From NCBI GenBank assembly GCA_965208625.1, contig OZ242348.1, positions 1,233,948 to 1,297,947 on the forward strand: 64,000 bases of DNA. Direction: 5' to 3'. Below the pieces are notes generated by a model. It saw nothing but the letters and a program-made list of their open reading frames with translations. It searched no databases and had not been told where the DNA came from. Origin of the DNA: Dehalococcoidia bacterium (GTDB lineage: Bacteria; Chloroflexota; Dehalococcoidia; Lucifugimonadales; Australimonadaceae). This document shows positions 1 through 64,000 of this stretch, one piece after another. The position numbers were made by a program, and so were the translations under genes. Each line of letters begins with the position of its first letter. Position 1 is the first letter of the stretch.

Positions 1-377
1 CGCGCCAACTGTCCCGCCGCCAGTCTCAGTCCTCCTACGGCCTCTCTCGCGTTCAGCCGGTCTACTACCAGTACCTCAAAGTATTTGCCCTTTACGACGC
101 CCACGAACCCATCCAAGGCTTTTTGGCTCATCCCGCTGAGTGACTTGGGATCTACGCCTGGCATGGCAAGGCTGAACGCTTGCAAGAGCAACGGGCTGAA
201 CTCAGGATTCAGCAGGCGGCTGATCCAAGAATCGACTGTCAAGTCGCCAGCGATTCCAGCCAACTCCAGTATCTCCCGTTCATTGCTGAGTTCCCGCTGG
301 CCCGCCAACTCCAACACCTTTGCCTTCTCTGCCGGAGGGTAGGAATTTGCGAGAGCGATCAGTTCGTCGTAACCCAT
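1..377 (-). CDS. hypothetical protein; 3' end runs off the window (about 125 N-terminal aa visible)
   Basis: Absent from the ORF track because it has no stop inside the window. My translation of the minus strand from the ATG at 375-377 (GGAG 6 nt upstream; stop of the preceding gene 10 nt away) reads MGYDELIALANSYPPAEKAKVLELAGQRELSNEREILELAG... and stays open to position 1. No family recognised. Confidence 0.4.
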   Translation of the reverse strand, partial: MGYDELIALANSYPPAEKAKVLELAGQRELSNEREILELAGIAGDLTVDSWISRLLNPEFSPLLLQAFSLAMPGVDPKSLSGMSQKALDGFVGVVKGKYFEVLVVDRLNAREAVGGLRLAAGQLA

Positions 378-386
378 GACTTACTC

Positions 387-974
387 CTAACACCCTTTCC
401 ACTCTGCTATCACTGCCTCCATCTTCGCAACGCGCTCTTTCAGTTCGGCACTGTCCGTTTTCAGCCGCTCGTTGTCCTCATGCAAGCCAATGATGACCCG
501 CATAGCTGCATCGGTGAAATCGTCGAACGCGCGAATGTCGGCGCCCACTAACACGTCGGCCACCTGCTTTGCACCCCTGCCCGCTTTCTTCCCGCCAACG
601 ACCGCGCCCTTACCTGCCGCACCAGCGGCCCTCCCTCCCGCATCAAGCGCTTGCCTGCCACTTCTCACTGCGACGTGCACTCCAATCCCAGCAGCCTCTA
701 CTCCAGCTTCGCCTACATAGCCCGCAACTTCACCTGCGATTTTGCCCGCCGCGCCTGCTTTTCTACCTACCTGTCTTGCGCCCTTGCCAGCCTTGGTACC
801 GCCGGCGACCGCACCGCGTCCCGCTTGCTTTGCTCCCTTACCCGCCGCGCCGCCTGCCTTCTTGCCACCCCTTGCCACAGCCTTGCCTGCTGCATCTGCC
901 GCATCTGCAAGCCCACTTGCCGCGAGCTTCACTCTACGACTCCTGCTCGGACCCTTTCCGTCTTCCTCTGCCAT
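387..974 (-). CDS. Ala/Gly/Lys-rich low-complexity protein with a C-terminal coiled-coil-like segment
   Basis: ORF 387-989. The internal ATG at 972-974 has GGAAGG 7 nt upstream. The protein shows reiterated AGKGAKQAGRG / AGKGARQVGRK / KKAGRGAKQV motifs and then DNERLKTDSAELKERVAKMEAVIAEWKG. More A/T-ending codons than neighbouring genes (by eye). High-GC shadow frames overlap it, so coding status is uncertain. Confidence 0.45.
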   Translation of the reverse strand: MAEEDGKGPSRSRRVKLAASGLADAADAAGKAVARGGKKAGGAAGKGAKQAGRGAVAGGTKAGKGARQVGRKAGAAGKIAGEVAGYVGEAGVEAAGIGVHVAVRSGRQALDAGGRAAGAAGKGAVVGGKKAGRGAKQVADVLVGADIRAFDDFTDAAMRVIIGLHEDNERLKTDSAELKERVAKMEAVIAEWKGC

Positions 975-1107
975 GGGGTGACCTTCCACGTTATTTCAGG
1001 GTGCGTGTGATTCTAACCCAGAAGCATCCTTCCTTCGCTTGACCCGCGCACACGCCCGTCCTACTCTTACGCCACGCAAAATACGCGCACGCGAGGTGAA
1101 TGCACGC

Positions 1108-2367
1108 ATGCTCAGCGTCAAGGCCAACCAGGAACTCACACAGGTAAGCGCAGGCACGCCCGGGGGCGAGCTCATGCGCCGCTACTGGCACCCCATCGCC
1201 GCAACGGCGGAGCTCGACGAGCGTCCCACCAAGCCGGTGCGGCTGCTCGGCGAGGACCTCGTCCTCTACCGCGACAAGTCCGGCACCCTCGGCCTCATCG
1301 AACGCTTCTGCCCCCACCGCCGCGTCGACCTCTCCTACGGCATCCCCGAGGAGCACGGCCTCCGCTGCATGTACCACGGCTGGATGATGGACGAGACCGG
1401 CCAGTGCATCGAGCAGCCCTTCGAGGAGACGGTCCACCCGGACGGACGCTTCAAGGAGAAGGTCAAGATCGCGGGCTACCCCGTCGAGGAACTGGGCGGC
1501 CTCATCTTCGCCTACATGGGCCCGCAGCCCATGCCGCTGCTGCCGCGATGGGAGCAGTTGACATGGGACAACGCCGTGCGCGAGGTCTGCATCTCGGAAC
1601 TGCCGTGCAACTGGCTCCAGTGCCAGGAGAACTCGCTCGACCCCGTCCACAACGAGTGGCTTCACGCCTACTACGGCAACGTCGTCCGCAACGGCGTCCA
1701 CGCGCTGCCCGAACTGCGCGGCACGCACGTCAAGATCGGGTTCGACGTCTTCGAGCACGGCATCATCAAGCGCCGCGTCTTCAAGGGCTACACCGAGGAG
1801 GACGACGACTGGAAGGAAGGCCACCCCATCATGTTCCCGAACATCCTCCTGGTGGGGGACGAGGTGCGCTCCACGTTCCAGTTCCGCGTGCCGGTGGACG
1901 ACGAGCACACCTACCACGTCTCCTACTACGTGTGGCGTCCCGCGCCGGGAGCGCAGGCCCCGCGCCAGGAGAGCGTCCCCTACCGCTACGTGCCGCTGAA
2001 GGACGAGAACGACCGCTACATCAACGACATCCTCTTCAACCAGGACTACCTCGCGTGGGTCACGCAGGGCCCGGTCGCCAAGCGCCACCTGGAGAAACTC
2101 GGCGAGTCCGACAAGGGCATCATCCTCTTCCGCAAACTGCTGCAGGAGCAGGCGAAGCTCGTCGCCGACGGCGGCGACCCGATGAACACGTTCCGCGATC
2201 CCGAGGAGAACCAGGCGATCCACCTGCCGCTCGAGCAGGTGAAGTTCGGCAACCGCCGACGCCCCGGTTACGCTCTCGTCGAGGCCGGAGAGCCCACGGT
2301 GACGGACATCGTGAACGAGACGCTGGAGAGTTGGGAGGGCATGCGCGGCATGCGCCAGCCGGCGTAG
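1108..2367 (+). CDS. Rieske [2Fe-2S] non-heme iron oxygenase, alpha subunit (phthalate-family, class IA-like), paralog 1
   Basis: Rieske motif CPHRRVDLSYG...CMYHGW; mononuclear iron motif NWLQCQENSLDPVHNEWLH. Start moved from 1039 to the ATG at 1108 (MLSVKANQELTQV, GAGGTG 9 nt upstream) to match the N-termini of the other paralogs. Confidence 0.9.
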   Translation: MLSVKANQELTQVSAGTPGGELMRRYWHPIAATAELDERPTKPVRLLGEDLVLYRDKSGTLGLIERFCPHRRVDLSYGIPEEHGLRCMYHGWMMDETGQCIEQPFEETVHPDGRFKEKVKIAGYPVEELGGLIFAYMGPQPMPLLPRWEQLTWDNAVREVCISELPCNWLQCQENSLDPVHNEWLHAYYGNVVRNGVHALPELRGTHVKIGFDVFEHGIIKRRVFKGYTEEDDDWKEGHPIMFPNILLVGDEVRSTFQFRVPVDDEHTYHVSYYVWRPAPGAQAPRQESVPYRYVPLKDENDRYINDILFNQDYLAWVTQGPVAKRHLEKLGESDKGIILFRKLLQEQAKLVADGGDPMNTFRDPEENQAIHLPLEQVKFGNRRRPGYALVEAGEPTVTDIVNETLESWEGMRGMRQPA

Positions 2368-2374
2368 CCGGCGG

Positions 2375-2692
2375 GTGGAGCGTAGCTTGGACGACAAGGC
2401 CAGCCAACCCGAGACCGACGAATCGGATGACCCGTGGGACGAACCCGAGGTACAGGCGAACCTGAACCGAATCTACAGCAGAGGGCTTTCCACAAACTGG
2501 TATCCATTCCGAAAACCTGTGGACCGGGATGCCGTCAATGTTGAGGGGAATCAGGTGCAGCAGGATCCCGCACGGTGGGCGGCAGGAATGTTCAAGCGGC
2601 CATCGACCATTGTCCTGCTGGGAGTACTGGTGGCGGGAGTGCTGGTGGTCGGCGCAGCGTCCATCATTTCGCTACTTCCGCCCAACGCCTGA
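2375..2692 (+). CDS. small acidic protein with a C-terminal transmembrane anchor, hypothetical
   Basis: 105-aa ORF starting 8 nt after the Rieske stop (GTG start). C-terminal hydrophobic helix STIVLLGVLVAGVLVVGAASIISLL. No family recognised. Confidence 0.35.
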   Translation: MERSLDDKASQPETDESDDPWDEPEVQANLNRIYSRGLSTNWYPFRKPVDRDAVNVEGNQVQQDPARWAAGMFKRPSTIVLLGVLVAGVLVVGAASIISLLPPNA

Positions 2693-2806
2693 TCCCGACC
2701 CCCATGGCACGCCCTGCCACATACCCCTTGACGCTTGACGTTGCGCGGCTTGCTATAATCCCGCCACAGGGCAGAGAAACCCACCAGCACAAGGAGAGCA
2801 CATCTC

Positions 2807-4090
2807 ATGCTGACGCAGGAAGCAAACGACCGCTACACCCGTGTAGGCCCCGGCACCCCGATGGGCGAGTTGATGCGACGCTACTGGCACCCCGTCGCCG
2901 CCGTCTCCCAGATGAACGACAAGTGGACGATGAAGGTGCGCCTCCTCGGCGAGGACCTCATCCTCTACAAGGACCGCTCCGGCACCTACGGCCTCATGGA
3001 GCCACACTGCGCCCATCGGCGCATGAACATGATCTACGGCATCCCCGAGGAGCATGGTCTGCGCTGTCCGTACCACGGCTGGCTGTACGACGAGACGGGC
3101 CAGTGCACGGAGCAGCCGTACGAGGAGACGGAGGACCCTGAGGCGCGGTTCAAGGACAAGATCCAGATGAAGGCGTACCCGGTCGAGCAGAAAGCCGGGC
3201 TCCTCTTCGCCTACCTCGGCCCCACTCCCGTGCCGCTGGTCCCCAACTACGACGTCTTCTCGGCGACCGGCGTCTTGCGCGACATCGGCTACGCGATGCT
3301 GCCGTGCAACTGGCTTCAGTGCCAGGAGAACTCGCTGGACCCGGTGCACCTTGAGTGGCTGCACGTCGCGTGGGCCAACTTCATCCGTGAGATGAACGGC
3401 GACGAAGAACGCCGCACCCGCCGCCCACACAAGGTCATCCACTTCGACGCCTTCGAGCACGGCATCATCAAGCGCCGCATCTGGGAGGGCGGTTCCGAAG
3501 AGGACACCGAGTGGAAGGACGGCCACCCCATCGTCTTCCCCAACTACCTCCGGCAGGGCGGCGACGGCTTCAACGTTTCGGACGGGACGTACCGGGGCAG
3601 CTTCTCGATGGGCCCCGCGTTCCAGATACGCACCCCCATCGACGACCACAACACCGCCCACTGGTGGGTCGCCTGCTACCCGATGGTCGAGGGCGACGTC
3701 GAGCAGACGGCGGAGGAGATCCCCTTCTACCTCCCGCCCGTGCCGATGCTGAACGAGAACGACCAGCCCGTCTACCCCGAACTGCGCAGCAACTCCTCGC
3801 AGGACCCGGCGGCGTGGATCACCCAGGGCGGCATCGCGGACCGCACCGGCGAGCACCTGGGCCGCTCCGACAAGGGCATCATCATGTTCCGCCAGATGCT
3901 GGAGGACAACATGCGCATCGTCGAGGACGGCGGCGACCCGATGGAGGTCTACCGCGACCCTGCGGAGAACGTCTACATCCCGTTCATGACGGAGCAGCAC
4001 AACTACGTGGACACCTCCTCGCGGCAGGGGGCGGCGACCATGTACTCGCCGATCCTGGATAGGCGCGAAGCCGCAGCGGCGGCAAAGTAA
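2807..4090 (+). CDS. Rieske [2Fe-2S] non-heme iron oxygenase, alpha subunit, paralog 2
   Basis: MLTQEANDRYTRVGPGTPMGELMRRYWHP; CAHRRMNMIYG...CPYHGW; NWLQCQENSLDPVHLEWLH. AAGGAG upstream of the ATG. Confidence 0.9.
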   Translation: MLTQEANDRYTRVGPGTPMGELMRRYWHPVAAVSQMNDKWTMKVRLLGEDLILYKDRSGTYGLMEPHCAHRRMNMIYGIPEEHGLRCPYHGWLYDETGQCTEQPYEETEDPEARFKDKIQMKAYPVEQKAGLLFAYLGPTPVPLVPNYDVFSATGVLRDIGYAMLPCNWLQCQENSLDPVHLEWLHVAWANFIREMNGDEERRTRRPHKVIHFDAFEHGIIKRRIWEGGSEEDTEWKDGHPIVFPNYLRQGGDGFNVSDGTYRGSFSMGPAFQIRTPIDDHNTAHWWVACYPMVEGDVEQTAEEIPFYLPPVPMLNENDQPVYPELRSNSSQDPAAWITQGGIADRTGEHLGRSDKGIIMFRQMLEDNMRIVEDGGDPMEVYRDPAENVYIPFMTEQHNYVDTSSRQGAATMYSPILDRREAAAAAK

Positions 4091-4100
4091 CGAACGCCTG

Positions 4101-4128
4101 AGAGGGGCAGCCGAACGGCTGCCCCTCT
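4101..4128 (+). terminator. stem-loop, probable intrinsic terminator after Rieske paralog 2
   Basis: Perfect 12-bp stem AGAGGGGCAGCC / GGCTGCCCCTCT with a GAAC loop, 10 nt after the stop, followed by GGTTATCTC. Confidence 0.6.
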
Positions 4129-4230
4129 GGTTATCTCAACCCTACGCCCCTATGATTGCCGAGGAGCGCTCCCGTACCGCTCGTGCGGGGAGTCGTTGCC
4201 GAAACCTGAACACGTGACCGGAGGCGCAAC

Positions 4231-5340
4231 ATGACCCTCATCCTGAACAACGACGACATCGCATCCGTACTGACGATGGAAGAGACGATAGGCGCCCTGC
4301 GGAGCGCGTACGAGGAGCTCGCGCGCACCGAGGCCGTCTGCCGCCCGCGCATCGACATCCGCATCCCCACGTCCGACCCGTCGAAGATGTACCAGTGGGG
4401 CACCATGGAGGGCGGCTCCGCGTCCGGCTACTTCGCCATCCGCATGAAGTCGGACGTCGTCTACGAGCAGGAGTACGGCGGCACGCGCACCCAGGAGAAG
4501 TACTGCCTGCGCCCCGGCCTCTTCTGCGGCCTCATCCTGCTGATGAGCGTCGACAACGGCGAACCCCTCGCCATCATCAACGACGGCTACCTCCAGCACA
4601 TGCGTGTAGGTGCCGACTCCGGCATCGGCGCGGGCTACATGGCGCGCGAGGACGCCTCGGTCGTCGCCATGATCGGCTCCGGCGGCATGGCGCGCTCGCA
4701 CGCCGAGTCGTTCGCCGCCGTGCGCGACATCAAGCGCATCCAGGTCTACAGCCCCACGAAGGCCAACCGCGAGGCCTACGCCGAGGAGATACGCGGCAAG
4801 CTTGGTATCGAGGTCGTCCCGGTGGCGTCCGCGGCGGAGGCGTGCAAGGGCGCGCACATCGTCGCTGGGTGCACTGACGCGGTCGAGCCGGTCATCTTCG
4901 GCAAGGACGTGGAGGACGGCGCGCACATGACCTGCGTCGGCGGCAGCATAGACGGCGAGGCGATGGAGCGCATCGACCGCTCGCTCCGCCTCGGTTCGGC
5001 GCCAGCGCCGGTCGGCATACCGGAGATGCGGCTCCACGACGAGAACATCGCCTACGAGGCCAACGCACCGGACGGCACGCCCGCATCCGCGAGCCAGACG
5101 CGCGAGCGCGCCGGTAGAGGGCACGGCGTCGTTGCCGAGGACCGCGTTGTCTTCCTGGAGGAAGTGCTGCAGGGAGCGCAGGGACGCCCTGGCCCTACCG
5201 CCGTCACCTACTCGGAGCGCGGCAACATCCAGGGCGCGCAGTTCTTCTCTGTCGCGGGCCGCGCCTACGAGCTCGCGAAGGCGAAGGGCCTCGGCCACGA
5301 ACTGCCCACGGAGTGGTTCCTGCAGGACATCCGCGACTAA
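4231..5340 (+). CDS. ornithine cyclodeaminase / mu-crystallin family protein
   Basis: 369 aa. N-terminal LILNNDDIASVLTMEETIGALRSAY and Rossmann loop VVAMIGSGGMARSHAESF are typical of the OCD/mu-crystallin fold. GGAGG RBS. Confidence 0.85.
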   Translation: MTLILNNDDIASVLTMEETIGALRSAYEELARTEAVCRPRIDIRIPTSDPSKMYQWGTMEGGSASGYFAIRMKSDVVYEQEYGGTRTQEKYCLRPGLFCGLILLMSVDNGEPLAIINDGYLQHMRVGADSGIGAGYMAREDASVVAMIGSGGMARSHAESFAAVRDIKRIQVYSPTKANREAYAEEIRGKLGIEVVPVASAAEACKGAHIVAGCTDAVEPVIFGKDVEDGAHMTCVGGSIDGEAMERIDRSLRLGSAPAPVGIPEMRLHDENIAYEANAPDGTPASASQTRERAGRGHGVVAEDRVVFLEEVLQGAQGRPGPTAVTYSERGNIQGAQFFSVAGRAYELAKAKGLGHELPTEWFLQDIRD

Positions 5341-5379
5341 CCCTTGGATTGCGTTCAGGCGCTTTGCTAAGTTCTGCTC

Positions 5380-5544
5380 ATGAACGAACCACCCGGACTG
5401 CCACCGGACAGGGGCAACCCACGCGGAGAGCTGCGGATCGAGCCCAGGGGCAAGCGTTGCCGCATCGCTATCGTCGTGATAGTTGCCTCGCTCTTCCTCA
5501 TAGGCATATTGGCGAGCCTGCTGGACCTCGGGACGCCCGCGTAG
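5380..5544 (+). CDS. candidate 54-aa single-pass membrane peptide
   Basis: My own translation (below the ORF-track size cutoff): MNEPPGLPPDRGNPRGELRIEPRGKRCRIAIVVIVASLFLIGILASLLDLGTPA. Lies in the 380-bp gap between the OCD gene and bicupin A. No clear RBS. Confidence 0.25.
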   Translation: MNEPPGLPPDRGNPRGELRIEPRGKRCRIAIVVIVASLFLIGILASLLDLGTPA

Positions 5545-5721
5545 TCGAGAGTTCCGCTCTGGGTCCACAGGGCAGACCTGCGTTGACCCGCATGTCCGGC
5601 TGATGCAACTGGCTCACCCCGCTGATGCGTGCTCCCCCATACCGCTCCCCGCGCCCCGCCCCTACTCCGAATCCCTCGCACGGAGTAAGATGCGGCCATC
5701 CGGAACCGACGGAGGCTTTGC

Positions 5722-6822
5722 ATGGCGCGACGTTTCACCTACGACGACTGGATGGAAGCCCAGGGCATCCCCATCCACCGGGGCTACTACGTGGAAGACC
5801 TCCGCGTCGCCGAGTTGGGGTGGTGGGAGGACCGCCAGGTCGACGCCGCGTTCATGCAGTTGCGCGGCATGGAGGGCGTGTGCGAGGGCCGCATCGAGGA
5901 GATACCGCCCGGCCACTCGCTCCCGCCCCTGAAACTCTCGGTCGACGAGCAGGTCTACGTCCTCGGCGGACGCGGCGTCGCCACCGTCTGGACGGACGAC
6001 TCCCGCCCGAAGAAGACGTTCGAGTGGGCGACCCGCAGCCTCTTCCTCATCCCGCGCAACTCCTACTGCCAGCTCACCAACATGGACGGCAACAACCCGG
6101 CCCGGCTGCTCCACTACAACTACCTCCCCATAGCCATGTCGGCCACGCCGGACCCGGACTTCTTCGTCAACAACCCGTACTCGACGAACTCGTTCCTGCA
6201 CAGCACCGACGAGTTCTACTCCGAGGCGAAGGCCGTTATGGAGGAGGGCGAGGGCGCGTTCGCCGGACGCGGACGCCAGGTCTGGCACGGCAACTTCTTC
6301 CCGGACATGGCCGCCTGGGACAAGCTCGTCCCGTTCTGGGGCCGCGGCGCGGGCGGACACGTCGTCTTCATCCAGTCGCCCGGCTCGGAGATGCACGCGC
6401 ACATGTCCGTCTTCCCCGCACGCACCTACAAGAAGGGCCACCGCCACGGCCCGGGCCGCGTCATCGTCATCCCCGGCGGCGAGGGCTACTCGGTCATGTG
6501 GGAGGAGGGCAAGGAGAAGGTCGTCATCCACTGGCACGAGGCAAGCTGCTTCGTGCCGCCTGACCGCTGGTTTCACCAGCACTTCAACCTCGGAGGGGCC
6601 GACGGGCGCTATCTCGCGCTCCATCCACCGAACCAGTTCATGGGCATGTCCGAGAAGGTGACGGACAGGGGCCGCGACCAGATCGAGTACCCGAACGAGG
6701 ACCCGTGGATACGCGAGTACTTCGAGGACCAGTTGGCCGAACGCGGCATGACGTCCGAGATCCCGGCGGAGGCGTACGAGGACCCCGCGTACGAGTGGGA
6801 CTACTCCAAGTCCTCGGGCTGA
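5722..6822 (+). CDS. bicupin metalloprotein (cupin A), function unknown
   Basis: 366 aa. The C-terminal barrel carries cupin motif 1 GHRHGPGRVIVIPGGEG and motif 2 PPDRWFHQHFN; the N-terminal barrel is degenerate. GGAGG RBS. Paralog at 16296-17390. Confidence 0.8.
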   Translation: MARRFTYDDWMEAQGIPIHRGYYVEDLRVAELGWWEDRQVDAAFMQLRGMEGVCEGRIEEIPPGHSLPPLKLSVDEQVYVLGGRGVATVWTDDSRPKKTFEWATRSLFLIPRNSYCQLTNMDGNNPARLLHYNYLPIAMSATPDPDFFVNNPYSTNSFLHSTDEFYSEAKAVMEEGEGAFAGRGRQVWHGNFFPDMAAWDKLVPFWGRGAGGHVVFIQSPGSEMHAHMSVFPARTYKKGHRHGPGRVIVIPGGEGYSVMWEEGKEKVVIHWHEASCFVPPDRWFHQHFNLGGADGRYLALHPPNQFMGMSEKVTDRGRDQIEYPNEDPWIREYFEDQLAERGMTSEIPAEAYEDPAYEWDYSKSSG

Positions 6823-6861
6823 CGCCGGGGCGCATGCACGAGCGCGATACGGTAAGATAAG

Positions 6862-6889
6862 GCAGCGCCGGGCATAGTCCCGGCGCTGC
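6862..6889 (+). promoter_or_regulatory. strong stem-loop between cupin A and the EutA-like gene (attenuator or processing site candidate)
   Basis: 11-bp perfect stem GCAGCGCCGGG / CCCGGCGCTGC with a 6-nt loop, followed by GCTGCAATCCTTAATCTT. No equivalent in the copy-B intergenic region. Confidence 0.4.
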
Positions 6890-6918
6890 GCTGCAATCCT
6901 TAATCTTGAGGACACCAC

Positions 6919-8442
6919 ATGCACGACGATGACGACCTCGACCATGCACACGTACTCGACCTCCTGAACGACGAAGAAGCCGAGGACATCGAGGGGATCG
7001 AGAAGTTCACGCTCTACAGCGTGGGCATAGACATCGGCTCCTCCACCACCCACACCATCTTCTCCCGCCTGATCCTCCGCCGCGAAGGCGCAGGGCTCTC
7101 CGCCAAGTTCGTCGTCACCAACCGCGACGTACTCTACCGCTCGCCCATCATGCTCACGCCCTACTCCTCCGGCACCGCTATCGACACGGACAGCGTGCAG
7201 CAGTTCATCGAGCGTTCGTACAGCGAAGCAGGCTTCACGCCGGACGACGTGGACACCGGCGCGGTCGTCATCACGGGCGAGGCCCTCAAGAAGGAGAACG
7301 CCCAGCCCATCCTGGAGTACTTCTCGGAGGAGTCCGGACGCTTCATCTGCGCGTCCGCCGGCCCGATGCACGAGGCGCTGCTGGCAGCGTTCGGCTCCGG
7401 CGCGGTCGCCATCTCCAAGAGCAACGCAAACACCGTGCTGGACGTGGACATGGGCGGCGGCACGACGAAGATATCCCTCATCCGAAACGGCGAGATCGCC
7501 CAGATGGTCGCCATCGAGGTCGGCGCGCGCCTCATCGCGTACGACGACGACATGACCATCTCCCGCGTCGAGCAGCCCGCCCGCACCATCCTCGGTTCGC
7601 TCGGCCAGACGGTCGAGGTCGGAGAGAAGCTGACCGACGAGAAGCGCGAGCTCTTCGCCGCGAAGATGACCGACATCCTCTTCGACGCCATCAGCGGCGG
7701 CAAGGTGGACCCGCTCACGGAGTCGCTCCTGCTCACCGACAGCCTCGACACCGCTTCGCTCGAGGACGTCGACCACGTCGTCTTCTCCGGCGGCGTCTCC
7801 GAGTATGTGTACGACCGCACGAACGAATCGTACGGCGACATCGGGCCGTGGTTCGGAAAGATGGTCCGCGAGCGCTGCCAGCAGACGTTGCGCCCGGGGA
7901 TGCTGGTGATGCCCGCCGAGGGCATCCGCGCCACCGTCATCGGCGCGGGCGAGTACACGCTCCAGGCAAGCGGCAGCACCTCCTACATCTCCACGCACGA
8001 CGTGCTGCCGGTGCGCGGCATCCAGGTCGCGCGGGCGTTCATCAACAAGGAGCAGACTGCGGAAGAGATGGAGGCTGCGCTGTCGGCAGGCGTCGGCAAG
8101 TACGACCTGGAGAAGCTCCCGTCCACCATGGCGCTCGCCATGTCCATAGCCGGACAGCCGGACTACTGGTACATCCGCCGGCTGGCCGAGTCCATCATCA
8201 AGACCGTGGACGACGAGCCGCCGGAGGCCCCGGTCTTCGTCGTCGTGGACGTGGACGTGGCCAAGTCGCTCGGCGGCATCATCCGCGAGGAGTTGCACCT
8301 GGACCGCGCCGTCATCGCGATTGACGGCATCGAGGTGGGCGACCTGGACTACGTGGACGTGGGCAAGCCGATGGGCGCAAGCGAGGTCATCCCCGTCACC
8401 GTCAAGTCGCTCGTCTTCTCCATCCGCTCGCAGTCCGGGTAG
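6919..8442 (+). CDS. EutA-like ASKHA-fold ATPase (ethanolamine ammonia-lyase reactivase family homolog), copy A
   Basis: 507 aa. Phosphate-1 loop VGIDIGSSTTHTIFS and phosphate-2 loop LDVDMGGGTTKISL; length and collinearity are typical of EutA. Paralog at 17436-18998. Confidence 0.8.
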   Translation: MHDDDDLDHAHVLDLLNDEEAEDIEGIEKFTLYSVGIDIGSSTTHTIFSRLILRREGAGLSAKFVVTNRDVLYRSPIMLTPYSSGTAIDTDSVQQFIERSYSEAGFTPDDVDTGAVVITGEALKKENAQPILEYFSEESGRFICASAGPMHEALLAAFGSGAVAISKSNANTVLDVDMGGGTTKISLIRNGEIAQMVAIEVGARLIAYDDDMTISRVEQPARTILGSLGQTVEVGEKLTDEKRELFAAKMTDILFDAISGGKVDPLTESLLLTDSLDTASLEDVDHVVFSGGVSEYVYDRTNESYGDIGPWFGKMVRERCQQTLRPGMLVMPAEGIRATVIGAGEYTLQASGSTSYISTHDVLPVRGIQVARAFINKEQTAEEMEAALSAGVGKYDLEKLPSTMALAMSIAGQPDYWYIRRLAESIIKTVDDEPPEAPVFVVVDVDVAKSLGGIIREELHLDRAVIAIDGIEVGDLDYVDVGKPMGASEVIPVTVKSLVFSIRSQSG

Positions 8443-8466
8443 CGGGAGCGTTCGGAGTCTGGCTCC

Positions 8467-8790
8467 ATGCTCATCGCGGCACTCATCTTCGGACTCCTGG
8501 GCGGCATCGTCGGCCTCTTCATCGGAACGCTCATCTTCGTCGGCGACCTCGTGGACTTTGCATTCCGCGGGGGAGACACCAGCACCGCCGGGCTGTTGGT
8601 GCTGTTCTTCGCCCTCCTGGCCATCGTCGGTTCGATCATGTGCCTTAAGAAACCGTGGCAGGCTGCGACGCTCCTGCTCCTCTCCGGCATCGGTTCCATG
8701 GTCGTCATCAACATATTCGGAGCCCCCATCTTCTTCCTCACGCTCCTGGCGGCCTTCTCCGCCATCCGCGGACGCCGGGAGGTCCGCTAA
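8467..8790 (+). CDS. small integral membrane protein (3-4 TM helices)
   Basis: 107 aa, strongly hydrophobic (LIAALIFGLLGGIVGLFIGTLIFVG..., LLVLFFALLAIVGSIM..., LLLLSGIGSMVVINIFGAPIFFLTLLAAF). Starts 24 nt after the EutA-like gene. Confidence 0.6.
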   Translation: MLIAALIFGLLGGIVGLFIGTLIFVGDLVDFAFRGGDTSTAGLLVLFFALLAIVGSIMCLKKPWQAATLLLLSGIGSMVVINIFGAPIFFLTLLAAFSAIRGRREVR

Positions 8791-8915
8791 CGCGGGCAAA
8801 CGAAAGGGCCGGAACGCCGATCGCGCCCCGGCCCATCTTCTCTCGTCGTTCCTGCGGAGGCACGCGCTTTAGCGCGCAACCTCGCAGCCCCGCCTTCCGT
8901 AGGCAGTGCCGCCGC

Positions 8916-9650
8916 TTACTTCAGGTGTGCCCCGAAGAACGCCAGCGTCTTCGGCCATGAGTCGGCGGACGCTGCCTCGTGGTAGCTCCCGCGCTCGGTG
9001 CAGAAGAAGCCGTGACCGGCGCCCTCGTAGACGTGGTTCTCTATCGACTTGCCCTTCTCCTTCAGCACCCGCTCCATCTCCTCGACGTTGGAGACGGGGA
9101 TGCCGCCGTCCTCGGTACCCCAGAAGCCGATGATGGGGGCCTGCACCGCGTCGGCGGTGGCGTCGAGCAGACGAGGCGCATCCGCCGGGGCGTCCGGGCG
9201 CGGCAGGATGCCGCCGCCGTAGTAGACCGCCGCCGCCTTGATGCCGTCCATCGTCGACCCGAGGTAGGAGACCATCCCGCCGAAGCAGAAGCCGACGATG
9301 CCGATGTTGTCGGTGTCCACGTCCGGGTTGCTCCGCAGGTAGTCGATCGTCGCCTGCACGTCCGCGAAGACGTCGTCGTTGCTCAGCTTGCCGCGCTCCG
9401 CGAACGCCGCCTGCATCTCGGAGAACGGGATGTCGACGCCGGTCCCGGAACGGTGGAACAGCTCCGGCGCAGCCGCGAAGTAGCCCTCGTTCGCGAAACG
9501 GTCCGCGATGCTGCGGACGTCGTTGTTCACGCCGAAGATCTCCTGGATCACGATCACCGCGGGACTCTTCCCGCCGCCGTCCGGGCGCGCCGTGTAGATT
9601 GACATCGGGCTGCCGCCCGCACTCACTTCCGCAACGTCCGATACTGCCAT
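8916..9650 (-). CDS. dienelactone hydrolase family protein
   Basis: Start trimmed to the ATG at 9648-9650 (GGAGGGAG upstream). Shows PAVIVIQEIFGVN, the nucleophile motif GIVGFCFGG and the C-terminal YEGAGHGF, as in DLH-type alpha/beta hydrolases. Confidence 0.85.
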   Translation of the reverse strand: MAVSDVAEVSAGGSPMSIYTARPDGGGKSPAVIVIQEIFGVNNDVRSIADRFANEGYFAAAPELFHRSGTGVDIPFSEMQAAFAERGKLSNDDVFADVQATIDYLRSNPDVDTDNIGIVGFCFGGMVSYLGSTMDGIKAAAVYYGGGILPRPDAPADAPRLLDATADAVQAPIIGFWGTEDGGIPVSNVEEMERVLKEKGKSIENHVYEGAGHGFFCTERGSYHEAASADSWPKTLAFFGAHLK

Positions 9651-9927
9651 GCTCTCCCTCCGTTTTGTACGTGATGGGCCGGCCGCGTCACCGGCCGCCG
9701 CCATCCTACACCAACGCGCCCTCTCCCGCCGCCCGCGCACGGTTAACGCATGACACCGGCCCCTTACGCCGTCGTCCCGCCTCCGCGTACCCTGTCCCCA
9801 TGACGGTTGAGAACGGAATCTGGCCATCGGAACGGGTGACATCTGCCCGCTGTGTGGACGATGCAATCCGCCCGTACTCTGTTCTGGTCCACCCCTCACA
9901 GAAGGCGAGGCCAGAGAACGCGGAGGA

Positions 9928-10050
9928 GGGCTCGGATGGGCTCAGAAGGGCTCAAGAAATGGCTCAGATGAACCCACATGAGCCCCCAAAGGGCTCATAC
10001 AGGAAACCCGTTTTACGAACGCAGGAGCACGTGATGAGCCTTAATGAGCC
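9928..10050. promoter_or_regulatory. array of GGGCTCA / TGAGCC motifs in a divergent intergenic region (candidate transcription-factor binding array)
   Basis: Direct copies start at 9928, 9938, 9948, 9961(GGCTCA) and 9991. Inverted copies (TGAGCC) lie at 9979, 10035 and 10045. Two runs have exact 10-bp spacing. Located between the divergent genes starting at 9650 (-) and 10159 (+). Confidence 0.35.
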
Positions 10051-10158
10051 GGTTTTCAGCGAAACTTCTCTGATCAACGGCCTGGTGCCCTGCCATGGTG
10101 TTGCTTCCCCCCTGCCCGCCCCTAGCCGTGCCGAGCCTGCCTGTGTGAGAATCGACGC

Positions 10159-11457
10159 ATGAGCAACAGCAACCGCACCCCCGAAGAACAAGCCCTGATG
10201 ACCAAAGCCGCGGCCGTGCTGCCCGGTGGAACGCTCGGCAACCTCCGCCTCGACGAGGAGCACGCTTTCGTCGTGCGCGAGGGCCACGGCTCCCGCGTCA
10301 TCGACATAAGCGGCAACGAGTACATCGACTACCTGCTCGGCTCCGGCCCCATGGTGCTGGGACACGCCCACCCGAAGGTGATCGCCGCAGCCACTGAGGC
10401 GATGATGAAGGGCACGACGTTCTTCACCCAGAACGCCTACGCCATCGAGCTCGCCGAGCGCATCGTCGAGGCCATGCCGTGCGCGGAGCAGGTGCGGTTC
10501 GTCAGCAGCGGCTCCGAGGCCACCTACAACGCGCTCAAGGTCGCCCGCGCGTTCCGCAAGCGCGAGAAGATACTGAAGTTCGAGGGCGGCTACCACGGCA
10601 CGCACGACTACTCGCTCATGAGCCTCGCCCCCTCAGGCAACACGCCCTACCCGCAGGCCGAGCCCAGCTCCGCCGGCATCCCCCGAGCCATCCAGGAGAC
10701 CGTCCTCGTGGCGCCGTTCAACGACCTCAACGCCGTCGAGGACATGCTCGACCGCTACCACGACGAACTCGCCGCGGTCATCGTGGAGCCGGTGCAACGC
10801 ACCATCGCGCCGCAGCCCGGGTTCCTGCCGGGACTCCGCGAACTCACGAACCGTTACGGCGTCCTGCTCATCTACGACGAGGTTGTCACTGGCTTCCGCC
10901 TCGCCTACGGCGGAGCGCAGGAGTACTACAACGCCGTACCGGACATCGCCGCCATCGGCAAGATCGTCGGGGGCGGCTTCCCGCTCGCGGCCATCGTCGG
11001 ACGGCGCGAGATCATGGAATCGTACGATCAGGGCTCCGTGGCGCCGGACGTCTACGTCCCGCAGAGCGGCACCCTCAACGGCAACCCCGTCGCCGCTGCC
11101 GCCGGGCTCGCCACCCTCGAGATCCTGCGAGAGCCGGGGACCTACGAGGCGTACCACGCCCGCGCCGCCACGCTCCGCAACACGCTCCAGCGCCTCTTCG
11201 ACGAGGCAGAGATCCCGGCGCAGGTCAGCGGCATCGACATGATGTTCGACGTCTTCTTCACCGAGCACCCCATCGTCGACTACCGCTCGACGCTCGTGGA
11301 CAAGACGCTCAACCGCGTCTTCGACAACACGCTGCTGGACAACGGCATCCTCAAGTCGCCCGGCAAACTCTACGTGGGCGCCTGCCACTCGGACGAGGAC
11401 ATCGAGCGCACCATCGAGGTGTTCCGCCTCGGCGTCGCCGCCGTCCGCGACGCGTGA
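10159..11457 (+). CDS. class III PLP-dependent aminotransferase (glutamate-1-semialdehyde aminomutase-like)
   Basis: 432 aa. Shows LPGGTLGN, SGSEATYNALKVARAF, EGGYHGTHDY, YDEVVTGFR and the PLP-lysine context AAIGKIVGGGFPLAA. Confidence 0.9.
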   Translation: MSNSNRTPEEQALMTKAAAVLPGGTLGNLRLDEEHAFVVREGHGSRVIDISGNEYIDYLLGSGPMVLGHAHPKVIAAATEAMMKGTTFFTQNAYAIELAERIVEAMPCAEQVRFVSSGSEATYNALKVARAFRKREKILKFEGGYHGTHDYSLMSLAPSGNTPYPQAEPSSAGIPRAIQETVLVAPFNDLNAVEDMLDRYHDELAAVIVEPVQRTIAPQPGFLPGLRELTNRYGVLLIYDEVVTGFRLAYGGAQEYYNAVPDIAAIGKIVGGGFPLAAIVGRREIMESYDQGSVAPDVYVPQSGTLNGNPVAAAAGLATLEILREPGTYEAYHARAATLRNTLQRLFDEAEIPAQVSGIDMMFDVFFTEHPIVDYRSTLVDKTLNRVFDNTLLDNGILKSPGKLYVGACHSDEDIERTIEVFRLGVAAVRDA

Positions 11458-11485
11458 TGGGGGACCGGGGGCTCTGACAGCAGCA

Positions 11486-12925
11486 ATGAGCTTCCGGTGT
11501 AGTACATCACCTGTAGTTGCGGCTGCGTTGGCGTTGCTAACCGCCGCCTGCGGAAGCGGAACCTCCGCACCAAACACGTCAACTGTTGATGTGCCTCGCG
11601 CAACAGCTACGCCTATCACTCAGGCAACCGTTGATCAGCAGGAAGCAACCCGAGAAGCACCAATCGGGGAACCAACCGCACCAGTAGACTCTGCGCTCTC
11701 TGTGCCAGTGCGCTTGGTTAAGGTGTTTGACGGAGATTCCGGCATCGCAGCCGACAGCCAAGGAGAGTTCGAATTTAGACTCTATGGAATAGACGCGCCG
11801 GAACGTGATGACATCTCTCGTGACGCGCTGAACCGGTTGATCTCTGAATTCGGGAACGACCTTTACGCTGAAGATAGAGACGTGGACATATATGGGCGAA
11901 GAGTAATTTTACTCCGCACTCAGGACGGTTCGCGCGTAGTCAATCTTGAGATGGTAAGGAGGGGTTACGCGGAACCCTACATCGTGTATGGCGAACTCGA
12001 AGGCGTTTTCGATGCTGCCGCAGAGGCAAGAGCAGACCAACGTGGCGTCTGGGGGCCAACTCCAACGGCTACACCGAAGGTAGGTCTTACGTCCCGCCAG
12101 GAAGAGATACTTGGCTCCGTCCGCCGCAGTTCGTCATTGACCAATCAGCGTTTATGGCAGTTGACCTACGAATTCATCAATGAGGGAAGGTCTGGAAGTT
12201 ACGATGATGGATATGCCGTGGGCTACGCTGACGGTTCCAACTGCGATGCGCTGCTTCTCCTAGCGCAACGTCTGATGAACTCATCACACCCGGCGCTGGG
12301 AGACAATGTCCTTGCGGTTGTCGTGGACTACTTTGGCGAACGGTCTGCCTCAGCTTATGCGGAAGGCTACGTAGATGGTTACAGGGGCGGTCGCGGCTGC
12401 ACACCATGGAATGACATCTCTCCGCATACCCAACTCTCAGCGACCGAAGAAGGGCGCCTCGAAGTTCATGGAAACGCCCTTGCGGCCTCCAGTATGTATA
12501 ACCGAGCCAATCAAAGTGTCCAGCAATTTCTACATCACCTCTTCGGCGCTCTTAATGCTGAGTATGTGGCAACCGCCATACTCAATCCCAATGCAGATGG
12601 TCCTACCTTCCGCGATTACGCTCATTCACATTTGGGTGGAGAAGGGCTTCGTGACCGAGCTTGGTGGAAGAACACTTTCGATTCTCTGCGGAACACTTAC
12701 AGCAACCCGAGTACCCGTTTGTCCGGGAGCCAACAGGCTGCATTGGACGAATTTCATGACCAAGCGCTGCACCTGTACACTCAGGCGCTTGAAGCCTGTT
12801 GGCCGGGAATGAGAGGCTACATCCCAGACCACGTAGACAGAACATACAGAGCGGCACGAGACTCCAACCCTGCCATTGGCCCTTGGGAGTTCGTCAGCCA
12901 GCAGGAGCACCCGTGTCCGAGTTGA
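11486..12925 (+). CDS. lipoprotein with a staphylococcal (thermo)nuclease domain and a ~280-aa C-terminal region of unknown function
   Basis: Lipobox LLTAAC at the N-terminus. SNase-like core VKVFDGDSGI...FRLYGIDAPE...YGRRVILL...EMVRRGYA...ADQRGVWG. Visibly lower GC and more A/T-ending codons than the flanks. Confidence 0.8.
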   Translation: MSFRCSTSPVVAAALALLTAACGSGTSAPNTSTVDVPRATATPITQATVDQQEATREAPIGEPTAPVDSALSVPVRLVKVFDGDSGIAADSQGEFEFRLYGIDAPERDDISRDALNRLISEFGNDLYAEDRDVDIYGRRVILLRTQDGSRVVNLEMVRRGYAEPYIVYGELEGVFDAAAEARADQRGVWGPTPTATPKVGLTSRQEEILGSVRRSSSLTNQRLWQLTYEFINEGRSGSYDDGYAVGYADGSNCDALLLLAQRLMNSSHPALGDNVLAVVVDYFGERSASAYAEGYVDGYRGGRGCTPWNDISPHTQLSATEEGRLEVHGNALAASSMYNRANQSVQQFLHHLFGALNAEYVATAILNPNADGPTFRDYAHSHLGGEGLRDRAWWKNTFDSLRNTYSNPSTRLSGSQQAALDEFHDQALHLYTQALEACWPGMRGYIPDHVDRTYRAARDSNPAIGPWEFVSQQEHPCPS

Positions 12926-12962
12926 GAAACATCTTGCCTCGCTGCATGTCTGCCATGTGTGA

Positions 12963-13562
12963 ATGACTATGGCAGCCATCTTCCGACTCGTCCGCGAAGA
13001 CGACGCGGAGCAGGTAGCGGCCATCTACGCGCCCTACGCGAACGACACTGCCATCAGCTTCGCCGACCGCGCCCCCTCCGCCGAGGAGTACTGCGAGCGC
13101 ATCCGCACGACGACCGCACGCCTGCCGTGGGTCGTCTGCGAGCGCGACGGCATCGTGGCCGGTTACGCCTACGCCAGCCCGCACCGGGTATCCCCGGCCT
13201 ACCGGTGGTCGGTCGAAACGAGCATCTACGTCCACCCGGAACACCAACGGACGGGTGTCGGAGGAGCGCTCTACGCCGCCCTGCTGGAGGCGCTCCGCCT
13301 GCTCGGCTACCACCGCGCCCTCGCAGGCGTCACCGACCCTAATCCAGCCAGCGTCGGGCTGCACGAGGCCGTCGGCTTCGAACGCTTCGCCACATTCGAC
13401 GACGTCGGCTACAAGCTCGGCTCGTGGCGGAGCGTCATCTGGCTCGTCTACCGGCTGGGGAACGACAACTACCCGCCCACGGAGCCGCGTCTGCTCCCGG
13501 ACGTGCTTGGCACACCGGAGTGGGACGCCGCGCTCGCAGCAGGACAGGCGCTCCTGCGCTAG
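12963..13562 (+). CDS. GNAT family N-acetyltransferase (phosphinothricin acetyltransferase-like)
   Basis: 199 aa. IRLVREDDAEQVAAIYAPY-type N-terminus and the acetyl-CoA motif HPEHQRTGVGGALYAALLE. Architecture resembles PAT/YwnH. Confidence 0.8.
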   Translation: MTMAAIFRLVREDDAEQVAAIYAPYANDTAISFADRAPSAEEYCERIRTTTARLPWVVCERDGIVAGYAYASPHRVSPAYRWSVETSIYVHPEHQRTGVGGALYAALLEALRLLGYHRALAGVTDPNPASVGLHEAVGFERFATFDDVGYKLGSWRSVIWLVYRLGNDNYPPTEPRLLPDVLGTPEWDAALAAGQALLR

Positions 13563-13572
13563 CGCATGCGCC

Positions 13573-14496
13573 TTAGCGCGCGCCGTCGAAGAACAGCTCG
13601 TCCGGCGTGAAGCGGCGGCCGATGATGCCGAGGTCGGCGGCATAGCGCACGATCGTCTCGATGGCGCGGCGGTTGTTCTCCAGCCCGTTCTCGTGCGGGA
13701 AGAGGCCGTTCTCGCGCAGCCAGCCGACCCGCAGCCCCATGTGCTCGTCGTCGTCGGAGGCGTTGGCGTAGTAGAGACGGCGCGCCTCGTCGCAGGCGTC
13801 CACGACGGCCTGTCCAAATCCGGGGTTGGCGTCGAGCACATCGCTCTTCGCCGCCAGCATCACGTTGACCGGGAAGACGCCGCTCTGCCTGTGGTAGGTC
13901 AGCGCCGCTTCGAGCGGGTCTACGAACAGCGGCACGCGGTTGCCGCCCAGCGGCGGACCTCCACGGTCGAACAGCACCGCGTCCAGTTCGCCGCTATCCA
14001 GTTCCGCGATCTGGTCGCCGCCCTTCGAAATGCTGAAGCGCGGGTCGCGGGGGTAGTCGACGCTCATCAGCGAGTTCGGCTCCGCCTCCACCCAGTGCAC
14101 CTTCGTCAGGTCGAGGCCGTACACGTCCGCGAGCGCGCCGCGCATCCACGTGCCGGGGTTGAACCCCCAACCGCGCACGCCAACGCGCTTGCCCTCAAGG
14201 TCCTTCGGTCCAAGTACACCCGCGTTCACGTTCACCTGCGCCCCGACGTGCGAGAAGGACACGTCCGGGAAGACGGGGATGCCCATGACCGGGCATCCGA
14301 TGTCCCTCGCGATGAGGTAGTTGGTGATGGGCACCACCATGATGTCGTAGGGTGGCTCGGTGAACAGCTTGCCGTAGACCGAGCCGGAGCCCCCCTCCGG
14401 CCAGTCGATCTCAACGTCGAAGCCCTGCACCTTCACGGTGCCGTTCGCCAGGTACTCGGCGGCGTACTCGTGGTCCGCCATCAGTGTTATCGCCAT
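13573..14496 (-). CDS. PBP2-fold protein resembling the 4,5-dihydroxyphthalate decarboxylase (PhtD/Pht5) family
   Basis: 307 aa with no signal peptide. The segment IPVFPDVSFSHVGAQVNVNAGVLGPKDLEGKRVGVRGWGFNPGTWMRGALADVYGLDLTKVHWV follows the pattern I recall for PhtD-like decarboxylases. The specific function is uncertain. GAGGGAG RBS. Confidence 0.55.
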   Translation of the reverse strand: MAITLMADHEYAAEYLANGTVKVQGFDVEIDWPEGGSGSVYGKLFTEPPYDIMVVPITNYLIARDIGCPVMGIPVFPDVSFSHVGAQVNVNAGVLGPKDLEGKRVGVRGWGFNPGTWMRGALADVYGLDLTKVHWVEAEPNSLMSVDYPRDPRFSISKGGDQIAELDSGELDAVLFDRGGPPLGGNRVPLFVDPLEAALTYHRQSGVFPVNVMLAAKSDVLDANPGFGQAVVDACDEARRLYYANASDDDEHMGLRVGWLRENGLFPHENGLENNRRAIETIVRYAADLGIIGRRFTPDELFFDGAR

Positions 14497-14537
14497 CTGT
14501 CTCCCTCGTCCTTATCCGCTCCTTGTGGGAGGGAAGT

Positions 14538-16187
14538 CTATTCCGGTATGGGGTAGCCATCGGAGCGGCGGTCGGTGCCGCCGGTGTGGACGCCCCGTTC
14601 GTGGTCGATGCCTATCAATTGCACTGCGCCGGGCGTGCCGACGCTGGGGTACTGCCTCGTCTTGTGTCCTTTCGCCTCCAAGGCCAGAAGGGTCTCCTCC
14701 GGGATACCGTCCTCGAGGCGGAGCACCATCTCCTCGTCTATCGAGCGTGGATCAGTGCCGGGGAAGTGCGTCCAGCGCGGCGCGTCAGCCGCCTCCTGCA
14801 CGTTCATCCCGTGGTCGATCACGTTGGACACCGCCTGCGCGTTCCACTGCGGCTGGTTGTCGCCACCCGGCGTGCCGCCGACGAGGACGGGCTTGTCGTC
14901 CTTGAACACCATGTAGGCGTGGATGGTGTTGATGGTCTTCTTGCCCGGCGCGATGACGTTCACGTGTCCCTCGTCCAGGTAGAAACCGCGCCCTGCCCTG
15001 TCGTTCAGCAGGATGCCGGTGTCCCCACAAACGAACCCGCTGCCCCAGTACGCCGAGAGGCTGTGGATGAACGATACCGCGTTCCCCTCCTTGTCGATGA
15101 CGTTGAAGTACGACGTGCTCGGCGAGGGCGCGACGGAGTGCGCGAGTTCGCCTGCGGGCACGATGCCCTCCGCGGCGCGTTCCGGGTCGATGCTCTTGAT
15201 ACGCTCGGCGGCGTACTCGGGCGACAGCAGCTCGTCCAGCGGAACGTCGATAAACTCCGGGTCGCCGACGTACGCGAGGCGGTCGGCGAACGCCAGCCGC
15301 TTCGTCTCGACCATCGTGTGGATGTTCTCGATGGTGTTGTGGCCCATCGCAGCGAGGTCGAATCCGTCCAGCAGGCTCAGCAGTTCCAGCGTGAGCATGC
15401 CCTGCGACGGCAGGCCGGTCGCGTAGACCGTGTGGCCGTGGAAGCGGGCCGACGGCGGGTTCTCGTAGACGGTCGTCTCCTGTCCCGCGAGGTCTTCCTC
15501 GTCGATGAGGCCGCCGCCGGCCTCCATCGCCTGCGCTATCTGCTTGGCGATCGAGCCGAGGTAGAACTCGTCCGGCCCATGCTCGGCGATACGGCGCAGC
15601 GACCGCGCGAGGTTCGGCTGCGCGAACACGTCGCCGACCTGGTACGCGGAGCCGTCAGGCTTGATGTACGTCTTCGCGGTCGACTCGTACTTTGCGATCT
15701 TGTCGTAGTGGTCACTGAAGTAGCTGGCGGAGCGCGGCGGCAGCGAGAAGCCCTCCGACGCGAGGCTGATAGCCGGGTCGATGAGCGACGCCAGCGAGCG
15801 CGTCCCGAACCGGTCGACGATCGTCTGCCAGGCGCGCACCTCGCCGGGCACGGCAGGCGTCAGCGGGCCGTCCGCCGGCATCTTCACGTAGCCCAGGTCT
15901 GTGAAGTACTCCCGCCTAGCGCGCATCGGCGCCTTGCCGGAGCCGGATACGCCGTAGAGCGTGCCGGACGCGGCGTGGTAGAGGAGCGCGAATACCTCGC
16001 CCCCGATGCCACACATCATGGGCAACGTGACGGCTTCCGCCGCCGCAACCGCTACCGCGGCGTCGAACGCGTTCCCTCCTTCGCGCAGCACCTGTGCGCC
16101 CGCGGCGCCTGCCAGCGGGGAGGCGGAGCAGACCAGTCCGCGCGTCGTGTATATGGGGCTATGCGACCTGTTGATAACGCTGCTCAC
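14538..16187 (-). CDS. ggt: gamma-glutamyltranspeptidase family protein
   Basis: Autoprocessing threonine context PSTSYFNVIDKEGNAVSF (compare TTHYSVVDKDGNAV in E. coli GGT), plus GGNAFDAAVA and GGTDRRSDG near the C-terminus. Start set at the GTG 16185-16187 (GAGAGGTG upstream); the ORF is open to 16238. Confidence 0.85.
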   Translation of the reverse strand: MSSVINRSHSPIYTTRGLVCSASPLAGAAGAQVLREGGNAFDAAVAVAAAEAVTLPMMCGIGGEVFALLYHAASGTLYGVSGSGKAPMRARREYFTDLGYVKMPADGPLTPAVPGEVRAWQTIVDRFGTRSLASLIDPAISLASEGFSLPPRSASYFSDHYDKIAKYESTAKTYIKPDGSAYQVGDVFAQPNLARSLRRIAEHGPDEFYLGSIAKQIAQAMEAGGGLIDEEDLAGQETTVYENPPSARFHGHTVYATGLPSQGMLTLELLSLLDGFDLAAMGHNTIENIHTMVETKRLAFADRLAYVGDPEFIDVPLDELLSPEYAAERIKSIDPERAAEGIVPAGELAHSVAPSPSTSYFNVIDKEGNAVSFIHSLSAYWGSGFVCGDTGILLNDRAGRGFYLDEGHVNVIAPGKKTINTIHAYMVFKDDKPVLVGGTPGGDNQPQWNAQAVSNVIDHGMNVQEAADAPRWTHFPGTDPRSIDEEMVLRLEDGIPEETLLALEAKGHKTRQYPSVGTPGAVQLIGIDHERGVHTGGTDRRSDGYPIPE

Positions 16188-16295
16188 GATGACACCTCTC
16201 ACACGAGTATCCGGGCAGCGGCATGATATGCTCCGCATCTGTCACCGGCAAACCCACCGCGCCCGGCGCGGCCCACGAAGAAGCGAGGGAGCACC

Positions 16296-17390
16296 ATGGC
16301 TGAAGACTTCACCTACGACCGCTGGATGAATGCACAGGACATACCCGTCCACCGCGGCTACTACATCGAGGACCTCCGCGACATCGAACTCGCCCCGTGG
16401 AGCCTGCGCGAATGCGACGCCGCCTTCATCCAGTTGGAGGGTATGCCTGGCGTGGTGGAGGGACGCGTGCAGGAGGTGCCGCCGGGCGGCTCCATCAAGC
16501 CGTTCAAGCAGGCGATAGACGAGATGGTCTACGTCGCCAGCGGACAGGGCACCGCGTCCGTATGGAGCGGCGACGGCGGCGAACGGCACACGTTCGAGTG
16601 GTCGCCGCGCTCACTGTTCCTGGTCCCGCGCAACTCGTGGGCGCAGTTCAACAACATGCAGGGCGACAGGCCCGCCCGTCTGCTGCACTACAGCTACCTG
16701 CCCATCGCCATGTCCGCCATCCCCAACCCGGACTTCTTCTTCAACAACCCGTATGAGGAAGACGTACTGCGAGGGGCTGACTTCTACTCCGAGGCCGAGG
16801 CAACGACGCAGGAGCACGTGGCCGAGGGCGCAGCGGGACGCACGCTCTGGCTCGGCAACTTCTTCCCGGACATGGGCGTGTGGGACAAGCTGATGCATCG
16901 CCCCGGACGCGGCTCCATGAACCGCTCCGTCTACATGCGCATACCGGGCTCCGAACTGCACGCGCACATGTCGGTCTTTCCCGCCGGGACGTACAAGAAG
17001 GGCCACCGCCACGGGCCGGGCCGCGTCATCGTCATCCCTGGCGGCGAGGGCTACTCCATCATGTGGCAGGAGGGCCAGGAGAAGATGGTCATCCACTGGC
17101 ACGAGGCGAGCTGCTTCGTACCGCCGGACCGCTGGTTCCACCAGCACTTCAACCTGGGCGCCGCCCCCGGACGCTACCTCGCACTGCATCCCCCGAACCA
17201 GTTCATGGGTATGTCCGAGTCCGTGCAGGACCTCTCGCGCGACCAGATCGAGTACCCGGACGAGGAGCCCTGGATACGCGAGTACTTCGAGAACCAACTC
17301 GCCGAGCGCGGCATCGAGTCACAGATGCCGGACGAGGCGTACCGCGACCCCAACTACCGCTGGGACTACACCGGCGTGGAGAATCACTAG
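16296..17390 (+). CDS. bicupin metalloprotein (cupin B), paralog of 5722-6822
   Basis: 364 aa with the same motifs GHRHGPGRVIVIPGGEG and PPDRWFHQHFN. An 87-residue C-terminal tract differs from copy A at only 7 positions (by-eye alignment). GAGGGAG RBS. Confidence 0.8.
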   Translation: MAEDFTYDRWMNAQDIPVHRGYYIEDLRDIELAPWSLRECDAAFIQLEGMPGVVEGRVQEVPPGGSIKPFKQAIDEMVYVASGQGTASVWSGDGGERHTFEWSPRSLFLVPRNSWAQFNNMQGDRPARLLHYSYLPIAMSAIPNPDFFFNNPYEEDVLRGADFYSEAEATTQEHVAEGAAGRTLWLGNFFPDMGVWDKLMHRPGRGSMNRSVYMRIPGSELHAHMSVFPAGTYKKGHRHGPGRVIVIPGGEGYSIMWQEGQEKMVIHWHEASCFVPPDRWFHQHFNLGAAPGRYLALHPPNQFMGMSESVQDLSRDQIEYPDEEPWIREYFENQLAERGIESQMPDEAYRDPNYRWDYTGVENH

Positions 17391-17435
17391 CCCTCCCGCC
17401 CATCGCATAGACAACCGAAAGGAAGACCAGCCCTC

Positions 17436-18998
17436 ATGCACGACGAGCCCTGGGCGCACATCCACGACCCCGACGAAGAGCGCCTCGCCAAACTCAGCAT
17501 CGAACTGAACAACCCCGACCACGACTACTACCACTACGAGGTCATCGAGCTCACGACGGTCGGAATCGACATCGGCTCCTCCACGTCGCACCTCATGTTC
17601 TCCAGCATCACGCTCCAGCGCGTGCAGGAGATGCACTCCAGCCGGTACGTCGTCGTGGACAGGCAGACGCTCTATAAGTCGCCCATCCTGCTCACGCCCT
17701 ACACGCACGACAACCTCATCAACACGGAGCAGCTGGAACGGTTCGTTGCCGAGTCGTACGCGGAGGCGGGATTCGAGCCGCAGGACGTGGACAGCGGCGC
17801 CATCATCCTCACGGGGGAGGCGATCAAGCGCCGCAACGCTCACGCCATAGCCGACATCTTCGCCGATCAGGCGGGCAAGTTCGTCTGCGCCTCCGCAGGT
17901 CACAACCTGGAGTCCGTGCTCGCGGCCAACGGCTCGGGCTCGGTGAAACTGTCGCGCAACCCGCGCCAGACCGTGCTGAACGTGGACATCGGCGGAGGCA
18001 CGACGAAGTTCGCGCTCGTGCACGGCGGACGCATCCAGCACACCGCCGCCCTCAATGTCGGTGGGCGGCTCGTCGCCACGGACGACGACGGCAGCGTGAA
18101 CCGCATCGAGGACGCCGCGCACACCGCCGCAGACAGCATCGGGGTGCCGCTCGCGCTCGGGGAACCCTTGCCGGACGAGCACCGGACCGCCATCGCGGAC
18201 GCGCTCGCCGAGTGCCTGCTCGACGTGATACAGGGCCGCCCGCGCTCCGAGCTGACCCAGGCCCTGCTGCTGACGCCCGACATCCCGCTCGATGCAACCT
18301 TCGACGCGCTCGTCTTCTCCGGTGGCGTCTCGGAATACGTCTACAACAACGAGACGCAGGAGTTCGGCGACCTGGCGGTCGCGCTCGCGGCAGCCGTCCG
18401 GCGCAAGATGGAGGAACACGCCCTGCCGGCGCCGGTGCAGCCCGCGGCGGAGCGTATCCGCGCCACGGTCATCGGCGCGTCGCAGTTCACCGTGCAGCTG
18501 AGCGGGAACACGCTCTCCATATCGGACCCGTCGCTCCTGCCCTACCGGAACGTCCCGGTGCTCATCTCGCGGCTGCCGGAAGACCACGAAGTGCAGCCAG
18601 AGGAGGTCGCCGCGCTTGTTGGAGAGGCGTTCGAAAGGCAGGACCTCGTGGAAGGCGAGCAGCAGGTCGCGCTCGCGTTCGAGTGGGACGGCCTGCCGCG
18701 CTACGCCCAGATACGGAAGATCGCGGACGGGATCGTGGCCGCGGCGCCACGCTCGCTGGCGAGCGGCGCGCCGCTCATGCTCGTCTTCACCGGCGACTTC
18801 GCCAAGCTCATCGGCGAGACCATCACGAAGGACATGGGCATCCCCAACCCGGTCATCTCCATCGACAACCTCTTCCTGCAGGAGTTCGATTTCATCGACA
18901 TCGGAGAGATGATCTACCCGGCGCGCGTCGTGCCGGTGGTCGTGAAGTCACTGCTCTTCCCGGAGATCGAAAAGCAGACCGCCGAGGTGCTGGACTAG
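17436..18998 (+). CDS. EutA-like ASKHA-fold ATPase, copy B
   Basis: 520 aa. VGIDIGSSTSHLMFS and LNVDIGGGTTKFAL loops. Collinear with copy A, with roughly half the residues identical by eye. Confidence 0.8.
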   Translation: MHDEPWAHIHDPDEERLAKLSIELNNPDHDYYHYEVIELTTVGIDIGSSTSHLMFSSITLQRVQEMHSSRYVVVDRQTLYKSPILLTPYTHDNLINTEQLERFVAESYAEAGFEPQDVDSGAIILTGEAIKRRNAHAIADIFADQAGKFVCASAGHNLESVLAANGSGSVKLSRNPRQTVLNVDIGGGTTKFALVHGGRIQHTAALNVGGRLVATDDDGSVNRIEDAAHTAADSIGVPLALGEPLPDEHRTAIADALAECLLDVIQGRPRSELTQALLLTPDIPLDATFDALVFSGGVSEYVYNNETQEFGDLAVALAAAVRRKMEEHALPAPVQPAAERIRATVIGASQFTVQLSGNTLSISDPSLLPYRNVPVLISRLPEDHEVQPEEVAALVGEAFERQDLVEGEQQVALAFEWDGLPRYAQIRKIADGIVAAAPRSLASGAPLMLVFTGDFAKLIGETITKDMGIPNPVISIDNLFLQEFDFIDIGEMIYPARVVPVVVKSLLFPEIEKQTAEVLD

Positions 18999-19032
18999 CG
19001 TCCCGGCGGTGGGGACGCGACCGTACCGACGC

Positions 19033-19494
19033 TCAGTCCTCGTCGTTCGACATAGGAGCTTGTCCGGCAATGTCAGGACGCCGAAGTTTCCGGTACAGCG
19101 GTGACGTGAACCAGAGCCACAGCAGGGCGAATATCCCCAACGCGATGCCGCCCCAGAAGAGCCCCGCCGCCAGCTGTCCGCCCGGCGTCGGACCCCGCCA
19201 CGTGCGCGACGGCTCGGCAGAGTCGAACGTGACCAGGACTTCGTCGCCGTTCACGTAGTAGCCAACGCACTCGTCGGTCAGGCGCGAGAAGTTCTTGCAC
19301 TCGGTCCACGCGGGAATCGTTACCAATTTGCCTGCCTGCGTCGTATACGTCAGGCGGCTGTCCTCGTACACCGCGGTCGCCTGCTCCGTCCGCTCCGCCA
19401 GCTCTCCCACACCTCCGAGCAAGACCCACCCCACATAGACCGCTATCGCGGCCGCGACGAGGCCGGCGAAGGATATCCGCATGTTGATCTTCAT
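19033..19494 (-). CDS. membrane protein, DUF3592-like topology (TM - beta-rich domain - TM)
   Basis: 153 aa. N-terminal helix ISFAGLVAAAIAVYVGWVLLGG, a central soluble segment, and a C-terminal helix LAAGLFWGGIALGIFALLWLWF. Confidence 0.55.
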   Translation of the reverse strand: MKINMRISFAGLVAAAIAVYVGWVLLGGVGELAERTEQATAVYEDSRLTYTTQAGKLVTIPAWTECKNFSRLTDECVGYYVNGDEVLVTFDSAEPSRTWRGPTPGGQLAAGLFWGGIALGIFALLWLWFTSPLYRKLRRPDIAGQAPMSNDED

Positions 19495-19506
19495 GTCAGG
19501 GCGCGG

Positions 19507-19764
19507 TCACCCCGGGAAGCGGCTCTCTCCGGAGGCCACCCATTTCGGAGCGAGCCACCGAAGCAAGAGGAACAGCCCCACGTACACAACGATGAGGGTG
19601 ATAGCCACGATGGCATAGCCGGCAGGGCCCATCTCGCCGCCCACCAGCGGCTTGAGCACTTCGATGAGGAAGTAGACCCCTATGAGCGCTACCGCGGCCG
19701 CGCCCAGCGCGCCGACCGTGTTCCACACAGCACGGGCTCTCGTTCCATTCCCATCATTCTGCAC
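19507..19764 (-). CDS. small two-TM membrane protein
   Basis: 85 aa with helices VGALGAAAVALIGVYFLIEVL and YAIVAITLIVVYVGLFLLLRWL. Lies 12 nt upstream of the previous gene on the same strand. Confidence 0.45.
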   Translation of the reverse strand: MQNDGNGTRARAVWNTVGALGAAAVALIGVYFLIEVLKPLVGGEMGPAGYAIVAITLIVVYVGLFLLLRWLAPKWVASGESRFPG

Positions 19765-19791
19765 GCCTGGGCTCCTTCCTTCGGTCCGCTG

Positions 19792-21828
19792 CTAGCTCAA
19801 CCAGTCCAAGATGAACGGGGTCGGCCAGATGACAGCCAACGCAAAGTCGAAGAACAGCAGGTTGAGGATGAGGATGGTTACGCCGGCGACGACGCCCCCT
19901 ATCACGCCTGTCCTGTTCTGCATCATCAACATAGGGCCGAGCGTGGCGATGACTATGGCGCCCCACTTCAGTCCCTCATCCATCAGGCCGGTCATCAGGA
20001 GCATGGAAAGCAGCATGATGAGGAATATGAGTCCGGCTGAGCGGGCCCCTTCCATCCCACGGCTGCGTATGCCGATGTCCATGATGTCGCCCGTCTCCGC
20101 GCCCAGCCCTTCGCGGACGAACTGCACGACGCAGAGTCCAAGGCCGATGATCCCGAGGCTCATCGGGAACCACTTGCCGAAGAACGAGAACGTCGTCGCT
20201 TCCCAGATGGCGTACCCGAGAACGAGTATCGCTACCAGTGTGAAGACGTGTTCTTCCCGCCAACGCCAGATCCAGCGACGAACCGGGGCGTCCGGAGCTT
20301 CGCCTGCCGGCGGTGCGAGGCCGGTAGGTATGACCTCATCGTCCACAGAGGTGGTGCTCATCCCACCGCTCATGAACTTGGTGAAGAGCGCCCCCATCAC
20401 GATCGCCAGCACGACCAGCACGATGAAAAGTGGGCGTGTGAACGTGCCCACCCAGTCGTAGCGGGCGACAGAGTCGGTGATGTTCGTCTCGATGATCGGG
20501 CCGAGGATAAACCCGATGAGCAGCGGCGGGCGCGGCCAGCGGTACCGCTTCATCAGCATCCCGAGCACGGCGCCACCCAGCACGATAGCGATCGCGCTCA
20601 CGTCCCGCGTGTCCTGAAAGGCGGCGAGCAGCGATATGGGGATGATGAGGAAGCCCAGCACCGGATACGGGATGAGCGTGAGCCGAGCCATCTGCCGCGT
20701 GAAGCCGAAGCCGAGCAGGGTCACCATCAGGTTCCCCAGCCCGAGGCTGACGATGATCATGATAGTGATGTCCGCGTGGTCTTCCAGCATCCGCGGGCCG
20801 GGAGCGATGCCGTAGGCCAGCATCGCGACGATGACGAACGCCCACGCGCGCCCTCCGGGTATGCCGAGGGCAAGTGTCGGGACCGCCTGGCCGCCTTCCT
20901 TCGAGTTCTGTGCAGATTCGGCGAATAGCACGCCGTCCAGCGAGCCTTTGCCAAACTGGGTCTTGTCCTTTGTCCAGAAGATGCCGAACGCGTAGGACAT
21001 CCAGTCCACGACACCGCTGCCGATACCCGGCACTGCACCGAGGAAGACGCCGAAGAGGGACTGCCGGATGGCCATCGGCCAGCGGGAGAATCCGTACCGT
21101 GCACCCCGGAATATCTCGTTGTAGCTGATCCTGGCGTTCTTGGGCGCAAGCGGCTTGCGAGTCATCGTAAGGTCGATGATCTCCGGCAGAGCAAAGACGC
21201 CGATGGTCGTTGCGATGAGCGGCAGGCCTGTCCAGAGCAGCCATTCCTGCTCGAAGGAATAGCGGAAGTCGAGGCCCAGCGGGCCAACCGTACTGAGGAG
21301 CATGCCGAAGATTGCTGCCGCGATGCCCTTGATCATGGCGCCGCCGCTCAATGCTGCCACCATCGCGACTCCGAACATCGCCATCGCTGCGATCTCGGCG
21401 AAGCCGAACGCCAGCACGAACGGCGCTATGACCGGAATGATGATGGCCAGAGCAAAGGAGCCTACCACCCCGCCTATCGCAGAGACGGCGTAGACCGCCC
21501 CCAGCGTGTGCGCGGCATGTCCGCGCTGCGCCAACTGGTTACCTTCCAGGAACGTTACCTGAGTTGCCCCGCCTGGCATGCCGAGCAGGATGGAGGGAAT
21601 CGAGTCGAGGGTATTGTCGATGCCGGTCAGTGTCGCCAGCATCACGAGCCCAATCACGGGGTCCGACACCGAGATCACGATGAACGGAATCATGATGGCC
21701 ATCACCAAGGTTGCCGATATGCCCGGTATCAGGGCAATCGGCACCGTGATGAACACAGCAACCAGGAACCCGGTCCAGTACCCGGTAGTTCCCAGATAGG
21801 AGAGACCCGCAGCGAAGTCAGCCAGCAT
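19792..21828 (-). CDS. tctA: tripartite tricarboxylate transporter permease, TctA fused to a C-terminal TctB-like module
   Basis: Polytopic TctA-like body (about 500 aa), then a Pro/Ala-rich linker, then a 162-aa four-helix module (about 19795-20280) that shares the motif G(D/Q)IMD(I/T)G with the separate TctB-like gene at 56120-56761. Start set at the ATG 21826-21828 (GGGAG 7 nt upstream). Confidence 0.8.
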   Translation of the reverse strand: MLADFAAGLSYLGTTGYWTGFLVAVFITVPIALIPGISATLVMAIMIPFIVISVSDPVIGLVMLATLTGIDNTLDSIPSILLGMPGGATQVTFLEGNQLAQRGHAAHTLGAVYAVSAIGGVVGSFALAIIIPVIAPFVLAFGFAEIAAMAMFGVAMVAALSGGAMIKGIAAAIFGMLLSTVGPLGLDFRYSFEQEWLLWTGLPLIATTIGVFALPEIIDLTMTRKPLAPKNARISYNEIFRGARYGFSRWPMAIRQSLFGVFLGAVPGIGSGVVDWMSYAFGIFWTKDKTQFGKGSLDGVLFAESAQNSKEGGQAVPTLALGIPGGRAWAFVIVAMLAYGIAPGPRMLEDHADITIMIIVSLGLGNLMVTLLGFGFTRQMARLTLIPYPVLGFLIIPISLLAAFQDTRDVSAIAIVLGGAVLGMLMKRYRWPRPPLLIGFILGPIIETNITDSVARYDWVGTFTRPLFIVLVVLAIVMGALFTKFMSGGMSTTSVDDEVIPTGLAPPAGEAPDAPVRRWIWRWREEHVFTLVAILVLGYAIWEATTFSFFGKWFPMSLGIIGLGLCVVQFVREGLGAETGDIMDIGIRSRGMEGARSAGLIFLIMLLSMLLMTGLMDEGLKWGAIVIATLGPMLMMQNRTGVIGGVVAGVTILILNLLFFDFALAVIWPTPFILDWLS

Positions 21829-21915
21829 CGAAAATCTCCCATCAGGCCGTTGCAACGGTCACCAGCCGCCCGCAAAGTCAGCCGGAGACGCGTGCTCCTT
21901 GGCCTGCTTTGAAAA

Positions 21916-21941
21916 GGGCGGCGCGGATATCCGCGCCGCCC
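21916..21941 (-). terminator. stem-loop between the tctC-like and tctA genes (partial terminator or attenuator candidate)
   Basis: 11-bp stem GGGCGGCGCGG / CCGCGCCGCCC with an ATAT loop. On the transcribed (minus) strand it is followed by TTTTC. Confidence 0.5.
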
Positions 21942-21962
21942 CTTGTCATCAGGTGGTCTGGG

Positions 21963-23324
21963 CTAGTTGCTCACGTACTGGGAGAAGTACTTGGGCAAGA
22001 GCCGCGCAGCCTGAGCGTCGACGACCGCTTTCGCACCTTCAAAGAGGTTCTCGTTGTCGATCGTCGCCTGCTTGAGCTCGTCTCGGCCGATCCAGCCGGG
22101 CTCCTCACCCGCCACGCCGGCGTACTTCTGGATGAGCTCTGCGTCAGTGGTCAACGCCGTCTCAAATGCCGAGGACAGAGCGTCTGCGATGTGCTCGGGC
22201 GTGCCGGGCGGCAGCCAGAGAGCCTTGGACGCGTAGTTCGTCGGCCCGATGAGCGAGTTGAATATGTGCGTCTGCTCGTCGTTGAACTGGTCGCGTACGT
22301 CACCACAGTGCGGCTCGGTCTGCGCATTGCCACGCAGAAGGCCGGGGCCCATCCCTGCCATCAGACGCATCAGGCCGCTCGGGATCCAGTCCGGGTTCTC
22401 AACCGGGAACCGGTACCAGAGGCTGGAGCGAACCGTACTGTTGATGTCGCCGCGAGCCCACATCAGCCGCACCGCGTTGGTGTCGACTGTCGTGAAGCCG
22501 AGGTAGGTGAACGGGATATCCAGCTGCTCGGATGCGTATACCGAAGCGAGCAGCGTGGGGTTGCCCTCAGCGATGTCGGAGAGTTCGTCGGCAAGGATGA
22601 ACTCGCCATGGGCACCGCCGCCCGTGCTGCTCTGACCGGAATAGTCCCAGAGACATTTCTCAGCTGCGTCCGCACCAAGGTTTCCGACCGGGTCGTACAG
22701 CATCCAGCCGCGGGTCGGGTCGATGGTGGAACCGAGCGGCTCGAACGTGCTGCGCTTGATGAACTGCGTGCTCTCCGAGAACCCGAACGCCAACTGGGGC
22801 GTGCTGTTCCAGGAGATGTAGGTGCCGTCCTTTGGCGCCTGGGTCGCAGAGTAGATGTACTCCAGCGGCTTGTTCGGCTGGTTGGTGAATACCACCCGCG
22901 GGTTGCCGGGAATGTACTGGCTCATGAACGCAGCCATCACGCGGCCCTGGGTGTCGGTTCCGCCACCGGGCGAGGAGTTCGCGACGATGCGGACCGTCTT
23001 GCCGCTGAAGTAATCAGCAGCGTTGAAGCCGGGTGGAGGCGTCGGGGTAGCGGTCGGCTGCGGCACCGGGGTAGCCGTCGGGGCCGTTGCAGGCGCCGTC
23101 GAGCCGCTGTCCGCCGGTACCGGCGTCGGCGTCGGGTCCTCTGCCATCATCGCCTCAGGCGTAGGCGTCGGATCCTCCGCCATCATCGCCTCAGGTGTAG
23201 GCGTCGCGGTGGGTTCCGGTCGCGGCGTGGGCGTGGGGTCTTCGCCCCCACACGCAGCGATAACAGCCACCGTGGCCACTGCGGTGATGACTCCGGTGAG
23301 CCATCGGTTCATTCGAATCCCCAT
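21963..23324 (-). CDS. tctC: TctC-like (Bug family) solute-binding lipoprotein with a repeat-containing Pro/Thr linker
   Basis: Lipobox VIAAC; linker PTPTPRPEPTATPTPEAMMAEDPTPTPEAMMAEDPTPTP; Bug/TctC-like motif IVANSSPGGGTDTQGRVMA. Adjacent to the TctA gene. Start set at the ATG 23322-23324 (GGGAGGA upstream). Confidence 0.75.
   Translation of the reverse strand: MGIRMNRWLTGVITAVATVAVIAACGGEDPTPTPRPEPTATPTPEAMMAEDPTPTPEAMMAEDPTPTPVPADSGSTAPATAPTATPVPQPTATPTPPPGFNAADYFSGKTVRIVANSSPGGGTDTQGRVMAAFMSQYIPGNPRVVFTNQPNKPLEYIYSATQAPKDGTYISWNSTPQLAFGFSESTQFIKRSTFEPLGSTIDPTRGWMLYDPVGNLGADAAEKCLWDYSGQSSTGGGAHGEFILADELSDIAEGNPTLLASVYASEQLDIPFTYLGFTTVDTNAVRLMWARGDINSTVRSSLWYRFPVENPDWIPSGLMRLMAGMGPGLLRGNAQTEPHCGDVRDQFNDEQTHIFNSLIGPTNYASKALWLPPGTPEHIADALSSAFETALTTDAELIQKYAGVAGEEPGWIGRDELKQATIDNENLFEGAKAVVDAQAARLLPKYFSQYVSN
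23121..23210. repeat. 36-bp in-frame tandem repeat (about 2.4 copies) encoding PTPEAMMAED in the lipoprotein linker
   Basis: Units 23143-23178 and 23179-23206 match over the first 28 nt with one mismatch. A partial unit precedes them. Confidence 0.7.
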
Positions 23325-23400
23325 GTCATCCTCCCTGCATTGATAATCCACTCCCATCCAGGAGTGGATCGGCTGCACAGAGTGCAGCTAGTTACAGACC

Positions 23401-23416
23401 TGTGATGTTTATCACG
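23401..23416. promoter_or_regulatory. CRP/FNR-type palindrome TGTGA-N6-TCACG
   Basis: TGTGATGTTTATCACG matches 9 of 10 positions of the TGTGA-N6-TCACA consensus. Located in the AT-rich divergent region between the tctC-like gene (-) and the regulator gene (+). Confidence 0.35.
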
Positions 23417-23443
23417 GAAGCAGGGAAGTGTTATCAAAAAACA

Positions 23444-23472
23444 TTGCAAAGCGCAATAGCAAATGTTGTAAT
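23444..23472 (+). promoter_or_regulatory. sigma-70-like promoter for the regulator gene, overlapped by nested palindromes
   Basis: -35 TTGCAA (23444-23449), 17-nt spacer, -10 TGTAAT (23467-23472), about 29 nt upstream of the ATG at 23501. Inverted repeats AACATT(23440)/AATGTT(23462) and ATTGC(23443)/GCAAT(23453) overlap it. Confidence 0.45.
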
Positions 23473-23500
23473 GCGTTTTATATCTCAAGAGGAACAGGCG

Positions 23501-24667
23501 ATGTTCGGTTCGATACTCAAGACGCACCACATCTCGCGCGCGGACCTCGCGCACCGGCTCGATGTCTCCGTGCAAACCGTACATAACTGGTGCAGCGGGC
23601 GCGTCCGAGTGCCGAGCAACAAACTCGGGCGGCTCTGCGACCTGCTTGAGGAGTTGGGTGTGCCCTCGGACGAACTGGCGCAGATGGCTGTCCGCGAATT
23701 GGAAGCGCTTGGCGTGCGGCAGGAGCGGCTTGCGCTGCGCTCGAGGAGCGCACAACCACTCGTTGGACTGGTGACGTGGGATCTGATGTATCCCGGGCTG
23801 TTCGGTCCACTTGCGCGCGTGACCCGCGTCGCATTGGAAGGGATGGGCTACCAGTGCATGGCGCTCGATTGCGGCGGAGAGCACCGTCAACGGCGCGCCT
23901 ATCTGCAATGGGCCGCTCGGGGTGACGTGGACGGACTAGTCCTCTGCGGCATCCCCGGCGACGTGCCCGATCCCGACGATGATCTCTTCGCATCGCTCAA
24001 GCCGGTCACGGCCGCGGGCATCCCTGTGGTGCTGCTCAAGCCCTGGACAGGCTCCTCCATGGCCATCCCGGAGGGCATAGGAAGCATCGGCTGGGACTAT
24101 GTCGCGGCCGTGGAGATGGCGGCAGGCCTGCTGCAGGAGCTCGGTCACGAGCAAGTGCACGCCTTCCTTTCTGTGGGCGGGGCCGGATTCGGCGCACGCT
24201 ACCGGGGACTCGATCGCGCATGGAGCAACCTGAGTTTCACCTTCAATGAGGACTCGATCATCTGGGCACAGGAGGGCGAGACCGAAGGAGAACTCGCCGA
24301 AGCACTCAGGGACGCGACCGGCATATTCGCCCCACCATCGCAGCTTCCCACCATCGCCCGCGCCTGTTTCGCAGGCGGCATCAGGTGGCCGGACGACATC
24401 AGCATCGTTTCGCTCGGCAACAGGGCATTTGTCCCGCAGCTCTACCGGCACCCGTTCACGTTCGTCACTATACCGGTGGGACGGGTGGGACGCGGCGCGG
24501 CTCAGCTGCTCTCCAGCATGATCCGCGGCGAGCGGTTCCAGACGGGGCAGGAGTATGTCATCTACGGCGCAAGCACGATGTCCGTTGAGAATTCTGCAGG
24601 AGGATCAGTCGGTCCTCCCCGTCGTAGTGCGCCATTCCCACTATCGGCCGGGGCAACCCTCACGTAG
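23501..24667 (+). CDS. transcriptional regulator: XRE/Cro-type HTH fused to a LacI-like periplasmic-binding-protein (PBP1) sensor domain
   Basis: Start set at the ATG 23501 (AGAGGA upstream). HTH ISRADLAHRLDVSVQTVHNWCSG. The remainder resembles the sugar-binding core of LacI/PurR regulators (VGLVTWDLMYPGLF..., DGLVLCG, DDISIVSLGN). Confidence 0.7.
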   Translation: MFGSILKTHHISRADLAHRLDVSVQTVHNWCSGRVRVPSNKLGRLCDLLEELGVPSDELAQMAVRELEALGVRQERLALRSRSAQPLVGLVTWDLMYPGLFGPLARVTRVALEGMGYQCMALDCGGEHRQRRAYLQWAARGDVDGLVLCGIPGDVPDPDDDLFASLKPVTAAGIPVVLLKPWTGSSMAIPEGIGSIGWDYVAAVEMAAGLLQELGHEQVHAFLSVGGAGFGARYRGLDRAWSNLSFTFNEDSIIWAQEGETEGELAEALRDATGIFAPPSQLPTIARACFAGGIRWPDDISIVSLGNRAFVPQLYRHPFTFVTIPVGRVGRGAAQLLSSMIRGERFQTGQEYVIYGASTMSVENSAGGSVGPPRRSAPFPLSAGATLT

Positions 24668-24676
24668 CGGCGTTGC

Positions 24677-25963
24677 TCAGTCTCTTCGCAGCGTCTCGCG
24701 CAGCACCAGACCGATAAGCAGCGACGCGGCTATGGCGAAGCCTCCCATCGACGCGAACGCGACCGTAAAACCACCTGCCCCGGCGATCACGGCCACCGAG
24801 ACTGTGAATATGCCGGGGTTGGTCGCCGAGCCCGCCTCCGCGATGAGGCGGTTCACGCCGAAGAACTTGCCGCGCGCCGCCGCGGGCGCCACGTCCGCGC
24901 CCAGAGTCTGCATCGAACCCGCCATGAACGACACCGCCAGGTTGATAAGGATGAACCCCAGGATGAAGAAGGGCAGCCCAAGTTCGCCCCAGGCAACGCC
25001 GCCCATCGTCCAGAGCCCCGCTGCCAGGAGCGCACTCGCCGGAACGACGGTGCGCTTCCGCCCGAACCGGTCCATCACTTGTCCGGCCATCAGTGTCACC
25101 GGGATGCCTACGATTCCCATCGCCGAGCTGATCCCACCCAGCTCGATGGCTCCCAGACCATAGGCGAACGCCGCGTAGGCGACGTAGATGCCGCCCTGTC
25201 CCTGCACGCCGCCGCGTCCGACGTTCGCCATGAACTGGGCCGTGAACAGCACGAGCACCGGCCTCGTGATGAGCCTCGCCCAGGAGACGTCCACCTCAGC
25301 CGCTGCTGTGTCGCCCCTGCGGCGCGCCAGTACGGCGGGGGCAGTCTCACGCACGAACATGTAGGACGGCACAGTGGCCAGGAACGCGAAGATGCCGAAG
25401 ACCAGGAATGGCATGCGCAGTCCGAATAGTTCGGCGATAGCTCCGCCGGCGAGCGGCCCCAACAAGGTTCCGGCCCGGTTCACACCCGCCATGCTGGTGA
25501 TCATTCGTCCGCGCCGGTTCTGCGCGCTTGAGTCCGCGATGACCGTGAGCCGGGTCATCTGCCACATCTGCTGTGCGAAACCGTTGATGCCCAGGTAGAC
25601 CAGTATCTCGGTGAAACTCGAGGCGGTGAGGACGAGCAGCGCCGACGCCGACAGCAGGAGCGTACTGGCGATGAGCAGCTTCCGCCGCCCTATGCGGTCC
25701 ATAAGGTAGCCCGTGGGCAGCGAGACGATGACACCGCCGAGCATCGGCACGAAGAGCAGAAGCCCGGCGCCAGCAGCGCCCGCGCCGAAGTCGATCGCCA
25801 GCAGCGGCAGCACCGGCACGATGAAGCCACGCCCCATGCCCAAGAGGAAGGCGGGCAGCAGCAGCGATACGAGCACTTCGTTACGTTCAGCCCAGCGCCG
25901 CATACCCGTTGCGGGTTTCGCTTCTTCAGTGGAAGCCAGGGCTTCTTGTTCGTCGGGCGGCAT
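24677..25963 (-). CDS. MFS transporter
   Basis: 428 aa with about 12 predicted helices and the MFS loop motif GYLMDRIGRRKLL. Confidence 0.85.
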   Translation of the reverse strand: MPPDEQEALASTEEAKPATGMRRWAERNEVLVSLLLPAFLLGMGRGFIVPVLPLLAIDFGAGAAGAGLLLFVPMLGGVIVSLPTGYLMDRIGRRKLLIASTLLLSASALLVLTASSFTEILVYLGINGFAQQMWQMTRLTVIADSSAQNRRGRMITSMAGVNRAGTLLGPLAGGAIAELFGLRMPFLVFGIFAFLATVPSYMFVRETAPAVLARRRGDTAAAEVDVSWARLITRPVLVLFTAQFMANVGRGGVQGQGGIYVAYAAFAYGLGAIELGGISSAMGIVGIPVTLMAGQVMDRFGRKRTVVPASALLAAGLWTMGGVAWGELGLPFFILGFILINLAVSFMAGSMQTLGADVAPAAARGKFFGVNRLIAEAGSATNPGIFTVSVAVIAGAGGFTVAFASMGGFAIAASLLIGLVLRETLRRD

Positions 25964-25966
25964 CGC

Positions 25967-26827
25967 CTATCCGATGGCGTCCGTCAACCGTTCGAGCTGC
26001 TCCAGGTCAGGGGTGACGGGCCGGAAGATGATCTCGTCCGAGCCCAACTCCTCGTGCATGCTGATCGCGTTGCGGATGATTCCCGGTGTGGTCGGCTGTA
26101 GCCTGGCCTGGCGAGAGGGGTCTCCGCCGTAGTATTCGGCCAGGGCACCGGCGACGGCGTCGTCACCGCCGGGGCCGAGCGCGCACGGCAGCGTTACGAC
26201 GATGCGCGGCTTGCCCTCCCGGTCGTTCTCCGCCCACGACTCTTCGACCTGCGTGATGATGCCCTTTGACCACTCCGCCTCCAGCGCCCTGCCGCCCATC
26301 ACGTAGCCGTTGGCGAACCTTCCCACACGCGCAATCGCCCTCGGATGCGTCCCACCGATGAGTATCTCCGGGCCGCCGGGCTGCACCGGCGCAGGCCCAA
26401 CGGGACGCTGCGCGCCCTCCAGTACCTCGCCGTTCCAGATGCGCTTCATATGGACGAGCTGCTCCTCGAAGAGCTTGCCGCGATTGCGGAACTGCGACGG
26501 CGCGACGATGGCGTCGTCCTCGCGCCCGCCTACCGCAAGCCCCAGCGAGAGCCGTCCGTCCGAGATCGCGTCTATCGTCGCGGCCTGCTTGGCGAGCACT
26601 CCCGCGTTGCGCACGGGTGCAAGCAGGATGGTCGTCACGAGGCGCAGGCGCTTGGTGATGGCGGCCACCGCAGCGAGTTCGGCCATCGCCTCGAAGTTGT
26701 CATAGGCCAGCCGGTCGAGCGCCGCGAATGAGGAGTACGGCCCCTCGTCGGCGCGCCGCGCAAGTTCCGAGATGTACGCCCAACTGTCCGTAGGCATCTT
26801 GAACGGAAGCCCAACGCCAACCTTCAT
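25967..26827 (-). CDS. LLM-class (luciferase-like) flavin-dependent oxidoreductase
   Basis: Start trimmed to the ATG 26825-26827 (AGGTGAG upstream). Shows MKVGVGLPF..., LDRLAYDNFEAMAELAAVAAITKRLRLVTTILLAP and SDGRLSLGLAVGG. Confidence 0.8.
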   Translation of the reverse strand: MKVGVGLPFKMPTDSWAYISELARRADEGPYSSFAALDRLAYDNFEAMAELAAVAAITKRLRLVTTILLAPVRNAGVLAKQAATIDAISDGRLSLGLAVGGREDDAIVAPSQFRNRGKLFEEQLVHMKRIWNGEVLEGAQRPVGPAPVQPGGPEILIGGTHPRAIARVGRFANGYVMGGRALEAEWSKGIITQVEESWAENDREGKPRIVVTLPCALGPGGDDAVAGALAEYYGGDPSRQARLQPTTPGIIRNAISMHEELGSDEIIFRPVTPDLEQLERLTDAIG

Positions 26828-26831
26828 GCTC

Positions 26832-27605
26832 TCACCTGCCCTTGAATTCCGGCCGTCGCTTGTCGAGAAAGGCCCGTACTGCTTCCTTGTGGTCATCCGA
26901 GCGACGCGCCAGCTCCTGCGCAGTCTGCGCCAGGCGCAGACTCTCACCGAACCCCATGTCGAACGACCGCTGAACGAGGTACTTGGTGAGCGACATCGAG
27001 TACGTCGCTCCGGAGGCGAGACGCTGCGCGAACTCCATCGCCGAGGACAGCATCTCGTCGTGAGGGTGAACCTTGCTCACGAGCCCCATCCGATAGGCTT
27101 CGTCCGCACTCAGCCGATCCCCCGTGTACTGCATGTAATAGGTATTGCTCAGGCCAATGAGACGCGGCAACTGCCAGCAGGAGCCGTCGCCGGGAACGAG
27201 TCCCATGCGCACGAACGCCTCTGCGAACTCCGCCTTCTCTGAGGCGATGCGTATATCGCATGAGAGCGCAAGGCCGAGGCCGACCCCGATCGCGTGACCG
27301 TTCACGGCCGCGATGGTCGGCTTCTGCACCTCGCTTACACGCAGCGGAACATTGGAAACGGAGCCGAATCCTGCCTCCGCTTTCTCCGACGCGCGCTGGC
27401 CGAGCCGTGCCTCCATGTTGCCCCATGGCAGCGGTTGCCGCTCTGCCTTCGCACCCTCCTCCTGCTCGATACGCCCGATGGTCTCGTCGAACCGGCGAAT
27501 GTTCGCGCCCGAGCAGAACGACGGGTCGCGGCCGGTGAGCACCAGCACGCGGTCTGCATCGTTCGACTCGAATGCCTCAAGCTCGGCATAGAGTTCCGCG
27601 GCCAT
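26832..27605 (-). CDS. enoyl-CoA hydratase/isomerase (crotonase) family protein; the true 5' end probably lies upstream at about 27695
   Basis: Oxyanion-hole context LTGRDPSFCSGANI and AAVNGHAIGVGLGLALSCD. The first canonical start (27605) removes the conserved N-terminal strand, which continues in-frame upstream (see finding). Confidence 0.8.
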   Translation of the reverse strand: MAAELYAELEAFESNDADRVLVLTGRDPSFCSGANIRRFDETIGRIEQEEGAKAERQPLPWGNMEARLGQRASEKAEAGFGSVSNVPLRVSEVQKPTIAAVNGHAIGVGLGLALSCDIRIASEKAEFAEAFVRMGLVPGDGSCWQLPRLIGLSNTYYMQYTGDRLSADEAYRMGLVSKVHPHDEMLSSAMEFAQRLASGATYSMSLTKYLVQRSFDMGFGESLRLAQTAQELARRSDDHKEAVRAFLDKRRPEFKGR

Positions 27606-27855
27606 CTCAGTACCGAGCGCGTTCCGCGTCGATGCGTGATCGAGCGTGATGAGTACGACGCCGTCGGTCCGCTGGACTTCGATGAATTCGCTCGTGGTGT
27701 TCTCCTTCGCGATACGGGGGTGCCCGGCATTCTATGGAGCGCTCTGCCTGCTGTCCAACGGAGCGCGGGCAGGATGCGACACATCCCAACACCTCTACGA
27801 TTGACGCAGCGCAGACGGCCTACTACGCTCACCCCAATCTGAACAGAGGCAGCAG

Positions 27856-28380
27856 ATGAGCGCAGGCGACATATCGAACGCGGCGTACGACCGCATCGGC
27901 GGGGTGTTCCAGCGCGCCCTCACCGGACTGACCATCGAACAACTCAAGACACAGCCCTCCGGACCTGAGAGCAACCCGATAGGCTGGCTGGCCTGGCACC
28001 TCAGCCGCACGCAGGACAAGAATTATTCCCAGTTGCTCGGCGAGGAAGAGCTGTGGGTGACGGATGGCTGGTGCGAACGGTTCGGCATGCCTGCGGACAG
28101 AGGCACCGGCAACGGCGACTCGCTCGAGCAGGTGCGTGCGTTCGACCCTATCGACTCGGACACGCTCATCGCCTACTTCGAGGCCGCACGCAACAAGTCC
28201 CGCAGGTTCCTCGACGCGCTCACGGACGACGACCTGGAGAAGCCGAGTGCGGCAGGTATTTCTCGAGACGAGACGGTCAAGATATCCATAGCCCGCGTCA
28301 CCGGCGACCTCATCCAGCACACCGGGCAGATCGCCTACGTGCGCGGACTCGTCGACCACCACGGCTGGTACGGCGCTTGA
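27856..28380 (+). CDS. DinB family protein
   Basis: 174 aa four-helix-bundle pattern with spaced histidines (WLAWHLSRTQD..., GDLIQHTGQIAYVRG). Confidence 0.7.
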   Translation: MSAGDISNAAYDRIGGVFQRALTGLTIEQLKTQPSGPESNPIGWLAWHLSRTQDKNYSQLLGEEELWVTDGWCERFGMPADRGTGNGDSLEQVRAFDPIDSDTLIAYFEAARNKSRRFLDALTDDDLEKPSAAGISRDETVKISIARVTGDLIQHTGQIAYVRGLVDHHGWYGA

Positions 28381-28417
28381 CAACAAGAGCGATACACAGG
28401 ATGGAGAGGAAGAAGAC

Positions 28418-29695
28418 ATGCTGACGCAAGAGCAGAACGACCGCATCACACGAGTCGGCCCCTGCACGCCGATGGGCGAGCTCATGCGCCGCTACTGGCA
28501 TCCCATCGCCGCTGCCGCGGAGCTCGACGAGCGCCCCACGAAGGCGGTGCGCGTCCTCGGTGAGGACCTTGTGCTCTACAAGGACAAGTCGGGGACGATA
28601 GGCCTCATCGAACGCTTCTGCCCCCATCGCCGCGTCGACCTCTCCTACGGCATACCGGAGGAGCATGGGCTCCGTTGCATGTATCACGGCTGGATGATGG
28701 ACGAGACCGGCCAATGCATCGAGCAGCCCTTCGAGGAGACGGTGCACCCGGACGGACGTTTCAAGGAGAAGGTCAAGGTCGCCGGGTACCCGGTGCAGGA
28801 GCTCGGCGGGCTCATCTTCGCCTACATGGGCCCCGCGCCCGTGCCGTTGCTCCCCAACTACGACATCCTCGCCCAGCGCGAGGGGGTACTCCGGGAGGCA
28901 TTCATAGCGGTGGTACCGTGCAATTGGGTTCAGTGCATGGAGAACTCCGTCGACCCGGTTCACCTCGAGTGGTTGCACGGCGTCTACGGCGCGCACCGCG
29001 CCAAGCTGGAAGGGAGGCGCGACGCCGTCGCCGAGAGCCTCGCGATATACGACCGGCACAAGGAGATCGGTTTCGACGAGTTCGAGCGCGGCATCATCAA
29101 GCGCCGCGTCTACGGCAACACAACCAAGGAATCGCCCAAGTGGAGCGTCGGCCATCCCCTGCTCTTCCCAAACATCCTGCAGCAGGGCGGCGGTGGACGG
29201 TACTTCTTCCAGTACCGCACCCCCATCGACGACACGCATACCTGGCACGTGGAAATAACGAGCTACTGGTTCCCGGAGGACATCGAGGTCCCTGAACAGG
29301 ACACCGTCCCCTACACCAACATCGAACTCAAGACCTCGGACGGTTACTGGCGCAGCGACGACACCATGGCGCAGGACCACGCCGCGTGGATACTGCAGGG
29401 GCCAATCATGGACCGCTCCGCGGAGCGCCTCGGTGAGTCCGACCGTGGCCTCATCCTCTACCGCAAGATGCTGGACGAACAGGCTGCCGTCGTCGAGGAC
29501 GGCGCGGAGCCGCTCAACGTAATCCGAGACCCGGCTGAGAACGTGATGATCCACGTGCCACAAGAGGGCTGGGGCAAACTCGGCCGCACATCGGACATCG
29601 ACGAGGTAGCGCGCTACGGCAGCGCGCTCAAGCCGCTCATAGTCGACCTGCTGACGCAGACCTCCTACGTCCAGCAGCACCACGCGACGGCGTGA
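28418..29695 (+). CDS. Rieske [2Fe-2S] non-heme iron oxygenase, alpha subunit, paralog 3
   Basis: MLTQEQNDRITRVGPCTPMGELMRRYWHP; CPHRRVDLSYG...CMYHGW; NWVQCMENSVDPVHLEWLH. The Rieske domain is nearly identical to paralog 1. Confidence 0.9.
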   Translation: MLTQEQNDRITRVGPCTPMGELMRRYWHPIAAAAELDERPTKAVRVLGEDLVLYKDKSGTIGLIERFCPHRRVDLSYGIPEEHGLRCMYHGWMMDETGQCIEQPFEETVHPDGRFKEKVKVAGYPVQELGGLIFAYMGPAPVPLLPNYDILAQREGVLREAFIAVVPCNWVQCMENSVDPVHLEWLHGVYGAHRAKLEGRRDAVAESLAIYDRHKEIGFDEFERGIIKRRVYGNTTKESPKWSVGHPLLFPNILQQGGGGRYFFQYRTPIDDTHTWHVEITSYWFPEDIEVPEQDTVPYTNIELKTSDGYWRSDDTMAQDHAAWILQGPIMDRSAERLGESDRGLILYRKMLDEQAAVVEDGAEPLNVIRDPAENVMIHVPQEGWGKLGRTSDIDEVARYGSALKPLIVDLLTQTSYVQQHHATA

Positions 29696-29718
29696 GTTCT
29701 GGAACTCCGATAAGCCTA

Positions 29719-29997
29719 CTAGGGAATTCTAGAGCGAAACGAGCGCTTCTCGTTTCGGAATTGCCTTTTATGCTTTGCGAGGCTGAATAACTCATAAATG
29801 AACAAAGGGGCAACTACGAACACAACCGGGTGAAGTGAATAAGCCCTTCGCCAGTCTCCGCGCAAAAGTGCCAATGCTGCGAATTTGACTCGGTAACCTG
29901 GGTACCACCGAATCAGTCGTGGAGGTGGAAAAACAAGGAGTCGCTGTTCGACCCGCTCTATGCCCCTTACCCACTGTCTCCACAGAGAACTGAGCAT
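29719..29997 (-). CDS. small membrane protein, weakly DUF2752-like but lacking the usual Cys pairs
   Basis: Start taken at the ATG 29995-29997, which overlaps the upstream stop (TGATG). YPGYRVKFAALALLRGDWRRAYSLHPVVFVVAPLFIY resembles the CPGCGxTRA...NP core of DUF2752 without the cysteines. Low-GC segment. Confidence 0.3.
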   Translation of the reverse strand: MLSSLWRQWVRGIERVEQRLLVFPPPRLIRWYPGYRVKFAALALLRGDWRRAYSLHPVVFVVAPLFIYELFSLAKHKRQFRNEKRSFRSRIP

Positions 29998-30275
29998 CAG
30001 TCGATTCGAAACTCCTCTTCCCTGACCTCTCCCCCCGGGAGAACCGTGATTCGTATCCTGCGCTCTTTCTGAGCGGTCCCAGCCATGACTGCCCAGACTA
30101 TACCCCAAATCAGACATGTAAATATTGTGATAATGGCGTGAAGAACATGGTTGACCCTTTGGCCGGGATAGCTCACCACAGCTTCATACTGACCCTGCGA
30201 GATGACTATTGCCCCCCGAACCACGTGCCGCGAAATCGCGTCCTGCAGCGCTTGCTGCCTTGTGTCTCCTACCAT
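29997..30275 (-). CDS. small single-TM protein, hypothetical
   Basis: 92 aa. NHVLHAIITIFTCLIWGIVWAVMAG helix. Translationally coupled to the downstream ORF. Confidence 0.4.
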   Translation of the reverse strand: MVGDTRQQALQDAISRHVVRGAIVISQGQYEAVVSYPGQRVNHVLHAIITIFTCLIWGIVWAVMAGTAQKERRIRITVLPGGEVREEEFRID

Positions 30276-30447
30276 CGAGCGCTCCTCCGGGGTGAGGTTT
30301 CTCCTTCAGGACAAGCCCCACCAAATGGCAATATCGTCTGCGGGCTCGTAATCTATGGAGGCTAGTATCGCATGTCAAGTGGACGCCACCGCGCACCTTC
30401 GTCAACACATGCCCGATACTAGTCCCTCAGACACAGGAGGCATAGCC

Positions 30448-31674
30448 ATGACGACCAATACACCATTGAACTTCGGCATCATCGGCCTTGGCGCGGGCGC
30501 GATGAACATGATTCCCGAGCTGCGCGCGAACCCGAACGCCCGCATCGTGGCGGTCGCAGACCCGCGCGCTTCCGCTCGCGAGCGGTTTGAGCGCGACTTC
30601 GGCGGGAACGCCTACGATGACGCGGAGGGGCTGTGCGCCGACCCGGGCGTGGACGTGGTCTATGTGATGACGCCTGACGAGATGCACGCCGCGCACACCA
30701 TCATGGCGGCGGAGCAGGGCAAGCAGGTCATCCTCGACAAACCGATGGGCCTGACGCTCGACGAGTGCGACGCCATCATCGAGGCGACGGAGCGCAACGG
30801 CACGCGCGTGCTCGTCGGCCACTCGCAGAGCCTCGACCTGCCTAACCTGAAGATGGCGGAGATCGCCAACAGCGGCAGCCTCGGCAGAGTCGTGATGATG
30901 CACACGATGTTCTACAGCGACTGGATCTACCGCCCGCGCGCCCAGGAAGAGCTGATGCAGGACCGCGGCGGCAGCATCGTGCGACGGCAGGGGCCCATCC
31001 AGGTGGACATCTCCCGCATGATCGGGGGCGGCAAAGTGCGCTCCGTTCGCGCTCGCACGAACATCGTCGACCCCGAACGCCCCATCGACGGCTCGTTCAT
31101 GGCATTCCTCGACTTCGAGGACGGCCACACGGCCACCATCACCTACGACGGCTATGGCCATTTCAACAGCGCTGAGCTGACGTTCGGCTACACGCTCCAG
31201 GGCACTCAGATGGACCCGGCTCTGCACGCCAACATACGCCGCCGCACCGCAGCGTTCGCCGACGCGGACGCCGAGGAGGCGTACAAGGACTCGACTCGGT
31301 ACGGCGGCTCGCTCGAACGCTCTATCGAGCACCCCGTCTCGCCGGACCGGCGGCACGCCTTCTTCGGCCTCACTCTCGTCTCGTGCGAGCACGGCGACAT
31401 GCGGCAGACGCCCACCGGCCTCATCATCCACGGCGACGACGGGAACGAGGAGGTAGACCTCCCTGCAGGCCCGGGCTACAACCGGCGCTACTGCTCGATA
31501 GAGGTTGACGAGATGTGCCGCGCCGTCCGCACGGACACGCCCGTCCGCATCCACGACGCGTACTGGGGCAAGGCGACGCAGGAAGTCGTGCTCGGCATCA
31601 TCCAGTCATCGGACGAGCGCCGCGAGGTCTTCATGCAGCACCAGGTTCCCTACACGGGCCAGGGTGTGGAGTAG
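30448..31674 (+). CDS. Gfo/Idh/MocA family oxidoreductase
   Basis: Start set at the ATG 30448 (CAGGAGG upstream). Rossmann motif NFGIIGLGAGAMNMIPEL plus VILDKPMGLTLDECDAI. Paralog at 46667-47905. Confidence 0.85.
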   Translation: MTTNTPLNFGIIGLGAGAMNMIPELRANPNARIVAVADPRASARERFERDFGGNAYDDAEGLCADPGVDVVYVMTPDEMHAAHTIMAAEQGKQVILDKPMGLTLDECDAIIEATERNGTRVLVGHSQSLDLPNLKMAEIANSGSLGRVVMMHTMFYSDWIYRPRAQEELMQDRGGSIVRRQGPIQVDISRMIGGGKVRSVRARTNIVDPERPIDGSFMAFLDFEDGHTATITYDGYGHFNSAELTFGYTLQGTQMDPALHANIRRRTAAFADADAEEAYKDSTRYGGSLERSIEHPVSPDRRHAFFGLTLVSCEHGDMRQTPTGLIIHGDDGNEEVDLPAGPGYNRRYCSIEVDEMCRAVRTDTPVRIHDAYWGKATQEVVLGIIQSSDERREVFMQHQVPYTGQGVE

Positions 31675-31689
31675 GAACCTAGGGCCGAC

Positions 31690-32283
31690 TCAGAGCAGCG
31701 GCACCTGGGGAGCCGCGGTCCTCGGCAGCAGGTCGGTCACCCGAGGGTCGTCCATGATCTCTACCTGCCTACGGAACGGCACGAAGCCTGACCGGATGTA
31801 GAAGTCCAGCGCGCCGGGGTGGTCGAGAGAGCACGTATGCACCCACAACCGGCGGATGGGGCGTGACCACGCAAGCTCCATCACGCGGTTCATCATCCAC
31901 CGGCCCGCGCCCTGCCCGACCATCTCCGGAGTCAGCCCAAGGAAGCTGATCTCACACTCGCCCTCGTTGCGGAAGTCGAGCTCCAAGAGACCTGACTGCT
32001 CCCTTTCTGCCACGAATACGTATGTCTCATAGAGCGGGTCGTTGAGGACATTCCGTAGCTCCTCGTCACTCATCAGGAGGTGCGAAGTCCAGAGCCAACG
32101 CTCGCCGATACTCCGGAAGAGCATTCGATACCCTTTCGCATCGGAAGGGTCGGCACCGGCGAGAGTCCACGATGGCTCTGAACGTTCGGACCGCGCGGGT
32201 GGACACTCGAACATCTGCAGGTGCGTGACCACCGAAGCTGTCTTGCCGCTGGGGATATCACTGTAGCCGTCTGGAATGTCCAT
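31690..32283 (-). CDS. GNAT family N-acetyltransferase
   Basis: Start trimmed to the ATG 32281-32283. Acetyl-CoA motif LGLTPEMVGQGAGRWMMNRVMELAW and C-terminal ALDFYIRSGF. Confidence 0.75.
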   Translation of the reverse strand: MDIPDGYSDIPSGKTASVVTHLQMFECPPARSERSEPSWTLAGADPSDAKGYRMLFRSIGERWLWTSHLLMSDEELRNVLNDPLYETYVFVAEREQSGLLELDFRNEGECEISFLGLTPEMVGQGAGRWMMNRVMELAWSRPIRRLWVHTCSLDHPGALDFYIRSGFVPFRRQVEIMDDPRVTDLLPRTAAPQVPLL

Positions 32284-32420
32284 CGCCCTCGAACCCAAGG
32301 CGCCAGGCGTCTGTGCCCGTCCTTGCTGACGAAGCGTACCACCGCTCATACACGGACGCGGGTGTGATAGGCTCAGCGCGCCTGCCATCAGGGAGCGCAT
32401 ACGCTGGCGCAGGGGGACGA

Positions 32421-33509
32421 ATGAAAGCAGCCGTTCTGGTAGAAGCGAACGAACCGCTGAGGATAGAAGAGGTCGAACTCGACCCACCGAAGGCGTACGA
32501 AGTGCGGGTCAACATCGCGGCGGCGGGCGTCTGCCGCAGCGACCTCCACTTCATGCGCGGCGAGGCCGTCATCGCCAAGCCCGCTGTGCTCGGTCACGAG
32601 GGTTCTGCCATAGTCCAGGAGGTCGGCGAGGGCGTAACGCGCGTCGCTCCAGGCGACCACGTCATCCTCTCATTCGTGCCGTTCTGCGGTCGCTGTCCTT
32701 CCTGCATCAGCGGCCGGGCCAACCTCTGCGACACGCACCTCGCCACCGGCCCGCAGATGTTCGACGGGACGCGCCGCCTCCACTGGAACGGACAGGACCT
32801 CGCGCACATGGGCAAGGTCGCATGCTTCGCAGAGCAGGCCGTCGTGCCGGAGGCGGGCTGCATGAAGATAGACGAGGACTTCCCACTACCGGTTGCCGCG
32901 CTCATCGGCTGCAGCGTCACCACCGGTGTCGGCTCGGTGCTGTTCAGCGCGCAGGTGGAGCCCGGCAGCACTGTGGCAGTCATCGGCTGCGGCGGTGTGG
33001 GGCTGAACGTCGTGCAGGGGGCGCGTCTGGCGGGCGCCAAGCGCATCATCGCGGTTGACATCAACGACGCCGCGCTCGAGTTCGCCACGCGCTTCGGCGC
33101 GACCGACACCCTGAACCCAAACGACGGCGACGCACTGAAGGCGATACGCGACATGACCGGCGGCGGCGTGGACTACGCCTTCGAAGCGTTCGGCTCTTCG
33201 GAGACGACCACGATGACGTTCGACGCGGCGCGCAAGGGCGGCACCGCCGTCATCGTGGGGCTCGCGCCGATGGGCGACTACGCCAGCATCGACCCGGTCG
33301 CGCTCGTGCGCTACGAGAAGACGTTGAAGGGCGCCTACTACGGCTCATCCCGGCCAGCCATCGACTTCTACCGCATGGTGGACTTCTACGAGAGCGGCAA
33401 GATAGACGTGGACAACCTCATAACGCGCAGCTACAGCCTCGACCAGATCAACGAGGCCTACGAGGAGCTGGACCGAGGCGTCGTGGGCCGCGGGGTCATC
33501 ACCTTCTGA
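32421..33509 (+). CDS. zinc-dependent alcohol dehydrogenase (MDR superfamily)
   Basis: Start set at the ATG 32421. Catalytic-zinc motifs GVCRSDLH and GHEGSAIV; structural-zinc cluster [15 protein letters not shown]; Rossmann motif [13 protein letters not shown]. Confidence 0.9.
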
Positions 33510-33982
33510 TGCGACAGGTAACGCTCACGGTCAACGGACGACGGCGCACTGCGGAGGTCGAGGACCGCGACCTGCTCGTGGACCTGCTGCGCGAGAAGTT
33601 GCGCCTCACGGGAACACACATCGGCTGCGACACGAGCCAGTGCGGCGCGTGCACGGTCCTGCTGGACGGCGCGGCGGTGAAGTCGTGCTCGCTGTTCGCG
33701 GCGCAGGCGGAGGGGGCGAAGGTCACGACGATCGAGGGACTCGCGAAGGGGGATACGCTCCATCCGATCCAGCAGGCGTTCCACGAGGAGCACGGGTTGC
33801 AGTGCGGCTTCTGCACGCCGGGGATGGTGATGCTTCTGCACGAGTTCCTGCGCCGTAACCCCGATCCGACGGAGCATGAGGTGCGCACCGCGCTGAGCGG
33901 CAACATGTGCCGCTGCACCGGCTACCAGAACATCGTCGCTTCCGCGCTCCACGCAGCGTGGACGATGCGGGGCGAGGGATGA
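33509..33982 (+). CDS. (2Fe-2S)-binding small subunit of a xanthine dehydrogenase / CO dehydrogenase family enzyme (CoxS-like)
   Basis: [16 protein letters not shown] and CGFCTPGM...CRCTGY motifs. Start overlaps the ADH stop (TGATG). Confidence 0.9.
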
Positions 33983-34851
33983 TCCCTGCGGCGTTCACCT
34001 ATCACGCTCCCCGGTCGCTCCGCGATGCGGTGCGCCTGCTGCGCGCGTACGAGGGCGACGCCCGCGTCGTTTCCGGTGGCATGAGCCTGATTCCAGCGAT
34101 GAAGCTGCGGCTCGTGCAGCCCGAGCACCTGATCGACATCGGGAGGCTCGGCGAGCTCGACTACGTCCGGCGCACCGAGGACGGCGGCATCGCCATCGGC
34201 GCAGGCGCGACGTACCGTAGCATCGAGAAATCGAGAGCGGTCGCAGCGGTGGCCCCGATGCTCGTCGAGACGGTTCGGCAGGTGGGCGACATTCAGGTGC
34301 GGAACCGGGGGACGCTGTGCGGCAGCGCCGCACACGCGGACCCTGCGGCGGATGCCCCAGCTACGCTCCTCGCGCTCGACGCTACGTTCCACACCACCGG
34401 TGGCCCGAGCCGCCGCTCGATACAGGCGCGCCGTTTCTTCGTCGACGCCTATGAGACTACGCTTGGGCCGACCGAGGTACTGACGGAGATACGCATACCG
34501 AAGCAGCCCGCGCGCACGGGCTCGACGTACCTGAAGTTCGCGAACAAGGCGTCGCGGTTCGCCATCGTGGGCGTCGCAGCGGCAGTGACGGTGGACCGCC
34601 GGGGCGTATGCACGCGGGCGCGCATCGCGGTGACCGGCGCAGGGCCATGTGCGGTTCGCGCTACGGCGAGCGAGCGATACCTCACAGGGCGCGAGGTATC
34701 GGCGGAGGCCATCGCGGCGGCGGCGGCGCGGGCATCGCGCGGGATGGAGTTCATCGAAGACGTGCACGGCTCCGAGGAGTACCGCGAGCACCTCACGCGC
34801 GTCATCACCCAGCGCGCGCTGGCAGAAGCCGCACGCCGCGCGGGCGCGTAG
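33979..34851 (+). CDS. FAD-binding medium subunit of a molybdenum hydroxylase family enzyme (CoxM-like)
   Basis: Start at the ATG 33979, overlapping the CoxS-like stop (ATGA). [32 protein letters not shown] and [10 protein letters not shown] are typical of the family. Confidence 0.85.
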
Positions 34852-34855
34852 CCGC

Positions 34856-35461
34856 TTACCCCAGATTGCCCCACTTGTCCCAGTGCGTGACCTCCGACGA
34901 CGGACGGCGTGTCGTCGGGCCGTAGCGGTGGCCGTCCTGCGGCCAGCCGAGCGGAATCATCGCGGCGGTGACCCAGTCGTCCGGCAAACCGATGGCCTCG
35001 CGGATCTGCGGTTCGAAGCCCCGGCGGACGCGCGTCGTGAGCACGCTGCCGAGCCCGAAAGCACGGGCCGCAAGCAGCATGTTCTGCACGGCGGGATAGA
35101 TGGAAGCGCCGTGGTGGATGTCGGTACCAGGGTGGCGGGTGACGGCGAGTATCCACACAGGAACGTCCATGACGTGCTGCGCCAGGTAGTCGGCTGAGTC
35201 GGCAGCGCGCTGCTCGGAGGTTGTCGCGGCCTCGCCGTGGTTGGGGCGCGCGGTCGCGGGGTAGTGCTCCGCGACGATGCGCTTGGTCGCCTCATCCTTG
35301 ATGACGACGAACCCCCACTGCTGGGAGTTGCCGCCGTTTGGCGCTCGGATTCCGGCCTCGATGACCTTCTGTACGAGGTCGTCGGGCACGGGGTCGCTCT
35401 TCAGGTAGCGCAGCGCCCGCTGCGTGTACATCGCCTCGAACAGTCCAATATCCTCACTCAT
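34856..35461 (-). CDS. nitroreductase family protein
   Basis: Start trimmed to the ATG 35459-35461 (GAGGTG upstream). Shows RALRYLKSDPVPDDLV and RAPNGGNSQQWGFVVI. Confidence 0.85.
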   Translation of the reverse strand: MSEDIGLFEAMYTQRALRYLKSDPVPDDLVQKVIEAGIRAPNGGNSQQWGFVVIKDEATKRIVAEHYPATARPNHGEAATTSEQRAADSADYLAQHVMDVPVWILAVTRHPGTDIHHGASIYPAVQNMLLAARAFGLGSVLTTRVRRGFEPQIREAIGLPDDWVTAAMIPLGWPQDGHRYGPTTRRPSSEVTHWDKWGNLG

Positions 35462-35528
35462 CCCCGCACCTCGTTTCGTGGTTATGAAGTTGGAGTAACC
35501 CAGGCATCGCATCCATCGCCATGCAGCC

Positions 35529-35726
35529 TCAAAGCTCGAAGATGGGCATTATCTCCCAATGCGTCCATACCCCGGAGTCGGTGTTGCACGGAGGCGGCGG
35601 GTTGCGGCGAGCGAACTCCTGCGCTTCCTTCTGGGTCTCGTAGGACTCGAGCCAGGACTCTCTGCCGTGCCTCTCGCACGAGGCTATCAACTGATACTTG
35701 CTCGGTTCTCCCAACTCTCCGGCCAT
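35529..35726 (-). CDS. small hypothetical protein (65 aa)
   Basis: ATG 35724-35726 with AAGGAG 10 nt upstream. MAGELGEPSKYQLIASCERHGRESWLESYETQKEAQEFARRNPPPPCNTDSGVWTHWEIMPIFEL. No family recognised. Confidence 0.4.
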   Translation of the reverse strand: MAGELGEPSKYQLIASCERHGRESWLESYETQKEAQEFARRNPPPPCNTDSGVWTHWEIMPIFEL

Positions 35727-35851
35727 GTTCCCTACTCTCCTTCTACCGTCCATCCCTCTCTTTTTCCGCTCCCGCCGTGCAGCATTGCATATAGTTCTCT
35801 AAACTTACCATCGCAGAGTCCGTCCCCGATACCGAACCACGGAGGAGCTCT

Positions 35852-37084
35852 ATGCTGACGAGCGACATGAACGACCAGCTGACGCAAGTGGGCCTCGGCA
35901 CGCCGATGGGCGAACTGATGCGCCGCTACTGGCACCCCATCGCCGCGAGCCTCGAGTTGACCGAAGAGAACCCCACGAAGGAGATACGTCTCCTCGGCGA
36001 GGACCTCGTGCTCTACCGGGACGCCAGCGGCAAGGTCGGTTGCATCGAGCCGTCGTGCGCCCACCGCAAAGCAAACCTCTCCTACGGCATCCCCGAGGAG
36101 AACGGGATCCGGTGCGCCTACCACGGCTGGATATTCAACGAGGCGGGACAGTGCGTCGACCAGCCGTCGGAGCCGGAGGGCTCGAAGTTCAAGGAGAAGG
36201 TGCGCATCAAGTCGTATCCCGTCGAGGAGAAGGGCGGCGTCATCCATGTCTACATGGGGCCGGACCCGGTTCCTGTGCTCCCGAACTGGGACCTGTACCA
36301 GTGGGAGGGTGTCGAGCGCTCCACGTACGCGGTGATGCTCCCGTGCAACTGGCTGCAGTGCCACGAGAACTCGCTCGACCCCGTGCACTTCCAGTGGCTG
36401 CACCGGTACTACGGGATGTGGCGCGCGTCCAAGATCATGGGCGAGGAGCGTCGCGACGAGTTCGACCGCATCTCGGCGGCACGCGGCAAGGCCCACGTGA
36501 AGATCGGGTTCGACCGGTTCGAATACGGCGTCATCAAGCGCCGGATGCTGGAGGGTGAGGACGAGCAGAGCGAGTGGTGGCGCATCGGCCACCCCATCCT
36601 TTTCCCGTACACCTTGCGCGTCGGCCAGGGGACCTGGTTCGAGTTCCAGCACCGCGTGCCTGTCGACGACACCCACACGCTGCACTTCGGTTACACGATC
36701 CGTACGCCGGAGCCGGGCGAAATCATCGAGCCTGGGCCGATGACACACGAGAACCGGCCCGCCTTCTTCGACAACGGCCGCATCAAGGACGACTGGGTGG
36801 TGGGGCAGGACCAGCTCGCGTGGATCATCCAAGGCCCGCGCATGGACAGGAGCACAGAGGCGTTGGGCGTCACGGACGTCGGCCTCATCATGTTCCGCAA
36901 CATGCTGAACGAGCAGATCAAGGTGGTGGAGGACGGCGGCGACCCGGTCAACGTGCACCGCAAGCAGCAGGAGATCATCGAGCTGCCGACCGAGTATGCG
37001 TGGTTCCCCGGCTACGAGCGCACCGGCGGCCCGTTCGCCGACCTGCAGCCGCAGCCCGTCGAGCTGGAGCGGGGCCTGCAGTAG
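35852..37084 (+). CDS. Rieske [2Fe-2S] non-heme iron oxygenase, alpha subunit, paralog 4
   Basis: MLTSDMNDQLTQVGLGTPMGELMRRYWHP; CAHRKANLSYG...CAYHGW; NWLQCHENSLDPVHFQWLH. GGAGGAG RBS. Confidence 0.9.
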   Translation: MLTSDMNDQLTQVGLGTPMGELMRRYWHPIAASLELTEENPTKEIRLLGEDLVLYRDASGKVGCIEPSCAHRKANLSYGIPEENGIRCAYHGWIFNEAGQCVDQPSEPEGSKFKEKVRIKSYPVEEKGGVIHVYMGPDPVPVLPNWDLYQWEGVERSTYAVMLPCNWLQCHENSLDPVHFQWLHRYYGMWRASKIMGEERRDEFDRISAARGKAHVKIGFDRFEYGVIKRRMLEGEDEQSEWWRIGHPILFPYTLRVGQGTWFEFQHRVPVDDTHTLHFGYTIRTPEPGEIIEPGPMTHENRPAFFDNGRIKDDWVVGQDQLAWIIQGPRMDRSTEALGVTDVGLIMFRNMLNEQIKVVEDGGDPVNVHRKQQEIIELPTEYAWFPGYERTGGPFADLQPQPVELERGLQ

Positions 37085-37132
37085 AACGCTCGGGACGCGG
37101 TACGGCCTGAGGCAAGGAAGTGGAGGCTCGCA

Positions 37133-38242
37133 ATGGTTAACGTCGACGGGGACACGCACTACTGGCCGACCCGGATGCTCGACCGGGTGACGCACCCGGG
37201 CAAGGGTGAAGTGCGCATCTACGATGGAGCAGCCGACTACATCCGCGATGGGAAGGCCATCTGGGAGCGCATCCCGGAGGGCCGATGGAACCTCGAGAAG
37301 CGCTATGCCGTCATGGACCGGGATGGCTTCGATCTCCAGGTCCTGATCCCCGACAACCGGCCGCTCCCTTACGAGGTGGAGCCCGAGCTTGGACGCCAGC
37401 TCGCGATCGCGTACAACGATACGGTTGCTGAGGACATCGCCGAGTATGACCGCTTCATCGGCGTTGCCTGGGTCTATCTCCCCGACGTCGAGGCGTCCGT
37501 GCGTGAGGTCCGCCGCGCCGTGGAGGAACTTGGACTGCAGGCCGTGAAGGTCATGGGGGCGTTCGGAGACCTCCACCTCAGCGACAAACGACTGTGGCCT
37601 TTCTACGAGGAGGTGGAGCGGCTGGACATCCCGGTGCTGGTCCACCCGGTGGCCGGCGTCGCTCAGAACCGGTTCTTCGCAACAGATACGCGAGTCGCGA
37701 ACCGCCCGGACCTCCTGGGAGTCGGGGCTCTGGGCCTGCCGTTCGAATACATGGCCGAGATCGCTCGGCTCGTATTCAGCGGCGTGTTCGACGAGTTTCC
37801 AACGCTCCGGCTCGGCTTCTTCGAGGGCGGCGTCGGATGGGTGCCGTTCCTGATGAACCGGCTGGACCACTCGATGTTGCGCGGGCACGAGGAAGAGCCG
37901 AACCCGAGGCATACGCTCGATCAGGGGCCGGAGACACTGCTCAGGAAGCCCAGCGAGTACTTCGAACAGATATACGTGGCAGCCGTCTCCTGGGAGACGT
38001 ACCTGCCGGAGATCCTCGCGCTGTGGCCCAACCACAACGTCATCATCGGCAGCGACTACGACCACGGGGACGCCATCGCGACGTGGCCGAGGACGATCGA
38101 GGGGCTCGACAACATCCCCGGCCTGTCGCCGGAAGACCGGCGCAAGATCCTGAGCGACAACGCCAGCCGGTTGTTCGGGTTCGACCGTCACCCGGAGCGC
38201 CTGCCGTCCGGGCGACTTCGCGCATCACCGACTCCGGCGTAG
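37133..38242 (+). CDS. amidohydrolase-2 (ACMSD/LigW-type) family metal-dependent hydrolase or decarboxylase
   Basis: 369 aa. N-terminal VDGDTHYW, central VLVHP, C-terminal VIIGSDYDHGD. Lies 48 nt downstream of Rieske paralog 4. Confidence 0.85.
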   Translation: MVNVDGDTHYWPTRMLDRVTHPGKGEVRIYDGAADYIRDGKAIWERIPEGRWNLEKRYAVMDRDGFDLQVLIPDNRPLPYEVEPELGRQLAIAYNDTVAEDIAEYDRFIGVAWVYLPDVEASVREVRRAVEELGLQAVKVMGAFGDLHLSDKRLWPFYEEVERLDIPVLVHPVAGVAQNRFFATDTRVANRPDLLGVGALGLPFEYMAEIARLVFSGVFDEFPTLRLGFFEGGVGWVPFLMNRLDHSMLRGHEEEPNPRHTLDQGPETLLRKPSEYFEQIYVAAVSWETYLPEILALWPNHNVIIGSDYDHGDAIATWPRTIEGLDNIPGLSPEDRRKILSDNASRLFGFDRHPERLPSGRLRASPTPA

Positions 38243-38259
38243 CGTCCGGCGTTCGGGGG

Positions 38260-38300
38260 CCCGAGAGATGCTTCGGCTCTGCTCAGCATGACACATCCCA
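38260..38300. repeat. intergenic repeat family B, copy 1 (CCCGAGAGA-N-GCTTCGG-N4-GCTCAGCATGACA...)
   Basis: About 34 of 41 positions match 46527-46567, including an exact 13-mer GCTCAGCATGACA. Both copies sit just 3' of a plus-strand gene. Confidence 0.6.
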
Positions 38301-38373
38301 TGCCTGACCACTGCAGGGCGCCCATGAAGGACGCCCTACAGCAGTCAGCGCCTCCAGTCCCACCGGTTCACCC

Positions 38374-38841
38374 TCACTTCCGCATCAAGTGTGAGACAGA
38401 CTCCGGCTCCATCCCTTCGAGGGAGCGGGCGATGCGCGACATGAGCCAGGGGCCATCGCGCTCGTCACCGGCGGGGCCGCCGAAGGTGCGGCGGGGTTTC
38501 AGGAGGGGTTCACGCATAGGACAGGCGCAGGTCTCACCTTGCAACCCCATGAGGTTGGCCTCCGCGTAGCCGTGGACGATGGCAGTGATGACGCGGGTGG
38601 GATCCGGGGTGCGTCTGTTGCGGGCGCATTGCTTCAGGTAGGCGTCGATGGGCGCAAAGGCCAGCACCGGGGCGGAAACGCGGATGGCGGCCTCGATGAG
38701 ATCAAAGACCTCCGGCAAGGGTTCCTCCTGATCCAGAGCCTGCTGCCAGCGGTCCGCGAAGTTCTCGGCGACGGGCAAGAGAGCGGCCTGGGCGCGGAGG
38801 CAGGCGAGGTAGCGTTCCAGCGTCTTGAGGCGGGCGGTCAC
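38374..38841 (-). CDS. hypothetical protein
   Basis: 155-aa ORF whose start overlaps the stop of the upstream HTH gene by 4 nt. No family recognised. Confidence 0.5.
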   Translation of the reverse strand: MTARLKTLERYLACLRAQAALLPVAENFADRWQQALDQEEPLPEVFDLIEAAIRVSAPVLAFAPIDAYLKQCARNRRTPDPTRVITAIVHGYAEANLMGLQGETCACPMREPLLKPRRTFGGPAGDERDGPWLMSRIARSLEGMEPESVSHLMRK

Positions 38842-39290
38842 CGGGCACCGCGCTGGTTCTTCAGCATGCTGATGGCGTAGTCCATGATGTCGATCCGGTT
38901 CCGTATCTCGCTGAGTTCCTTGAGCCTGAATGCGTTCTGGAGAGCAGTCCGGACTGCGGCGTTCCGGACGTGAGGGTCGGGGCTTTCAAGGAGGTCGGCG
39001 AGGGCGATAACGCTCTTCAGGGCGAGGCCGTTGATCTCGGCGAAAGCGAGGTCGGCCACATGGCGGCGGGCCTGTTCAATCTCGGCACGGAAGTTGGGGT
39101 CCTGCATCCACCGGCTGAGGGTGTTGCGGCCGATGCGGGCGGCCTGCGCGCCCTTGCGCTGCGAAGGGGCTGAGACGATATAAGGGATCGCCAGCATCTG
39201 TTTGGGCGTGAGTTGCGCGGGCACGGGCGGCGCAGCGCCGCCTTCGCTGCTGTCGGGGTCTCGCTGAATCCTGGCTCTATCTTGCACCAT
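38838..39290 (-). CDS. helix-turn-helix protein, mobile-element/phage-like
   Basis: 150 aa. LTPKQMLAIPYIVSAPSQRKGAQAARIGRNTLSRWMQDPNFRAEIEQARR resembles HTH proteins commonly found on phage and island backbones. Confidence 0.55.
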   Translation of the reverse strand: MVQDRARIQRDPDSSEGGAAPPVPAQLTPKQMLAIPYIVSAPSQRKGAQAARIGRNTLSRWMQDPNFRAEIEQARRHVADLAFAEINGLALKSVIALADLLESPDPHVRNAAVRTALQNAFRLKELSEIRNRIDIMDYAISMLKNQRGAR

Positions 39291-39566
39291 TTGGCACCAT
39301 CCACTCTTGAATTCCGGCGTTCAAGCGGGGCCACCGCGGGGCCTTCCGAGGCCGTTTCAGGGACGGTCCGAGGGTGAACGGGGCAGGCATGGGGCCACAA
39401 CGGAGCCACCCCTCCTGCCTCCGTCCACGCGGTCCGAGCCGTGGCCCGCCGCGCCGGTCAGACCATCGTAGGGAGAGGCGCGGCGTCCGCGCAACGGGCG
39501 CGTGTCACAAATGTGACGGGGAGAAGGAAATATAATAGAAGGCCAATCACAAAGGGAGTTCAACGC

Positions 39567-40574
39567 ATGACCAGCGACTCGCTTCTTGCCCATCTCGCCT
39601 GGAGGTTCCCGGGCGCCACCGAAGACATCGCAACCGAGGCTCTCCTGTACATCCTCCGTAAGCAGGAGGGTGCTCGGACCGCCCTAGCCGAGCTGCTGAG
39701 GTCGGGCGGCGCGAACCCCGAACCGATGGACTCCTTCGACACGCAGCGCGTCTACCAGCAATCCAAGAAGCCTGACCTCGTTGCCTTCAACGGGGAGAGA
39801 GCGGTGTTGCTAGTCGAGTCGAAGTTCCAGGCTTCGCTTACTCCTCACCAGCCAAACGGATATCTCAGCCTGATGAGGGACGAGCTGCGAGAGGCCAAAA
39901 GCCTGCTCTTCATCGCCCCGGAGGCCAGGCAGAGCGGGCTGTGGGATGAGTTGTGGGAGCAGGCAGGCAAGCAGTTTGAGGTGACCGACGAGCAAACCGC
40001 AGGCGGCGTGCAGAGCGCGACCGTGGGCAACGGCGGCCTCCGGCTCATGCTGACCAGTTGGGATACACTCCTTAACTGCTTGGAGCACAGCGGAACCGAC
40101 GTAGACGGCGACCTGCGGCAGTTGAGAGGACTATGCGCTCCGGCCAGTGATGATCCGCTCCTGACAAGTGGTGTTCCAGCAAACCTGGCAGCTGTCAGTC
40201 ACTTCGAAACACTCATCAAGCGCGCCGTCGCTCTGGCCAAGGAGAGGGGATACATCAGCACGAGAGGTCTCCGACCCTCACGCTGGCAGGGCAACTATGG
40301 GAGATTTGTTTGGTTCGTGAACCCTGCGGGCCAGAGGCTGGCCGTAGCCAGAATTGGGGTTGACTTCTCCCAGACCGGGTCCCCACTCTTTCTCTTGTTC
40401 ATCGATAACCTTGGTCAGTTCACATCAGACCAGATGGAAGAAATACGTGCCCGTCTCGGGGGTGATTTGCATCTCTCCATTTCGATTCCCCCTCGAGCAG
40501 CCTACGCGGTTGCCCTCGAAGCCGTAGTCGACAAGCTGCAGGAGATTAGGGGGCGGCTCACAATCTCTGGGTAG
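39567..40574 (+). CDS. PD-(D/E)XK nuclease superfamily protein
   Basis: Start set at the ATG 39567 (GGGAG upstream). Core KKPDLVAFNGERAVLLVESKFQA supplies the D...E-x-K triad in the expected strand context. Confidence 0.55.
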   Translation: MTSDSLLAHLAWRFPGATEDIATEALLYILRKQEGARTALAELLRSGGANPEPMDSFDTQRVYQQSKKPDLVAFNGERAVLLVESKFQASLTPHQPNGYLSLMRDELREAKSLLFIAPEARQSGLWDELWEQAGKQFEVTDEQTAGGVQSATVGNGGLRLMLTSWDTLLNCLEHSGTDVDGDLRQLRGLCAPASDDPLLTSGVPANLAAVSHFETLIKRAVALAKERGYISTRGLRPSRWQGNYGRFVWFVNPAGQRLAVARIGVDFSQTGSPLFLLFIDNLGQFTSDQMEEIRARLGGDLHLSISIPPRAAYAVALEAVVDKLQEIRGRLTISG

Positions 40575-40706
40575 GGCGCTTCGACAAGGAACCCTTGAGG
40601 AGTAAGGGATCATGAACATCAATGAACTGTATCTGCCGCGCGCCCCGGAGCGGGTCTATCAGGCTGCTCCGACGTGGGGGCCATTTTCACCAGGTAGTGC
40701 CTAGCC

Positions 40707-41558
40707 ATGACCACTCCACTGCGCATACTGCCTGAGCGGCTTGTCGAGAACTTGGAGAGCGCGGCGTACCGGTACGCAGTTACTTACCCGAACATCCCGC
40801 ACTACTACACGGTCGCGAAGACGTGGGCCGATCACAAGGATGGCATGAGCGAGGAGCTCATGTGGACGGTGTGGGAGATGCGGAAGCACGACGTGATGCG
40901 TCCGTTCATGGGACGGGAGCAGTACTACCTGGACGTTAACGGCTTCTCCTACTGGACGATGGTCCCACGAGACGAGGAGACGATGCTCATCAACCGGCAG
41001 TATTCGACGCACGGCGCGTACGACTCGCCGTTCGACGCCATCGCGCACCGGTACGACGACTCGGAGAAGCCGTGGTGGGTCGTGAAGGACGAACGCGAGG
41101 CGCTATATGAGCCCGCCGCGCCGTCGAGACGGGTGCTCGACATCGGGTGTGGGACGGGGCTGCTGGCGGACTACTGCTACCGGGAGGTCGACCGCGAGCG
41201 GTACGTCGGCATCGACCCGAGTGCGGGAATGCTGGCGAAGTTCGCGCTGAAGCACCCGGACTACAGGGCGGATGCGACGCTGCTCCGCACGACGTTCGAG
41301 GACTACGAGACGCCGCTGCGGTTCGACACGATCGTCGCGATGGCGGGGTCGGCGTCGCACGTCACAGGGGTGGACGTCGTGGAGAAGGCGCAGCACCTGC
41401 TCGCGCCGGGAGGGCGCGCGTTCCTGATGTTTTACCGCGACTCCGCGGCTGCGTTCGAGCGGGTGGGGATCGAGGCGCCGCAGCTTGCGGCTACTCCGAG
41501 CGGGGCCGTGGAGGACGGGGAGTACGAGGTGGTGGAGTTCACGCGGGAGGCGGAGTAG
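40707..41558 (+). CDS. class I SAM-dependent methyltransferase with an unrecognised ~130-aa N-terminal domain
   Basis: Motif I VLDIGCGTGLLADY and post-I IDPSAGML. The N-terminal region (YPNIPHYYTVAKTW...) matches nothing I recognise. No DPPY/NPPY or PCQ DNA-methyltransferase motif seen. Confidence 0.65.
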   Translation: MTTPLRILPERLVENLESAAYRYAVTYPNIPHYYTVAKTWADHKDGMSEELMWTVWEMRKHDVMRPFMGREQYYLDVNGFSYWTMVPRDEETMLINRQYSTHGAYDSPFDAIAHRYDDSEKPWWVVKDEREALYEPAAPSRRVLDIGCGTGLLADYCYREVDRERYVGIDPSAGMLAKFALKHPDYRADATLLRTTFEDYETPLRFDTIVAMAGSASHVTGVDVVEKAQHLLAPGGRAFLMFYRDSAAAFERVGIEAPQLAATPSGAVEDGEYEVVEFTREAE

Positions 41559-41602
41559 GCGAGGCAGCACCTCCCAGCCCCGCCGGTTCACCCTCTCCCT
41601 AA

Positions 41603-41625
41603 CCCTCTCCCCTCAAGGGAGAGGG
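41603..41625. repeat. REP-like palindromic element family A, copy 1
   Basis: 9-bp stem CCCTCTCCC / GGGAGAGGG with loop CTCAA. Same stem as 43119-43142, with similar flanks (TCACCCT...CCCTCTCCCCT...GGGAGAGGGGA). Confidence 0.65.
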
Positions 41626-41703
41626 GACCGGACAGGGCACCCACCAGGGATGCCCCTACACCAGGCAGGGGGCGAGATTCCCGCCCTCGGGGGAATGACG
41701 GCG

Positions 41704-42558
41704 TTACCGCGTGGCGGGGCCGCCGTGCTGCTGCTGGCCGAGGCGATTGTAGGTGACCGGCGTCGTGACCAGCAGGCCGGCGTCGACGGGCAGGACTACG
41801 CCCGTGATCCAGCGGGCCTCGTCGCTGGCGAGGAAGACCGCGGCCCATCCGATGTCCCACGCGGTACCCTCGGTGCCGAGCACACCGGCCTCACGCCGTA
41901 TCTGGCGCAGGTCGTCGTCCATGCGAGGGGCGACCATGGGGGTGTAGACGAGGCCGGGGGCGATGCAGTTGACGCGGATGCCGTCGCGCCCGTGGTCGCC
42001 GGCCATCGACTGGGTGAGCCCGACGACCGCAGCCTTGGAGGTGGTGTACGGGGTGCTGCTGTTGGCGCGCAGCCCGGCGATGGACGAGAGGGTGATGATG
42101 GAGCCGCCCCCTCCTTTCCTCATCTCCGGTATGGCGTACTTCGAGGCGAGGACGATGCTCTTGACGTTCACCGCCATGATGTGGTCCCACTGCTCCTCAG
42201 TGACGTCGGTGACGTCGGCGCGGGTGGAGATGCCAACGTTGTTGTGGAGGATGTCCAGTCGACCGAAACGCTCGACCGCCGTCTGCACCATCGCCTCGCA
42301 GTCGGCGGCGCTCGTCACGTCGGCGGCCATGGCGAACGCAGTGCCGCCCTCGGCTTCGATCAGGCCGAGGGTCTCCTGGGCGCGATCGAGCTCGCGGTCG
42401 ACGAGAAGCACCTTTGCGCCCTCGCGCGCGAAGAGGATGGAGGCGGCCTTGCCGTTCCCGATCCCCGGGCCGCTCGATCCGGCCCCCGTTACGATTGCCA
42501 CTTTGCCTGCGAGCCTGTCTGCCACGCTACTCCTCCTCTGAGTCGCTGTCGTCGTCAA
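41704..42558 (-). CDS. short-chain dehydrogenase/reductase (SDR)
   Basis: GKVAIVTGAGSSGPGIG cofactor loop and YTTSKAAVVGLTQS active site. An alternative GTG start at 42525 would remove the overlap with the upstream small ORF. Confidence 0.9.
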   Translation of the reverse strand: MTTTATQRRSSVADRLAGKVAIVTGAGSSGPGIGNGKAASILFAREGAKVLLVDRELDRAQETLGLIEAEGGTAFAMAADVTSAADCEAMVQTAVERFGRLDILHNNVGISTRADVTDVTEEQWDHIMAVNVKSIVLASKYAIPEMRKGGGGSIITLSSIAGLRANSSTPYTTSKAAVVGLTQSMAGDHGRDGIRVNCIAPGLVYTPMVAPRMDDDLRQIRREAGVLGTEGTAWDIGWAAVFLASDEARWITGVVLPVDAGLLVTTPVTYNRLGQQQHGGPATR

Positions 42559-42742
42559 CGAGGCCGCTCACCATGGGGTGTCCCGCGAGCAGGCCGGACA
42601 TCTCCGTGACGCGCCCCTCGAATATCTTGCCCTCGATGGCGGACTCGACCTGCGCGTACCAGCCGTCGACGAGCTTGAACAGCTTGATGGTGAGGTGACC
42701 GTCGCGTACAACGATCTCGTCTGCAGCCTCCGGCCACCGCAT
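42527..42742 (-). CDS. small protein with an acidic tail (71 aa), hypothetical
   Basis: ATG 42740-42742 with a perfect AAGGAGG 7 nt upstream. MRWPEAADEIVVRDGHLTIKLFKLVDGWYAQVESAIEGKIFEGRVTEMSGLLAGHPMVSGLVDDDSDSEEE. Its stop lies 1 nt before the candidate GTG start of the SDR. Confidence 0.45.
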   Translation of the reverse strand: MRWPEAADEIVVRDGHLTIKLFKLVDGWYAQVESAIEGKIFEGRVTEMSGLLAGHPMVSGLVDDDSDSEEE

Positions 42743-42838
42743 AGGCTGGCCTCCTTCGCTGCGGCGCATCTTCCGCTACGCGCGTCTCAGGCGCAAGCGG
42801 CGACGCCGTGTCAGTAGGAGCACGTGTAGCATTAAGGC

Positions 42839-43081
42839 ATGAAGAAAGCCATCAACTTCACGATAGACGAAGGACTACTCGAACGACTGGACAGTTGCAC
42901 GGAGGTACGCGTGCGCGGACGCTCCGCGGTGGTCAGGGAGGCTCTCACCCATTACCTAGACCGAAAGATGAGCGAGGAGGAGGCCGAGGCAATCCAACGC
43001 GCTTATGAACAGGCGTACGGGCCGGGCACGCCACCCGACGAGTTGGAGGACTGGGCGGCGGAAGCAGTGTGGTTGGAGTAG
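42839..43081 (+). CDS. ribbon-helix-helix (CopG/MetJ-type) protein, antitoxin-like, no adjacent toxin
   Basis: 80 aa. MKKAINFTIDEGLLERLD...RSAVVREALTHYL is a typical RHH N-terminus. Confidence 0.65.
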   Translation: MKKAINFTIDEGLLERLDSCTEVRVRGRSAVVREALTHYLDRKMSEEEAEAIQRAYEQAYGPGTPPDELEDWAAEAVWLE

Positions 43082-43118
43082 CACGCCACCACCCTGCCCC
43101 CGCAGTACCTCACCCTAG

Positions 43119-43142
43119 CCCTCTCCCCTTGCTGGGAGAGGG
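43119..43142. repeat. REP-like palindromic element family A, copy 2
   Basis: 9-bp stem CCCTCTCCC / GGGAGAGGG with loop CTTGCT, located between convergent genes. Confidence 0.65.
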
Positions 43143-43155
43143 GATTCCCGAACGC

Positions 43156-44421
43156 CTACGCGAAGTTGGCGTCTATCTCCGGAGCGAGTTGCGCCTCGAT
43201 GAGCGGTTTGAGGTTCGGCTTGTCGCGGTAGGGGCCGCCGGTGACGTCGTAGCCGGGATAGTAGGAGTGCTCCTGCGGCAGGACGATGACGCCCTTGTCC
43301 TCACGATGGACGTTTATGGGCTCGCCGCCGTCCTCTACGATCTGTATCTGTTCCTCGAGCACCTTGCGGTAGAGGATGATGCCGATGTCTGTAACGCCGA
43401 GCGACTCAGTGGTGCGGTCGCTGATGGGACCCTGCATGATCCAGGCAGCCTGGTCCTGGCCGAGCACCCAGTCGGCGCGGATGCGTCCGTCGTTCTTGAA
43501 CACGTTCTCGTATTTGTACGGAATCTCGGCCTGCTCGACGACCTCGCCCGCCTCCGGCACGCGCACGCGCAGGACGATGTGGTACGTGTGGGTGTCGTCC
43601 ATCGGGACTCGCATCTGGAAGCCGTGGTTGCGCTGCTGGCCAACGCGGAGGATGTTGGGGAACAGCACCGGGTGACCGATGCGCCACCACTCGTTCTCCT
43701 CGGTGTCGCCCTGCATCAGGCGACGCTTGATGACGCCGTACTCGAACCGGTCGAAGCCGACCTTCACCTCGTGACGGCCGCGCGCGCCGTCTCCCTGCAT
43801 CTGCTTCTTCCAGGCCTCGCGCTCTTCCGGCGGCTTCTCCATGCCGAGCACGTAGGAGCCCCAGTAGTTGTGCAGCCACTCGAAGTGCACGGGGTCGAGT
43901 GAGTTGTCCATGCACTGGAGCCAGTTGCAGGGCAACTCCATCGCTACGACCCAGCGCTCGACGTTGTCCCATTCGAGGAGGTCCCAGCGCGGGAGCATGG
44001 GCACCGGCGAGGGTCCCATGTACGCGAAGACGATGCCCGCTTTCTCCTGCACCGGGTACGCCTTGATGCGGACCTTGTCCTTGAACTTGGAGCCCTCAGG
44101 CTCGGACGGCTGATCGACGCACTGGCCGGTCTCGTTGAATATCCAGCCGTGGTAGGCACAGCGAATGCCGTTCTCCTCAGGGATGCCGTAGGAGAGGTTC
44201 GCCTTGCGGTGGGCACACGACGGCTCGATGAGGCCGAGCGTGCCCTTCGCGTCGCGGTAGAGGACGAGATCCTCGCCGAGGATGCGTACTTCCTTCGTGG
44301 GGTTGTCGGCGTTCAGTTCGGCGCTCGGGGCGATGGGGTGCCAGTAGCGCCGGAGCAACTCGCCCATCGGCGTGCCCGGTCCGACCCGTGTGAGGCGCTG
44401 GTTCTGTGCTGCGGTGAGCAT
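43156..44421 (-). CDS. Rieske [2Fe-2S] non-heme iron oxygenase, alpha subunit, paralog 5
   Basis: Start set at the ATG 44419-44421 (AGGAGG 7 nt upstream), giving MLTAAQNQRLTRVGPGTPMGELLRRYWHP. Shows CAHRKANLSYG...CAYHGW and NWLQCMDNSLDPVHFEWLH. Closest to paralog 4. Confidence 0.9.
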   Translation of the reverse strand: MLTAAQNQRLTRVGPGTPMGELLRRYWHPIAPSAELNADNPTKEVRILGEDLVLYRDAKGTLGLIEPSCAHRKANLSYGIPEENGIRCAYHGWIFNETGQCVDQPSEPEGSKFKDKVRIKAYPVQEKAGIVFAYMGPSPVPMLPRWDLLEWDNVERWVVAMELPCNWLQCMDNSLDPVHFEWLHNYWGSYVLGMEKPPEEREAWKKQMQGDGARGRHEVKVGFDRFEYGVIKRRLMQGDTEENEWWRIGHPVLFPNILRVGQQRNHGFQMRVPMDDTHTYHIVLRVRVPEAGEVVEQAEIPYKYENVFKNDGRIRADWVLGQDQAAWIMQGPISDRTTESLGVTDIGIILYRKVLEEQIQIVEDGGEPINVHREDKGVIVLPQEHSYYPGYDVTGGPYRDKPNLKPLIEAQLAPEIDANFA

Positions 44422-44547
44422 CCACATACCTCCTTCAGAGGCTGTTCGTTCTGCCGGGGCTAATGATACTCTCGCGCGCAAGGGCTTGCGAGAGCGAGGC
44501 ATGCAGGCATCGCACTTCTCCACTATCGCGCCGCCGGAGTTCGCCGC

Positions 44548-46521
44548 ATGTTCAGTTCCACCGTCCGCAGCATACTCGCCGTCTCTGCGAGTCTCCTGCT
44601 CATCGGGGCGTGCGCCGCTCCGACGCCGACGCCAGACCTCACGCCGACGCCAACTCTTGCGCCCGCCCCGACTCTCGCGCCAACCCTGCCTTCGCCAACG
44701 CCGACGTCAATCCTCGCACCAACCCCACCTTTGCCAATGCCGCCACCTTCCGCAGGGAACCAGCCAGTAACGCTGTTGAGCGAATTCATGCACGCATGCG
44801 TTCTGCGTCCCAACGGCAGCGCCGTTTGCTGGGGAAGGAACGAGGCAGGGCAATCGTCACCACCGGAAGACGAACGGTTCGTGTCCCTCGCCGGGGGCAT
44901 AGCCCACACGTGCGGCCTGCGCGCCGATGGCAGCGTCGTCTGCTGGGGGAGTGACTCGAAAGGGCAATCATCACCACCGGAAGGCGAGCGGTTCGTATAT
45001 CTCGCCGGAGGCAGCGCTCACACGTGCGGCCTGCGCGCCGACGGCAGCGCCGTCTGCTGGGGAAGGAACGAGGCAGGGCAATCGTCGCCGCCGGAAGGCG
45101 AGCGGTTCGTGTCCCTCGCCGGAGGGGAGGCCCACACGTGCGGGTTACGCACCGGCGGGAGCCTCATCTGCTGGGGGAACGGCCTGGACGCGCAAAGGCC
45201 GCCCCCGGAAGGCATCACGGCTGAGGAGTGGACGCAGGTGTGGAACGATCAGCTCGTTCCGGCCCCGGAAAACGAGCGGTTCGTATATCTCGCCGGAGGG
45301 GAGGCTCACACGTGCGGCCTGCGCGCCGACGGCAGCGCCGTCTGCTGGGGCTGGAGTCCGCAAGGGCAAGCGTCACCACCGAAAGGCGAGCGGTTCGTAT
45401 CCCTCGCCGGAGGCAGCGGTCACACGTGCGGCCTCCGGCGCGTAGGCCGCGCCGTCTGCTGGGGCTGGAACGAGTTCGGAATGTCGTCACCGCCGCAAAG
45501 CGAGCGGTTCGCGCTCATCAGTGGCGGCCTCGATTACACATGCGGAGCACGAGCCGACGGGAGTGTCAGATGCTGGGGGCAGGGCAATACTGCGGTCGCG
45601 GCGCTGTTGGAAGACATCGCTGACCTGCGGGTAGACGTCAGCGGGGCGGCAGTACCGGTCCCACGCCCACGCCGCACCCCTGTCCCAGCAAACTTCCGCG
45701 CGCCAGAGCAGCCGGTGACGCTCAGCATGGGCGAGGGGCACGTATGCGGCCTCCGCCCCGATGGACGCCCCGCGTGCTGGGGGCAACCGCCGCCGGAGGG
45801 AGAGCGGTTCACCTCCATCAGCAGCGGGACATACCACACGTGCGGCCTACGGCCCGACGGCAGCGCCGTCTGCTGGGACGCGGCGAGCGAGGGGCAGGCC
45901 GCCACCTGGGCACCGCCCGTGTATGGACCGCTCGCGGCGATCAGCAGCGGCCTCTACCACAGCTGCGGCCTCCGCTCCGACGGACGCGCCGTGTGCTGGA
46001 CGATCAAAGGAGAATCTCCTGCGTGGGCTTCGCCCGAGGAAGAGCGGTTCACGTCCATCAGCAGTGGCGGTCAAAGCACATGCGGCCTGCGGCCTGATGG
46101 AAGCATCGCCTGCTGGGGCGCCCCCTGGTCATCATGGCTGCTGCCGCCGGAGGACGAGCGCTTCGTGTCGCTCAGCGTCGGGGGAAACTATATGTGCGCG
46201 TTGCGCGCGGACGGCAGCGCGGTCTGCCGGGGAAGCAATACCGAAGGACAATCGTCGCCGCCGGAAGACGAGCGGTTCGCGGCGCTGTCCAGCGGTCGTC
46301 ACCACACCTGCGGGTTGCGCACGGACGGCAGCCCCGTCTGCTGGGGAATCAACATGAGCGAGGCTGCACCGCAGGACGACCGATTCGTGTCCATCGTTTC
46401 CGGGAAGACCGCGGACGCATGCGGGTTGCGCCACGATGGAGAAGTCGTCTGCTGGGGATTCGGGCTTGTTACGATTCCTGAGGGGGAGCGGTTCGCGGTC
46501 GGGAGGCCGGAGGTCGGATAA
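44548..46521 (+). CDS. lipoprotein with 14 short RCC1-like repeats (predicted tandem seven-bladed beta-propellers)
   Basis: Lipobox LLIGAC and a Pro/Thr linker, then 14 units of the type GG-x-AHTCGLRADGSAVCWG-x5-GQSSPPEGERFVSLA. They are arranged 7 + 7 around a Pro-rich spacer. Confidence 0.85.
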   Translation: MFSSTVRSILAVSASLLLIGACAAPTPTPDLTPTPTLAPAPTLAPTLPSPTPTSILAPTPPLPMPPPSAGNQPVTLLSEFMHACVLRPNGSAVCWGRNEAGQSSPPEDERFVSLAGGIAHTCGLRADGSVVCWGSDSKGQSSPPEGERFVYLAGGSAHTCGLRADGSAVCWGRNEAGQSSPPEGERFVSLAGGEAHTCGLRTGGSLICWGNGLDAQRPPPEGITAEEWTQVWNDQLVPAPENERFVYLAGGEAHTCGLRADGSAVCWGWSPQGQASPPKGERFVSLAGGSGHTCGLRRVGRAVCWGWNEFGMSSPPQSERFALISGGLDYTCGARADGSVRCWGQGNTAVAALLEDIADLRVDVSGAAVPVPRPRRTPVPANFRAPEQPVTLSMGEGHVCGLRPDGRPACWGQPPPEGERFTSISSGTYHTCGLRPDGSAVCWDAASEGQAATWAPPVYGPLAAISSGLYHSCGLRSDGRAVCWTIKGESPAWASPEEERFTSISSGGQSTCGLRPDGSIACWGAPWSSWLLPPEDERFVSLSVGGNYMCALRADGSAVCRGSNTEGQSSPPEDERFAALSSGRHHTCGLRTDGSPVCWGINMSEAAPQDDRFVSIVSGKTADACGLRHDGEVVCWGFGLVTIPEGERFAVGRPEVG

Positions 46522-46526
46522 CCACA

Positions 46527-46567
46527 CCCGAGAGAAGCTTCGGATCCGCTCAGCATGACAAGGCCCA
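46527..46567. repeat. intergenic repeat family B, copy 2
   Basis: See 38260-38300. Immediately 3' of the RCC1-like gene. Confidence 0.6.
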
Positions 46568-46610
46568 CGCCCCACCCCGCCTGTGTGCGCTCCGCTGTCG
46601 CGCACGCTGG

Positions 46611-46630
46611 ATTCCCGTTTTCACGGGAAT
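46611..46630. terminator. stem-loop between convergent genes (bidirectional terminator or REP-like element)
   Basis: 8-bp stem ATTCCCGT / ACGGGAAT with loop TTTC, between gene ends at 46521 (+) and 46667 (-). Confidence 0.5.
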
Positions 46631-46666
46631 GACAGAAGAGGCGGGAGAGGCGGGAGTGACGAGGTA

Positions 46667-47905
46667 TCAGAGGCCGTAGTCCGGCGACATCGGCACCTGG
46701 TGCGTGAGCTGCACGTCCTTGCCGGTGCGCGACGACTCCATGATGCCCGTGATGAGCTCCAGCGTCGCCATGCCCCAGAGGCCGTCGTGGTAGACGGGCG
46801 CGTCGTTCCGCACGGCGTTGTAGAGCTCCATCAGGTCTTCCCTGCCCGCGTGGTAGCGCGAGATCGTGAGCGAGCGGTCCTCGATGCCGCCGTCCTTGTA
46901 GACGTACAGCCCGTAGCGGGACTGCCGCAGGTCGCCGCGTTCACACGTCGCGATAAGGATGCCGAGGTTCGTCGGACGCCACGGCGGGACCTCCTTCGGC
47001 TGCTCGCGCCAGAAGCGGCGCTCGTGCTCGGAGCCGATGCGGAGCGAGTCCTTCGCCTCGAACTCGTCGCGGGTACCGTCCTTGAGGCCGGCGCGGATCT
47101 GGACGCGGTCGTCGTGGGTGTAGCCCTCGATGAGTCCCCTGCCCTGCTCGTCGCTCCACGGCACGAGGTCGGCGGTCATCGAGTAGCCGTAGCCGTTGTT
47201 GGTGACGGAAGCCGTTGCGCCGTCCTCGAACTCCATGAACGCGGAGTAGTAGCCGACGGCGTTGCGCTCCGGCCACCACTTGCCCGTGGTCCCACGTATC
47301 GTGCGCACCATACCGCCGCCGAGCACGCGCAGGCTGTCCAATTGGTGCGGCCCCTGGCGGTAGAGGACACCGCCACCCACGCTCTCGTCCAGCTCTTCCG
47401 GCTGGCGCGCCTGGAGCATCCAGTCCGTGAACGCCCAGTTGTTGAGCGCCTTGAGTGGACCTAGTTCACCGGAGAGGATGATGCGCCGCATCTCCAGGAC
47501 GGGTGGGCTGAAGCCGAGCGTGTGACCGCAGAGCAGCTTCACGCCATTCTTCGCGGCAGCGTCAACCATCGCCTCGGCTTCCTGCATGTTCAGGGCCATC
47601 GGCTTCTCGGAGACGGCGTGCTTGCCCGCGTTCGCAACGAGTACGACGTGCGGGCTGTGGAAGTTGTTCGGCGTCGCTACCCAAACGGCCTCGACGTCCG
47701 GGTCGGCGCAGAGCGCTTCGGCGCTGTCGTAGACGCGGGCTTCCGGGAAGCGGGCCTGAAACGCCTCGCGGACCCGAGGGTTCGTGTCCGCCGCGGCCAT
47801 CAGTTCAATCTCGTCCAGGCTCTCCATGCTGGGCATGATCTGCGTCGCGCCGACGCCCACGCCGATAACGCCCATCTTCAAGGGTCTGGCAGAGCCTGTG
47901 GTCAT
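46667..47905 (-). CDS. Gfo/Idh/MocA family oxidoreductase
   Basis: KMGVIGVGVGATQIMPSM Rossmann motif and VSEKPMALNMQEAEAMV. Collinear with 30448-31674. Confidence 0.85.
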   Translation of the reverse strand: MTTGSARPLKMGVIGVGVGATQIMPSMESLDEIELMAAADTNPRVREAFQARFPEARVYDSAEALCADPDVEAVWVATPNNFHSPHVVLVANAGKHAVSEKPMALNMQEAEAMVDAAAKNGVKLLCGHTLGFSPPVLEMRRIILSGELGPLKALNNWAFTDWMLQARQPEELDESVGGGVLYRQGPHQLDSLRVLGGGMVRTIRGTTGKWWPERNAVGYYSAFMEFEDGATASVTNNGYGYSMTADLVPWSDEQGRGLIEGYTHDDRVQIRAGLKDGTRDEFEAKDSLRIGSEHERRFWREQPKEVPPWRPTNLGILIATCERGDLRQSRYGLYVYKDGGIEDRSLTISRYHAGREDLMELYNAVRNDAPVYHDGLWGMATLELITGIMESSRTGKDVQLTHQVPMSPDYGL

Positions 47906-48019
47906 GGTTCGCTCCTGTTCCGGCGCCCCTGTCTGCAGGGAACCCGACGTGCTGTGTCATGGCGAGGCGTTCACCCGATGAGGTCTTCGAATCCGATGCG
48001 CCACCCGGGACGACGGCAA

Positions 48020-49075
48020 CTACCCGATCGCGCCGACGACTTCCTGCCGCTTGCCCTCTTCCTCGCGGTAGAGGCCCATCGCCTCGATCACAGGCAGGTC
48101 GCTCATAGAGAAGAGCACTGCGTCGTCTGACGAGTCGGTGCCGTGCTCGTGCAGTGCCCACGAGGGCAGGACGAAGGTGTCGCCCTTCGTCCATTCGAGC
48201 TGCTTGCCGTCGATGATTGAGTAGCCCTCGCCCTTAGCGACGTGGTAGACGACGCTGGACGTGTGGCGGTGGGCTTCGGTGTGCGAGCCGGGCGCGAGAC
48301 GCTGCAGTTTGAGCGCGAGCGTCGGCATGGAGTGCCCGCCCGTCACCGGGTTGGCGTACTCCATCATCACGCCGTCGAAGGGATCCTCTTCGCCGTAGCC
48401 GAGGAGCGCGCCGTAGGCCTCGTCCCACCGGTAGGTGAGCGGGAGAGCGCCGCCGTGGACGTCTCCCAGGTTGGGGCGCATGAGGCCGTTGCCGATAGAG
48501 GCGTTGGTGAAGCCGACGGGCTTGGTCACGGGCTGCACGTCCTCCGGGAACGGCTCCTGGAACATGGCGTCCAGGTAACCGACCAACGGAGCGTCGAGGC
48601 AGTCGAGCCAGATGACGGGCTTGTCGGTCGGGTTGTTGTGGTCGTGCCACGCCCAGCTGGGGGAGAGGACCAAGTCGCCCTCCTGCATCCGGAAGCGCTC
48701 CCCCTCCTGCACCGTGAAGGCGCCTTCACCCTCGATGACGAACCGGATCGCAGCGGCGGTGTGGCGGTGCGCCTCGGCGATCTCGCCGGGCCAGACGATC
48801 TGGACGGCCGCGGACATCGTCTTGGTCGCGCCGGCCATCGGGCTCTTCAGGCCGGGGTTGCGCATCGTGAGCGCCCGGCGGAAGCCCTGCCCTTTCAGGC
48901 TCTCCAGTGCGCCCGCCTGTATCGCCAGTTCGCGCATCTTGTCCCAGCGCCACACGTGCGGCGCGAGTTTCGGACGCTCGGGCGGGTTCGCGTGCATCAC
49001 CCACAGTGGGTTGATGTTCTCGTCGTCCAACTCCTGGTGGTACGCCTTCTCACTCTCCGGCATCGTCCAGGTCAT
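48020..49075 (-). CDS. gentisate 1,2-dioxygenase family bicupin dioxygenase
   Basis: 351 aa. VQIVWPGEIAEAHRHTAAAIRFVIEGEGAFTVQEGERFRMQEGDLVLSPSWAWHDH matches the GDO iron-binding cupin signature. Confidence 0.8.
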   Translation of the reverse strand: MTWTMPESEKAYHQELDDENINPLWVMHANPPERPKLAPHVWRWDKMRELAIQAGALESLKGQGFRRALTMRNPGLKSPMAGATKTMSAAVQIVWPGEIAEAHRHTAAAIRFVIEGEGAFTVQEGERFRMQEGDLVLSPSWAWHDHNNPTDKPVIWLDCLDAPLVGYLDAMFQEPFPEDVQPVTKPVGFTNASIGNGLMRPNLGDVHGGALPLTYRWDEAYGALLGYGEEDPFDGVMMEYANPVTGGHSMPTLALKLQRLAPGSHTEAHRHTSSVVYHVAKGEGYSIIDGKQLEWTKGDTFVLPSWALHEHGTDSSDDAVLFSMSDLPVIEAMGLYREEEGKRQEVVGAIG

Positions 49076-49085
49076 GGTCGTCCTC

Positions 49086-49946
49086 CTACTCTCTTGCCTG
49101 CGCTCTTGCGGACAGTTCGCCTACCTGACTTATGTGTATCGTCACCAGATCGCCCGGTCCAACCGAGCCGACCCCCTCCGGCGTGCCCGTGAAGACGAGG
49201 TCGCCCGGCTCCATGCGGGCCACCCACGACATGTTGGCTATCTGGTTCTTGCAGTCCACGATCATGTCGCGCGTGAATGCGTGCTGGCGTAACTCCTCGT
49301 TCACCCAGAGGTTAATTTCGAGGTCCTGCGGGTCCGGTATCTCGTCTGCCGTCACGATGCACGAACCGATGGGCGCAAAGGTGTCGAACGACTTGCGCTT
49401 GCTCCTGTCCTCGGGTCCGCGCACGGTCATGTCCAGACCGCAGGTGTAGCCGAAGACATGCGAGAGCGCCTCGTCCAGCGGAATCATGCTGCCGCCCCTG
49501 CCGATGACCATGACGAGTTCGGACTCGTGGTGGATGACGCGGTCCGAGTACGGCAGCAGGATGGGGTCGTTCGGGCCGGAGACAGCGCTGGACGCCTTCA
49601 GGAACATCCCCTGGTCGGACGACACCTGGGGAGCGGTGCCGCTCCATGGGCTTTCCTGCATCTCCGCCTGATGCGCCCTGTAGTTGACGGGCTGCGCGTA
49701 CACTTTGCGCGGCGCGGGCACCGGCGGCAGCAGGCTCACGGAGCCGAGCGGCACGCCGCTCTCCGACGCCGCCATCGACTCCACCTGCGGCCGTAGACCG
49801 TCCCATCGCTCGATGAGGAGCAGCATGCGCATAGGCTCGAACTCGTCCGGTAGCTCCGGCAGCAGGCTGGTGACGTCGACGACGGCGTCGCTATCGGTCA
49901 ACACGCCTATGCGGTAATCGTCGAAACTCACGAGGCGCATACGCAC
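49086..49946 (-). CDS. fumarylacetoacetate hydrolase (FAH) family protein (fumaryl-/maleylpyruvate hydrolase candidate)
   Basis: 286 aa. HESELVMVIG, FDTFAPIGSCIV and GDLVFTGTPEGVG. Lies 10 nt upstream of the GDO gene on the same strand. Confidence 0.85.
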   Translation of the reverse strand: MRMRLVSFDDYRIGVLTDSDAVVDVTSLLPELPDEFEPMRMLLLIERWDGLRPQVESMAASESGVPLGSVSLLPPVPAPRKVYAQPVNYRAHQAEMQESPWSGTAPQVSSDQGMFLKASSAVSGPNDPILLPYSDRVIHHESELVMVIGRGGSMIPLDEALSHVFGYTCGLDMTVRGPEDRSKRKSFDTFAPIGSCIVTADEIPDPQDLEINLWVNEELRQHAFTRDMIVDCKNQIANMSWVARMEPGDLVFTGTPEGVGSVGPGDLVTIHISQVGELSARAQARE

Positions 49947-50043
49947 CCTCCCGTTCGCTTATCAGGCATGACGCTAACACCGGCGCAGAGGCGGGGTCAA
50001 CGCGCGTCGGAGCCGTCGCTGACGCGCCGATTCCGACGCGTTG

Positions 50044-50658
50044 TCAGTGCAGCGGCGAGAACGACGCAGGAACCATGTGCCGCACGAGCTGATGCACCGC
50101 ACTCACGTCCGTGTGCGCCGGCCAGATGCCTTCCTTAAGGTAGATGCCGCGGAGTTCATCCCGGTGCGCCCAGTCCTTGTACGGCCAGAGCTGGTAAAAG
50201 CGGTTGAGCTGCCCCAGGTCGCTCATGAAGAAGCAACCGGGATACATCTCCAGCCGCTTCGTGGCCTGCTCGCTGAACTGCTGCATCACGGAGCGGACGG
50301 TGCCCGACGGGAAGGTGTACATCCGCAACTCGTAGAGGCTGCCCCACTCGCGCGGGCCGTCCAGCGAGTCGTTCACTGCCGAGCCCACGAGGATGTCACT
50401 CTCCATAGAGACGATGAACTCCGTGATGTCCGGTGGCCAGATGCCATCCGCGATGGCCTTGGTACGCACGTCCGCGCGCTGCTGCAGCGTCTCGTATGCC
50501 CACAGATGAACGATCTGGTTGAGCGGCCCGATCTCCGTGTGCCAGAAGCCGACCAGAGGCGAGAGTTTCGTGCGCCCCTCTATCTTCTCGGCGAAGCGCC
50601 GCTCCACCTCGGGCACGGAATTGGCCGTGAGATTGTATGTCCGCAGTTCGTAGATCAT
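50044..50658 (-). CDS. NIPSNAP family protein (two NIPSNAP domains)
   Basis: Start set at the ATG 50656-50658 (AGGAGG 7 nt upstream). MIYELRTYNL... and a second domain LYELRMYTF.... Confidence 0.75.
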   Translation of the reverse strand: MIYELRTYNLTANSVPEVERRFAEKIEGRTKLSPLVGFWHTEIGPLNQIVHLWAYETLQQRADVRTKAIADGIWPPDITEFIVSMESDILVGSAVNDSLDGPREWGSLYELRMYTFPSGTVRSVMQQFSEQATKRLEMYPGCFFMSDLGQLNRFYQLWPYKDWAHRDELRGIYLKEGIWPAHTDVSAVHQLVRHMVPASFSPLH

Positions 50659-50906
50659 CCGCATTCCTCCTGGAAAGGTCAGGGTGAGTGTAGCGCAGCG
50701 CGGAAATCCGCGCCGCACACCTGCGGTCTCTTCTGAGGAGCATCCGGGCGGGGTGGATGGTGTGCAATTCCGCCGCATCAGGCGTAATTCTGCGAAATTC
50801 CCTCAAAAATGAGGCTTCAGGGGACTTGTAGAGTGCCTATCTGGTAGGAAAGCATTGCTCTGTGATACGGCAGCCCAAAGGCTGCAACAGCAGAAGGAGG
50901 ACAAGA

Positions 50907-51062
50907 ATGCAGGCATACTGCGTCAAGTGTCGGGACAAGCGCGACATGGGTAGCCCCCGCGACGAGACGACCAAGAACGGCAAGCCAATCATCAAGGGGA
51001 CATGCCCCGTCTGCGGCACGGGCCTCAACATCATCGGCAAGACCATGGCCCAGATGGGCTAG
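50907..51062 (+). CDS. small zinc-ribbon protein (DUF5679-like)
   Basis: 51 aa from the ATG 50907 (AAGGAGG upstream). MQAYCVKCRDKRDM...KGTCPVCGTGLNIIG carries two CxxC pairs. Confidence 0.65.
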   Translation: MQAYCVKCRDKRDMGSPRDETTKNGKPIIKGTCPVCGTGLNIIGKTMAQMG

Positions 51063-51079
51063 AGCCTCAGGCTCTTTGC

Positions 51080-51108
51080 GGGAAGCCCGGCGCAAGCCGG
51101 GCCTTCCC
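51080..51108. terminator. stem-loop between convergent genes
   Basis: GGGAAGCCCGGC / GCCGGGCCTTCCC (12 bp with one bulge) with loop GCAA. A second small palindrome AGAGCC-TCA-GGCTCT lies at 51061-51075. Confidence 0.5.
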
Positions 51109-51113
51109 GTTGC

Positions 51114-51947
51114 CTAGTACATCACGTCCCCACCGGAGACGGAGACAGCAAGGCCGGTTATGTAGTCCGACTCAGCGGACGATAGGAACGCGGCCATTTT
51201 TGCGATGTCCTCGGTTTCCGTAATCCGGCCGAGCGGGTTTGCCCGTGTGCGGTCGGCCACCATCCCCCGCAACTGCTCCTCAGCCGTCGTGCCTGACGGC
51301 TTGATGGCGTCGGCGATGTACGCGGCGCGCTCCGTCTCGGCGAGGCCTGGGCAGATAGCGTTCACGTTCACCCCGTGCGGCCCGAGTTCATGTGCGACGG
51401 ACTGGGTGAACCCAACCAGCGCGAATTTGGACGCCGTGTAAGCCGCGTAGCGCGGCATCCCCCGCTTCCCTGCCGTGGAAGCGATGGTGACGATCTTTCC
51501 CCCTCCCCCACGTTCGATCATGTGGCGCGCCACGGCGCGTGTGCAGAGGAACGTTCCGCGCACATTCACTCGTTGCACCTCGTCGAACGCCTCCTCCGTC
51601 AGCTCCACCAGCGGCACGCGGTCCGGCCCCGGACGCGACCCGGCGTTGTTCACCAGGATGTCTATCCGTCCGAAGCGTTCGAGCGTTTCCTGCACCATCC
51701 GGTCGACGGACGCGCTGTCCGACACGTCACCGACGAGCGCGAGCGAATGGCGTCCTGTTTCGGCAATCTCGGCTGCGACCGACTCCAGCCCCTGCCAGCC
51801 GCCCGCGCTGCCGTAGGGATTCAGCGCAACGTCATTGATGGCTACATCCGCGCCCTCGCACGCGAGGCGGTTGGCGATGGCGCGGCCGAAACCGCGTTCG
51901 CCGCCCGCACCCGTCACCAGTGCAACCTTGCCTGTCAGGTCGTACAT
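51114..51947 (-). CDS. short-chain dehydrogenase/reductase (SDR)
   Basis: Real start is the ATG 51945-51947 (MYDLTGKVALVTGAGGERGFGRAI), 2 nt after the TAA of the upstream amidohydrolase reading frame. YTASKFALVGFTQS active site. Confidence 0.9.
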   Translation of the reverse strand: MYDLTGKVALVTGAGGERGFGRAIANRLACEGADVAINDVALNPYGSAGGWQGLESVAAEIAETGRHSLALVGDVSDSASVDRMVQETLERFGRIDILVNNAGSRPGPDRVPLVELTEEAFDEVQRVNVRGTFLCTRAVARHMIERGGGGKIVTIASTAGKRGMPRYAAYTASKFALVGFTQSVAHELGPHGVNVNAICPGLAETERAAYIADAIKPSGTTAEEQLRGMVADRTRANPLGRITETEDIAKMAAFLSSAESDYITGLAVSVSGGDVMY

Positions 51948-51949
51948 GC

Positions 51950-52976
51950 TTACGCCATCCCGTAGAAACGCTGCGCGTTCAGCCCGACGACCTTCGCCCG
52001 CTGTTCGGGCGTCATGTCCTCGCGAGCGAGCAGATGTTGGATGTTCTCGGGAAATTCGGCGTCCCAGTGGGGGAAGTCGGACGCGAACATGATGATGTCC
52101 TCGCCCAGGATGCGCATCGTCTCCGGCAACATCCGCTTCTTCGGCCTCACAGGAGATGAAGATGTTGCCTGACGCGAGGTACTCGCTGGGATACTTCGTC
52201 AGCAGCGGCGAGTCCACGTGGCCGCGCAGGTGGTAGCGCTCGTCCATGCGGTCGAGCATGTAGACCGTCCAGCCGCAGCCCGCCTCCAGGAACGCGATCT
52301 TCAGGTCAGGGAACTTCTCCGGCACGCCGGACAGCATGATGCTCACGAACTGCTTCATCTGCGTGAACGCATGGCCGAGCGAGTGCACCTGCGAGAGGTT
52401 GTCGAACAGGAACTCGTCATAGGAGCCGGTGATGCGCCCGCTGCCGTGTACCGCCAACGGCACGCCGAGGCGTTGTGCCTCCTCGTAGATCACGTCGAAC
52501 TGCGGCTTGCCGAACTGGTACGGCCCTTCCGGCAGCATCCCGCCAAGCATGCCGAGCTCTTCGACACAGCGCCGTAGCTCCTGGGCCGCGGCGGGCGGGT
52601 CCTGCACGGGCAGCAGCGCAACGCCCTTAAATCGCGAGTCAAGCTGGAGGTAGGTATCGAACAGCCAGTTGTTGTAGGCGCGGGAGCGCACGATCGCGAA
52701 GTCCGGCTCCATGAGCCAGCCCGCGCCGAGGCTTCCCGTAGGGAAGAGCGCTGATGCTGCAAGCCCTCCGCGGTCCAGTGCGTCGAGCCAGACGCCGGTG
52801 TCCACCTGCCGGGTGCCGAGACGGCCACCGAGCGTGTTGTCGAACCCGTCCCGGGGGGAGTTCGCGCTCAGGCGCGGCCTCTCGTTGTAGGGCTCGGGCA
52901 GGTAGCGGCGAATGTCGTCGTCCGAGTCGCGCACGTGCCCATCGGCGTCTATACAGAGGGTTGCCGTTGTCGTCAT
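51950..52976 (-). pseudogene. amidohydrolase-2 family gene interrupted by a 1-nt frameshift near 52130-52145
   Basis: From the ATG 52974-52976 (AGGAG upstream) the product reads MTTTATLCIDADGHVRD...GNIFISCEAEE. The homologous C-terminus (K)RMLPETMRILGEDIIMFASDFPHWDAEF...RFYGMA continues in the +1 frame down to the TAA at 51950-51952. Confidence 0.7.
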
Positions 52977-53208
52977 GCCCGGTCTCCTGTTCCATTTCAT
53001 GTGGCTGGCGAGGCGCAGCATAGGCCGCCGGGGCAAACACGGCAACTTGCCGCGTTGCGTCAGCTTGTGAACAGGAATCACGCATCGACACTCCAACGAT
53101 TGACCGGACGCTTGCGCAAGAGGTAGAGTGCGCCGCAACAATCGCTGGCACCCACCGAACCGCTGGGCAGGCGGCTCGGTGGGACGTGTCTGGAACAGGG
53201 AGGATTTG

Positions 53209-54501
53209 ATGCGCATCCACAGACTCCTGGCCCTCGGCGCAGTCGCCGTGGTTCTGGCCCTCTTTGCGGCGTGTGGGAGCGACGAGCCCACGGCCACCCC
53301 AACGTCCGCTCCTCAAGCGATGGCCGATGATTCCACCCCCACGCCCGAAGCGATGATGGAAGACGCGGCCACTCCCACGCCCGAGGCGATGATGGAGGAC
53401 GCAGCCACTCCCACGCCCGGCGCGATGATGGCGGAACCGACGGCCACTCCCACGCCACGGCCGACGCCCACGCCCGTGCCGCCCCCAGTCGGCTTCGACG
53501 CGGAGGAGTACTTCGGCGGCAAGACGATCAGAATCATCGTCGGTGCAAGCCCCGGCGGCGGCTACGACACGTTCAGCAGAATCGTCGCTGCGACGGCCGA
53601 GCACTACTTCCCTGAGAGCACGCGCTTCGTCGTGCAGAACCTCCCGGGCGCCGGACAGCTTCGTGGTCTCCGGGCAGTGGTCGACTCGAAGCCAGACGGC
53701 TACACCATCGGCCCGACACACTCGCGCTGGTTCCAGCGACAGCTGTATGTGGGCGACGTCACCGGATTCGACATCGACGCCATCCACATCCTCGGCTCAC
53801 CCACGTTCGCTGTTAACCCCGACGGTTTCTGTCTGGACAAGAACTTCGCCTCCTCCTGGCAGGAGGTGCTGGACAGGGACCTCACGATCAGGGTCGGCTC
53901 CGCAGGGCCAGGCAACGAGCCGGCCATCGAGTTCATGATCGCGAACGGCGGCCCGTTCAATCTGATCTACGGTTACGGCGGCTCGACCGAGATCATGGCG
54001 GCGTTCGACCGTGGCGAGGTGGACGGAACAGGCCGGTGCGGCCCGAGTACCGCCGGGCGCCTCTACCCCGAGTGGATAGATGATGGACGCCTCGTGCCAA
54101 TCTTCTACGAGGCGAAGCCGTACACCGATGAGTGGCTGGCCGAACTCGGGCACACCGGCCCGCTGCCCTGGTACCTCGACCTCCCCGGCATCCCGTTCGA
54201 CGACCCGATCCGGAACAAAGCGAACGACCTGAACCTGCTTGTGTCCGAGATATCCCGCGTCTTCTTCCTGCCCCCAGGCGTTCCGGACGACGTGAAGCAG
54301 TACTGGCAGTCGGCGTTCGATCAACTCGTGTTGGACGAACGGTTCATCGAGCAGCTCACCATCGCCGGCTACCAGGAAGACTACGGCTATGGAAGGGCCG
54401 AGGACATCATGGCGATCGTGGAGCAGGTCCGGAACACTGATCCCGAGATCCTCCAGGCAGCCCTCGAACTGAGCGGCGTCGGCGACCTCATAGTGAACTA
54501 A
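53209..54501 (+). CDS. tctC: TctC-like (Bug family) solute-binding lipoprotein with a repeat-containing linker
   Basis: Start set at the ATG 53209 (GGGAGGA upstream). Lipobox LFAAC; linker with TPTPEAMMEDAA repeats; IIVGASPGGGYDTFSRIVA. Confidence 0.75.
   Translation: MRIHRLLALGAVAVVLALFAACGSDEPTATPTSAPQAMADDSTPTPEAMMEDAATPTPEAMMEDAATPTPGAMMAEPTATPTPRPTPTPVPPPVGFDAEEYFGGKTIRIIVGASPGGGYDTFSRIVAATAEHYFPESTRFVVQNLPGAGQLRGLRAVVDSKPDGYTIGPTHSRWFQRQLYVGDVTGFDIDAIHILGSPTFAVNPDGFCLDKNFASSWQEVLDRDLTIRVGSAGPGNEPAIEFMIANGGPFNLIYGYGGSTEIMAAFDRGEVDGTGRCGPSTAGRLYPEWIDDGRLVPIFYEAKPYTDEWLAELGHTGPLPWYLDLPGIPFDDPIRNKANDLNLLVSEISRVFFLPPGVPDDVKQYWQSAFDQLVLDERFIEQLTIAGYQEDYGYGRAEDIMAIVEQVRNTDPEILQAALELSGVGDLIVN
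53335..53445. repeat. 36-bp in-frame tandem repeat (2 good copies plus 1 degenerate) encoding TPTPEAMMEDAA
   Basis: Units 53335-53370 and 53371-53406 differ at a few mostly third-codon positions. 53407-53445 is a degenerate third unit. Confidence 0.7.
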
Positions 54502-54519
54502 CGCAAAGGCACCCGGTGC

Positions 54520-54548
54520 GCCGGTGCGGACGCGATGTCCGCACCGGC
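54520..54548 (+). terminator. stem-loop between the tctC-like and tctA genes (partial terminator or attenuator candidate)
   Basis: Perfect 12-bp stem GCCGGTGCGGAC / GTCCGCACCGGC with loop GCGAT, 18 nt after the tctC-like stop. Confidence 0.5.
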
Positions 54549-54590
54549 GTGGTTACCTGAGGCGAAACAGCAGAAAGGACATGCCGCCCT

Positions 54591-56123
54591 ATGTGGGAAG
54601 CAGCCATCAGTGCGGCTCAACACCTGTTCAGTCCCGGGCCGCTCATCGCATTCGCGATCATCACCCCCATCGCGCTCTTCAACGGTGTGATGATTGCGGG
54701 CGGCGTACCCGTCTTCATCCTGCTGCTCAGCTTCGCCTCCCAGCTTGACCCGTTCATAGCCCTGCCGGCCGCCGTCTTCTACGCCGCCGCCAACGACGCG
54801 ACCGAACCCATACCGTCCATTCTCATCGGCGTTCCGGGGTCGCGAGGGTCGCAGGCGACGATCATCGACGGCTATCCGATGTCGCGCCAAGGCCGCGCCG
54901 GAGAGGCGCTGGGCGCGGTTTACGTCTCCTCGCTCATCGGCGGCATCATCGGCGCGGCGATGCTGATGGGCGTGCTGCCCGTAGCGCGCGAGGTGCTGAA
55001 ACTGTTCGGGGCGGCGGAGTTCTTCCTCCTCTCACTCCTTGGCATCGCAACAGTGGCGTTGCTGAGTTCCGGCGCGATGGTAAAGGGGTTGCTCACCGCA
55101 GCGTTCGGACTCGCCATCGCCCTCATCGGTTTCTCACCCATCGGCGGCGTCGTCCGCGCAAACATGGGCATCGGCTACCTGTGGGACGGCCTCCCGCTCG
55201 TGCCGATGCTGCTGGGACTGTTCGCCATCCCGGAGCTGGCCAACCTGGTCGTCAGCAACACCACCATCGCGACGGAGCGGCTGGACGAGGTGCTCTCCGG
55301 CTCCGGCGAGGGGGTGAAGAAGGGCATGAAGGAGGCGACACGCCACAAGTGGCTGATCACGCGCTCCTCACTCATCGGCGCTTTCGTCGGGATGATGCCG
55401 GGGCTCGGGGCAGTGCCCGCCCACTGGATAGCCTATGCGCAGGCGCGCCAGACCGAACCGGGCGCGATGGAGTCCTTCGGCACGGGCGACATACGCGGAG
55501 TCATAGCGCCGGAGGCGTCGAACAACGCGATAGACGGCGGCGTGCTGGTGCCCACGCTTTTCTTCTCGATACCCGGCAGCCCCAACATGGCGCTCATCCT
55601 TGCCATGCTCATCCTGGTCGGCATCCAGCCCGGCCCGCCGATGCTCAACCAGCACCTGGACCTGAGCATCGCACTCGTCTGGACGATCGTGCTCGCGAAC
55701 ATCATCGTGGTGCCCATCGTTCTGCGGTTCGCGCCGCTCATCGCCCGCGTCACGGTGATACCGCCGAACATCCTCTTTCCGCTGGTGATGGCCATCATCG
55801 TCATCGGCGTCTACCAGAGCTCGCAGTCCGTTGGAGACCTGTGGCTGTTCGCCGCAGCCGGCGTGCTCGGCCTGTTCATGAAGGCGTACGCCTGGCCACG
55901 GCCGCCCATCGTCATCGCGATCGTGCTGGCGAACGAAGCCGAGAAGTGGCTCTGGATAGCGACCAACACGTACGGCTGGGAGATGTTCCTCCGGTGGCAG
56001 TTCAACGCCATCCTGGCATTCGTCGTTCTCGGTGCGATCGTCGGCATCAGGGCGCAGCGGAACGCATCCCGCATCCGGGCGGCTGAGGCAGCGGAGCACA
56101 ACATAGGGGAGGCGGCGCCATGA
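54591..56123 (+). CDS. tctA: tripartite tricarboxylate transporter permease TctA
   Basis: 510 aa, polytopic, collinear with the first ~500 aa of 19792-21828 (for example PSILIGVPGSRGSQATIIDGYPMSRQGRAGEALG versus PSILLGMPGGATQVTFLEGNQLAQRGHAAHTLG). Confidence 0.85.
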   Translation: MWEAAISAAQHLFSPGPLIAFAIITPIALFNGVMIAGGVPVFILLLSFASQLDPFIALPAAVFYAAANDATEPIPSILIGVPGSRGSQATIIDGYPMSRQGRAGEALGAVYVSSLIGGIIGAAMLMGVLPVAREVLKLFGAAEFFLLSLLGIATVALLSSGAMVKGLLTAAFGLAIALIGFSPIGGVVRANMGIGYLWDGLPLVPMLLGLFAIPELANLVVSNTTIATERLDEVLSGSGEGVKKGMKEATRHKWLITRSSLIGAFVGMMPGLGAVPAHWIAYAQARQTEPGAMESFGTGDIRGVIAPEASNNAIDGGVLVPTLFFSIPGSPNMALILAMLILVGIQPGPPMLNQHLDLSIALVWTIVLANIIVVPIVLRFAPLIARVTVIPPNILFPLVMAIIVIGVYQSSQSVGDLWLFAAAGVLGLFMKAYAWPRPPIVIAIVLANEAEKWLWIATNTYGWEMFLRWQFNAILAFVVLGAIVGIRAQRNASRIRAAEAAEHNIGEAAP

Positions 56124-56761
56124 CGACATCCAACGCCAATGGCGCGACAGCCTCACGCAGCCGCTTCACTTCCATGGAGTTCATCGGCGAGGTAATTCTC
56201 CTCATCGCCGTCGCCGCGTTCTTCATCTACATGTACCTGGACTCCGTGCCGCCGGACGCTGATGCACTGGGGTGGCTGCCATGGCGGCTGGAGTGGGACA
56301 ACGGCGGATGGCTGCTGCCGCGTATCGCGGTCCTGTTCGGGACGCCCTTCTGGTTCTGGCGCGCTTACCTGCTCTTCAAAGCTGGGGCTTCCAGCACGAC
56401 CGGCCAGATAATGGACACCGGCTTCCTGGAAACTGACGACGATCCGATGATGGTCCTGCGGCGCTGGTTCCAGTTGATCGGCACAACGGGCGCGCTGCTC
56501 ATAGGCCTCTGGGTATTCGGCTTCCATATCGCCGTGCCCGCGTACACCATCCTGTACCTCATCATCTTCGGGAAGGTGAAGTGGTACTGGACACTCATAC
56601 CGGCAGTGTTCTTCGAAGTCATCATCATCGGCATCTACGGCTACCTCCTGCTCTCAGAGTGGGGCACTCCGGTCGCACGCGATTGGCCCGTCATCGGCAA
56701 CGTGTGGGACTTCGCCATAGACGCCTGGCACAACTTCTACGAGTCCAACCTCGAGTCGTAG
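56120..56761 (+). CDS. tctB: TctB-like small membrane subunit
   Basis: 213 aa with 4-5 helices. Start overlaps the tctA stop (ATGA). Shares GQIMDTG with the C-terminal module of the fused permease. Confidence 0.6.
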   Translation: MTTSNANGATASRSRFTSMEFIGEVILLIAVAAFFIYMYLDSVPPDADALGWLPWRLEWDNGGWLLPRIAVLFGTPFWFWRAYLLFKAGASSTTGQIMDTGFLETDDDPMMVLRRWFQLIGTTGALLIGLWVFGFHIAVPAYTILYLIIFGKVKWYWTLIPAVFFEVIIIGIYGYLLLSEWGTPVARDWPVIGNVWDFAIDAWHNFYESNLES

Positions 56762-56860
56762 TCACCTTGCACACGACGTGTTGCATGCCGCTGCTGTACA
56801 GGAGTAGTACAATCGGCGGCAGCGAATCAGTGTCCTAAAACGCAGCAGGAGGAGCAAGCC

Positions 56861-58129
56861 ATGCTTTCCATCCAGAACAACGAACTCATCACGCGGGTAG
56901 GCCCCGGTACGCCGATGGGCGAGGCCATGCGGCGCTACTGGATACCCGCGCTCATGGACTTCGAACTGCCGGAGCCCGACTGCGATCCCGTGCGCGTGCG
57001 GCTCCTCGGCGAGGACCTCGTCGCGTTCCGCGACTCCAAGGGACGCGTCGGCTTGCTGCCAGACGCCTGCCCCCACCGCCGCGTGAGCCTCTACTTCGGC
57101 AGGAACGAGGAGGAAGGCCTGCGCTGCGTCTACCACGGCTGGAAGTTCGACGTGGACGGCATCTGCGTGGACCAGCCCAACGAGCCGGAACAGAGTAACT
57201 TCAAGCACAAGGTGAAGACGCGCGCCTACAAGACGTGGGAAAGCGGCAACGTCATCTGGGCCTACCTCGGCCCGGCCAACGAGGTCCCGCCCCCACCCGC
57301 GTTCGAGTGGACGACCGTGCCCGACTCCCACCGCGGCGTCACGAAACTCATCCAGACGTGCAACTGGGTGCAGGCCGTGGAGGGCGGCATCGACACCTCC
57401 CACTCGTCCTTCCTGCACAACAACGACCTCGCCGACAAGACGCTGCTCCGCTCACGCTCCACAGCTCCGTACCTGGAGGTCGAGCAGACCAACTACGGCT
57501 ACACCTACAGCTCCGTTCGCCCGCTCTCCAAGGAAGAAGGCAACTACGTGCGGACGTACCACTACGTGCTCCCCTTCCACCAGCTCCGCGCAGGCCAGGT
57601 GGGGCGCAGCGGCGAGCCGGTGCAGCCGCGCAGCTCCGGCCACTGCTGGGTGCCGATAGACGACGAGAACACGATGGTCTTCAACTGGACGTTCACCTGG
57701 GACGAGAACCCGCTGAACGACAAGGACAGGCGACTCGCAGGCACCGGCAACGAGTGGGACGTCGACATCGACCGCACCACTTTCCGCACGGTGCGCAACA
57801 AGGAGAACGACTGGAAGCTCGACCGGCAGATGCAGCGCACGGAGAACTTCACCGGCATCGTCGGCGTCAACACCCAGGACCGCGCCCTGCAGGAGACGAT
57901 GGGCACCATCGCGGACCGCAGCCAGGAGCACCTCGGCACGAGCGACCGCGCAATCATCGCGATGCGCAAGCTGCTCCAGGAGGCGATACGGGTGAACTCG
58001 GACGGCGGCACGCCGCGCGGCAGCCAGAATGAGTTCGTCGGAATCCGCGCCATCGACCGCATCCTGCCCGCCGACCAGCCGTGGTCCGTGCTCAAGCCGG
58101 ACATGTACCCCATGACAGCCGGACGCTAA
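56861..58129 (+). CDS. Rieske [2Fe-2S] non-heme iron oxygenase, alpha subunit, paralog 6 (divergent subfamily)
   Basis: MLSIQNNELITRVGPGTPMGEAMRRYWIP; CPHRRVSLYFG...CVYHGW; iron motif NWVQAVEGGIDTSHSSFLH, which differs from the ENSLDPVH type of the other five. Confidence 0.9.
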   Translation: MLSIQNNELITRVGPGTPMGEAMRRYWIPALMDFELPEPDCDPVRVRLLGEDLVAFRDSKGRVGLLPDACPHRRVSLYFGRNEEEGLRCVYHGWKFDVDGICVDQPNEPEQSNFKHKVKTRAYKTWESGNVIWAYLGPANEVPPPPAFEWTTVPDSHRGVTKLIQTCNWVQAVEGGIDTSHSSFLHNNDLADKTLLRSRSTAPYLEVEQTNYGYTYSSVRPLSKEEGNYVRTYHYVLPFHQLRAGQVGRSGEPVQPRSSGHCWVPIDDENTMVFNWTFTWDENPLNDKDRRLAGTGNEWDVDIDRTTFRTVRNKENDWKLDRQMQRTENFTGIVGVNTQDRALQETMGTIADRSQEHLGTSDRAIIAMRKLLQEAIRVNSDGGTPRGSQNEFVGIRAIDRILPADQPWSVLKPDMYPMTAGR

Positions 58130-58161
58130 GCAGCCGCACGACAGACGGCACAAGACTGACG

Positions 58162-58197
58162 CATACGGCAGGGCTCGACGATGAGCCCTGCCGTATG
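58162..58197 (+). terminator. strong intrinsic terminator after Rieske paralog 6
   Basis: Perfect 15-bp stem CATACGGCAGGGCTC / GAGCCCTGCCGTATG with a 6-nt loop, followed by TTATGTT. Confidence 0.7.
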
Positions 58198-58204
58198 TTA
58201 TGTT

Positions 58205-58250
58205 CCGTACAGTTGATGCCGTACGTATCCGTACGGCACAGGAGGTACGG
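58205..58250. promoter_or_regulatory. CCGTAC/GTACGG repeat cluster upstream of vapB (candidate autoregulatory operator)
   Basis: CCGTAC at 58205, 58219 and 58229; GTACGG at 58231 and 58245. The cluster includes the palindrome CCGTACGG and ends 3 nt before the ATG. Confidence 0.45.
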
Positions 58251-58252
58251 AA

Positions 58253-58501
58253 ATGACTGTACGGCTCGAAGTGCGGCTCGACGAGAAGCGCCGTACACAA
58301 CTCGAAGAGATCGCGGGGATGCAAGGCGCATCGATATCAGAAGTAGTGCGGGTCCTCATAGACGACGCCTACGAGGCGATGATTCAAGAAGATCGGCGCC
58401 GCGCCGTTCAGGAACTCATTAAACTCCGGGGAGAAGCCATGCCCGACCCGGAGGAACTCTCACGCCAGTTGGCATCCGCCCATGAACCAGGAGGCATCTA
58501 A
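58253..58501 (+). CDS. vapB: ribbon-helix-helix antitoxin (VapB-like)
   Basis: 82 aa. MTVRLEVRLDEKRRTQLEEIAGMQGASISEVVRVLID is an RHH fold pattern. Overlaps the PIN gene by 20 nt. Confidence 0.8.
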   Translation: MTVRLEVRLDEKRRTQLEEIAGMQGASISEVVRVLIDDAYEAMIQEDRRRAVQELIKLRGEAMPDPEELSRQLASAHEPGGI

Positions 58502-58943
58502 TCCGAGGGCGTTCGTCGACGCCAATATTCCCATGTACACAGCGGGCAGTGAGCATCCGCTCCGTGCTCCATGCGCTCACGTCATGGGCATCATTGCAGC
58601 GCATCCGAGTAGATTCGTCACAGATGCCGAGGTCTTTCAGGAGATCATCCACCGTTATGTAGCTGAAAGGCGCTGGCCCCTGGGAAGAGAAGTGTTCAAC
58701 AGGTTCGCCCGGGCGATGCAACGGTACATCGAACCGGTCTACGTGCAGGACGTTCTCGATGCAGCAGCGCTAGCGGACGACCATCCAGGCATCAACGCCC
58801 GCGACCTCGTGCACGCAGCGGTCGCGCTGCGGCTCGGCGTGTCGCACATCGTCTCAACCGACACGGACTTCGACCGCCTGCCGGTGATAACCCGGTTGGC
58901 CCCCGAACGCATCGATGAATGGGCGGATGCCTTCATGGCGTAA
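58482..58943 (+). CDS. vapC: PIN-domain toxin (VapC-like ribonuclease)
   Basis: 153 aa with acidic residues in the canonical order: FVDANI, TDAEVFQE, NARDLVH and STDTDFD. Confidence 0.85.
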   Translation: MNQEASNPRAFVDANIPMYTAGSEHPLRAPCAHVMGIIAAHPSRFVTDAEVFQEIIHRYVAERRWPLGREVFNRFARAMQRYIEPVYVQDVLDAAALADDHPGINARDLVHAAVALRLGVSHIVSTDTDFDRLPVITRLAPERIDEWADAFMA

Positions 58944-58956
58944 GGGCGTGCAGCGT

Positions 58957-60228
58957 TTACGCCTTCGTCACCGGCTTGGCAAGCGCAAACGCAACGAACG
59001 CGATCCCGAACACGCCCGCGAATATGGTGAACGACAGGTCGTAGCTGCCGGTGATGTCCTTCACTATCCCCGCGAATATCGGTCCCACCATGCTCACTCC
59101 CGCCATGATGGGCGCCGCGAAGCCTCGTATCGTCCCGAATGACCTGCGCCCGAAGTAGTTCGCGAACATCATCCGGCTCACGACCGTCCACACGCCCAGC
59201 GCGGATCCGAAGGCGACGCTGAACGCGACTGCCGTCGGGAACGAATCGACCGATATCGCCAGCACCATCGCCGTGAGGTAGAAAAGCACCGACGTGAGCG
59301 CCAGGTAGCGCGTGTGCACACGCTCCATCAGCAGCCCCCAGCCGAACACGGAGAGCGCCGCCACGGTCAGATAGATCGTCACCGCCATTGCCGCCGAAAA
59401 CTGCGACAGACCCTTGTCCTGTAGGCTCACGTTGATGTGCAGGTTCGTCGCGTTCACCGCCAGCACCACGGCGGCCTGCGCCACGATGAGGGCCCACAGC
59501 GTCACCGTCCGCTTCGCCTCCGCCAGGCTCCATAACTCCTCGCCGGCATCCCCGGACACTTCCCCGACCTGTACGTCGTGCGTGGGCTGGCGTCCATCCG
59601 GCAGCAGTCCGTAGTCTTCAGGTCTGCGGCGCATGTACGCGGCGCTTGGCAGCACGAGCGCGAGCAAGGCGAAACCCGCAAGCGCGAGCCACGCCTCGCG
59701 CCATCCGAACCAGGTCATGACCGCCACTATCGGAAGCGGCATGAGGAACTGTCCCGTCCGCTGCCCCACGCCCAGCAGGCCCACGACGCGGCCCCGCTTC
59801 CGCACGAACCAGGACGCCAACGCGACCATCGTCCCGAGTTGCGCGCCCGCCGCCGCCGTACCGCGCGCCAGTCCGAAGAAACCCCAGAAGTGCCACACCT
59901 GCGTCATCGCAGCGAGGCCCACCATGCAGCCCACGATAATCATCCCCGCCGCAACCGTAACGCCGCGTGCGCCGCGCCTGTCGAGTATCCGTCCCACCCA
60001 CACCGAGGAGATGCCTCCCAGTCCGGACCCGAGCGCGAAACCGATGCTAATGGACGTTGCAGACCAGCCCAACTCGTCCTGCATGGGGCGGACGAACACG
60101 CCAACGATGGGTCCCTGCATCGGCACGCTTGCTGCTGCGTTCAGCATGCTCGCGGTCATGATGGCCCAGCCGTAGTAGGCGCGGGGGAACGGCCAGAAGC
60201 GGGATATGCGGGGCTGCTGCATCGCCAT
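58957..60228 (-). CDS. MFS transporter
   Basis: About 12 helices; loop motif GRILDRRGARG. Start trimmed to the ATG 60226-60228; the ORF is open to 60315. Confidence 0.8.
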   Translation of the reverse strand: MAMQQPRISRFWPFPRAYYGWAIMTASMLNAAASVPMQGPIVGVFVRPMQDELGWSATSISIGFALGSGLGGISSVWVGRILDRRGARGVTVAAGMIIVGCMVGLAAMTQVWHFWGFFGLARGTAAAGAQLGTMVALASWFVRKRGRVVGLLGVGQRTGQFLMPLPIVAVMTWFGWREAWLALAGFALLALVLPSAAYMRRRPEDYGLLPDGRQPTHDVQVGEVSGDAGEELWSLAEAKRTVTLWALIVAQAAVVLAVNATNLHINVSLQDKGLSQFSAAMAVTIYLTVAALSVFGWGLLMERVHTRYLALTSVLFYLTAMVLAISVDSFPTAVAFSVAFGSALGVWTVVSRMMFANYFGRRSFGTIRGFAAPIMAGVSMVGPIFAGIVKDITGSYDLSFTIFAGVFGIAFVAFALAKPVTKA

Positions 60229-60317
60229 GGGAGTGCATGCAACCCTACCACCCGCGCGCAGGCCACGCCCGCGAACGGCTATACTCCCAACGCTCACCCT
60301 CCGTTTCCGAGGCACTC

Positions 60318-61493
60318 ATGCAACTGTCAGAAGACCAGCTAACGCTCGTCGCCACCGTCCGTGATTTCGTGAAGCGCGAGGTCATGCCTGCCGCGACCGA
60401 GCTCGAGCTCGCCGACGAATACCCCCACGCTCTCGTGGCACAGATGCGCGAACTCGGCTTCTTCGGCGCGACCATTCCGGAGGAGTACGGCGGCAGCGGC
60501 GTGGGCGCAGAGACCTACGCCCTGCTCATCGAAGAGCTGTCCAAGGGCTGGATGAGCCTCACAGGCGTCCTGAATACCCACCTGCTCGTCGCGCACATGA
60601 TCGAGACATTCGGCACGCCGGACCAGAAGGAGCGCTTCCTCCCCTCCATGGCTGAGGGCGAACGACGCGCAGCCCTCTGTATCACCGAGCCTGACGCTGG
60701 GACGGACGTGGCGGCGGTCAAAACGAACGCCGTTCGCGACGGTGACGACTACGTGGTGAACGGGCGCAAGATGTTCATCACCAACGGCCGATACGGCAGC
60801 ATCTACGCCATCGTCTGCAAGACCGATCTGCAGGCCGACCCGCCGCATCGCGGCATCAGCATCCTCCTCGGTGAGAAGGGCCCCGGCCTCGATGTCGTGC
60901 GCGACATCCCCAAGCTCGGCTATCGCGGCGTCGAGACCACGGAGATAGCATTCGAGGACTACCGCACACCCGCGACGAACCTGCTCGGCGGCACGGAGGG
61001 CGACGGCTTTCGGCACGTCATGGGCGGACTGGAATTGGGGCGCATCAACGTCGCGGCAAGGGCTGTCGGCGTAGCACGCGCCGCGCTGGAGGCTGCGATG
61101 CAGTACGCACAGCAGCGGCAGACGTTCGGCAAGCCCATCGCCGAGCACCAGGCGATCCAGCAGAAGATTGCGGACATGGCGACGCAGGTGAAGGCCGCGC
61201 ATCTGCTGGTGATGGAAGCCGCACGAAAGAAGGACCTCGGCCAGCGCGTCGACCTCGAAGCGGGCATGGCCAAGCTCTTCGCCAGCGAAACGTGCCTGAA
61301 CGTCGCGACCGAGGCGATGCGCATCCACGGTGGCGTGGGCTATACGCAAGACCTCCCGGTGGAGCGCTACTTCCGCGACGCTCCGCTCATGATCATCGGC
61401 GAGGGCACGAACGAGATACAGCGGCAGGTCATCGCACGGAACCTGCTCCGCAACTACTCCTCCGGCGATTTCCTCTTCGAGGCAGGCCTATGA
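60318..61493 (+). CDS. acyl-CoA dehydrogenase
   Basis: Start set at the ATG 60318. Shows CITEPDAGTDVAAVKT, FITNG and the C-terminal YFRDAPLMIIGEGTNEIQR. Confidence 0.9.
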   Translation: MQLSEDQLTLVATVRDFVKREVMPAATELELADEYPHALVAQMRELGFFGATIPEEYGGSGVGAETYALLIEELSKGWMSLTGVLNTHLLVAHMIETFGTPDQKERFLPSMAEGERRAALCITEPDAGTDVAAVKTNAVRDGDDYVVNGRKMFITNGRYGSIYAIVCKTDLQADPPHRGISILLGEKGPGLDVVRDIPKLGYRGVETTEIAFEDYRTPATNLLGGTEGDGFRHVMGGLELGRINVAARAVGVARAALEAAMQYAQQRQTFGKPIAEHQAIQQKIADMATQVKAAHLLVMEAARKKDLGQRVDLEAGMAKLFASETCLNVATEAMRIHGGVGYTQDLPVERYFRDAPLMIIGEGTNEIQRQVIARNLLRNYSSGDFLFEAGL

Positions 61494-62692
61494 GCATGCC
61501 GCTGGAAGACGTCCGCATCCTCGAGCTCACCTCAGTGCTCGGCGGACCGCTCGCGGGGCGGCTGCTCGCCGACCTCGGCGCGGACGTCATCAAGATCGAA
61601 CAGCCCGGCTCGGGCGATGCGTCGCGCAAGCTTGGCCCTTACTTCCTGAACGGCGAGAGCGCCTACTTCCTCGGGTTCAACCGCAACAAGCGCAGCGTTA
61701 CGCTCAATCTGCAGACCGACCTTGGGTGCGAGGCGTTCTATGCGCTCGCGGCGAAGGCGGACGTGGTGCTGGACAACTTCCGTCCCGGCGTCCTGGAACG
61801 GCTGCGGATCGACCACGAGGCGCTCAAGAAGGTCAACCCGTCCATCATCTCCGCATCGCTCTCCGGTTTCGGGCAGGACGGTCCCTACTCCGGGCGTCCC
61901 GCCTTCGACGGCGTCGTGCAGGCGCTCGGCGGCGCTATGAGCGTCACCGGCAACCCCGGGGATGACCCCGTCTACATGGGGTTCCCGATGGGCGACGTGG
62001 GCGGCGGTTGGGGACTCGCGTTCGGGGTGCTCACCGCGCTCCACGAACGCTCGCGGACGGGCGAAGGCAAGCGCGTGGACGTGAGCATGCTGGACATGCA
62101 GGTCTCATTCCAGGCACACCTCGCCGCGTTCTATCTCGCATCCGGCGTCACGCCGCAGCCCATAGGCTCCGGCCACCCCAGCAACATCCCGGCCAAGGCG
62201 TTCCGCAGCAGCGACGACAAATGGGTGCAGATCCACTGCAGCACGGAGCCGTTCTGGTTCAAGACAGCCGACATGATGGCCACGACCGTCCCCGGCTACG
62301 AATCGCTGCCGGACGACGCCCGCTTCAAGACTGCCGAGGGACGCATGAAGCACCGCGGTGAACTGGAGTACCTGCTCGCCGGTGCCGTCCGCCAGAAGAC
62401 TCAAGACGAGTGGCGGCGCCTGTTCGCCAAGTGGGACGTTCCCGGCGCGCCCATCAACAACATCGCCGACGTCTACGAGGACCCACAGGTGCTCCACCGC
62501 AACATGCTCGTGGAGATAGACCACCCGACAGCGGGGCGCATCCGCACCGGCGGCAACCCCATCAAGACGGGCCACGAGGAACGCTTCACGCCCCCACCGA
62601 CGCTCGGACAGCACACCGTCGAGGTGCTGCGGGAGATCGCAGGCTACACGGACGCGCAGCTGGACGCCCTACGGGCCGCACAGGCGGTCTAG
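61490..62692 (+). CDS. family III CoA-transferase (CaiB/BaiF family)
   Basis: Start ATG 61490 overlaps the ACAD stop (ATGA). Shows VRILELTSVLGGPLAGRLLADLGADVIKIE and VLDNFRPGVLERLRI. Confidence 0.9.
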   Translation: MSMPLEDVRILELTSVLGGPLAGRLLADLGADVIKIEQPGSGDASRKLGPYFLNGESAYFLGFNRNKRSVTLNLQTDLGCEAFYALAAKADVVLDNFRPGVLERLRIDHEALKKVNPSIISASLSGFGQDGPYSGRPAFDGVVQALGGAMSVTGNPGDDPVYMGFPMGDVGGGWGLAFGVLTALHERSRTGEGKRVDVSMLDMQVSFQAHLAAFYLASGVTPQPIGSGHPSNIPAKAFRSSDDKWVQIHCSTEPFWFKTADMMATTVPGYESLPDDARFKTAEGRMKHRGELEYLLAGAVRQKTQDEWRRLFAKWDVPGAPINNIADVYEDPQVLHRNMLVEIDHPTAGRIRTGGNPIKTGHEERFTPPPTLGQHTVEVLREIAGYTDAQLDALRAAQAV

Positions 62693-62707
62693 GGTCAGCG
62701 CAGCGTC

Positions 62708-63970
62708 ATGCAGGCCCAACAATCGTCGGCGCCGGACATCGCCCGGCTCGCCGTCCCCATCGCCCTCATCTTCTTCATGTGGGGGTTCGGTACTGGTGCA
62801 CTGTGGGTGGCGCGTCCCCTCTTTGCCCTCGCGCTGGGCGGCACGCTGCTGCAGGTCGGCCTCATCTCGTCCCTGAGCGCGATGCCCCGGCTCATCTCCG
62901 GCCCCATCGCGGGCCTCCTCTCCGACCGCTGGGGCAGGCGCCCCATGCTCATCCTGGGCGCAGTCGGGCACGGCTTGATCCTCGTCGGCCAATTCGCAAC
63001 CACCAACTACGTGCACTACGCCCTCCTCGAAGCGCTGGCGGGCATCACCATCGCCATCTGGACGATCAGCTCCAGCGTCCTGATAGCGGACCTCACGAAG
63101 ATCGCGAACCGCGGGCGCACCGTGGCGTTCCGCGACACGGCGATGCGGATGGGGATGCTGGCGGGGCCCCTCGTCGGCGGATTCATCGCCGCCCAGTTCG
63201 AGCTGAGGTGGGTATTCATCTTCATCGCATCCACCAAGGTCGTCGCCATCTTCGTCGTGCTGTTCCTTATCCCCGAGACGAAGCCCGCTCGCGCCCCGCG
63301 CGAGCCCGACCGGCGTCCGGGCGAGGCGCGGGCCAGCAGCGGCGGCATCCCATGGGCGATATTCGGTACGAGGTCGTTCATCGCGGTCGCCGCGGCCACA
63401 ATCTGCTTCGGCATGATCGGGCTGGGACCCGGTATCTTCCGCACCTACTACCCCATCCACGCGCAGGAGACGCTGATGCTCTCCCCGGACGTTATCGGCA
63501 ACCTCGTTGCCATGGGCGGCGTGCTGACGATGCTCGCGGCGGCGCCCACCGGCTTCGCGGTCGACCGCTTCGGACGCAAGTGGCCGCTAGCGTTCGGGCT
63601 CGTCCTGCTGGGCGCCTCCGTCTATCTGCTCGGAGCGTCAACTGCCTTCATCGGCATCGCCGTGGCCTTCGCCGTCTTCGCCATCGCGGAGGGGATGAAC
63701 ACCAACACCAATCAGACGTATGCGATGGACCTCGCGCCGACAGAGCAGCGCGGGGTCTTCCTGAGCGCATTCCACATGGCAACAAGCACAGGGATGATGA
63801 TCGGCCCGTTGGTCGCGGGACTGCTGGCCGGGCGACTCGGCCTGGAAAGCACGCTCTTCATCTTCGTGGGCGTCGCCGGGGGATGCGCGCTGCTGTTCGT
63901 CGTGCTCGCGCGAGAGACGCTGCAGCGGGAGCCAGCGCAGGATCCGGTCACGACTCGTTCAGGTTCGTAG
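62708..63970 (+). CDS. MFS transporter
   Basis: 420 aa with about 12 helices and the loop motif GLLSDRWGRRPMLILG. Confidence 0.85.
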   Translation: MQAQQSSAPDIARLAVPIALIFFMWGFGTGALWVARPLFALALGGTLLQVGLISSLSAMPRLISGPIAGLLSDRWGRRPMLILGAVGHGLILVGQFATTNYVHYALLEALAGITIAIWTISSSVLIADLTKIANRGRTVAFRDTAMRMGMLAGPLVGGFIAAQFELRWVFIFIASTKVVAIFVVLFLIPETKPARAPREPDRRPGEARASSGGIPWAIFGTRSFIAVAAATICFGMIGLGPGIFRTYYPIHAQETLMLSPDVIGNLVAMGGVLTMLAAAPTGFAVDRFGRKWPLAFGLVLLGASVYLLGASTAFIGIAVAFAVFAIAEGMNTNTNQTYAMDLAPTEQRGVFLSAFHMATSTGMMIGPLVAGLLAGRLGLESTLFIFVGVAGGCALLFVVLARETLQREPAQDPVTTRSGS

Positions 63971-64000
63971 ACAGCCCTACCGTACCGTGACGTAGCCGCC

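Follow-up and report, generated by a model that had tools for sequence, protein, structure and literature searches.

How do six Rieske oxygenases (ROs) encoded within a single 64-kb stretch of DNA, with no electron-donor gene beside any of them, receive their electrons? A first-pass annotation of this stretch, hereafter the window, proposed that the six form a panel of substrate-specific oxygenases sharing one donor encoded elsewhere. We followed up this proposal computationally, and conclude that the window is probably part of an aromatic-acid catabolic region, in which six old, diverged paralogs of the LigXa_C branch depend on one or few shared donors encoded elsewhere.

Six Rieske oxygenase genes in one window

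The genes RO1 (1108-2367, + strand), RO2 (2807-4090, +; in tandem with RO1), RO3 (28418-29695, +), RO4 (35852-37084, +), RO5 (43156-44421, −) and RO6 (56861-58129, +) all exist as open reading frames at the positions first reported. A tblastn search of the 64-kb window with RO1 and RO6 recovered the six genes (E 0 to 5e-54) and no additional RO. The start of RO5 was set at the Met at 44421, where homology begins; the open frame continues to 44523/44706. The Pfam Rieske domain matched all six proteins (E 1e-16 to 5e-20; 1.7e-18 for RO1). LigXa_C (PF19301; cut-off 27 bits) scored 40-50 bits in RO1-5 (45 bits for RO1), with partial coverage that amounts to ∼50 residues in RO1, RO2, RO3 and RO5, and 158 bits over its full length in RO6.

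Both motifs claimed in the first-pass annotation were found in all six proteins, the Rieske motif as CxH-x17-CxxH and the mononuclear-iron motif as D-x2-H-x4-H, in which the bridging Asp precedes the first His. The iron motif reads N-S-(L/V)-D-P-V-H-x-(E/Q)-W-L-H in RO1-5 and D-T-S-H-S-S-F-L-H in RO6; RO1, for example, carries CPHRR..CMYH and NSLDPVHNEWLH. We assumed the Asp of a conserved P(V/I/M)DD motif to be the third iron ligand. The N-terminal signature said to be common to all six is literal in four; RO1 reads ...TQVSAGTPGGELMRRYW and RO3 reads ...TRVGPCTPMGELMRRYW. As the same motif is present in the crystal sequences of phthalate dioxygenase (PDO) and isophthalate dioxygenase (IPDO), it is a family trait.

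The paralogs belong to the phthalate/isophthalate dioxygenase clade

Sequence searches, together with structural matches of a predicted RO2 model, support the assignment of the six proteins to the alpha-only oxygenases of the PDO/IPDO clade, in agreement with the phthalate-family membership proposed at first. RO1-5, of which RO4 is the nearest paralog of RO5, form a divergent subclade, and RO6 lies outside it, nearer to PDO/IPDO. The AlphaFold monomer model of RO2 (pLDDT 92.4) best matched PDO (7V25/7FJL), IPDO (9INA) and 7FHR, with E values of ∼1e-28 to 1e-30 and TM scores of 0.65-0.70; the next structural group, NdmA, CARDO and SxtT, followed at ∼1e-17. PDO-KF1/PDO-DB01 (7FJL/7V25) and IPDO (9INA/9IOY) are alpha-only like the window proteins, and share with them the N-terminal motif, the ligands of the Rieske cluster, the bridging Asp and the His-x4-His pair. 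The identity of RO1-5 to PDO/IPDO is, however, only 25-27% when structures are aligned, and in sequence searches the alignment is confined to residues 1-187. An HcaF-seeded phmmer search detected no beta subunit in the window, and the same seed found 17 in other SAR202 loci.

By sequence, membership of the carnitine, glycine-betaine or stachydrine N-demethylase types (CntA/YeaW, GbcA, Stc2) was rejected: the NCBIfam GbcA model matched RO6 only, its 15.9 bits falling far below the cut-off of 670, and CntA entries in the PDB matched at E ∼1e-5, where the PDO group reached 1e-47 to 1e-87.

RO6 is preceded by a carboxylate transporter

RO6 aligned over its full length with 9INA (4e-87) and 7FJL (7.5e-86), with identities of 41.3% and 43.1% to these PDO/IPDO enzymes, and in this alignment it keeps equivalents of PDO D178, H181, S182, H186, R207 and R244. 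Of these, Arg207 and Arg244 are the residues of PDO-KF1 that bind the substrate carboxylate. In RO1-5 the alignment of this region to PDO is unreliable. RO6 is preceded on its own strand by a TTT-type transporter (53128-56761, +) that consists of a lipoprotein binding protein with a lipobox and a Burkholderia TctC-like match at 5e-27 (53128-54501, +), TctA (54591-56123, +; Pfam 1e-103) and a TctB-like membrane protein with TM segments (56120-56761, +). The substrate of RO6 is, from these features, most likely an aromatic carboxylate imported by the adjacent transporter. The first-pass view that substrates are beyond inference from the sequence was thus too strict for RO6.

An instance of the SAR202 oxygenase expansion

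The best genomic matches of the window were Dehalococcoidia MAG chromosomes (97% at the amino acid level), and paralog matches were found in the 'SAR202 cluster bacterium' entries MPMJ01 and OSU_TB62. By these sequence matches, the source is a SAR202-type Dehalococcoidia (Chloroflexota) genome. The RO family gave at least 584 matches in GTDB representatives. In related loci centred on an RO, each ∼21 kb contains 1-6 of these genes, and relatives carry more ROs just beyond both window ends (86-97% nucleotide identity; the flanks of the window are inferred from these relatives).

Across 122 SAR202 genomes, 365 ring-hydroxylating dioxygenase (RHD) alpha subunits have been reported, with 1-62 in each genome and phthalate 4,5-dioxygenase as the annotation of most; alpha subunits are far more numerous than beta subunits, and up to 62 ROs occur in one 3.2 Mb genome (Saw 2020, mBio, PMC6946804). 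SAR202-VII-2 carries 30 ring-demethylating monooxygenases and 10 RHDs (Colatriano 2018, Commun Biol, PMC6123686). Those studies, made at the COG level, concern the same lineage and the same kind of gene, and the six-RO set is an instance of this already published expansion, which the first-pass annotation did not recognise. The word 'ferredoxin' occurs nowhere in the full text of either paper, nor does 'reductase' in that of Colatriano 2018.

The paralogs are old. RO1 and RO2, although in tandem, are ∼49% identical to each other, and each has orthologs of 94-97% identity (94% for RO1 and 97% for RO2) in at least 20 related loci. Since the paralogs are old and diverged, the proposed substrate-specific panel is plausible. 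The Rieske domain is 60-84% identical across the paralogs compared to 41-55% for the catalytic domain; RO3 and RO1 are 84% identical in the Rieske domain but only 44% in the catalytic domain, and RO5 and RO4 are 79% and 53% identical. We observed no signal of gene conversion among the paralogs. In Rieske oxygenases generally, the Rieske domain is more conserved than the catalytic domain, and its conservation here is weak evidence for a common partner.

No electron-donor gene lies near the oxygenases

Among the ∼51 other ORFs of the window, Pfam found no FAD_binding_6, NAD_binding_1, Pyr_redox_2, Fer4 or Rieske ferredoxin, and the lone Fer2 match was the CoxS subunit described below. Motif scans and phmmer with ten donor seeds detected no reductase or ferredoxin in the window either. 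The first-pass annotation was therefore right that a cognate reductase or ferredoxin gene is missing here.

The same was observed around related ROs. In the window and 81 RO-centred loci, phmmer gave no matches for YeaX, HcaD or Fdx, one marginal match for HcaC, and none for the Peribacillus ferredoxin and ferredoxin reductase, the three Burkholderia reductases or the Burkholderia Rieske ferredoxin. Twenty-six further loci searched with the same seeds yielded no donors, MocE matching only RO Rieske domains, and weakly. Altogether ∼1.9 Mb of related RO-flanking DNA, holding ∼247 RO ORFs, contained no PDR-, FNR- or GR-type reductase and no 2Fe-2S, Rieske or Fer4_13-type ferredoxin, and Pfam-labelled gene contexts of related loci were likewise free of donors. 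A PDR-type reductase (FAD_binding_6/NAD_binding_1/Fer2) near the oxygenase, the hallmark of class IA, was thus seen neither in the window nor in these ∼1.9 Mb, leaving the class IA label given at first without firm support. As a positive control, the donor seeds of E. coli and Burkholderia detected each other at 1e-26 to 1e-58; being of proteobacterial and Bacillota origin, the seeds could still overlook a Chloroflexota donor that has diverged strongly. That the donors are unlinked to the ROs and shared is well supported but unproven, and the evidence carries the first proposal as far as one or few donors, not as far as a single one.

The only FAD and [2Fe-2S] pair in the window is CoxS (33509-33982), the only other Fe-S protein here, and CoxM, an FAD subunit (33907-34851). 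This orphan pair is translationally coupled to a Zn-ADH and lies 1 kb upstream of RO4, and no Mo large subunit was found for it in the 64 kb. At other loci, CoxM homologues are accompanied within 4 kb by an ORF the size of a large subunit in all 18 cases that could be judged, and the pair could be read as a non-canonical electron-input module for the ROs. However, it does not recur in the 81 RO-centred SAR202 loci, an RO is present in only one of 80 CoxM-homologue loci, and the large subunit may simply sit elsewhere in the genome. We know of no precedent for CoxS/CoxM feeding Rieske oxygenases, and regard this reading as very improbable.

Unlinked donors in other bacteria

Proteobacterial PDO systems are two-component systems with a dedicated PDR (PMC8649396); unlike them, the window ROs have no PDR-type reductase gene nearby. 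In Sphingobium sp. SYK-6 the 5,5'-dehydrodivanillate O-demethylase LigXa uses a ferredoxin and a ferredoxin reductase, and ligXa, ligXc and ligXd are unlinked (SLG_07770, SLG_08500 and SLG_21200; PMC12997858). It resembles the window ROs in its LigXa_C family and its unlinked donor genes, but it is a single characterised enzyme rather than a paralog array, and the likeness, weak for RO1-5, is at the Pfam level. In R. wittichii RW1, Fdx3/RedA2 serve both DxnA1A2 and BenAB, and other sphingomonads share donors too. As in the window, several oxygenases there have no adjacent donor genes, and a common ferredoxin and reductase are encoded elsewhere; those systems, however, are mostly alpha3beta3 three-component enzymes of Proteobacteria, where the sharing is experimental, whereas for SAR202 it is inferred. 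Donors that are shared and encoded apart from their oxygenases are well known from other bacteria.

The closest cultured homologues are encoded on plasmid pA of Peribacillus sp. R9-11 and plasmid p1 of Burkholderia sp. SFA1 (44.6-45.7% identity to RO2 and 40-50.6% to RO6). Their clusters hold the same companions, namely Gfo/Idh/MocA, class II aldolase, dihydroxyphthalate-decarboxylase-like and TctA/TctC-like transporter genes. However, in the Peribacillus RO2-like cluster a Fer4_13 ferredoxin gene is accompanied by one for a Pyr_redox_2 reductase, and in Burkholderia PDR-type reductases and a Rieske ferredoxin are encoded close by, with three different reductases and the ferredoxin within 35 kb of three ROs, whereas the SAR202 versions have no donor. 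The donor types of LigXa, Peribacillus and Burkholderia differ, and the family-wide requirement for a class IA FNR-like/[2Fe-2S] reductase, assumed at first, does not hold.

Neighbouring genes

The neighbours named in the first-pass annotation were identified correctly: OCD (4231-5340) near RO1/RO2, DinB (27856-28380) near RO3, Amidohydro_2 (37133-38242, +; Pfam 7e-30) directly after RO4, and TctA. The Amidohydro_2 protein is possibly a LigW-type decarboxylase or hydrolase. Two bicupins of one uncharacterised family (5722-6822, +, and 16296-17390, +) are each followed by an EutA-like ATPase gene (6919-8442 and 17436-18998); this bicupin family accompanies ROs in SAR202, 53 of its 75 members lying within 1.5 kb of one. 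An NMT1-like protein (13573-14496, −; Pfam NMT1) matched a Burkholderia protein annotated '4,5-dihydroxyphthalate decarboxylase' at 5.8e-27. Downstream of RO3, a Gfo/Idh/MocA oxidoreductase (30355-31674, +; Pfam) matched its Gfo/Idh/MocA counterparts in the Peribacillus RO2-like cluster (1e-100) and Burkholderia (2e-80), and is a candidate cis-dihydrodiol dehydrogenase. A second Gfo/Idh/MocA gene (46667-47905, −) runs in the same direction as the genes for a Cupin_2 bicupin (48020-49075), which may resemble gentisate dioxygenase, and for an FAA hydrolase (49086-49946).

Proposed electron supply and its alternatives

We propose that NAD(P)H would be oxidised by a reductase, possibly with a ferredoxin, encoded away from every RO, and that one or few such donors would serve many paralogs. 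The electron would enter the N-terminal Rieske [2Fe-2S] cluster of each RO and cross the subunit interface via the conserved bridging Asp; the 2-His-1-carboxylate iron site would then activate O2 on the bound aromatic substrate. Different specificities would stem from the divergence of the catalytic domains, and the Gfo/Idh/MocA dehydrogenases, decarboxylase-like proteins, bicupins and FAA hydrolase may process the products.

The reaction itself could be different. RO1-5 might be O-demethylating monooxygenases of the LigXa type, with methoxylated aromatics from lignin as their substrates, and not ring-dihydroxylating dioxygenases of aromatic acids, in which case the question of the donor is unchanged. 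JGI automatically names many close homologues '5,5'-dehydrodivanillate O-demethylase', the count of 30 'ring-demethylating monooxygenases' in SAR202-VII-2 (PMC6123686) points the same way, and Amidohydro_2 genes, possibly LigW-like, adjoin ROs. However, the weak LigXa_C matches of RO1-5, short in all but RO4, the PDO and IPDO structures nearest to the RO2 model and the recurrent partners in both SAR202 and cultured bacteria (Gfo/Idh/MocA, class II aldolase and dihydroxyphthalate-decarboxylase-like genes), which resemble those of phthalate-type dioxygenase pathways, make this reading somewhat unlikely.

Loss of function would remove the need for a donor altogether, and the absence of donor genes, taken alone, would fit decaying or non-catalytic relics. 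This is effectively refuted by the intact cluster and iron ligands of all six, their GC3 of 0.84-0.92, the same as that of other window genes, and the orthologs of RO1, RO2 and RO6, which are 86-97% identical across many genomes. Each RO, or small group of ROs, could instead have a dedicated donor elsewhere, with no single shared chain; the RO family does use several donor types, as the varied Burkholderia set illustrates. In a 3.2 Mb genome with as many as 62 ROs, however, donors paired one-to-one with oxygenases ought to turn up beside some of them, and none was found in the ∼1.9 Mb around ∼247 ROs, so that dedicated donors appear unlikely. One or few shared, unlinked donors therefore remain our preferred reading.

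A less orthodox variant, which we consider quite improbable, is that SAR202 runs dozens of ROs on a non-canonical donor, be it a ferredoxin/FNR pair with housekeeping duties or some so far unrecognised module, for example the orphan ADH-CoxS-CoxM set. If true, it would explain why the screened donor types are missing beside ∼247 ROs though cultured relatives keep donors adjacent.

The window contains six paralogous Rieske oxygenases of the phthalate dioxygenase family

We recovered six genes for alpha-only Rieske oxygenases (ROs) in the window: RO1 (1108–2367, + strand), RO2 (2807–4090, +; in tandem with RO1), RO3 (28418–29695, +), RO4 (35852–37084, +), RO5 (43156–44421, −) and RO6 (56861–58129, +). 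A tblastn search returned exactly these loci and no seventh copy in the window. All of them match the Pfam Rieske domain (E 1e-16 to 5e-20), exceed the gathering score of LigXa_C (40–50 bits for RO1–5, 158 bits for RO6) and carry both CxH-x17-CxxH and the D-x2-H-x4-H iron motif. The six paralogs that a first-pass annotation had located, with their Rieske and mononuclear-iron motifs, are therefore real, and the adjoining genes that it had named (OCD, DinB, Amidohydro_2 and TctA) are correct. The N-terminal signature that it had described as common to all fits literally in four of the ROs and only approximately in RO1 and RO3. As the same signature is present in the crystal sequences of phthalate and isophthalate dioxygenases (PDO and IPDO), we regard it as a family marker.

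The placement in this family is based on PDB, Pfam and NCBIfam scores and a fold search. The best solved relatives are PDO-KF1 (7FJL/7V25), the orphan homologue RO-CH34 (7FHR) and IPDO (9INA/9IOY). RO6 aligns to these over its full length (E ∼1e-84 to 1e-87), with identities of 43.1% to PDO and 41.3% to IPDO; the alignment of RO1–5 to the PDO/IPDO group covers residues 1–187 only. The AlphaFold model of RO2 (pLDDT 92.4, pTM 0.92) matched the folds of PDO, IPDO and RO-CH34 (E ∼1e-28 to 1e-30, TM 0.65–0.70), followed by a group of NdmA, carbazole dioxygenase and SxtT at ∼1e-17. The carnitine, glycine-betaine and VanA/DdmC types had far lower scores.

In PDO-KF1, Asp178 is the bridging residue, Ser182 contacts the substrate, and Arg207 and Arg244 bind its carboxylates (PMC8649396). 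RO6 retains the equivalents of all four, together with the aligned His181/His186 motif. Its gene follows a full same-strand gene set for a TTT-type transporter, made up of a lipoprotein binding protein, TctA and a TctB-like membrane protein. The substrate of RO6 is most likely an aromatic carboxylate. For RO1–5, the automatic names of many close homologues point to LigXa, and the reaction could be dihydroxylation or O-demethylation. We favour phthalate-type dioxygenation, because dehydrogenase and decarboxylase companions are conserved and because of the nearest structures.

The window has two TTT-type transporters, at 19792–23378 (−) and 53128–56761 (+). The two binding proteins, of 457 and 471 aa, both have lipobox signal peptides; Pfam TctC misses them, but they match a TctC-like protein of Burkholderia. 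One of the TctA proteins (687 aa) has extra C-terminal TM segments and resembles a 736-aa Burkholderia TctA-TctB fusion. The ORF at 51114–53297 (−; 727 aa) joins Amidohydro_2 (residues 206–362) to an SDR domain (residues 457–723); at the same position, the relative OZ242210.1 has a separate 341-aa amidohydrolase and a pair of 277-aa SDRs. The long ORF may be a genuine fusion or reflect a deletion, or it may be an artefact of sequencing. A PIN-domain toxin gene (58482–58943, +) lies just after RO6, and a relative has an RHH antitoxin gene before its PIN gene. Divergent from RO5 is an ORF (44548–46521, +; 657 aa) with ten RCC1 repeats (Pfam RCC1_2, 4e-79), a eukaryote-like repeat protein; the lineage includes sponge symbionts.

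Rieske domains are more conserved than catalytic domains

RO1–5 make up one subclade, with 60–84% identity in the Rieske domain and 41–55% in the catalytic domain. RO6 is distant from them (∼50% and ∼25%, respectively). RO1 and RO3 are 84% identical in the Rieske domain (100% over alignment columns 90–120) and 44% in the catalytic domain; for RO4 and RO5 the values are 79% (92% over the same columns) and 53%. In both pairs the similar stretch falls within alignment columns 60–120. Gene conversion could have produced such near-identical Rieske domains, and it was rejected on codon identity: the fraction of identical codons among identical residues was nearly equal in the two domains, both for RO1/RO3 (0.72 versus 0.70) and for RO4/RO5 (0.66 versus 0.68), which indicates purifying selection rather than recent conversion. 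The conservation of these Rieske domains would fit a shared redox partner without proving one. Judged by residue numbering, conservation seems to peak in a region that overlaps the equivalent of the PDO 105–125 loop, a proposed reductase-docking site.

Orthologs of RO1 and of RO2 are 94–97% identical in at least 20 related loci each, and RO1 and RO2 are only ∼49% identical to each other; the tandem pair is thus old and conserved.

The array belongs to the SAR202 oxygenase expansion

SAR202 bacteria, the marine Chloroflexota group of the source genome, occur abundantly in the ocean, and their expanded oxygenase families are believed to serve the oxidation of recalcitrant dissolved organic matter. 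The close homologues of the ROs all come from uncultured Chloroflexota. We obtained at least 584 family matches among GTDB species representatives, the best with 97% amino acid identity on Dehalococcoidia MAG chromosomes, and 'SAR202 cluster bacterium' MPMJ01 and OSU_TB62 gave paralogue matches. In 122 SAR202 genomes, Saw et al. (2020; PMC6946804) counted 365 RHD alpha subunits; copy number ranged from 1 to 62 per genome and was highest in MPMJ01, and phthalate 4,5-dioxygenase was the usual annotation. One SAR202 MAG described by Colatriano et al. (2018; PMC6123686) has 30 ring-demethylating monooxygenases and 10 RHDs. The array in the window is an instance of this published expansion. A full-text term search showed that the word 'ferredoxin' is absent from both papers.

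We inferred the flanks of the window from syntenic relatives at 86–97% nucleotide identity. Upstream of the RO1–RO2 tandem, relatives L001 and L002 have one or two further ROs; four ROs lie within 10 kb upstream in L001 (1566–11281) and L002 (4305–11281). Past the last MFS gene, the relatives have genes for a methyltransferase, amidohydrolases and a lactamase-fold protein ahead of further ROs (L187, L023), and two ROs are located ∼10 kb beyond the right end (L023/L026/L045, 8520–11350). As additional paralogues occur just outside both ends in close relatives, the real cluster is larger than six. No reductase was found in either flank of the syntenic relatives; a dedicated reductase just outside the window, the finding that would have spoken against a donor elsewhere, is absent there.

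No electron donor was found near the oxygenases

A Rieske oxygenase is useless without an electron donor. Pfam searches of ∼51 further ORFs in the window revealed neither a FAD_binding_6/NAD_binding_1 nor a Pyr_redox_2 reductase and, apart from CoxS, nothing of the Fer2, Fer4 or Rieske ferredoxin type. Motif scans of all six frames and every small ORF of the window, which has a G+C content of 62–68% and numerous shadow ORFs, yielded nothing credible as a donor. Both searches bear out the earlier observations that the window has no cognate reductase or ferredoxin gene and that CoxS is its only other [2Fe-2S] protein.

We then screened by phmmer all ORFs of the window and of 81 RO-centred SAR202-type loci (1.49 Mb). 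E. coli seeds (the PDR-type YeaX, the GR-type HcaD, the Rieske ferredoxin HcaC and Fdx) gave a single marginal HcaC match and nothing else. Pfam-verified seeds from the nearest cultured homologues, namely a Fer4_13 ferredoxin and a Pyr_redox_2 reductase of Peribacillus, and two PDR-type reductases, one N-terminal-Fer2 reductase and a Rieske ferredoxin of Burkholderia, gave zero matches in the same DNA. As a positive control, the E. coli and Burkholderia seeds detected each other at 1e-26 to 1e-58. Another 26 loci (0.33 Mb) were also negative, as were the Pfam-labelled gene lists of six distinct SAR202-type contexts. The screened DNA has ∼247 RO ORFs, 1–6 per ∼21 kb locus.

Every regex match to a ferredoxin of the plant or adrenodoxin type lay out of frame, in an Arg/Pro-rich shadow ORF. 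A 4Fe-4S Cys motif occurs in seven ORFs, two of them small and ferredoxin-like (112 aa in L043, 157 aa in L066), and neither matched the Fer4_13 seed. The Cys-rich ORF at 50907–51059 (+) was rejected as a rubredoxin, as its ortholog is labelled DUF5679 and the ORF itself has no rubredoxin aromatic core; it is a small zinc-ribbon ORF of the form CxxC...CPxCG.

Could a less obvious protein of the window serve as the donor? Upstream of RO4, a Zn-dependent ADH is translationally coupled to CoxS (33509–33982) and CoxM (33907–34851), the whole set spanning 32313–34851 (+). In NCBIfam the ADH is best matched by the NDMA-dependent ADH, with 378 bits against a cut-off of 440. No other FAD plus [2Fe-2S] pair occurs in the window, and the set is unusual in that the 64 kb contain no gene for a molybdopterin large subunit: elsewhere, a large-subunit-sized ORF lies within 4 kb of CoxM homologues in all 18 judgeable loci. 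The metagenome scan returned only CoxM homologues of ≤57% identity and is uninformative on closer kin of this orphan pair. No counterpart of the set was seen beside other ROs, and a donor role for it is therefore only remotely possible.

The other candidate is a ∼365-aa bicupin that is followed by a ∼510-aa EutA-like ASKHA ATPase in two copies of the pair (5722–8442 and 16296–18998, both +). The search gave 2433 homologues of its family at E ≤1e-10, and in SAR202-type loci 53 of 75 bicupins are within 1.5 kb of an RO, with the EutA-like gene next in 15. No Pfam family matched at threshold, and the model (pLDDT 89.9) matched only generic bicupins (oxalate decarboxylase, MncA, vicilins; TM ∼0.45, ∼11% identity). 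We rejected it as a hidden redox partner, given its ordinary bicupin fold, its His/His/Glu/His metal motif (GHRHGPG...E...HQHFN) and the lack of a cofactor-binding domain. The idea is further weakened by another lineage (L193–L197), where a bicupin-EutA-bicupin cluster occurs without any RO.

Cultured relatives carry the donor genes

The closest cultivated homologues of RO2 and RO6 (44.6% and 50.6% identical, respectively) are those of Peribacillus sp. R9-11, a cultured Bacillota isolate from Arctic Ocean sediment. On its plasmid pA (L165, 98000–128000), the RO2-like gene shares a same-strand run with genes for a class II aldolase and a Gfo/Idh/MocA oxidoreductase, and also for an NAD(P)/FAD oxidoreductase and a ferredoxin. 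On plasmid p1 of Burkholderia sp. SFA1, RO2-like and RO6-like genes are found among PDR-type 'iron-sulfur protein' and 'oxidoreductase' genes. This neighbourhood also encodes a Rieske ferredoxin, a fused TctA-TctB and a TctC-like protein, as well as an aldolase and dihydroxyphthalate decarboxylases. The type of donor clearly differs between members of this RO subfamily. Non-redox companions of these clusters recur in the window: two Gfo/Idh/MocA genes (30355–31674 at 1e-100; 46667–47905 at 5e-78), an NMT1-like gene that matches an annotated decarboxylase (13573–14496; 6e-27) and the TctC-like proteins. The module has thus been conserved between phyla, and the donor genes are all that SAR202 lacks of it.

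Unlinked donors would have clear precedents. The ferredoxin and reductase of LigXa, the namesake of LigXa_C, are at distant loci (SLG_07770, SLG_08500, SLG_21200; PMC12997858), and in sphingomonads Fdx and Red components are common to several oxygenases. The best-supported explanation is that many oxygenases draw on one or more donors whose genes lie elsewhere. This partly supports the first-pass proposal of class IA oxygenases that share one donor: sharing of a donor encoded elsewhere remains the likely reading, but neither the number 'one' nor the class IA assignment is established.

Implications

The observations join known categories: the SAR202 RHD expansion, the PDO/LigXa_C family and unlinked donors. 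As originally stated the finding adds little, since the paralogue expansion has been published and unlinked shared donors are familiar. Its useful yield is a specific question that has yet to be addressed: by which proteins are the dozens of SAR202 Rieske oxygenases reduced? Peribacillus sp. R9-11 offers a practical stand-in on which the substrates and donors of this RO subfamily could be tested. Identification of the donor or donors would enable heterologous reconstitution of the SAR202 enzymes and, through this, the discovery of their substrates.

Follow-up and report, generated by a model that had tools for sequence, protein, structure and literature searches.

With ATP, EutA forces ethanolamine ammonia-lyase open so that a damaged cobalamin can be exchanged, and other ASKHA ATPases (the DdrAB and GdrAB reactivases and the Hsp70-type HscA) remodel a specific client to exchange or transfer its cofactor. 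Dedicated helpers of other kinds are also known: XylT ferredoxins reactivate catechol 2,3-dioxygenase, and MoxR/VWA proteins (NorQD, CbbQO) insert metal or remodel enzymes. HypA binds Ni through an invariant N-terminal MHE motif, via the Met1 amine, His2, and Glu3 (PMC5557546).

The window that we analyzed is the whole of a 64-kb stretch of DNA from a Dehalococcoidia MAG, with a GC content of 65%. A preliminary description had reported three consecutive ORFs in it, for a bicupin, an EutA-like ATPase, and a polytopic membrane protein; their coordinates, lengths (366, 507, and 107 aa), and spacers (96 and 24 nt) are exactly as it gave them (Table 1), and a third-position GC of 0.87-0.94 puts all three at the level of real genes in this window. 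A paralogous copy of the first two genes (copy B), which that description implied, is present at 16296-18998. The hairpin in the 96-nt spacer is a putative element, judging from its sequence, that has no T-run on the + strand; 3′ of it, at 6907-6911, a GAGGA ribosome-binding site precedes ATPase A. The second hairpin, which sits between the convergent membrane-protein and dienelactone-hydrolase genes, probably marks the 3′ end of the unit. The window had been said to hold no eutB/eutC, B12, or microcompartment gene, and tblastn and Pfam agree: tblastn with E. coli EutB, EutC, and EutQ found no homolog in the window and 1.24 Mb of genome loci; Pfam searches of nearly all called window genes found no eutB/eutC, B12-binding, mutase, dehydratase, or microcompartment gene; and neither the window nor ∼1.7 Mb of related loci contained an EutB, EutC, B12, or microcompartment gene.

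Table 1. Features of the cupin/ATPase locus and related genes in the window.
Feature	Position	Strand	Basis
Two Rieske/LigXa_C oxygenases upstream of bicupin A	1039-2367, 2807-4090	+	Pfam
Ornithine cyclodeaminase/mu-crystallin family protein upstream of bicupin A	4231-5340	+	Pfam
Bicupin A, 366 aa	5722..6822	+	ORF and translation
GC-rich hairpin, 11 bp stem, in the 96-nt cupin/ATPase spacer (putative)	6862..6889	.	Sequence, terminator-like scan
EutA-family ASKHA ATPase A, 507 aa, cupin-associated clade	6919..8442	+	Pfam PF06277
N-terminal tail of ATPase A, MHDDDDLDHAHVLDLLNDEEAEDIEGIEKFTLYS	6919..7020	+	Sequence, homolog starts, pLDDT
Membrane protein, 107 aa, 3-4 hydrophobic helices	8467..8790	+	Hydropathy
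Strong hairpin, 12 bp stem, T-rich tail on the - strand	8806..8834	.	Terminator-like scan
Bicupin B, 364 aa, paralog of A	16296..17390	+	68% identity to cupin A
EutA-family ATPase B, 520 aa	17436..18998	+	40% identity to ATPase A
Canonical GDO-family bicupin of the window	48020-49075		NCBIfam GDO-family match, E 7e-91

ATPase A matches the Pfam EutA family (PF06277) over its full length (E 4.4e-125; residues 31-500 aligned to model positions 2-474 of 475), as had been suggested from its ASKHA loops, length, and collinearity; the same model is matched by ATPase B and by a homolog from Acidocella. It shares with EutA a length of ∼470-510 aa and the ATP-binding loops: GIDIGSST, D-x-GGGT, and SGGVSE are all present in ATPase A, and GIDIGSST, D177-x-G179-G180-G181-T182, and S290-G291-G292 are invariant in our two alignments (A3 and A4). 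Among the 50 Foldseek matches listed for the AF2 model (pLDDT 76) were only generic ASKHA folds, such as Ppx/GppA, HgdC (1hux), actin, and MreB, and across Pfam, NCBIfam, and these Foldseek matches only ASKHA families were represented, with none to a G3E P-loop or MinD-type NTPase; among the Pfam matches were weak ones to Hydantoinase_A and BcrAD/BadFG over the ASKHA core. ATPase A scores below the cut-off of all four NCBIfam EutA equivalogs (NF007991-NF007994; best 365 vs. 598 bits), as does ATPase B (346 vs. 598 bits), and the cupin-associated ATPases share 31-34% identity with E. coli EutA (b2451; 31% for ATPase A). By their sequences, these ATPases form a clade separate from true EutA, in which the first phosphate loop reads SSTxH instead of the TTTTQ of canonical EutA and Cys144 is invariant, as it is not in canonical EutA. 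Rhizobial homologs resemble ATPase B most (47% identity). Databases and public annotation pipelines name these ATPases EutA.

The clade also differs from EutA in its N-terminal tail. In ATPase A this tail has 3 His and 13 Asp/Glu; residues 1-27 are predicted to be disordered (pLDDT ∼32), and an in-frame stop lies 9 nt 5′ of the ATG. Among 120 close homologs, the tail is ∼30 aa long and carries HxH motifs, 2-7 His, and 9-14 Asp/Glu; 94 of the 120 start exactly with MHD, and several others with MHE or MHG. The tail of ATPase B starts MHDEPWAHIHDPDEE. More distant cluster representatives (for example, P0261, P0324, P0291, and P0332) have poly-His tails at the N- or C-terminus, with 20 His among the last 40 residues of P0332, whereas the tail is missing in all five eutBC-linked EutAs. 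In some EutA-like representatives, however, the N-terminus is short and has no His, which counts against a role of the ATPase in metal delivery. The near-invariant Met-His-Asp/Glu start is similar to the MHE of HypA, and the flexible tails rich in His, Asp, and Glu are similar to the His-rich tails of HypB, UreE, and SlyD, among the nickel, urease, and hydrogenase metallochaperones. We propose that the tail of ATPase A is a candidate metal-binding or partner-docking element; acidic His-bearing tails could be for protein docking instead of metal binding.

The two motifs quoted for bicupin A, GHRHGPGRVIVIPGGEG and PPDRWFHQHFN, were confirmed and lie in the C-terminal barrel, where the family is most conserved. 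They had been called classical cupin motifs; both are indeed present, but motif 1 lacks the canonical Glu. A nearly invariant Arg246 stands at that position, so the predicted site is 3-His, not 3-His-1-Glu. The C-terminal barrel reads HRH...WFHQH, with H240, H242, and H285 invariant and kept in all 93 family members examined; H227, H287, N289, and R241 are also invariant (26-sequence alignment). Metal ligands are absent from the N-terminal barrel (PLK..DE at the aligned positions). The AF2 model of cupin A has two beta-barrels (pLDDT 86, pTM 0.87), and Foldseek placed generic bicupins on top (E ∼1e-14), with a TM-score of only ∼0.45. Cupin A has a weak Cupin_2 match in Pfam and nothing more, cupin B has a Cupin_2 match at E 2e-6, and neither matches an NCBIfam model. 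HMM searches and structure prediction, two of the checks proposed in the preliminary description, gave an EutA family match, an ASKHA fold, and a bicupin fold.

Profile-profile alignment of cupin A with the GDO-family bicupin of the window (hhalign probability 87%, E 3.7e-6, 229 columns, 20% identity) is collinear over both barrels, and a profile search of the PDB found 3bu7 at E 0.0014 (C-terminal barrel only) and no relative beyond profile matches of this kind. Judging from these alignments, the cupin is probably related, distantly and collinearly, to gentisate 1,2-dioxygenases (TIGR02272; 3bu7, 2d40). Like them, it is a bicupin of ∼350-370 aa with the HRH...WxHxH signature of a 3-His Fe(II) site, and in some cases Rieske hydroxylases and carboxylate transporters are encoded nearby. 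Unlike them, it shows only ∼20% identity, has no NCBIfam GDO match (in copy A or B), does not lie beside a fumarylpyruvate (FAH) hydrolase, and keeps its HRH site in the C-terminal barrel only, the site being lost from the N-terminal barrel, which is the catalytic one in gentisate 1,2-dioxygenases.

The pairing of cupin and ATPase is real and old. An EutA-like gene is found in 32 of the 78 cupin-seeded genome loci, and in all 32 it adjoins the cupin gene on the same strand, at a distance of at most 310 nt; in look-ups from two of the ATPases (P0226 and P0193), the cupin is adjacent or one gene off. In a plasmid collection, all four ATPase matches of at least 40% identity (three in Sinorhizobium, one in Phyllobacterium) are immediately preceded by the gene of a 32%-identical cupin, and all four inspected matches among the 22 at or below 35% identity lie beside eutBC. 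A metagenome scan, seeded with a 40%-identical ATPase clade, found an adjacent cupin at 50 of the 61 informative EutA-seeded loci and EutB or EutC at none of 80 loci; for the positive controls (E. coli and four other canonical EutAs), eutBC was in the same gene cluster in all. The distances of the two partners co-vary (69 pairs, r = 0.81, Mantel p = 0.001), and adjacency is kept down to 32%/40% cupin/ATPase identity, for example in cultured Sinorhizobium and Phyllobacterium. The pair occurs in Chloroflexota, Binatia, Thermodesulfobacteriota, Actinomycetota, and Alphaproteobacteria. The linkage to the cupin is specific and reaches far back in evolution, and the earlier view that the ATPase does not serve as reactivase of an ethanolamine ammonia-lyase is supported.

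The proposed co-occurrence of cupin homologs with EutA-like genes holds in that the ATPases adjoin cupins, but many cupin clades have no adjacent ATPase. For more than half of the sampled cupin family members, no EutA-like gene lies within 8 kb although the invariant metal site is the same, so the ATPase cannot be a universal requirement, except if it works in trans. One sister subclade of the ATPases lacks a cupin; there, a gene of the MBL superfamily follows in translational coupling, and the ATPases have C-terminal tails such as RGHHHHHHHHHDD. The MBL-like partner has NRNHSR at the expected HxHxDH and therefore may not be a metalloprotein.

The surroundings of the pair are less constant. 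Hydropathy shows three broad hydrophobic stretches in the 107-aa protein, which had been described as a polytopic membrane protein; it has no family match in Pfam or NCBIfam. Its gene is limited to five loci of close relatives (L001-L003, L005, and L007) with cupins at least 97% identical to A; it is a lineage-specific addition outside the conserved core, not the cassette member it had been taken for. Similarly, the upstream gene order (1039..5340) is repeated in L001-L003 and not in other phyla. In Binatia, the pair directly follows atpAGDC (the ATP synthase operon) and has unrelated genes downstream, so it can stand alone; in rhizobia it lies within a TctABC/LysR operon. The aromatic-catabolic context is thus lineage-specific, and the aromatic/alicyclic surroundings stressed in the preliminary description are not conserved.

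We suggest, at slightly less than even confidence, that the cupin and the EutA-like ATPase form a two-gene module in which the ATPase would serve the cupin metal center as an ATP-driven chaperone or reactivase. The cupin would be a non-heme metalloenzyme, most likely of an Fe(II)- or Ni/Co/Mn-dependent dioxygenase type, acting on a carboxylated small molecule at a single 3-His center, that of the C-terminal barrel. Its EutA-like partner would be an ATP-hydrolyzing ASKHA accessory factor dedicated to this center. By analogy with EutA, this factor may attach to the cupin and, through conformational work driven by ATP, put in the correct metal or replace a wrong or oxidized one, and its flexible acidic tail (Met-His-Asp start, HxH motifs) might hold the metal ion or hand it over. 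Metal loading or repair of an inactivated center had been guessed at before; the MHD/His-acidic and poly-His tails, which canonical EutAs lack, lend the guess independent circumstantial support. In the literature, we found no paper on a cupin/EutA-like ATPase pair, and the pair appears to be undescribed; with no NCBIfam model for the cupin either, it maps to no characterized system, as had been supposed.

Likely shared with EutA is the logic of an ATPase that serves a single enzyme whose gene lies beside its own; the partner here is a bicupin (an MBL-fold protein in one subclade) and never eutBC, and no cobalamin or microcompartment genes lie near the pair. With the nickel, urease, and hydrogenase metallochaperones the module shares a gene beside the putative client metalloenzyme and an NTPase with a proposed part in delivery. 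It differs from them in that an ASKHA ATPase, and no G3E P-loop GTPase, is fused to the tail, and in that the putative client is a mononuclear 3-His cupin; unlike HypA, the ATPase has no Zn-ribbon. Every NTP-dependent chaperone known to serve a mononuclear metal site is a P-loop, MinD, or AAA+ protein and not an ASKHA protein (compare PMC11672702), which counts against the metal-center reading. DdrAB, GdrAB, and HscA belong to different families, are absent from the PDB search matches and from the 50 listed Foldseek matches, and have cobalamin or an Fe-S cluster as cargo, not a single metal ion. XylT ferredoxins and MoxR/VWA proteins share the concept of a co-encoded, dedicated reactivation or metal-insertion factor, but their folds and energy coupling are wholly different (electron transfer; AAA+).

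Other readings of the pair have to be weighed. An ordinary EutA for an ethanolamine ammonia-lyase or another B12 enzyme encoded elsewhere, with the cupin as a chance neighbor, would account for the Pfam membership and the public EutA name, and Dehalococcoidia often use corrinoid enzymes; we give this almost no credence and regard it as largely refuted, since no EutB/EutC was found in the 64-kb window, the 1.24 Mb of genome loci, or the 80 metagenome loci, all NCBIfam EutA cut-offs were missed, the clade has its own signatures, and cupin adjacency is conserved to 32%/40% identity over five taxa. It is also very improbable that the ATPase is an ATP-coupled electron-transfer activator like HgdC/BcrAD, reducing the cupin metal through an Fe-S cluster that bridges a dimer. 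The weak BcrAD_BadFG match, HgdC (1hux) among the Foldseek matches, and the clade-specific invariant C144 speak for it, but the match does not go beyond the generic ASKHA core, ferredoxin or flavodoxin genes do not lie regularly beside the pair, and there is a single conserved Cys per chain where HgdC-type clusters require two per monomer.

Somewhat more probable is a two-component enzyme, in which the ATPase would be a kinase-type subunit activating a small molecule (compare hydantoinase A/oxoprolinase and acetone carboxylase) that the cupin then isomerizes, cleaves, or (de)carboxylates. Tight operonic coupling and co-divergence, the frequent TctABC carboxylate transporters nearby, a weak profile match of the C-terminal barrel to cupin-type phosphoglucose isomerases, and the weak Hydantoinase_A and BcrAD/BadFG matches are consistent with it. 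However, the Hydantoinase_A match spans only ∼100 residues of the common fold, and what the ATPase matches collinearly over its whole length is EutA, a protein-remodeling factor, and not a kinase; the His-rich and poly-His tails are left unexplained, many cupin clades lack the ATPase despite identical active-site residues, and the different fold of the partner in the sister subclade (MBL) fits a protein-directed factor better, so we consider this reading unlikely. Alternatively, the ATPase could be a reactivase that delivers no metal, opening the cupin with ATP to free a dead-end product or inhibitor or to reset Fe(III), with the tail in a docking or autoinhibitory role. This would be closest to the documented mechanism of EutA, reportedly an ATP-dependent release of the damaged cofactor (Mori et al. 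2004), and Fe(II) ring-cleavage dioxygenases provide a precedent, as they need dedicated reactivation, for example by XylT ferredoxin. The linkage evidence is the same for it as for a metal-center chaperone, from which it is hard to tell by sequence alone; by itself it leaves the poly-His tails of distant members unexplained, and we judge it rather improbable.

Returning to the metal-center chaperone, its strongest form is that the EutA-like proteins found with cupins represent the first metallochaperones of the ASKHA fold, ATP-driven machines whose N-terminal Met-His-Asp/poly-His tail would serve to insert or exchange the metal of 3-His cupins (and, in the sister clade, that of an MBL-fold protein); we regard this as possible, at clearly less than even confidence. 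If true, they would be a new class of metal-center assembly and repair factor, widespread in abundant uncultured lineages (SAR202, other Dehalococcoidia, and Binatia) and present in cultured rhizobia, and such ATPases would be systematically mis-annotated as B12-enzyme reactivases.

The three open reading frames of the preliminary description were recovered with spacers of 96 and 24 nt between them, and all three have the third-position GC level of real genes (window GC 65%); a second, paralogous cupin-ATPase pair lies in the same window.

Features of the window around and beyond the two cupin-ATPase pairs
Feature	Position	Strand	Description
Cupin A	5722-6822	+	366 aa; sub-threshold Cupin_2 match (Pfam)
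EutA-family ATPase A	6919-8442	+	507 aa; Pfam EutA full length
Membrane protein	8467-8790	+	107 aa; three broad hydrophobic regions
Second cupin (B)	16296-17390	+	68% identical to cupin A
Second ATPase (B)	17436-18998	+	40% identical to ATPase A
Canonical GDO-family bicupin and neighbouring FAH-family hydrolase	48020-49946	-	TIGR02272
727-aa ORF	51114-53297	-	Amidohydro_2 (residues 206-362) and complete short-chain dehydrogenase (457-723)

In Pfam and NCBIfam profile searches cupin A had no NCBIfam match and stayed below threshold for Cupin_2, and no family could be assigned to the membrane protein. Exact-sequence look-ups returned zero matches for ATPase A and, for cupin A, only two short metagenome contigs with identical gene order; a Dehalococcoidia MAG contig shares 99% identity with the window at the cupin. 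The reported absence of eutBC was borne out, as none of the E. coli proteins EutB, EutC, and EutQ had a tblastn match in the window, and so was that of any B12, mutase, dehydratase, or microcompartment gene (Pfam, nearly all called genes). The Pfam families of the window include Rieske/LigXa_C oxygenases (six paralogs), Amidohydro_2, GFO/IDH/MocA, and TctA (several genes in all), and MFS. A Binatia chromosome (OZ244621.1, locus L028) carries three Rieske-cupin pairs in tandem, and the two cases together indicate that a "Rieske + cupin + decarboxylase-type hydrolase" toolkit has expanded strongly through paralogs. The gentisate 1,2-dioxygenase (GDO)-family gene (48020-49075; 351 aa; TIGR02272, E = 7e-91) has HRH in both barrels and lies beside a FAH hydrolase, so an ordinary GDO cassette is present besides the new cupin family. 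The 727-aa ORF may encode a fusion protein, or the mechanical ORF call may have joined two genes.

An 11-bp GC-rich hairpin (6862-6889), with no T-run on the coding strand, lies in the spacer between cupin A and ATPase A; it might act in processing or stability of the mRNA, or set the cupin:ATPase expression ratio. Rfam scanning of the window for a metal-sensing riboswitch or other upstream RNA found none at gathering thresholds, positions 5300-7000 gave one chance-level match only (E = 0.38), and a search for a sigma-70-like promoter found none.

The Pfam EutA match of ATPase A is full-length (E = 4.4e-125), and the protein scores far below the cut-offs of all four NCBIfam EutA equivalog models (at best 365 bits vs 598). 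E. coli EutA is 31-34% identical to the cupin-associated ATPase clade, whose members retain every ASKHA nucleotide loop in the alignments; the first loop reads SSTxH in this clade, whereas it is T(T/S)TTQ in eutBC-linked EutAs. An invariant Cys144 is a signature of the clade, as is an N-terminal extension of ~30 residues, whereas in canonical EutAs only a few residues precede the GIDIG loop. The ectoine "Eut" pathway, suggested by neighbouring OCD, aminotransferase, and GNAT genes, was considered and rejected, since the EutA of that pathway is of another family and the neighbours in question are confined to the lineage.

The AlphaFold2 (AF2) model of cupin A confidently shows two barrels (pLDDT 86, pTM 0.87). 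Foldseek with this model retrieved only generic bicupins (e.g., vicilins, oxalate decarboxylase, MncA; TM-scores ~0.45), and with the ATPase model only generic ASKHA matches, so that neither search gave a functional lead. Invariant residues of the cupin concentrate in the C-terminal barrel (H227, Y236, H240-R-H242-G-P-G, W271, E273, W283, H285-Q-H287-F-N289), and sequence alignment shows no His ligands in the N-terminal barrel. It had been claimed that both classical cupin motifs are kept; this holds for the C-terminal-barrel histidines, which are invariant, but not for the canonical motif-1 Glu, whose position is taken by a near-invariant Arg246, and for that reason the metal site is predicted to be 3-His (H240, H242, H285). 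The key histidines are invariant in EutA-adjacent and EutA-free cupins (40/40 and 53/53), and the search for residues separating the two groups found only clade-level differences, the metal site being identical. Profile comparison of the cupin with the GDO-family gene of the window gave a probability of 87% (E = 3.7e-6), collinear over both barrels at ~20% identity, and paired HRH...WFHQH of the cupin with HRH...LHEH in the C-terminal barrel of the GDO; the sole specific PDB profile match is likewise a GDO (3bu7, E = 0.0014). Judged by these two matches the cupin is probably a distant GDO-like bicupin that retains a metal site only in the "other" barrel, and we infer as plausible that it catalyses a dioxygenase-type reaction, with a carboxylated compound as its substrate.

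The cupin family comprises 2,436 matches, and across phyla none of the best 120 falls below 59% identity to cupin A. Scanning with the cupin, one genome per species, gave at least 592 loci, and the 79 fetched are from Dehalococcoidia/SAR202, Binatia, "Deltaproteobacteria"/Thermodesulfobacteriota, Verrucomicrobiia, Alpha- and Gammaproteobacteria, and a cultured Micromonospora. A EutA-like gene is present in 32 of 78 cupin-seeded loci, always (32/32) directly beside a cupin on the same strand, within 310 nt, and cupin-ATPase-cupin is a frequent arrangement. Conversely, metagenomes were scanned with an ATPase clade only ~40% identical to ATPase A as the seed; EutB or EutC was found in none of the 80 loci recovered, and a cupin-family gene adjoins the ATPase in 50 of the 61 whose flanks are informative. 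Among individual EutA-like representatives, P0226 (56% identity) has a cupin immediately upstream, the two forming a unit downstream of the ATP synthase operon, and P0193 (64% identity) has one a single gene away. The ATPase-seeded searches agree with the cupin-seeded scan. Partner distance matrices correlate over 69 adjacent pairs (r = 0.81, Mantel p = 0.001; cupin upstream in 55), so the two genes are inherited as one unit, though such a correlation is no proof of protein contact. One 50%-cluster representative (P0340, 606 aa) has EutA-like residues ~50-477 running straight into a cupin-family C-terminal barrel (YKKADRH...HQHFN); it may have arisen naturally, by fusion or deletion, or be a chimera of the assembly.

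The plasmid collection holds just four matches at 40% identity or more, from three Sinorhizobium species and Phyllobacterium zundukense, and all four have a cupin (32% identity) directly upstream, in the order TctA-TctB-TctC-(TPP enzyme-oxidoreductase)-cupin-ATPase-LysR; the search output lists both proteins at two places per record. Public pipelines give the ATPase the EutA name even in this rhizobial TctABC-cupin operon: for example, at 469795-472597 of the P. zundukense plasmid (NZ_CP104971.1; L087), RefSeq labels the ATPase (WP_262291242.1) "ethanolamine ammonia-lyase reactivating factor EutA" and the cupin (WP_262291241.1) "hypothetical protein." The weaker plasmid matches inspected (Acetoanaerobium, Haladaptatus, C. 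difficile, and Brevibacillus) all have eutBC in the gene cluster (4/4), like the E. coli eut locus.

The surroundings of the pair vary. The membrane protein, described as a cassette member, is present just in the closest relatives (loci L001-L003, L005, L007), and the aromatic/alicyclic context is not kept: the upstream Rieske-Rieske-OCD genes are lineage-specific, and in rhizobia the pair follows the TctABC transporter. In Binatia and related MAGs it lies downstream of the F1 genes atpA-atpG-atpD-atpC, directly so in ten loci from Binatia and "Deltaproteobacteria" MAGs (L012, L014, L018-L020, L022, L026, L029, L031, L082), and commonly has one or two EamA transporter genes and another cupin after it; this position reflects either co-transcription with the atp operon or mere lineage synteny. 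EutA adjacency is a clade property within the cupin family, most larger clusters at 35% distance being all-adjacent or all-free, and EutA-free cupins typically lie beside Rieske/LigXa_C oxygenases, solute-binding proteins or TctC-TctA, Amidohydro_2, and GFO/IDH/MocA genes.

Of 120 close homologs of the ATPase, 94 begin the N-terminal extension with MHD and several others with MHE or MHG. The extension has 2-7 His, with HxH motifs, along with 9-14 Asp/Glu, and closes with a conserved E-D-I-E-G-I/L-E. In ATPase A the start codon is set by an in-frame stop 9 nt upstream and preceded by GAGGA, and the tail is disordered in the AF2 prediction (pLDDT ~32). Overt poly-His tails (e.g., MHDDHDHDHDHDHG, HHYHHHHSHDHSDD, and HHHDHDHPHGHGHGHGHDAEHGHGH) occur in many of the best 150 of 756 EutA-family representatives (clusters at 50% identity, E < 1e-30), and P0332 has 20 His among its last 40 residues. 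Ni, Co, and Zn chaperones typically bear His-rich tails. The nickel site of HypA is an invariant N-terminal Met-His-Glu, formed by the Met1 amine, His2, and Glu3 (PMC5557546). Six representatives from low-GC organisms (P0336, P0372, P0375, P0378, P0382, P0385) have an extra ~200-aa N-terminal domain with CxxC...HH, possibly a module binding Zn or another metal.

Eleven of the 61 informative metagenome loci lack a cupin, and seven of the eleven encode an ATPase with a His-bearing C-terminal tail (e.g., RGHHHHHHHHHDD). In four of the eleven (L096, L099, L100, L108) the start of a 200-214-aa MBL-superfamily gene (PF14597) coincides with the stop codon of the ATPase gene or comes shortly after it, and the same holds for L106, a locus classed as uninformative. 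The ATPases of these five loci, which carry C-terminal His tails of this kind, form a sister subclade with a translationally coupled MBL gene downstream, whose product has NRNHSR in place of the expected HxHxDH.

EutA, the founding member of the family, replaces a damaged cofactor on the enzyme it serves at the expense of ATP. Because a EutA-family ATPase here neighbours a cupin with a conserved 3-His site and has metal-chaperone-like tails, we tentatively favour a role of the ATPase as an ATP-driven chaperone or reactivase acting on the cupin's metal centre, a reading that falls somewhat short of probable. The main weakness of this reading is that many cupin clades have the identical metal site but no adjoining ATPase. 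A reactivase that itself carries no metal would share with EutA its action on a partner enzyme, would not by itself account for the overt poly-His tails, and seems unlikely.

By analogy with hydantoinase or acetone carboxylase, the two proteins might together form a catalytic two-component ATP-dependent enzyme; the co-inheritance of the genes fits this reading, the ATPase-free cupin clades speak against it, and we consider it unlikely. An Fe-S electron-transfer activator ("archerase"-type) was rejected because only one Cys is conserved, and has very little probability. An ordinary EutA serving a distant B12 enzyme is the least probable of all: the Pfam match is full-length, but the equivalog scores, the first loop, and the company of the gene set it apart from eutBC-linked EutAs.

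Full-text searches of a literature library found no paper linking EutA homologs with cupins, PDB sequence searches no solved relative of either protein, and Pfam and NCBIfam (June 2026) no cupin-specific model. An enzyme with a dedicated ATP-dependent accessory factor is already known in kind; an ASKHA metallochaperone role, if confirmed, would be the one categorically new respect. Since the pair is present in culturable, genetically tractable rhizobia, the hypothesis is directly testable. The bicupins are a large putative enzyme family that has expanded beside Rieske oxygenases, decarboxylase-type amidohydrolases, and carboxylate transporters in lineages considered to break down recalcitrant organic matter. 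If our reading is true, much of the EutA family (756 clusters, many in environmental genomes) would be misnamed, and the misnaming would inflate predicted ethanolamine and B12 metabolism in Chloroflexota, Binatia, and other MAGs; an actin/Hsp70-fold ATPase for a mononuclear metal centre would widen the "reactivase" principle from cobalamin to simple metalloenzymes, and a new fold would join the short list of NTP-dependent metal-insertion machines.

What the first reader, a model, noticed from the sequence alone, without database searches (positions are those of the whole stretch)
16296..18998. Second copy of the bicupin + EutA-like cassette, with a near-invariant C-terminal cupin barrel
The same gene pair recurs 10 kb away, in the same order and orientation with a 45-nt gap. 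By-eye alignment shows that most cupin residues are identical between the copies. An 87-residue tract spanning the metal-binding barrel (HAHMSVFPA...NQFMGMSE; about 6394-6654 versus 16959-17219) differs at only 7 positions, and the DNA there is also highly similar. The N-terminal barrel and the EutA-like partners are much more divergent (roughly half identical). Retention of both genes together after duplication argues that they work as a unit. The uneven conservation suggests either strong constraint on the catalytic barrel or localised gene conversion. The divergent N-terminal barrel and ATPase could carry the specificity. Copy B lacks the small membrane gene and the intergenic hairpin of copy A.
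Basis: partly seen in the sequence, partly recalled or inferred. Interest (0 to 1): 0.7.

Follow-up and report, generated by a model that had tools for sequence, protein, structure and literature searches.

The report
Paired bicupin and EutA-like ATPase cassettes
A Dehalococcoidia genome carries two old copies of a widespread but unstudied gene pair, a metal-binding bicupin enzyme followed by a EutA-family ATPase with a histidine-rich tail, and the near-identical stretch between the two bicupins reflects strong selection plus an ancient gene conversion.

Summary
Bicupin and EutA-like genes recur at 5722-8442 and 16296-18998. The bicupins are 68% identical and the ATPases 40%. The 87-residue tract differs at exactly 7 positions.

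The tract is also the most conserved part of the whole family, so constraint is real. Region-specific trees, quartet counts and a relative-rate check add an old gene conversion of about 270 bp (codons 225-315). It happened in the ancestor of the window's species group. A recent conversion is excluded because synonymous sites are saturated.

The cassettes are not a recent duplication of a unit:
- Outside the tract the bicupins are only 57% identical, no closer than to bicupins of other phyla.
- The two ATPases belong to subfamilies almost as far apart as each is from E. coli EutA.
- The flanking DNA shares no similarity.

The pairing itself is real. It is adjacent and co-oriented in 33 of 33 cases, across about five phyla, including cultured Rhizobiales. 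Neither window cassette nor any annotated related locus lies near ethanolamine lyase genes.

New here: nearly all bicupin-linked EutA-likes have an N-terminal His/Asp/Glu-rich tail (MHD...HxH) that E. coli EutA lacks. My inferred function is an ATP-driven metal-centre activase for a gentisate-dioxygenase-like bicupin. This is untested.

The parts
5722..6822 (+). Bicupin A (366 aa), a distant member of the gentisate-1,2-dioxygenase superfamily. The N-terminal barrel lacks metal ligands. The C-terminal barrel carries H227, H240, H242, H285 and H287.
   Evidence: ORF with GC3 0.94. 68% identical to copy B. Family alignments. The AlphaFold2 bicupin model was made for the paralogue, copy B.
6394..6654 (+). 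Near-invariant C-terminal barrel tract of copy A (aa 225-311). It is the core of the stretch inferred to have been homogenised with copy B (aa 225-315).
   Evidence: 80/87 identical to copy B. No copy-type-specific sites in aa 225-315. Tree topology switches here.
6862..6889 (+). Intergenic GC-rich hairpin between cupin A and EutA-like A (11-bp stem, 6-nt loop, no clear U-tract on the + strand).
   Evidence: Hairpins of unrelated sequence occupy the same intergenic position in L008 and L005.
6919..8442 (+). EutA-like ASKHA ATPase A (507 aa, A-type subfamily).
   Evidence: Pfam PF06277 E 4e-125. Below all NCBIfam EutA equivalog cut-offs. ASKHA motifs conserved.
6919..7008 (+). N-terminal His/Asp/Glu-rich extension of EutA-like A (MHDDDDLDHAHVLD...). 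It lies outside the EutA domain model.
   Evidence: The Pfam match starts at residue 31. Motif conserved across loci. Absent from E. coli EutA.
8467..8790 (+). Small hydrophobic ORF (107 aa, probably membrane-embedded) after EutA-like A. An ORF in the same position follows EutA-like A only in the closest relatives, and its homology was not compared.
   Evidence: an ORF follows EutA-like A in L001, L006 and L008, but not in L003 or L005. No family match.
16296..17390 (+). Bicupin B (364 aa). The metal site is H224, H237, H239, H282 and H284 in the C-terminal barrel.
   Evidence: Cupin_2, 27.9 bits; AlphaFold2 pLDDT 81, pTM 0.85.
16959..17219 (+). Near-invariant C-terminal barrel tract of copy B (aa 222-308).
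17436..18998 (+). EutA-like ASKHA ATPase B (520 aa, B-type subfamily).
   Evidence: Pfam PF06277 E 2e-127. 99% identical protein cluster P0121, named 'EutA' by automatic annotation. Trees.
17436..17546 (+). N-terminal His/Asp/Glu-rich extension of EutA-like B (MHDEPWAHIHDPDEE...).
   Evidence: The Pfam match starts at residue 38. H8 and H10 invariant in alignment A3. 114/118 B-type homologues have HxH in the extension.
1039..5340 (+). Upstream context of cassette A: two LigXa-type Rieske oxygenase genes (1039-2367, 2807-4090) and an ornithine-cyclodeaminase/mu-crystallin family gene (4231-5340).
   Evidence: Rieske genes occur in 28 of 79 cupin loci and the cyclodeaminase-family gene in 9 loci.
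13573..16238 (-). Context upstream of cassette B, on the opposite strand: an NMT1-like solute-binding protein (13573-14496) and a gamma-glutamyltransferase (14538-16238). The transferase is transcribed divergently from cupin B across 57 bp.
   Evidence: Synteny conserved in L001, L004, L005, L006 and L008.

Best explanation
The window holds two anciently diverged versions of a conserved two-gene module. Gene 1 is a bicupin distantly related to gentisate 1,2-dioxygenases. Its N-terminal barrel has lost the metal ligands. Its C-terminal barrel keeps an invariant His-rich site (HRH...H.H, with conserved Lys and Arg residues). Gene 2 is a EutA-family ASKHA ATPase with a 30-45 residue His/Asp/Glu-rich N-terminal tail (MHD...HxH) that E. 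coli EutA lacks.

Shown:
1. The pairing is conserved across phyla.
2. The C-terminal barrel is under family-wide purifying selection.
3. In the ancestor of the window's species group, about 270 bp (codons 225-315) of the two cupin paralogues were homogenised, most simply by gene conversion. This was long enough ago that synonymous sites have since saturated.
4. The cassettes are not a recent duplication of a unit.

Inferred:
- The ATPase acts on the cupin protein itself, as EutA acts on ethanolamine ammonia-lyase.
- It uses ATP and its His-rich tail to load, exchange or re-activate the metal centre of the C-terminal barrel.
- The cupin is a catabolic, probably oxygen-dependent, enzyme whose variable N-terminal half sets specificity.
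For: Pairing:
- Same-strand adjacency in 33/33 cases, with gaps of 0-310 nt and one overlapping gene pair (L081).
- Cupin-EutA-cupin triads occur in Binatia or 'delta' genomes and in soil Chloroflexota.
- Pairwise distances of partnered genes correlate (Mantel r 0.62, 0/2000 permutations).

Constraint:
- The tract has pN 0.04 against 0.27-0.29 elsewhere.
- Mean pairwise identity in 71 independent family members is 0.71 in the tract against 0.48-0.55 elsewhere.
- H224, H237, H239, H282, H284, K234, K235 and R293 are invariant even in the 33%-identical clade.

Old conversion:
- In residues 1-224, all A copies group together (99%) and all B copies group together (100%).
- In residues 225-366, A and B of the window's species group cluster together (84%, and 87% for the tract alone).
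- A and B differ at 7 tract positions, while orthologues differ at 16-19.
- There is no rate slowdown. The window's tract differs from outgroups at 19-24 of 87 positions, as the orthologues do.
- There are 29 copy-type-specific sites in residues 34-224 and none in 225-315.

Not a unit duplication.

Activase idea:
- Full-length EutA-domain homology with intact ASKHA motifs.
- No eutBC in the window or in 9 annotated related loci.
- The tail is present in 116/118 B-type homologues, and 114/118 have HxH. It is present in nearly all cupin-linked proteins of both types.
- One ATPase is often flanked by two cupins, and cupins can occur without a nearby ATPase. That pattern fits an accessory factor.
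- An N-terminal M-H-E motif is the nickel site of the metallochaperone HypA (PMC5557546).

Link to gentisate dioxygenases: colinear BLASTP to the window's own gentisate-dioxygenase-like gene (E 1e-5, HRH...GEGYSI...H.H aligned), plus a PDB profile hit to 3BU7.
Against: - There is no experimental datum for any family member. No paper mentioning the pair was found.
- The ATPases diverge much faster (39%) than the barrel they would service.
- A tail rich in His, Asp and Glu could have other roles.
- Many cupin loci have no EutA-like gene within 10 kb.
- Fold searches gave only generic bicupin and ASKHA matches.
- The conversion inference rests on few informative sites. Four shared-derived sites lie in residues 225-366, but three such sites also lie in 1-224. 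The trees are neighbour-joining only.
- Metal identity, substrate and oxygen dependence are unknown. Some hosts are labelled as anaerobes' relatives.
Confidence: 0.5

Rival explanations
1. The EutA-like protein is a metabolic enzyme and not a protein-directed activase. On this reading it is an ASKHA small-molecule kinase, or an ATP-dependent activating enzyme. Its product or substrate is handled by the cupin, which acts as an isomerase, dioxygenase or decarboxylase. The pair would then be two consecutive pathway steps.
For: - The ASKHA fold is shared with sugar and acid kinases and with hydantoinases. Weak Hydantoinase_A, Ppx-GppA and FtsA hits were found, and the Foldseek hits are Ppx/GppA, levoglucosan kinase and the like.
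- The invariant Lys and Arg residues in the cupin barrel could bind a phosphate or carboxylate.
- The contexts are catabolic, with TctABC, ABC or NMT1 transporters, a ThDP enzyme and a beta-hydroxyacid dehydrogenase.
- Both genes also occur alone.
Against: - The only characterised family member, EutA, acts on a protein and not on a metabolite. This rests on my own knowledge of the literature; E. coli annotation calls it a reactivase.
- No other neighbouring gene is constant, so no conserved pathway surrounds the pair.
- The His/acidic tail is hard to rationalise for a kinase.
- The arrangement of one ATPase between two cupins suggests a complex.
Confidence: 0.28
2. The near-invariant tract reflects purifying selection alone. 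No gene conversion ever occurred, and the apparent clustering of A and B in the C-terminal third is homoplasy at a few permitted sites.
For: - The tract is the most conserved segment family-wide.
- pS in the tract (0.39) equals pS elsewhere (0.41-0.42).
- Shared-derived sites also occur in the N-terminal region (56, 66, 127).
- Only 0-4 informative sites per quartet lie in the tract.
Against: - A and B differ at 7 of 87 tract positions. Their orthologues differ at 16-19, although residues 1-224 show that the duplication is older than that speciation. P(<=7 | p = 0.20) = 0.002.
- The window lineage shows no slowdown relative to outgroups.
- Support for the concerted topology is 84-87% bootstrap, against 0% in the N-terminal region.
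- pS is already saturated between close orthologues (pN 0.05, pS 0.37), so it cannot argue against an old event.
Confidence: 0.15
3. A recent segmental duplication of the whole bicupin + ATPase unit within this genome, followed by rapid divergence of the ATPase and the N-terminal barrel.
For: The gene order, orientation and short spacer are the same, and the cupins are 68% identical overall.
Against: - Both cassettes, about 9-10 kb apart, are already present in relatives whose orthologues are only 70-75% identical (L003, L005).
- EutA-like A and B are never sisters (0/100). Each is closer to proteins of other phyla.
- Cupin residues 1-224 are 57% identical, the same as to cupins of other phyla.
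- There is no nucleotide similarity outside the coding regions.
Confidence: 0.03
4. The ATPases are genuine EutA reactivases of a B12-dependent ethanolamine ammonia-lyase encoded elsewhere. On this reading, adjacency to cupins is incidental.
For: Automatic annotations call them 'ethanolamine ammonia-lyase reactivating factor EutA', and they match Pfam EutA over the full length.
Against: - Their scores are far below all four NCBIfam EutA equivalog cut-offs (346-365 bits against 598).
- They are 32-36% identical to E. coli EutA.
- No eutB or eutC lies in the window or in any related annotated locus.
- The cupin adjacency is conserved across phyla.
- The extra N-terminal tail is absent from E. 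coli EutA and lies outside the Pfam and NCBIfam EutA models.
Confidence: 0.03

Closest known systems
EutA, reactivating factor of adenosylcobalamin-dependent ethanolamine ammonia-lyase (Pfam PF06277; E. coli b2451)
   Same: Full-length homology to the EutA domain (E 1e-125) and conserved ASKHA nucleotide-binding motifs. By analogy, an ATPase that services a partner enzyme encoded next to it.
   Different: - 32-36% identity to E. coli EutA, and below all NCBIfam EutA cut-offs.
- The neighbour is a bicupin, not eutBC, and there is no eut operon or microcompartment genes.
- It has an additional His/Asp/Glu-rich N-terminal extension of 30-45 residues.
- The client would be a metal centre and not cobalamin (inference).
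Gentisate 1,2-dioxygenase-type bicupins (TIGR02272; e.g. PDB 3BU7). The window has its own at 48020-49075(-).
   Same: Two cupin barrels. A colinear alignment (22% identity, E 1e-5) in which the HRH...GEGYSI...H.H motif of the C-terminal barrel aligns. Frequent neighbours are aromatic-catabolism genes: LigXa-type Rieske, Amidohydro_2, LigB-like and UbiD-like.
   Different: - No hit to the gentisate dioxygenase model.
- The N-terminal barrel, which is catalytic in classical gentisate dioxygenases (my own knowledge), has K, D/E and Q in place of the His ligands.
- The C-terminal barrel is far more conserved than is usual for ring-cleavage enzymes.
- It is paired with an ATPase.
Metallochaperones with N-terminal or His-rich metal-binding motifs (HypA 'MHE' nickel site; His-rich tails of UreE and HypB)
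   Same: The N-terminus begins M-H-D/E in both window proteins and in 61/118 homologues. It is followed by HxH and acidic residues. HypA's invariant MHE motif binds nickel (PMC5557546). Nucleotide hydrolysis is coupled to metal delivery in those systems (my own knowledge).
   Different: The fold is unrelated (ASKHA versus the HypA zinc-ribbon or G3E GTPases). Metal binding has not been shown here, and the client is a cupin and not a hydrogenase or urease.
XylT-type ferredoxins that reactivate catechol 2,3-dioxygenase
   Same: The concept is the same: a dedicated accessory protein, encoded beside a non-haem-iron ring-cleavage enzyme, restores its metal centre (my own knowledge).
   Different: XylT is a small [2Fe-2S] reductant that uses no ATP. 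The EutA-likes have a single conserved Cys, so an iron-sulfur mechanism is unlikely.
Concerted evolution of bacterial paralogues by short-tract gene conversion (e.g. tuf genes)
   Same: Homogenisation is limited to the most conserved few hundred base pairs of two paralogues in one genome, giving a local tree that groups genes by genome and not by gene type.
   Different: It appears to be a single old event and not an ongoing process. Seven substitutions and saturated synonymous sites have accumulated since.

Membership tests
EutA (ethanolamine ammonia-lyase reactivase) | Full-length match to Pfam PF06277 | tested here: met
   A: E 4.4e-125, residues 31-500. B: E 2.2e-127, residues 38-508.
EutA (ethanolamine ammonia-lyase reactivase) | Score above an NCBIfam EutA equivalog cut-off (NF007991-NF007994) | tested here: not met
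   The best scores are 365 and 346 bits against a cut-off of 598. The other models fall further short.
EutA (ethanolamine ammonia-lyase reactivase) | Genomic association with eutB/eutC or a eut operon | tested here: not met
   Most ORFs of the 64-kb window were scanned and none is EutB or EutC. The annotated related loci L080-L088 have none either. The rest of the genome could not be searched.
EutA (ethanolamine ammonia-lyase reactivase) | ASKHA nucleotide-binding motifs intact | tested here: met
   DxGSST, DxGGGT(T)K, FSGGVxE and IRATVxGA are invariant in 38 proteins.
EutA (ethanolamine ammonia-lyase reactivase) | ATP-dependent exchange of damaged cobalamin on the lyase | not testable with these tools
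   Needs biochemistry.
Bicupin / gentisate 1,2-dioxygenase family | Two cupin beta-barrels in one chain | tested here: met
   AlphaFold2 model of copy B (pLDDT 81, pTM 0.85) with two strand-rich halves. The top Foldseek hits are all bicupins (MncA, OxdC, vicilins), E about 1e-14 but TM only about 0.47.
Bicupin / gentisate 1,2-dioxygenase family | Match to the curated gentisate 1,2-dioxygenase model TIGR02272 | tested here: not met
   No hit for A or B. The window's other bicupin, 48020-49075(-), scores 304.6 bits, itself below the 442 cut-off.
Bicupin / gentisate 1,2-dioxygenase family | HRH...H three-His metal motif | tested here: met
   Present and invariant in the C-terminal barrel only (H237, H239, H282/H284 in copy B). 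The N-terminal barrel has K71, D75, E76 and Q117 instead.
Bicupin / gentisate 1,2-dioxygenase family | Fe(II)-dependent aromatic ring cleavage | not testable with these tools
   Only context is available: Rieske, Amidohydro_2, LigB-like and UbiD-like neighbours.
Gene conversion between paralogues | Region-limited switch of tree topology from grouping by gene type to grouping by genome | tested here: met
   Residues 1-224: A clade 99%, B clade 100%, window-group A+B 0%. Residues 225-366: window-group A+B 84%. Tract alone: 87%.
Gene conversion between paralogues | Paralogue divergence in the tract lower than orthologue divergence, without a lineage slowdown | tested here: met
   7 differences against 16-19. 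Distance to outgroups is equal, 19-24 of 87.
Gene conversion between paralogues | Reduced synonymous divergence in the tract (a recent event) | tested here: not met
   pS is 0.39 in the tract and 0.41 outside it. Synonymous sites are already saturated between close orthologues.
Segmental duplication of a two-gene unit | Congruent cupin and ATPase trees, with A and B as sisters | tested here: not met
   EutA-like A+B monophyly 0/100. The deep B-type split is supported 100/100. Cupin A+B monophyly has only 5% support in residues 1-224.
Segmental duplication of a two-gene unit | Similarity extends into the intergenic and flanking DNA | tested here: not met
   blastn hits lie only inside the two coding regions.
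N-terminal-motif metallochaperones (HypA-like MHE site) | Protein begins Met-His-Asp/Glu, with nearby His residues | tested here: met
   A begins MHDDDDLDHAH and B begins MHDEPWAHIHD. 61/118 homologues start MH[DE] and 114/118 have HxH.
N-terminal-motif metallochaperones (HypA-like MHE site) | Demonstrated metal binding and transfer to a client | not testable with these tools
   Needs ICP-MS and titration experiments.
ATP-dependent iron-sulfur activators (HgdC / BcrAD type) | Conserved Cys residues able to ligate a bridging [4Fe-4S] cluster | tested here: not met
   Only one conserved Cys (C151) in 38 sequences.

The most novel reading that the evidence does not exclude
Tail-bearing EutA-family ATPases are a previously unrecognised class of ATP-dependent maturases or reactivases for the metal centre of a widespread bicupin enzyme family. 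On this reading, the 'reactivase' principle known for B12 enzymes has been re-used for a mononuclear metal site. The N-terminal MHD...HxH tail would act as the metal-handling element. The system would serve catabolic bicupins in Chloroflexota (SAR202-like Dehalococcoidia), Binatia and Rhizobiales. In some lineages it would even be transcribed with the ATP synthase operon.
Probability: 0.3. Interest if true: 0.75.

Novelty: new variant of a known kind. Interest (0 to 1): 0.5.

Why it matters
- If the ATPase services the cupin's metal site, the role of the EutA family extends beyond B12 enzymes. It would define a new route of metalloenzyme maturation or repair.
- It would also give a function to thousands of proteins now mislabelled 'ethanolamine ammonia-lyase reactivating factor' or 'cupin domain-containing protein'. 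Searches found at least 3,900 cupin clusters and about 8,000 EutA-like clusters.
- The hosts include SAR202-type Dehalococcoidia and Binatia, groups linked to the turnover of recalcitrant organic matter.
- The module also exists in cultured Sinorhizobium and Phyllobacterium, so it can be tested directly.
- On the evolutionary side, this locus is a clean example of selection and short-tract gene conversion acting on the same segment. It also shows that saturated synonymous sites can hide an old conversion.

Tried and rejected
- **Synonymous-site test.** dN/dS and same-codon analysis first suggested 'no gene conversion'. I withdrew that reading after finding that pS is already about 0.37 between close orthologues. 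The test only excludes a recent event.
- **Slowdown hypothesis.** The idea that the window lineage evolved slowly in the tract was rejected by the relative-rate check.
- **Iron-sulfur activator.** A HgdC/BcrAD-type mechanism was rejected because only one Cys is conserved.
- **Structure and fold searches.**
  - PDB sequence searches found nothing close.
  - Foldseek of both AlphaFold2 models returned only generic bicupin and ASKHA folds with low TM scores.
- **Literature.** Searches for any description of a cupin/EutA pair found nothing. The SAR202 papers do not mention cupins or ethanolamine.
- **Family scans.** Pfam and NCBIfam gave no specific family for the cupins or the small ORF.
- **Conserved pathway.** Neighbour clustering did not yield one. 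The neighbours vary: Rieske, Amidohydro_2, ornithine-cyclodeaminase family, TctABC, ABC, NMT1, a ThDP enzyme and the atp operon.
- **Fusion proteins.** No cupin-EutA fusion appeared among the listed homologues.
- **Hairpin as terminator.** The copy A hairpin meets the terminator pattern only on the minus strand. I do not call it a terminator.

Full report
**1.

High-GC3 ORFs give cupin A at 5722-6822(+) and EutA-like A at 6919-8442(+). They give cupin B at 16296-17390(+) and EutA-like B at 17436-18998(+), with a 45-nt spacer. BLASTP gives 68% identity for the cupins and 40% for the ATPases. No column shuffle out of 20,000 reaches that value. Elsewhere the cupins are 55-64% identical. The copy A hairpin (6862-6889) and the small hydrophobic ORF (8467-8790) exist, and copy B has no counterpart. 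Nucleotide similarity between the two loci is restricted to the coding regions.

**2. What the genes are**

- **ATPases.** Both match Pfam EutA over their full length (E about 1e-125). Both fall far below the four NCBIfam EutA equivalog cut-offs. They are only 32-36% identical to E. coli EutA. The ASKHA nucleotide-binding motifs are invariant, and only one Cys is conserved.
- **Cupins.** They have almost no family signal (Cupin_2 at the threshold for B, nothing for A) and no close solved structure. An AlphaFold2 model of copy B (pLDDT 81) is a bicupin. Foldseek returns only generic bicupins at TM about 0.47.
- **Link to gentisate dioxygenases.** A colinear BLASTP alignment to the window's own gentisate-dioxygenase-like gene (48020-49075, minus strand; TIGR02272 at 305 bits) aligns the motif HRH...GEGYSI...H.H of the C-terminal barrels (E 1e-5). 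The cupins are therefore distant relatives of gentisate 1,2-dioxygenases.
- **Metal site.** Only the C-terminal barrel keeps His ligands. H224, H237, H239, H282 and H284 (copy B numbering), with K234, K235 and R293, are invariant even in a 33%-identical sister clade. The N-terminal barrel has K, D/E and Q at the ligand positions.

**3. Source and wider distribution**

The window comes from a Dehalococcoidia metagenome-assembled genome (99% identity to DAOUHT010000046).

- The cupin family is large, with at least 3,943 protein clusters and at least 590 hits among species-representative genomes.
- It occurs in Chloroflexota, Binatia, Thermodesulfobacteriota or 'delta' genomes, Alphaproteobacteria, a Verrucomicrobiia genome and Micromonospora.
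- In 79 fetched loci, about 31 carry a EutA-like gene.
- All 33 cupin/EutA-like adjacencies are co-oriented, with gaps of 0-310 nt. One pair overlaps.
- Going the other way, 4 of 5 EutA-like proteins sampled by their own homology have a cupin directly upstream. The fifth stands alone next to gltX but keeps the family's N-terminal tail.
- Common architectures are cupin-EutA and cupin-EutA-cupin.
- No annotated related locus contains eutB or eutC.
- Cultured Rhizobiales carry the pair on megaplasmids. In Phyllobacterium zundukense the order is TctABC, ThDP enzyme, NAD(P) oxidoreductase, cupin, 'EutA', LysR. Three Sinorhizobium species also have a cupin match, and the S. terangae locus fetched has a cupin followed by a EutA-like gene.
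- Other recurrent neighbours are LigXa-type Rieske oxygenases (28 loci, often directly upstream of cupins that lack a EutA-like), Amidohydro_2, LigB-like, UbiD-like, GFO/IDH/MocA and ornithine-cyclodeaminase-family genes, plus several transporter types.

The setting is catabolic but no pathway is constant.

**4. Why the cupin is unevenly conserved**

Two causes apply.

*Purifying selection.*
- The tract has pN 0.04 against 0.27-0.29 elsewhere.
- In 71 family members unrelated to the window lineage it is also the most conserved segment (0.71 against 0.48-0.55).
- The seven A/B differences fall at columns that vary family-wide.

*An old homogenisation.* I first read equal pS (0.39 against 0.41) as excluding conversion. 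However, pS is already 0.37 between close orthologues with pN 0.05, so it only excludes a recent event. I then used A and B orthologues from eight related genomes.

| Region (residues) | All A copies group | All B copies group | A+B of the window's species group (W, L001, L002, L006, L008) |
|---|---|---|---|
| 1-224 | 99% | 100% | 0% |
| 225-366 | 5% | 12% | 84% |
| Tract 225-311 | 0% | 0% | 87% |

(Bootstrap support.)

- Copy-type-specific sites number 29 in residues 34-224, none in 225-315, and 3 in 316-349.
- In the tract, A and B differ at 7 positions, whereas orthologues (window versus L005) differ at 16-19. The duplication is nevertheless older than that speciation.
- The window lineage is not slow. 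Its tract differs from outgroups at 19-24 of 87 positions, like the other lineages.
- Quartet site patterns shift from about 30:1 in favour of orthology to 0-2:1-4 in the tract (Fisher p 0.0009 and 0.005 in two of three quartets).

The simplest reading is one gene-conversion event of about 270 bp before the window/L008 split. Seven substitutions followed it.

Caveats: there are few informative sites, the trees are neighbour-joining only, and three shared-derived sites also lie in the N-terminal region.

**5. Not a recent duplication of a unit**

- EutA-like A and B are never sisters (0/100).
- A is 56-67% identical to Binatia and alphaproteobacterial proteins. B is 47-50% identical to soil Chloroflexota and Rhizobiales proteins, and the deep split has 100/100 support.
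- In those other phyla the cupin upstream of a B-type ATPase belongs to the divergent clade, which is 33-36% identical to cupin B.
- In residues 1-224, cupins A and B are 57% identical, no more than to cupins of other phyla. The full-length 68% is inflated by the C-terminal region.
- Both cassettes, with the same intervening genes, already exist in relatives at about 70% identity.
- Partnered genes still co-diverge broadly (Mantel r 0.62, 0/2000).

**6. A new feature bearing on mechanism**

Nearly every cupin-linked EutA-like has a 30-45 residue N-terminal extension rich in His, Asp and Glu. It usually starts MH[DE] and contains HxH. Examples are MHDDDDLDHAH in A, MHDEPWAHIHDPDEE in B, and MHDDIYDHDHPDNF in 'delta' genomes.

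- Among 118 B-type homologues, 116 have the extension and 114 have HxH, with a mean of 4.4 His per extension.
- It lies outside the Pfam and NCBIfam EutA models, whose matches start at residue 31 or 38.
- It is absent from E. coli EutA.
- An N-terminal M-H-E motif is the nickel site of the metallochaperone HypA (PMC5557546).

**7. Most likely mechanism (inferred, confidence about 0.35)**

The ATPase acts on the cupin protein, as EutA acts on its lyase. It would use ATP and the His-rich tail to load, exchange or restore the metal of the invariant C-terminal barrel. The variable N-terminal half, and perhaps the ATPase subtype, would carry specificity.

The main rival (about 0.28) is that the ATPase is a small-molecule kinase or activating enzyme in the same pathway. 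Substrate, metal and oxygen dependence are unknown.

**8. Novelty and verdict**

I found no description of this pair, and databases label the ATPases as EutA. The finding as written, a second copy with a conserved barrel, is ordinary paralogy made more interesting by a demonstrable old conversion tract. The module itself is a credible new variant of the reactivase theme, and it can be tested in cultured Rhizobiales.

- Interest: 0.5.
- Evolutionary statements: confidence about 0.8.
- Mechanism: confidence about 0.35.

Noticed in passing
L009-L014, L016, L028, L080 (e.g. L080:4109-13825): In at least 9 Binatia, 'delta' or Thermodesulfobacteriota genomes the cupin-EutA-like(-cupin) module directly follows atpC of the F1Fo ATP synthase operon on the same strand. 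The gap is 14-38 nt in 7 of 9 loci, so the module appears to be part of the atp operon. No explanation.
   Followed up: partly
window 48020-49946 (-): A canonical gentisate/5-aminosalicylate 1,2-dioxygenase-like bicupin (48020-49075; TIGR02272 at 305 bits) sits next to a fumarylacetoacetate-hydrolase-family gene (49086-49946). This is a conventional gentisate-type ring-cleavage pair, distinct from the cupins of the finding.
   Followed up: partly
window 1039-2367, 2807-4090, 28418-29695, 35852-37084, 43156-44523(-), 56861-58129: Six paralogous LigXa_C-type Rieske oxygenase genes lie in one 64-kb window, and no adjacent reductase gene was identified. The same Rieske family is the commonest non-EutA neighbour of the cupin family elsewhere.
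   Followed up: partly
L085:1264-7590: One tightly packed operon holds a LigXa-type Rieske gene, an unknown 405-aa protein, two bicupins and a EutA-like gene, downstream of an ABC permease. Some neighbouring genes overlap. This links the Rieske-associated and EutA-associated contexts.
   Followed up: no
window 6862-6889; L008:1217-1360; L005:3294-3413: The cupin A / EutA-like A intergenic region carries a strong GC-rich hairpin in each lineage, but the sequences are unrelated. The stem is 11 bp in the window and about 13-14 bp in L008 and L005 (z -3.5 and -2.6). B cassettes have none. The hairpin might set the cupin:ATPase expression ratio.
   Followed up: partly
L088 (NZ_CP104971.1 460885-479934) and L089 (Sinorhizobium terangae pCB3126_1): Cultured Rhizobiales megaplasmids carry a divergent-clade cupin (annotated as hypothetical) followed by a B-type 'EutA'. 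In Phyllobacterium they come after TctABC, a ThDP-binding enzyme and an NAD(P) oxidoreductase, with a LysR regulator downstream. This is a tractable system for experiments.
   Followed up: partly
window 10159-11457 (+): A class-III aminotransferase between the cassettes scores just above the glutamate-1-semialdehyde 2,1-aminomutase subfamily cut-off (402 against 398 bits). It lies in a catabolic context and not in a haem-synthesis context.
   Followed up: no
window 18990-19040: A stable hairpin (-27.6 kcal/mol, z -2.9) spans the stop codon of EutA-like B and the end of the convergent ORF 19033-19494(-). It may be a bidirectional terminator without a T-run.
   Followed up: no
window 33509-34851 (+): Small ([2Fe-2S], Fer2_2) and medium (FAD_binding_5/CO_deh_flav_C) subunits of a molybdenum hydroxylase follow a zinc alcohol dehydrogenase. 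Large subunits of the same enzyme type recur near cupins in other loci (cluster 19).
   Followed up: no
cupin position 270 in copy A numbering (window 6529-6531; copy B 17094-17096): Both paralogues of the window's species group have His in the motif I-H-W-H-E. All other family members examined have Pro there. This shared derived change sits next to the conserved H272/E273.
   Followed up: partly
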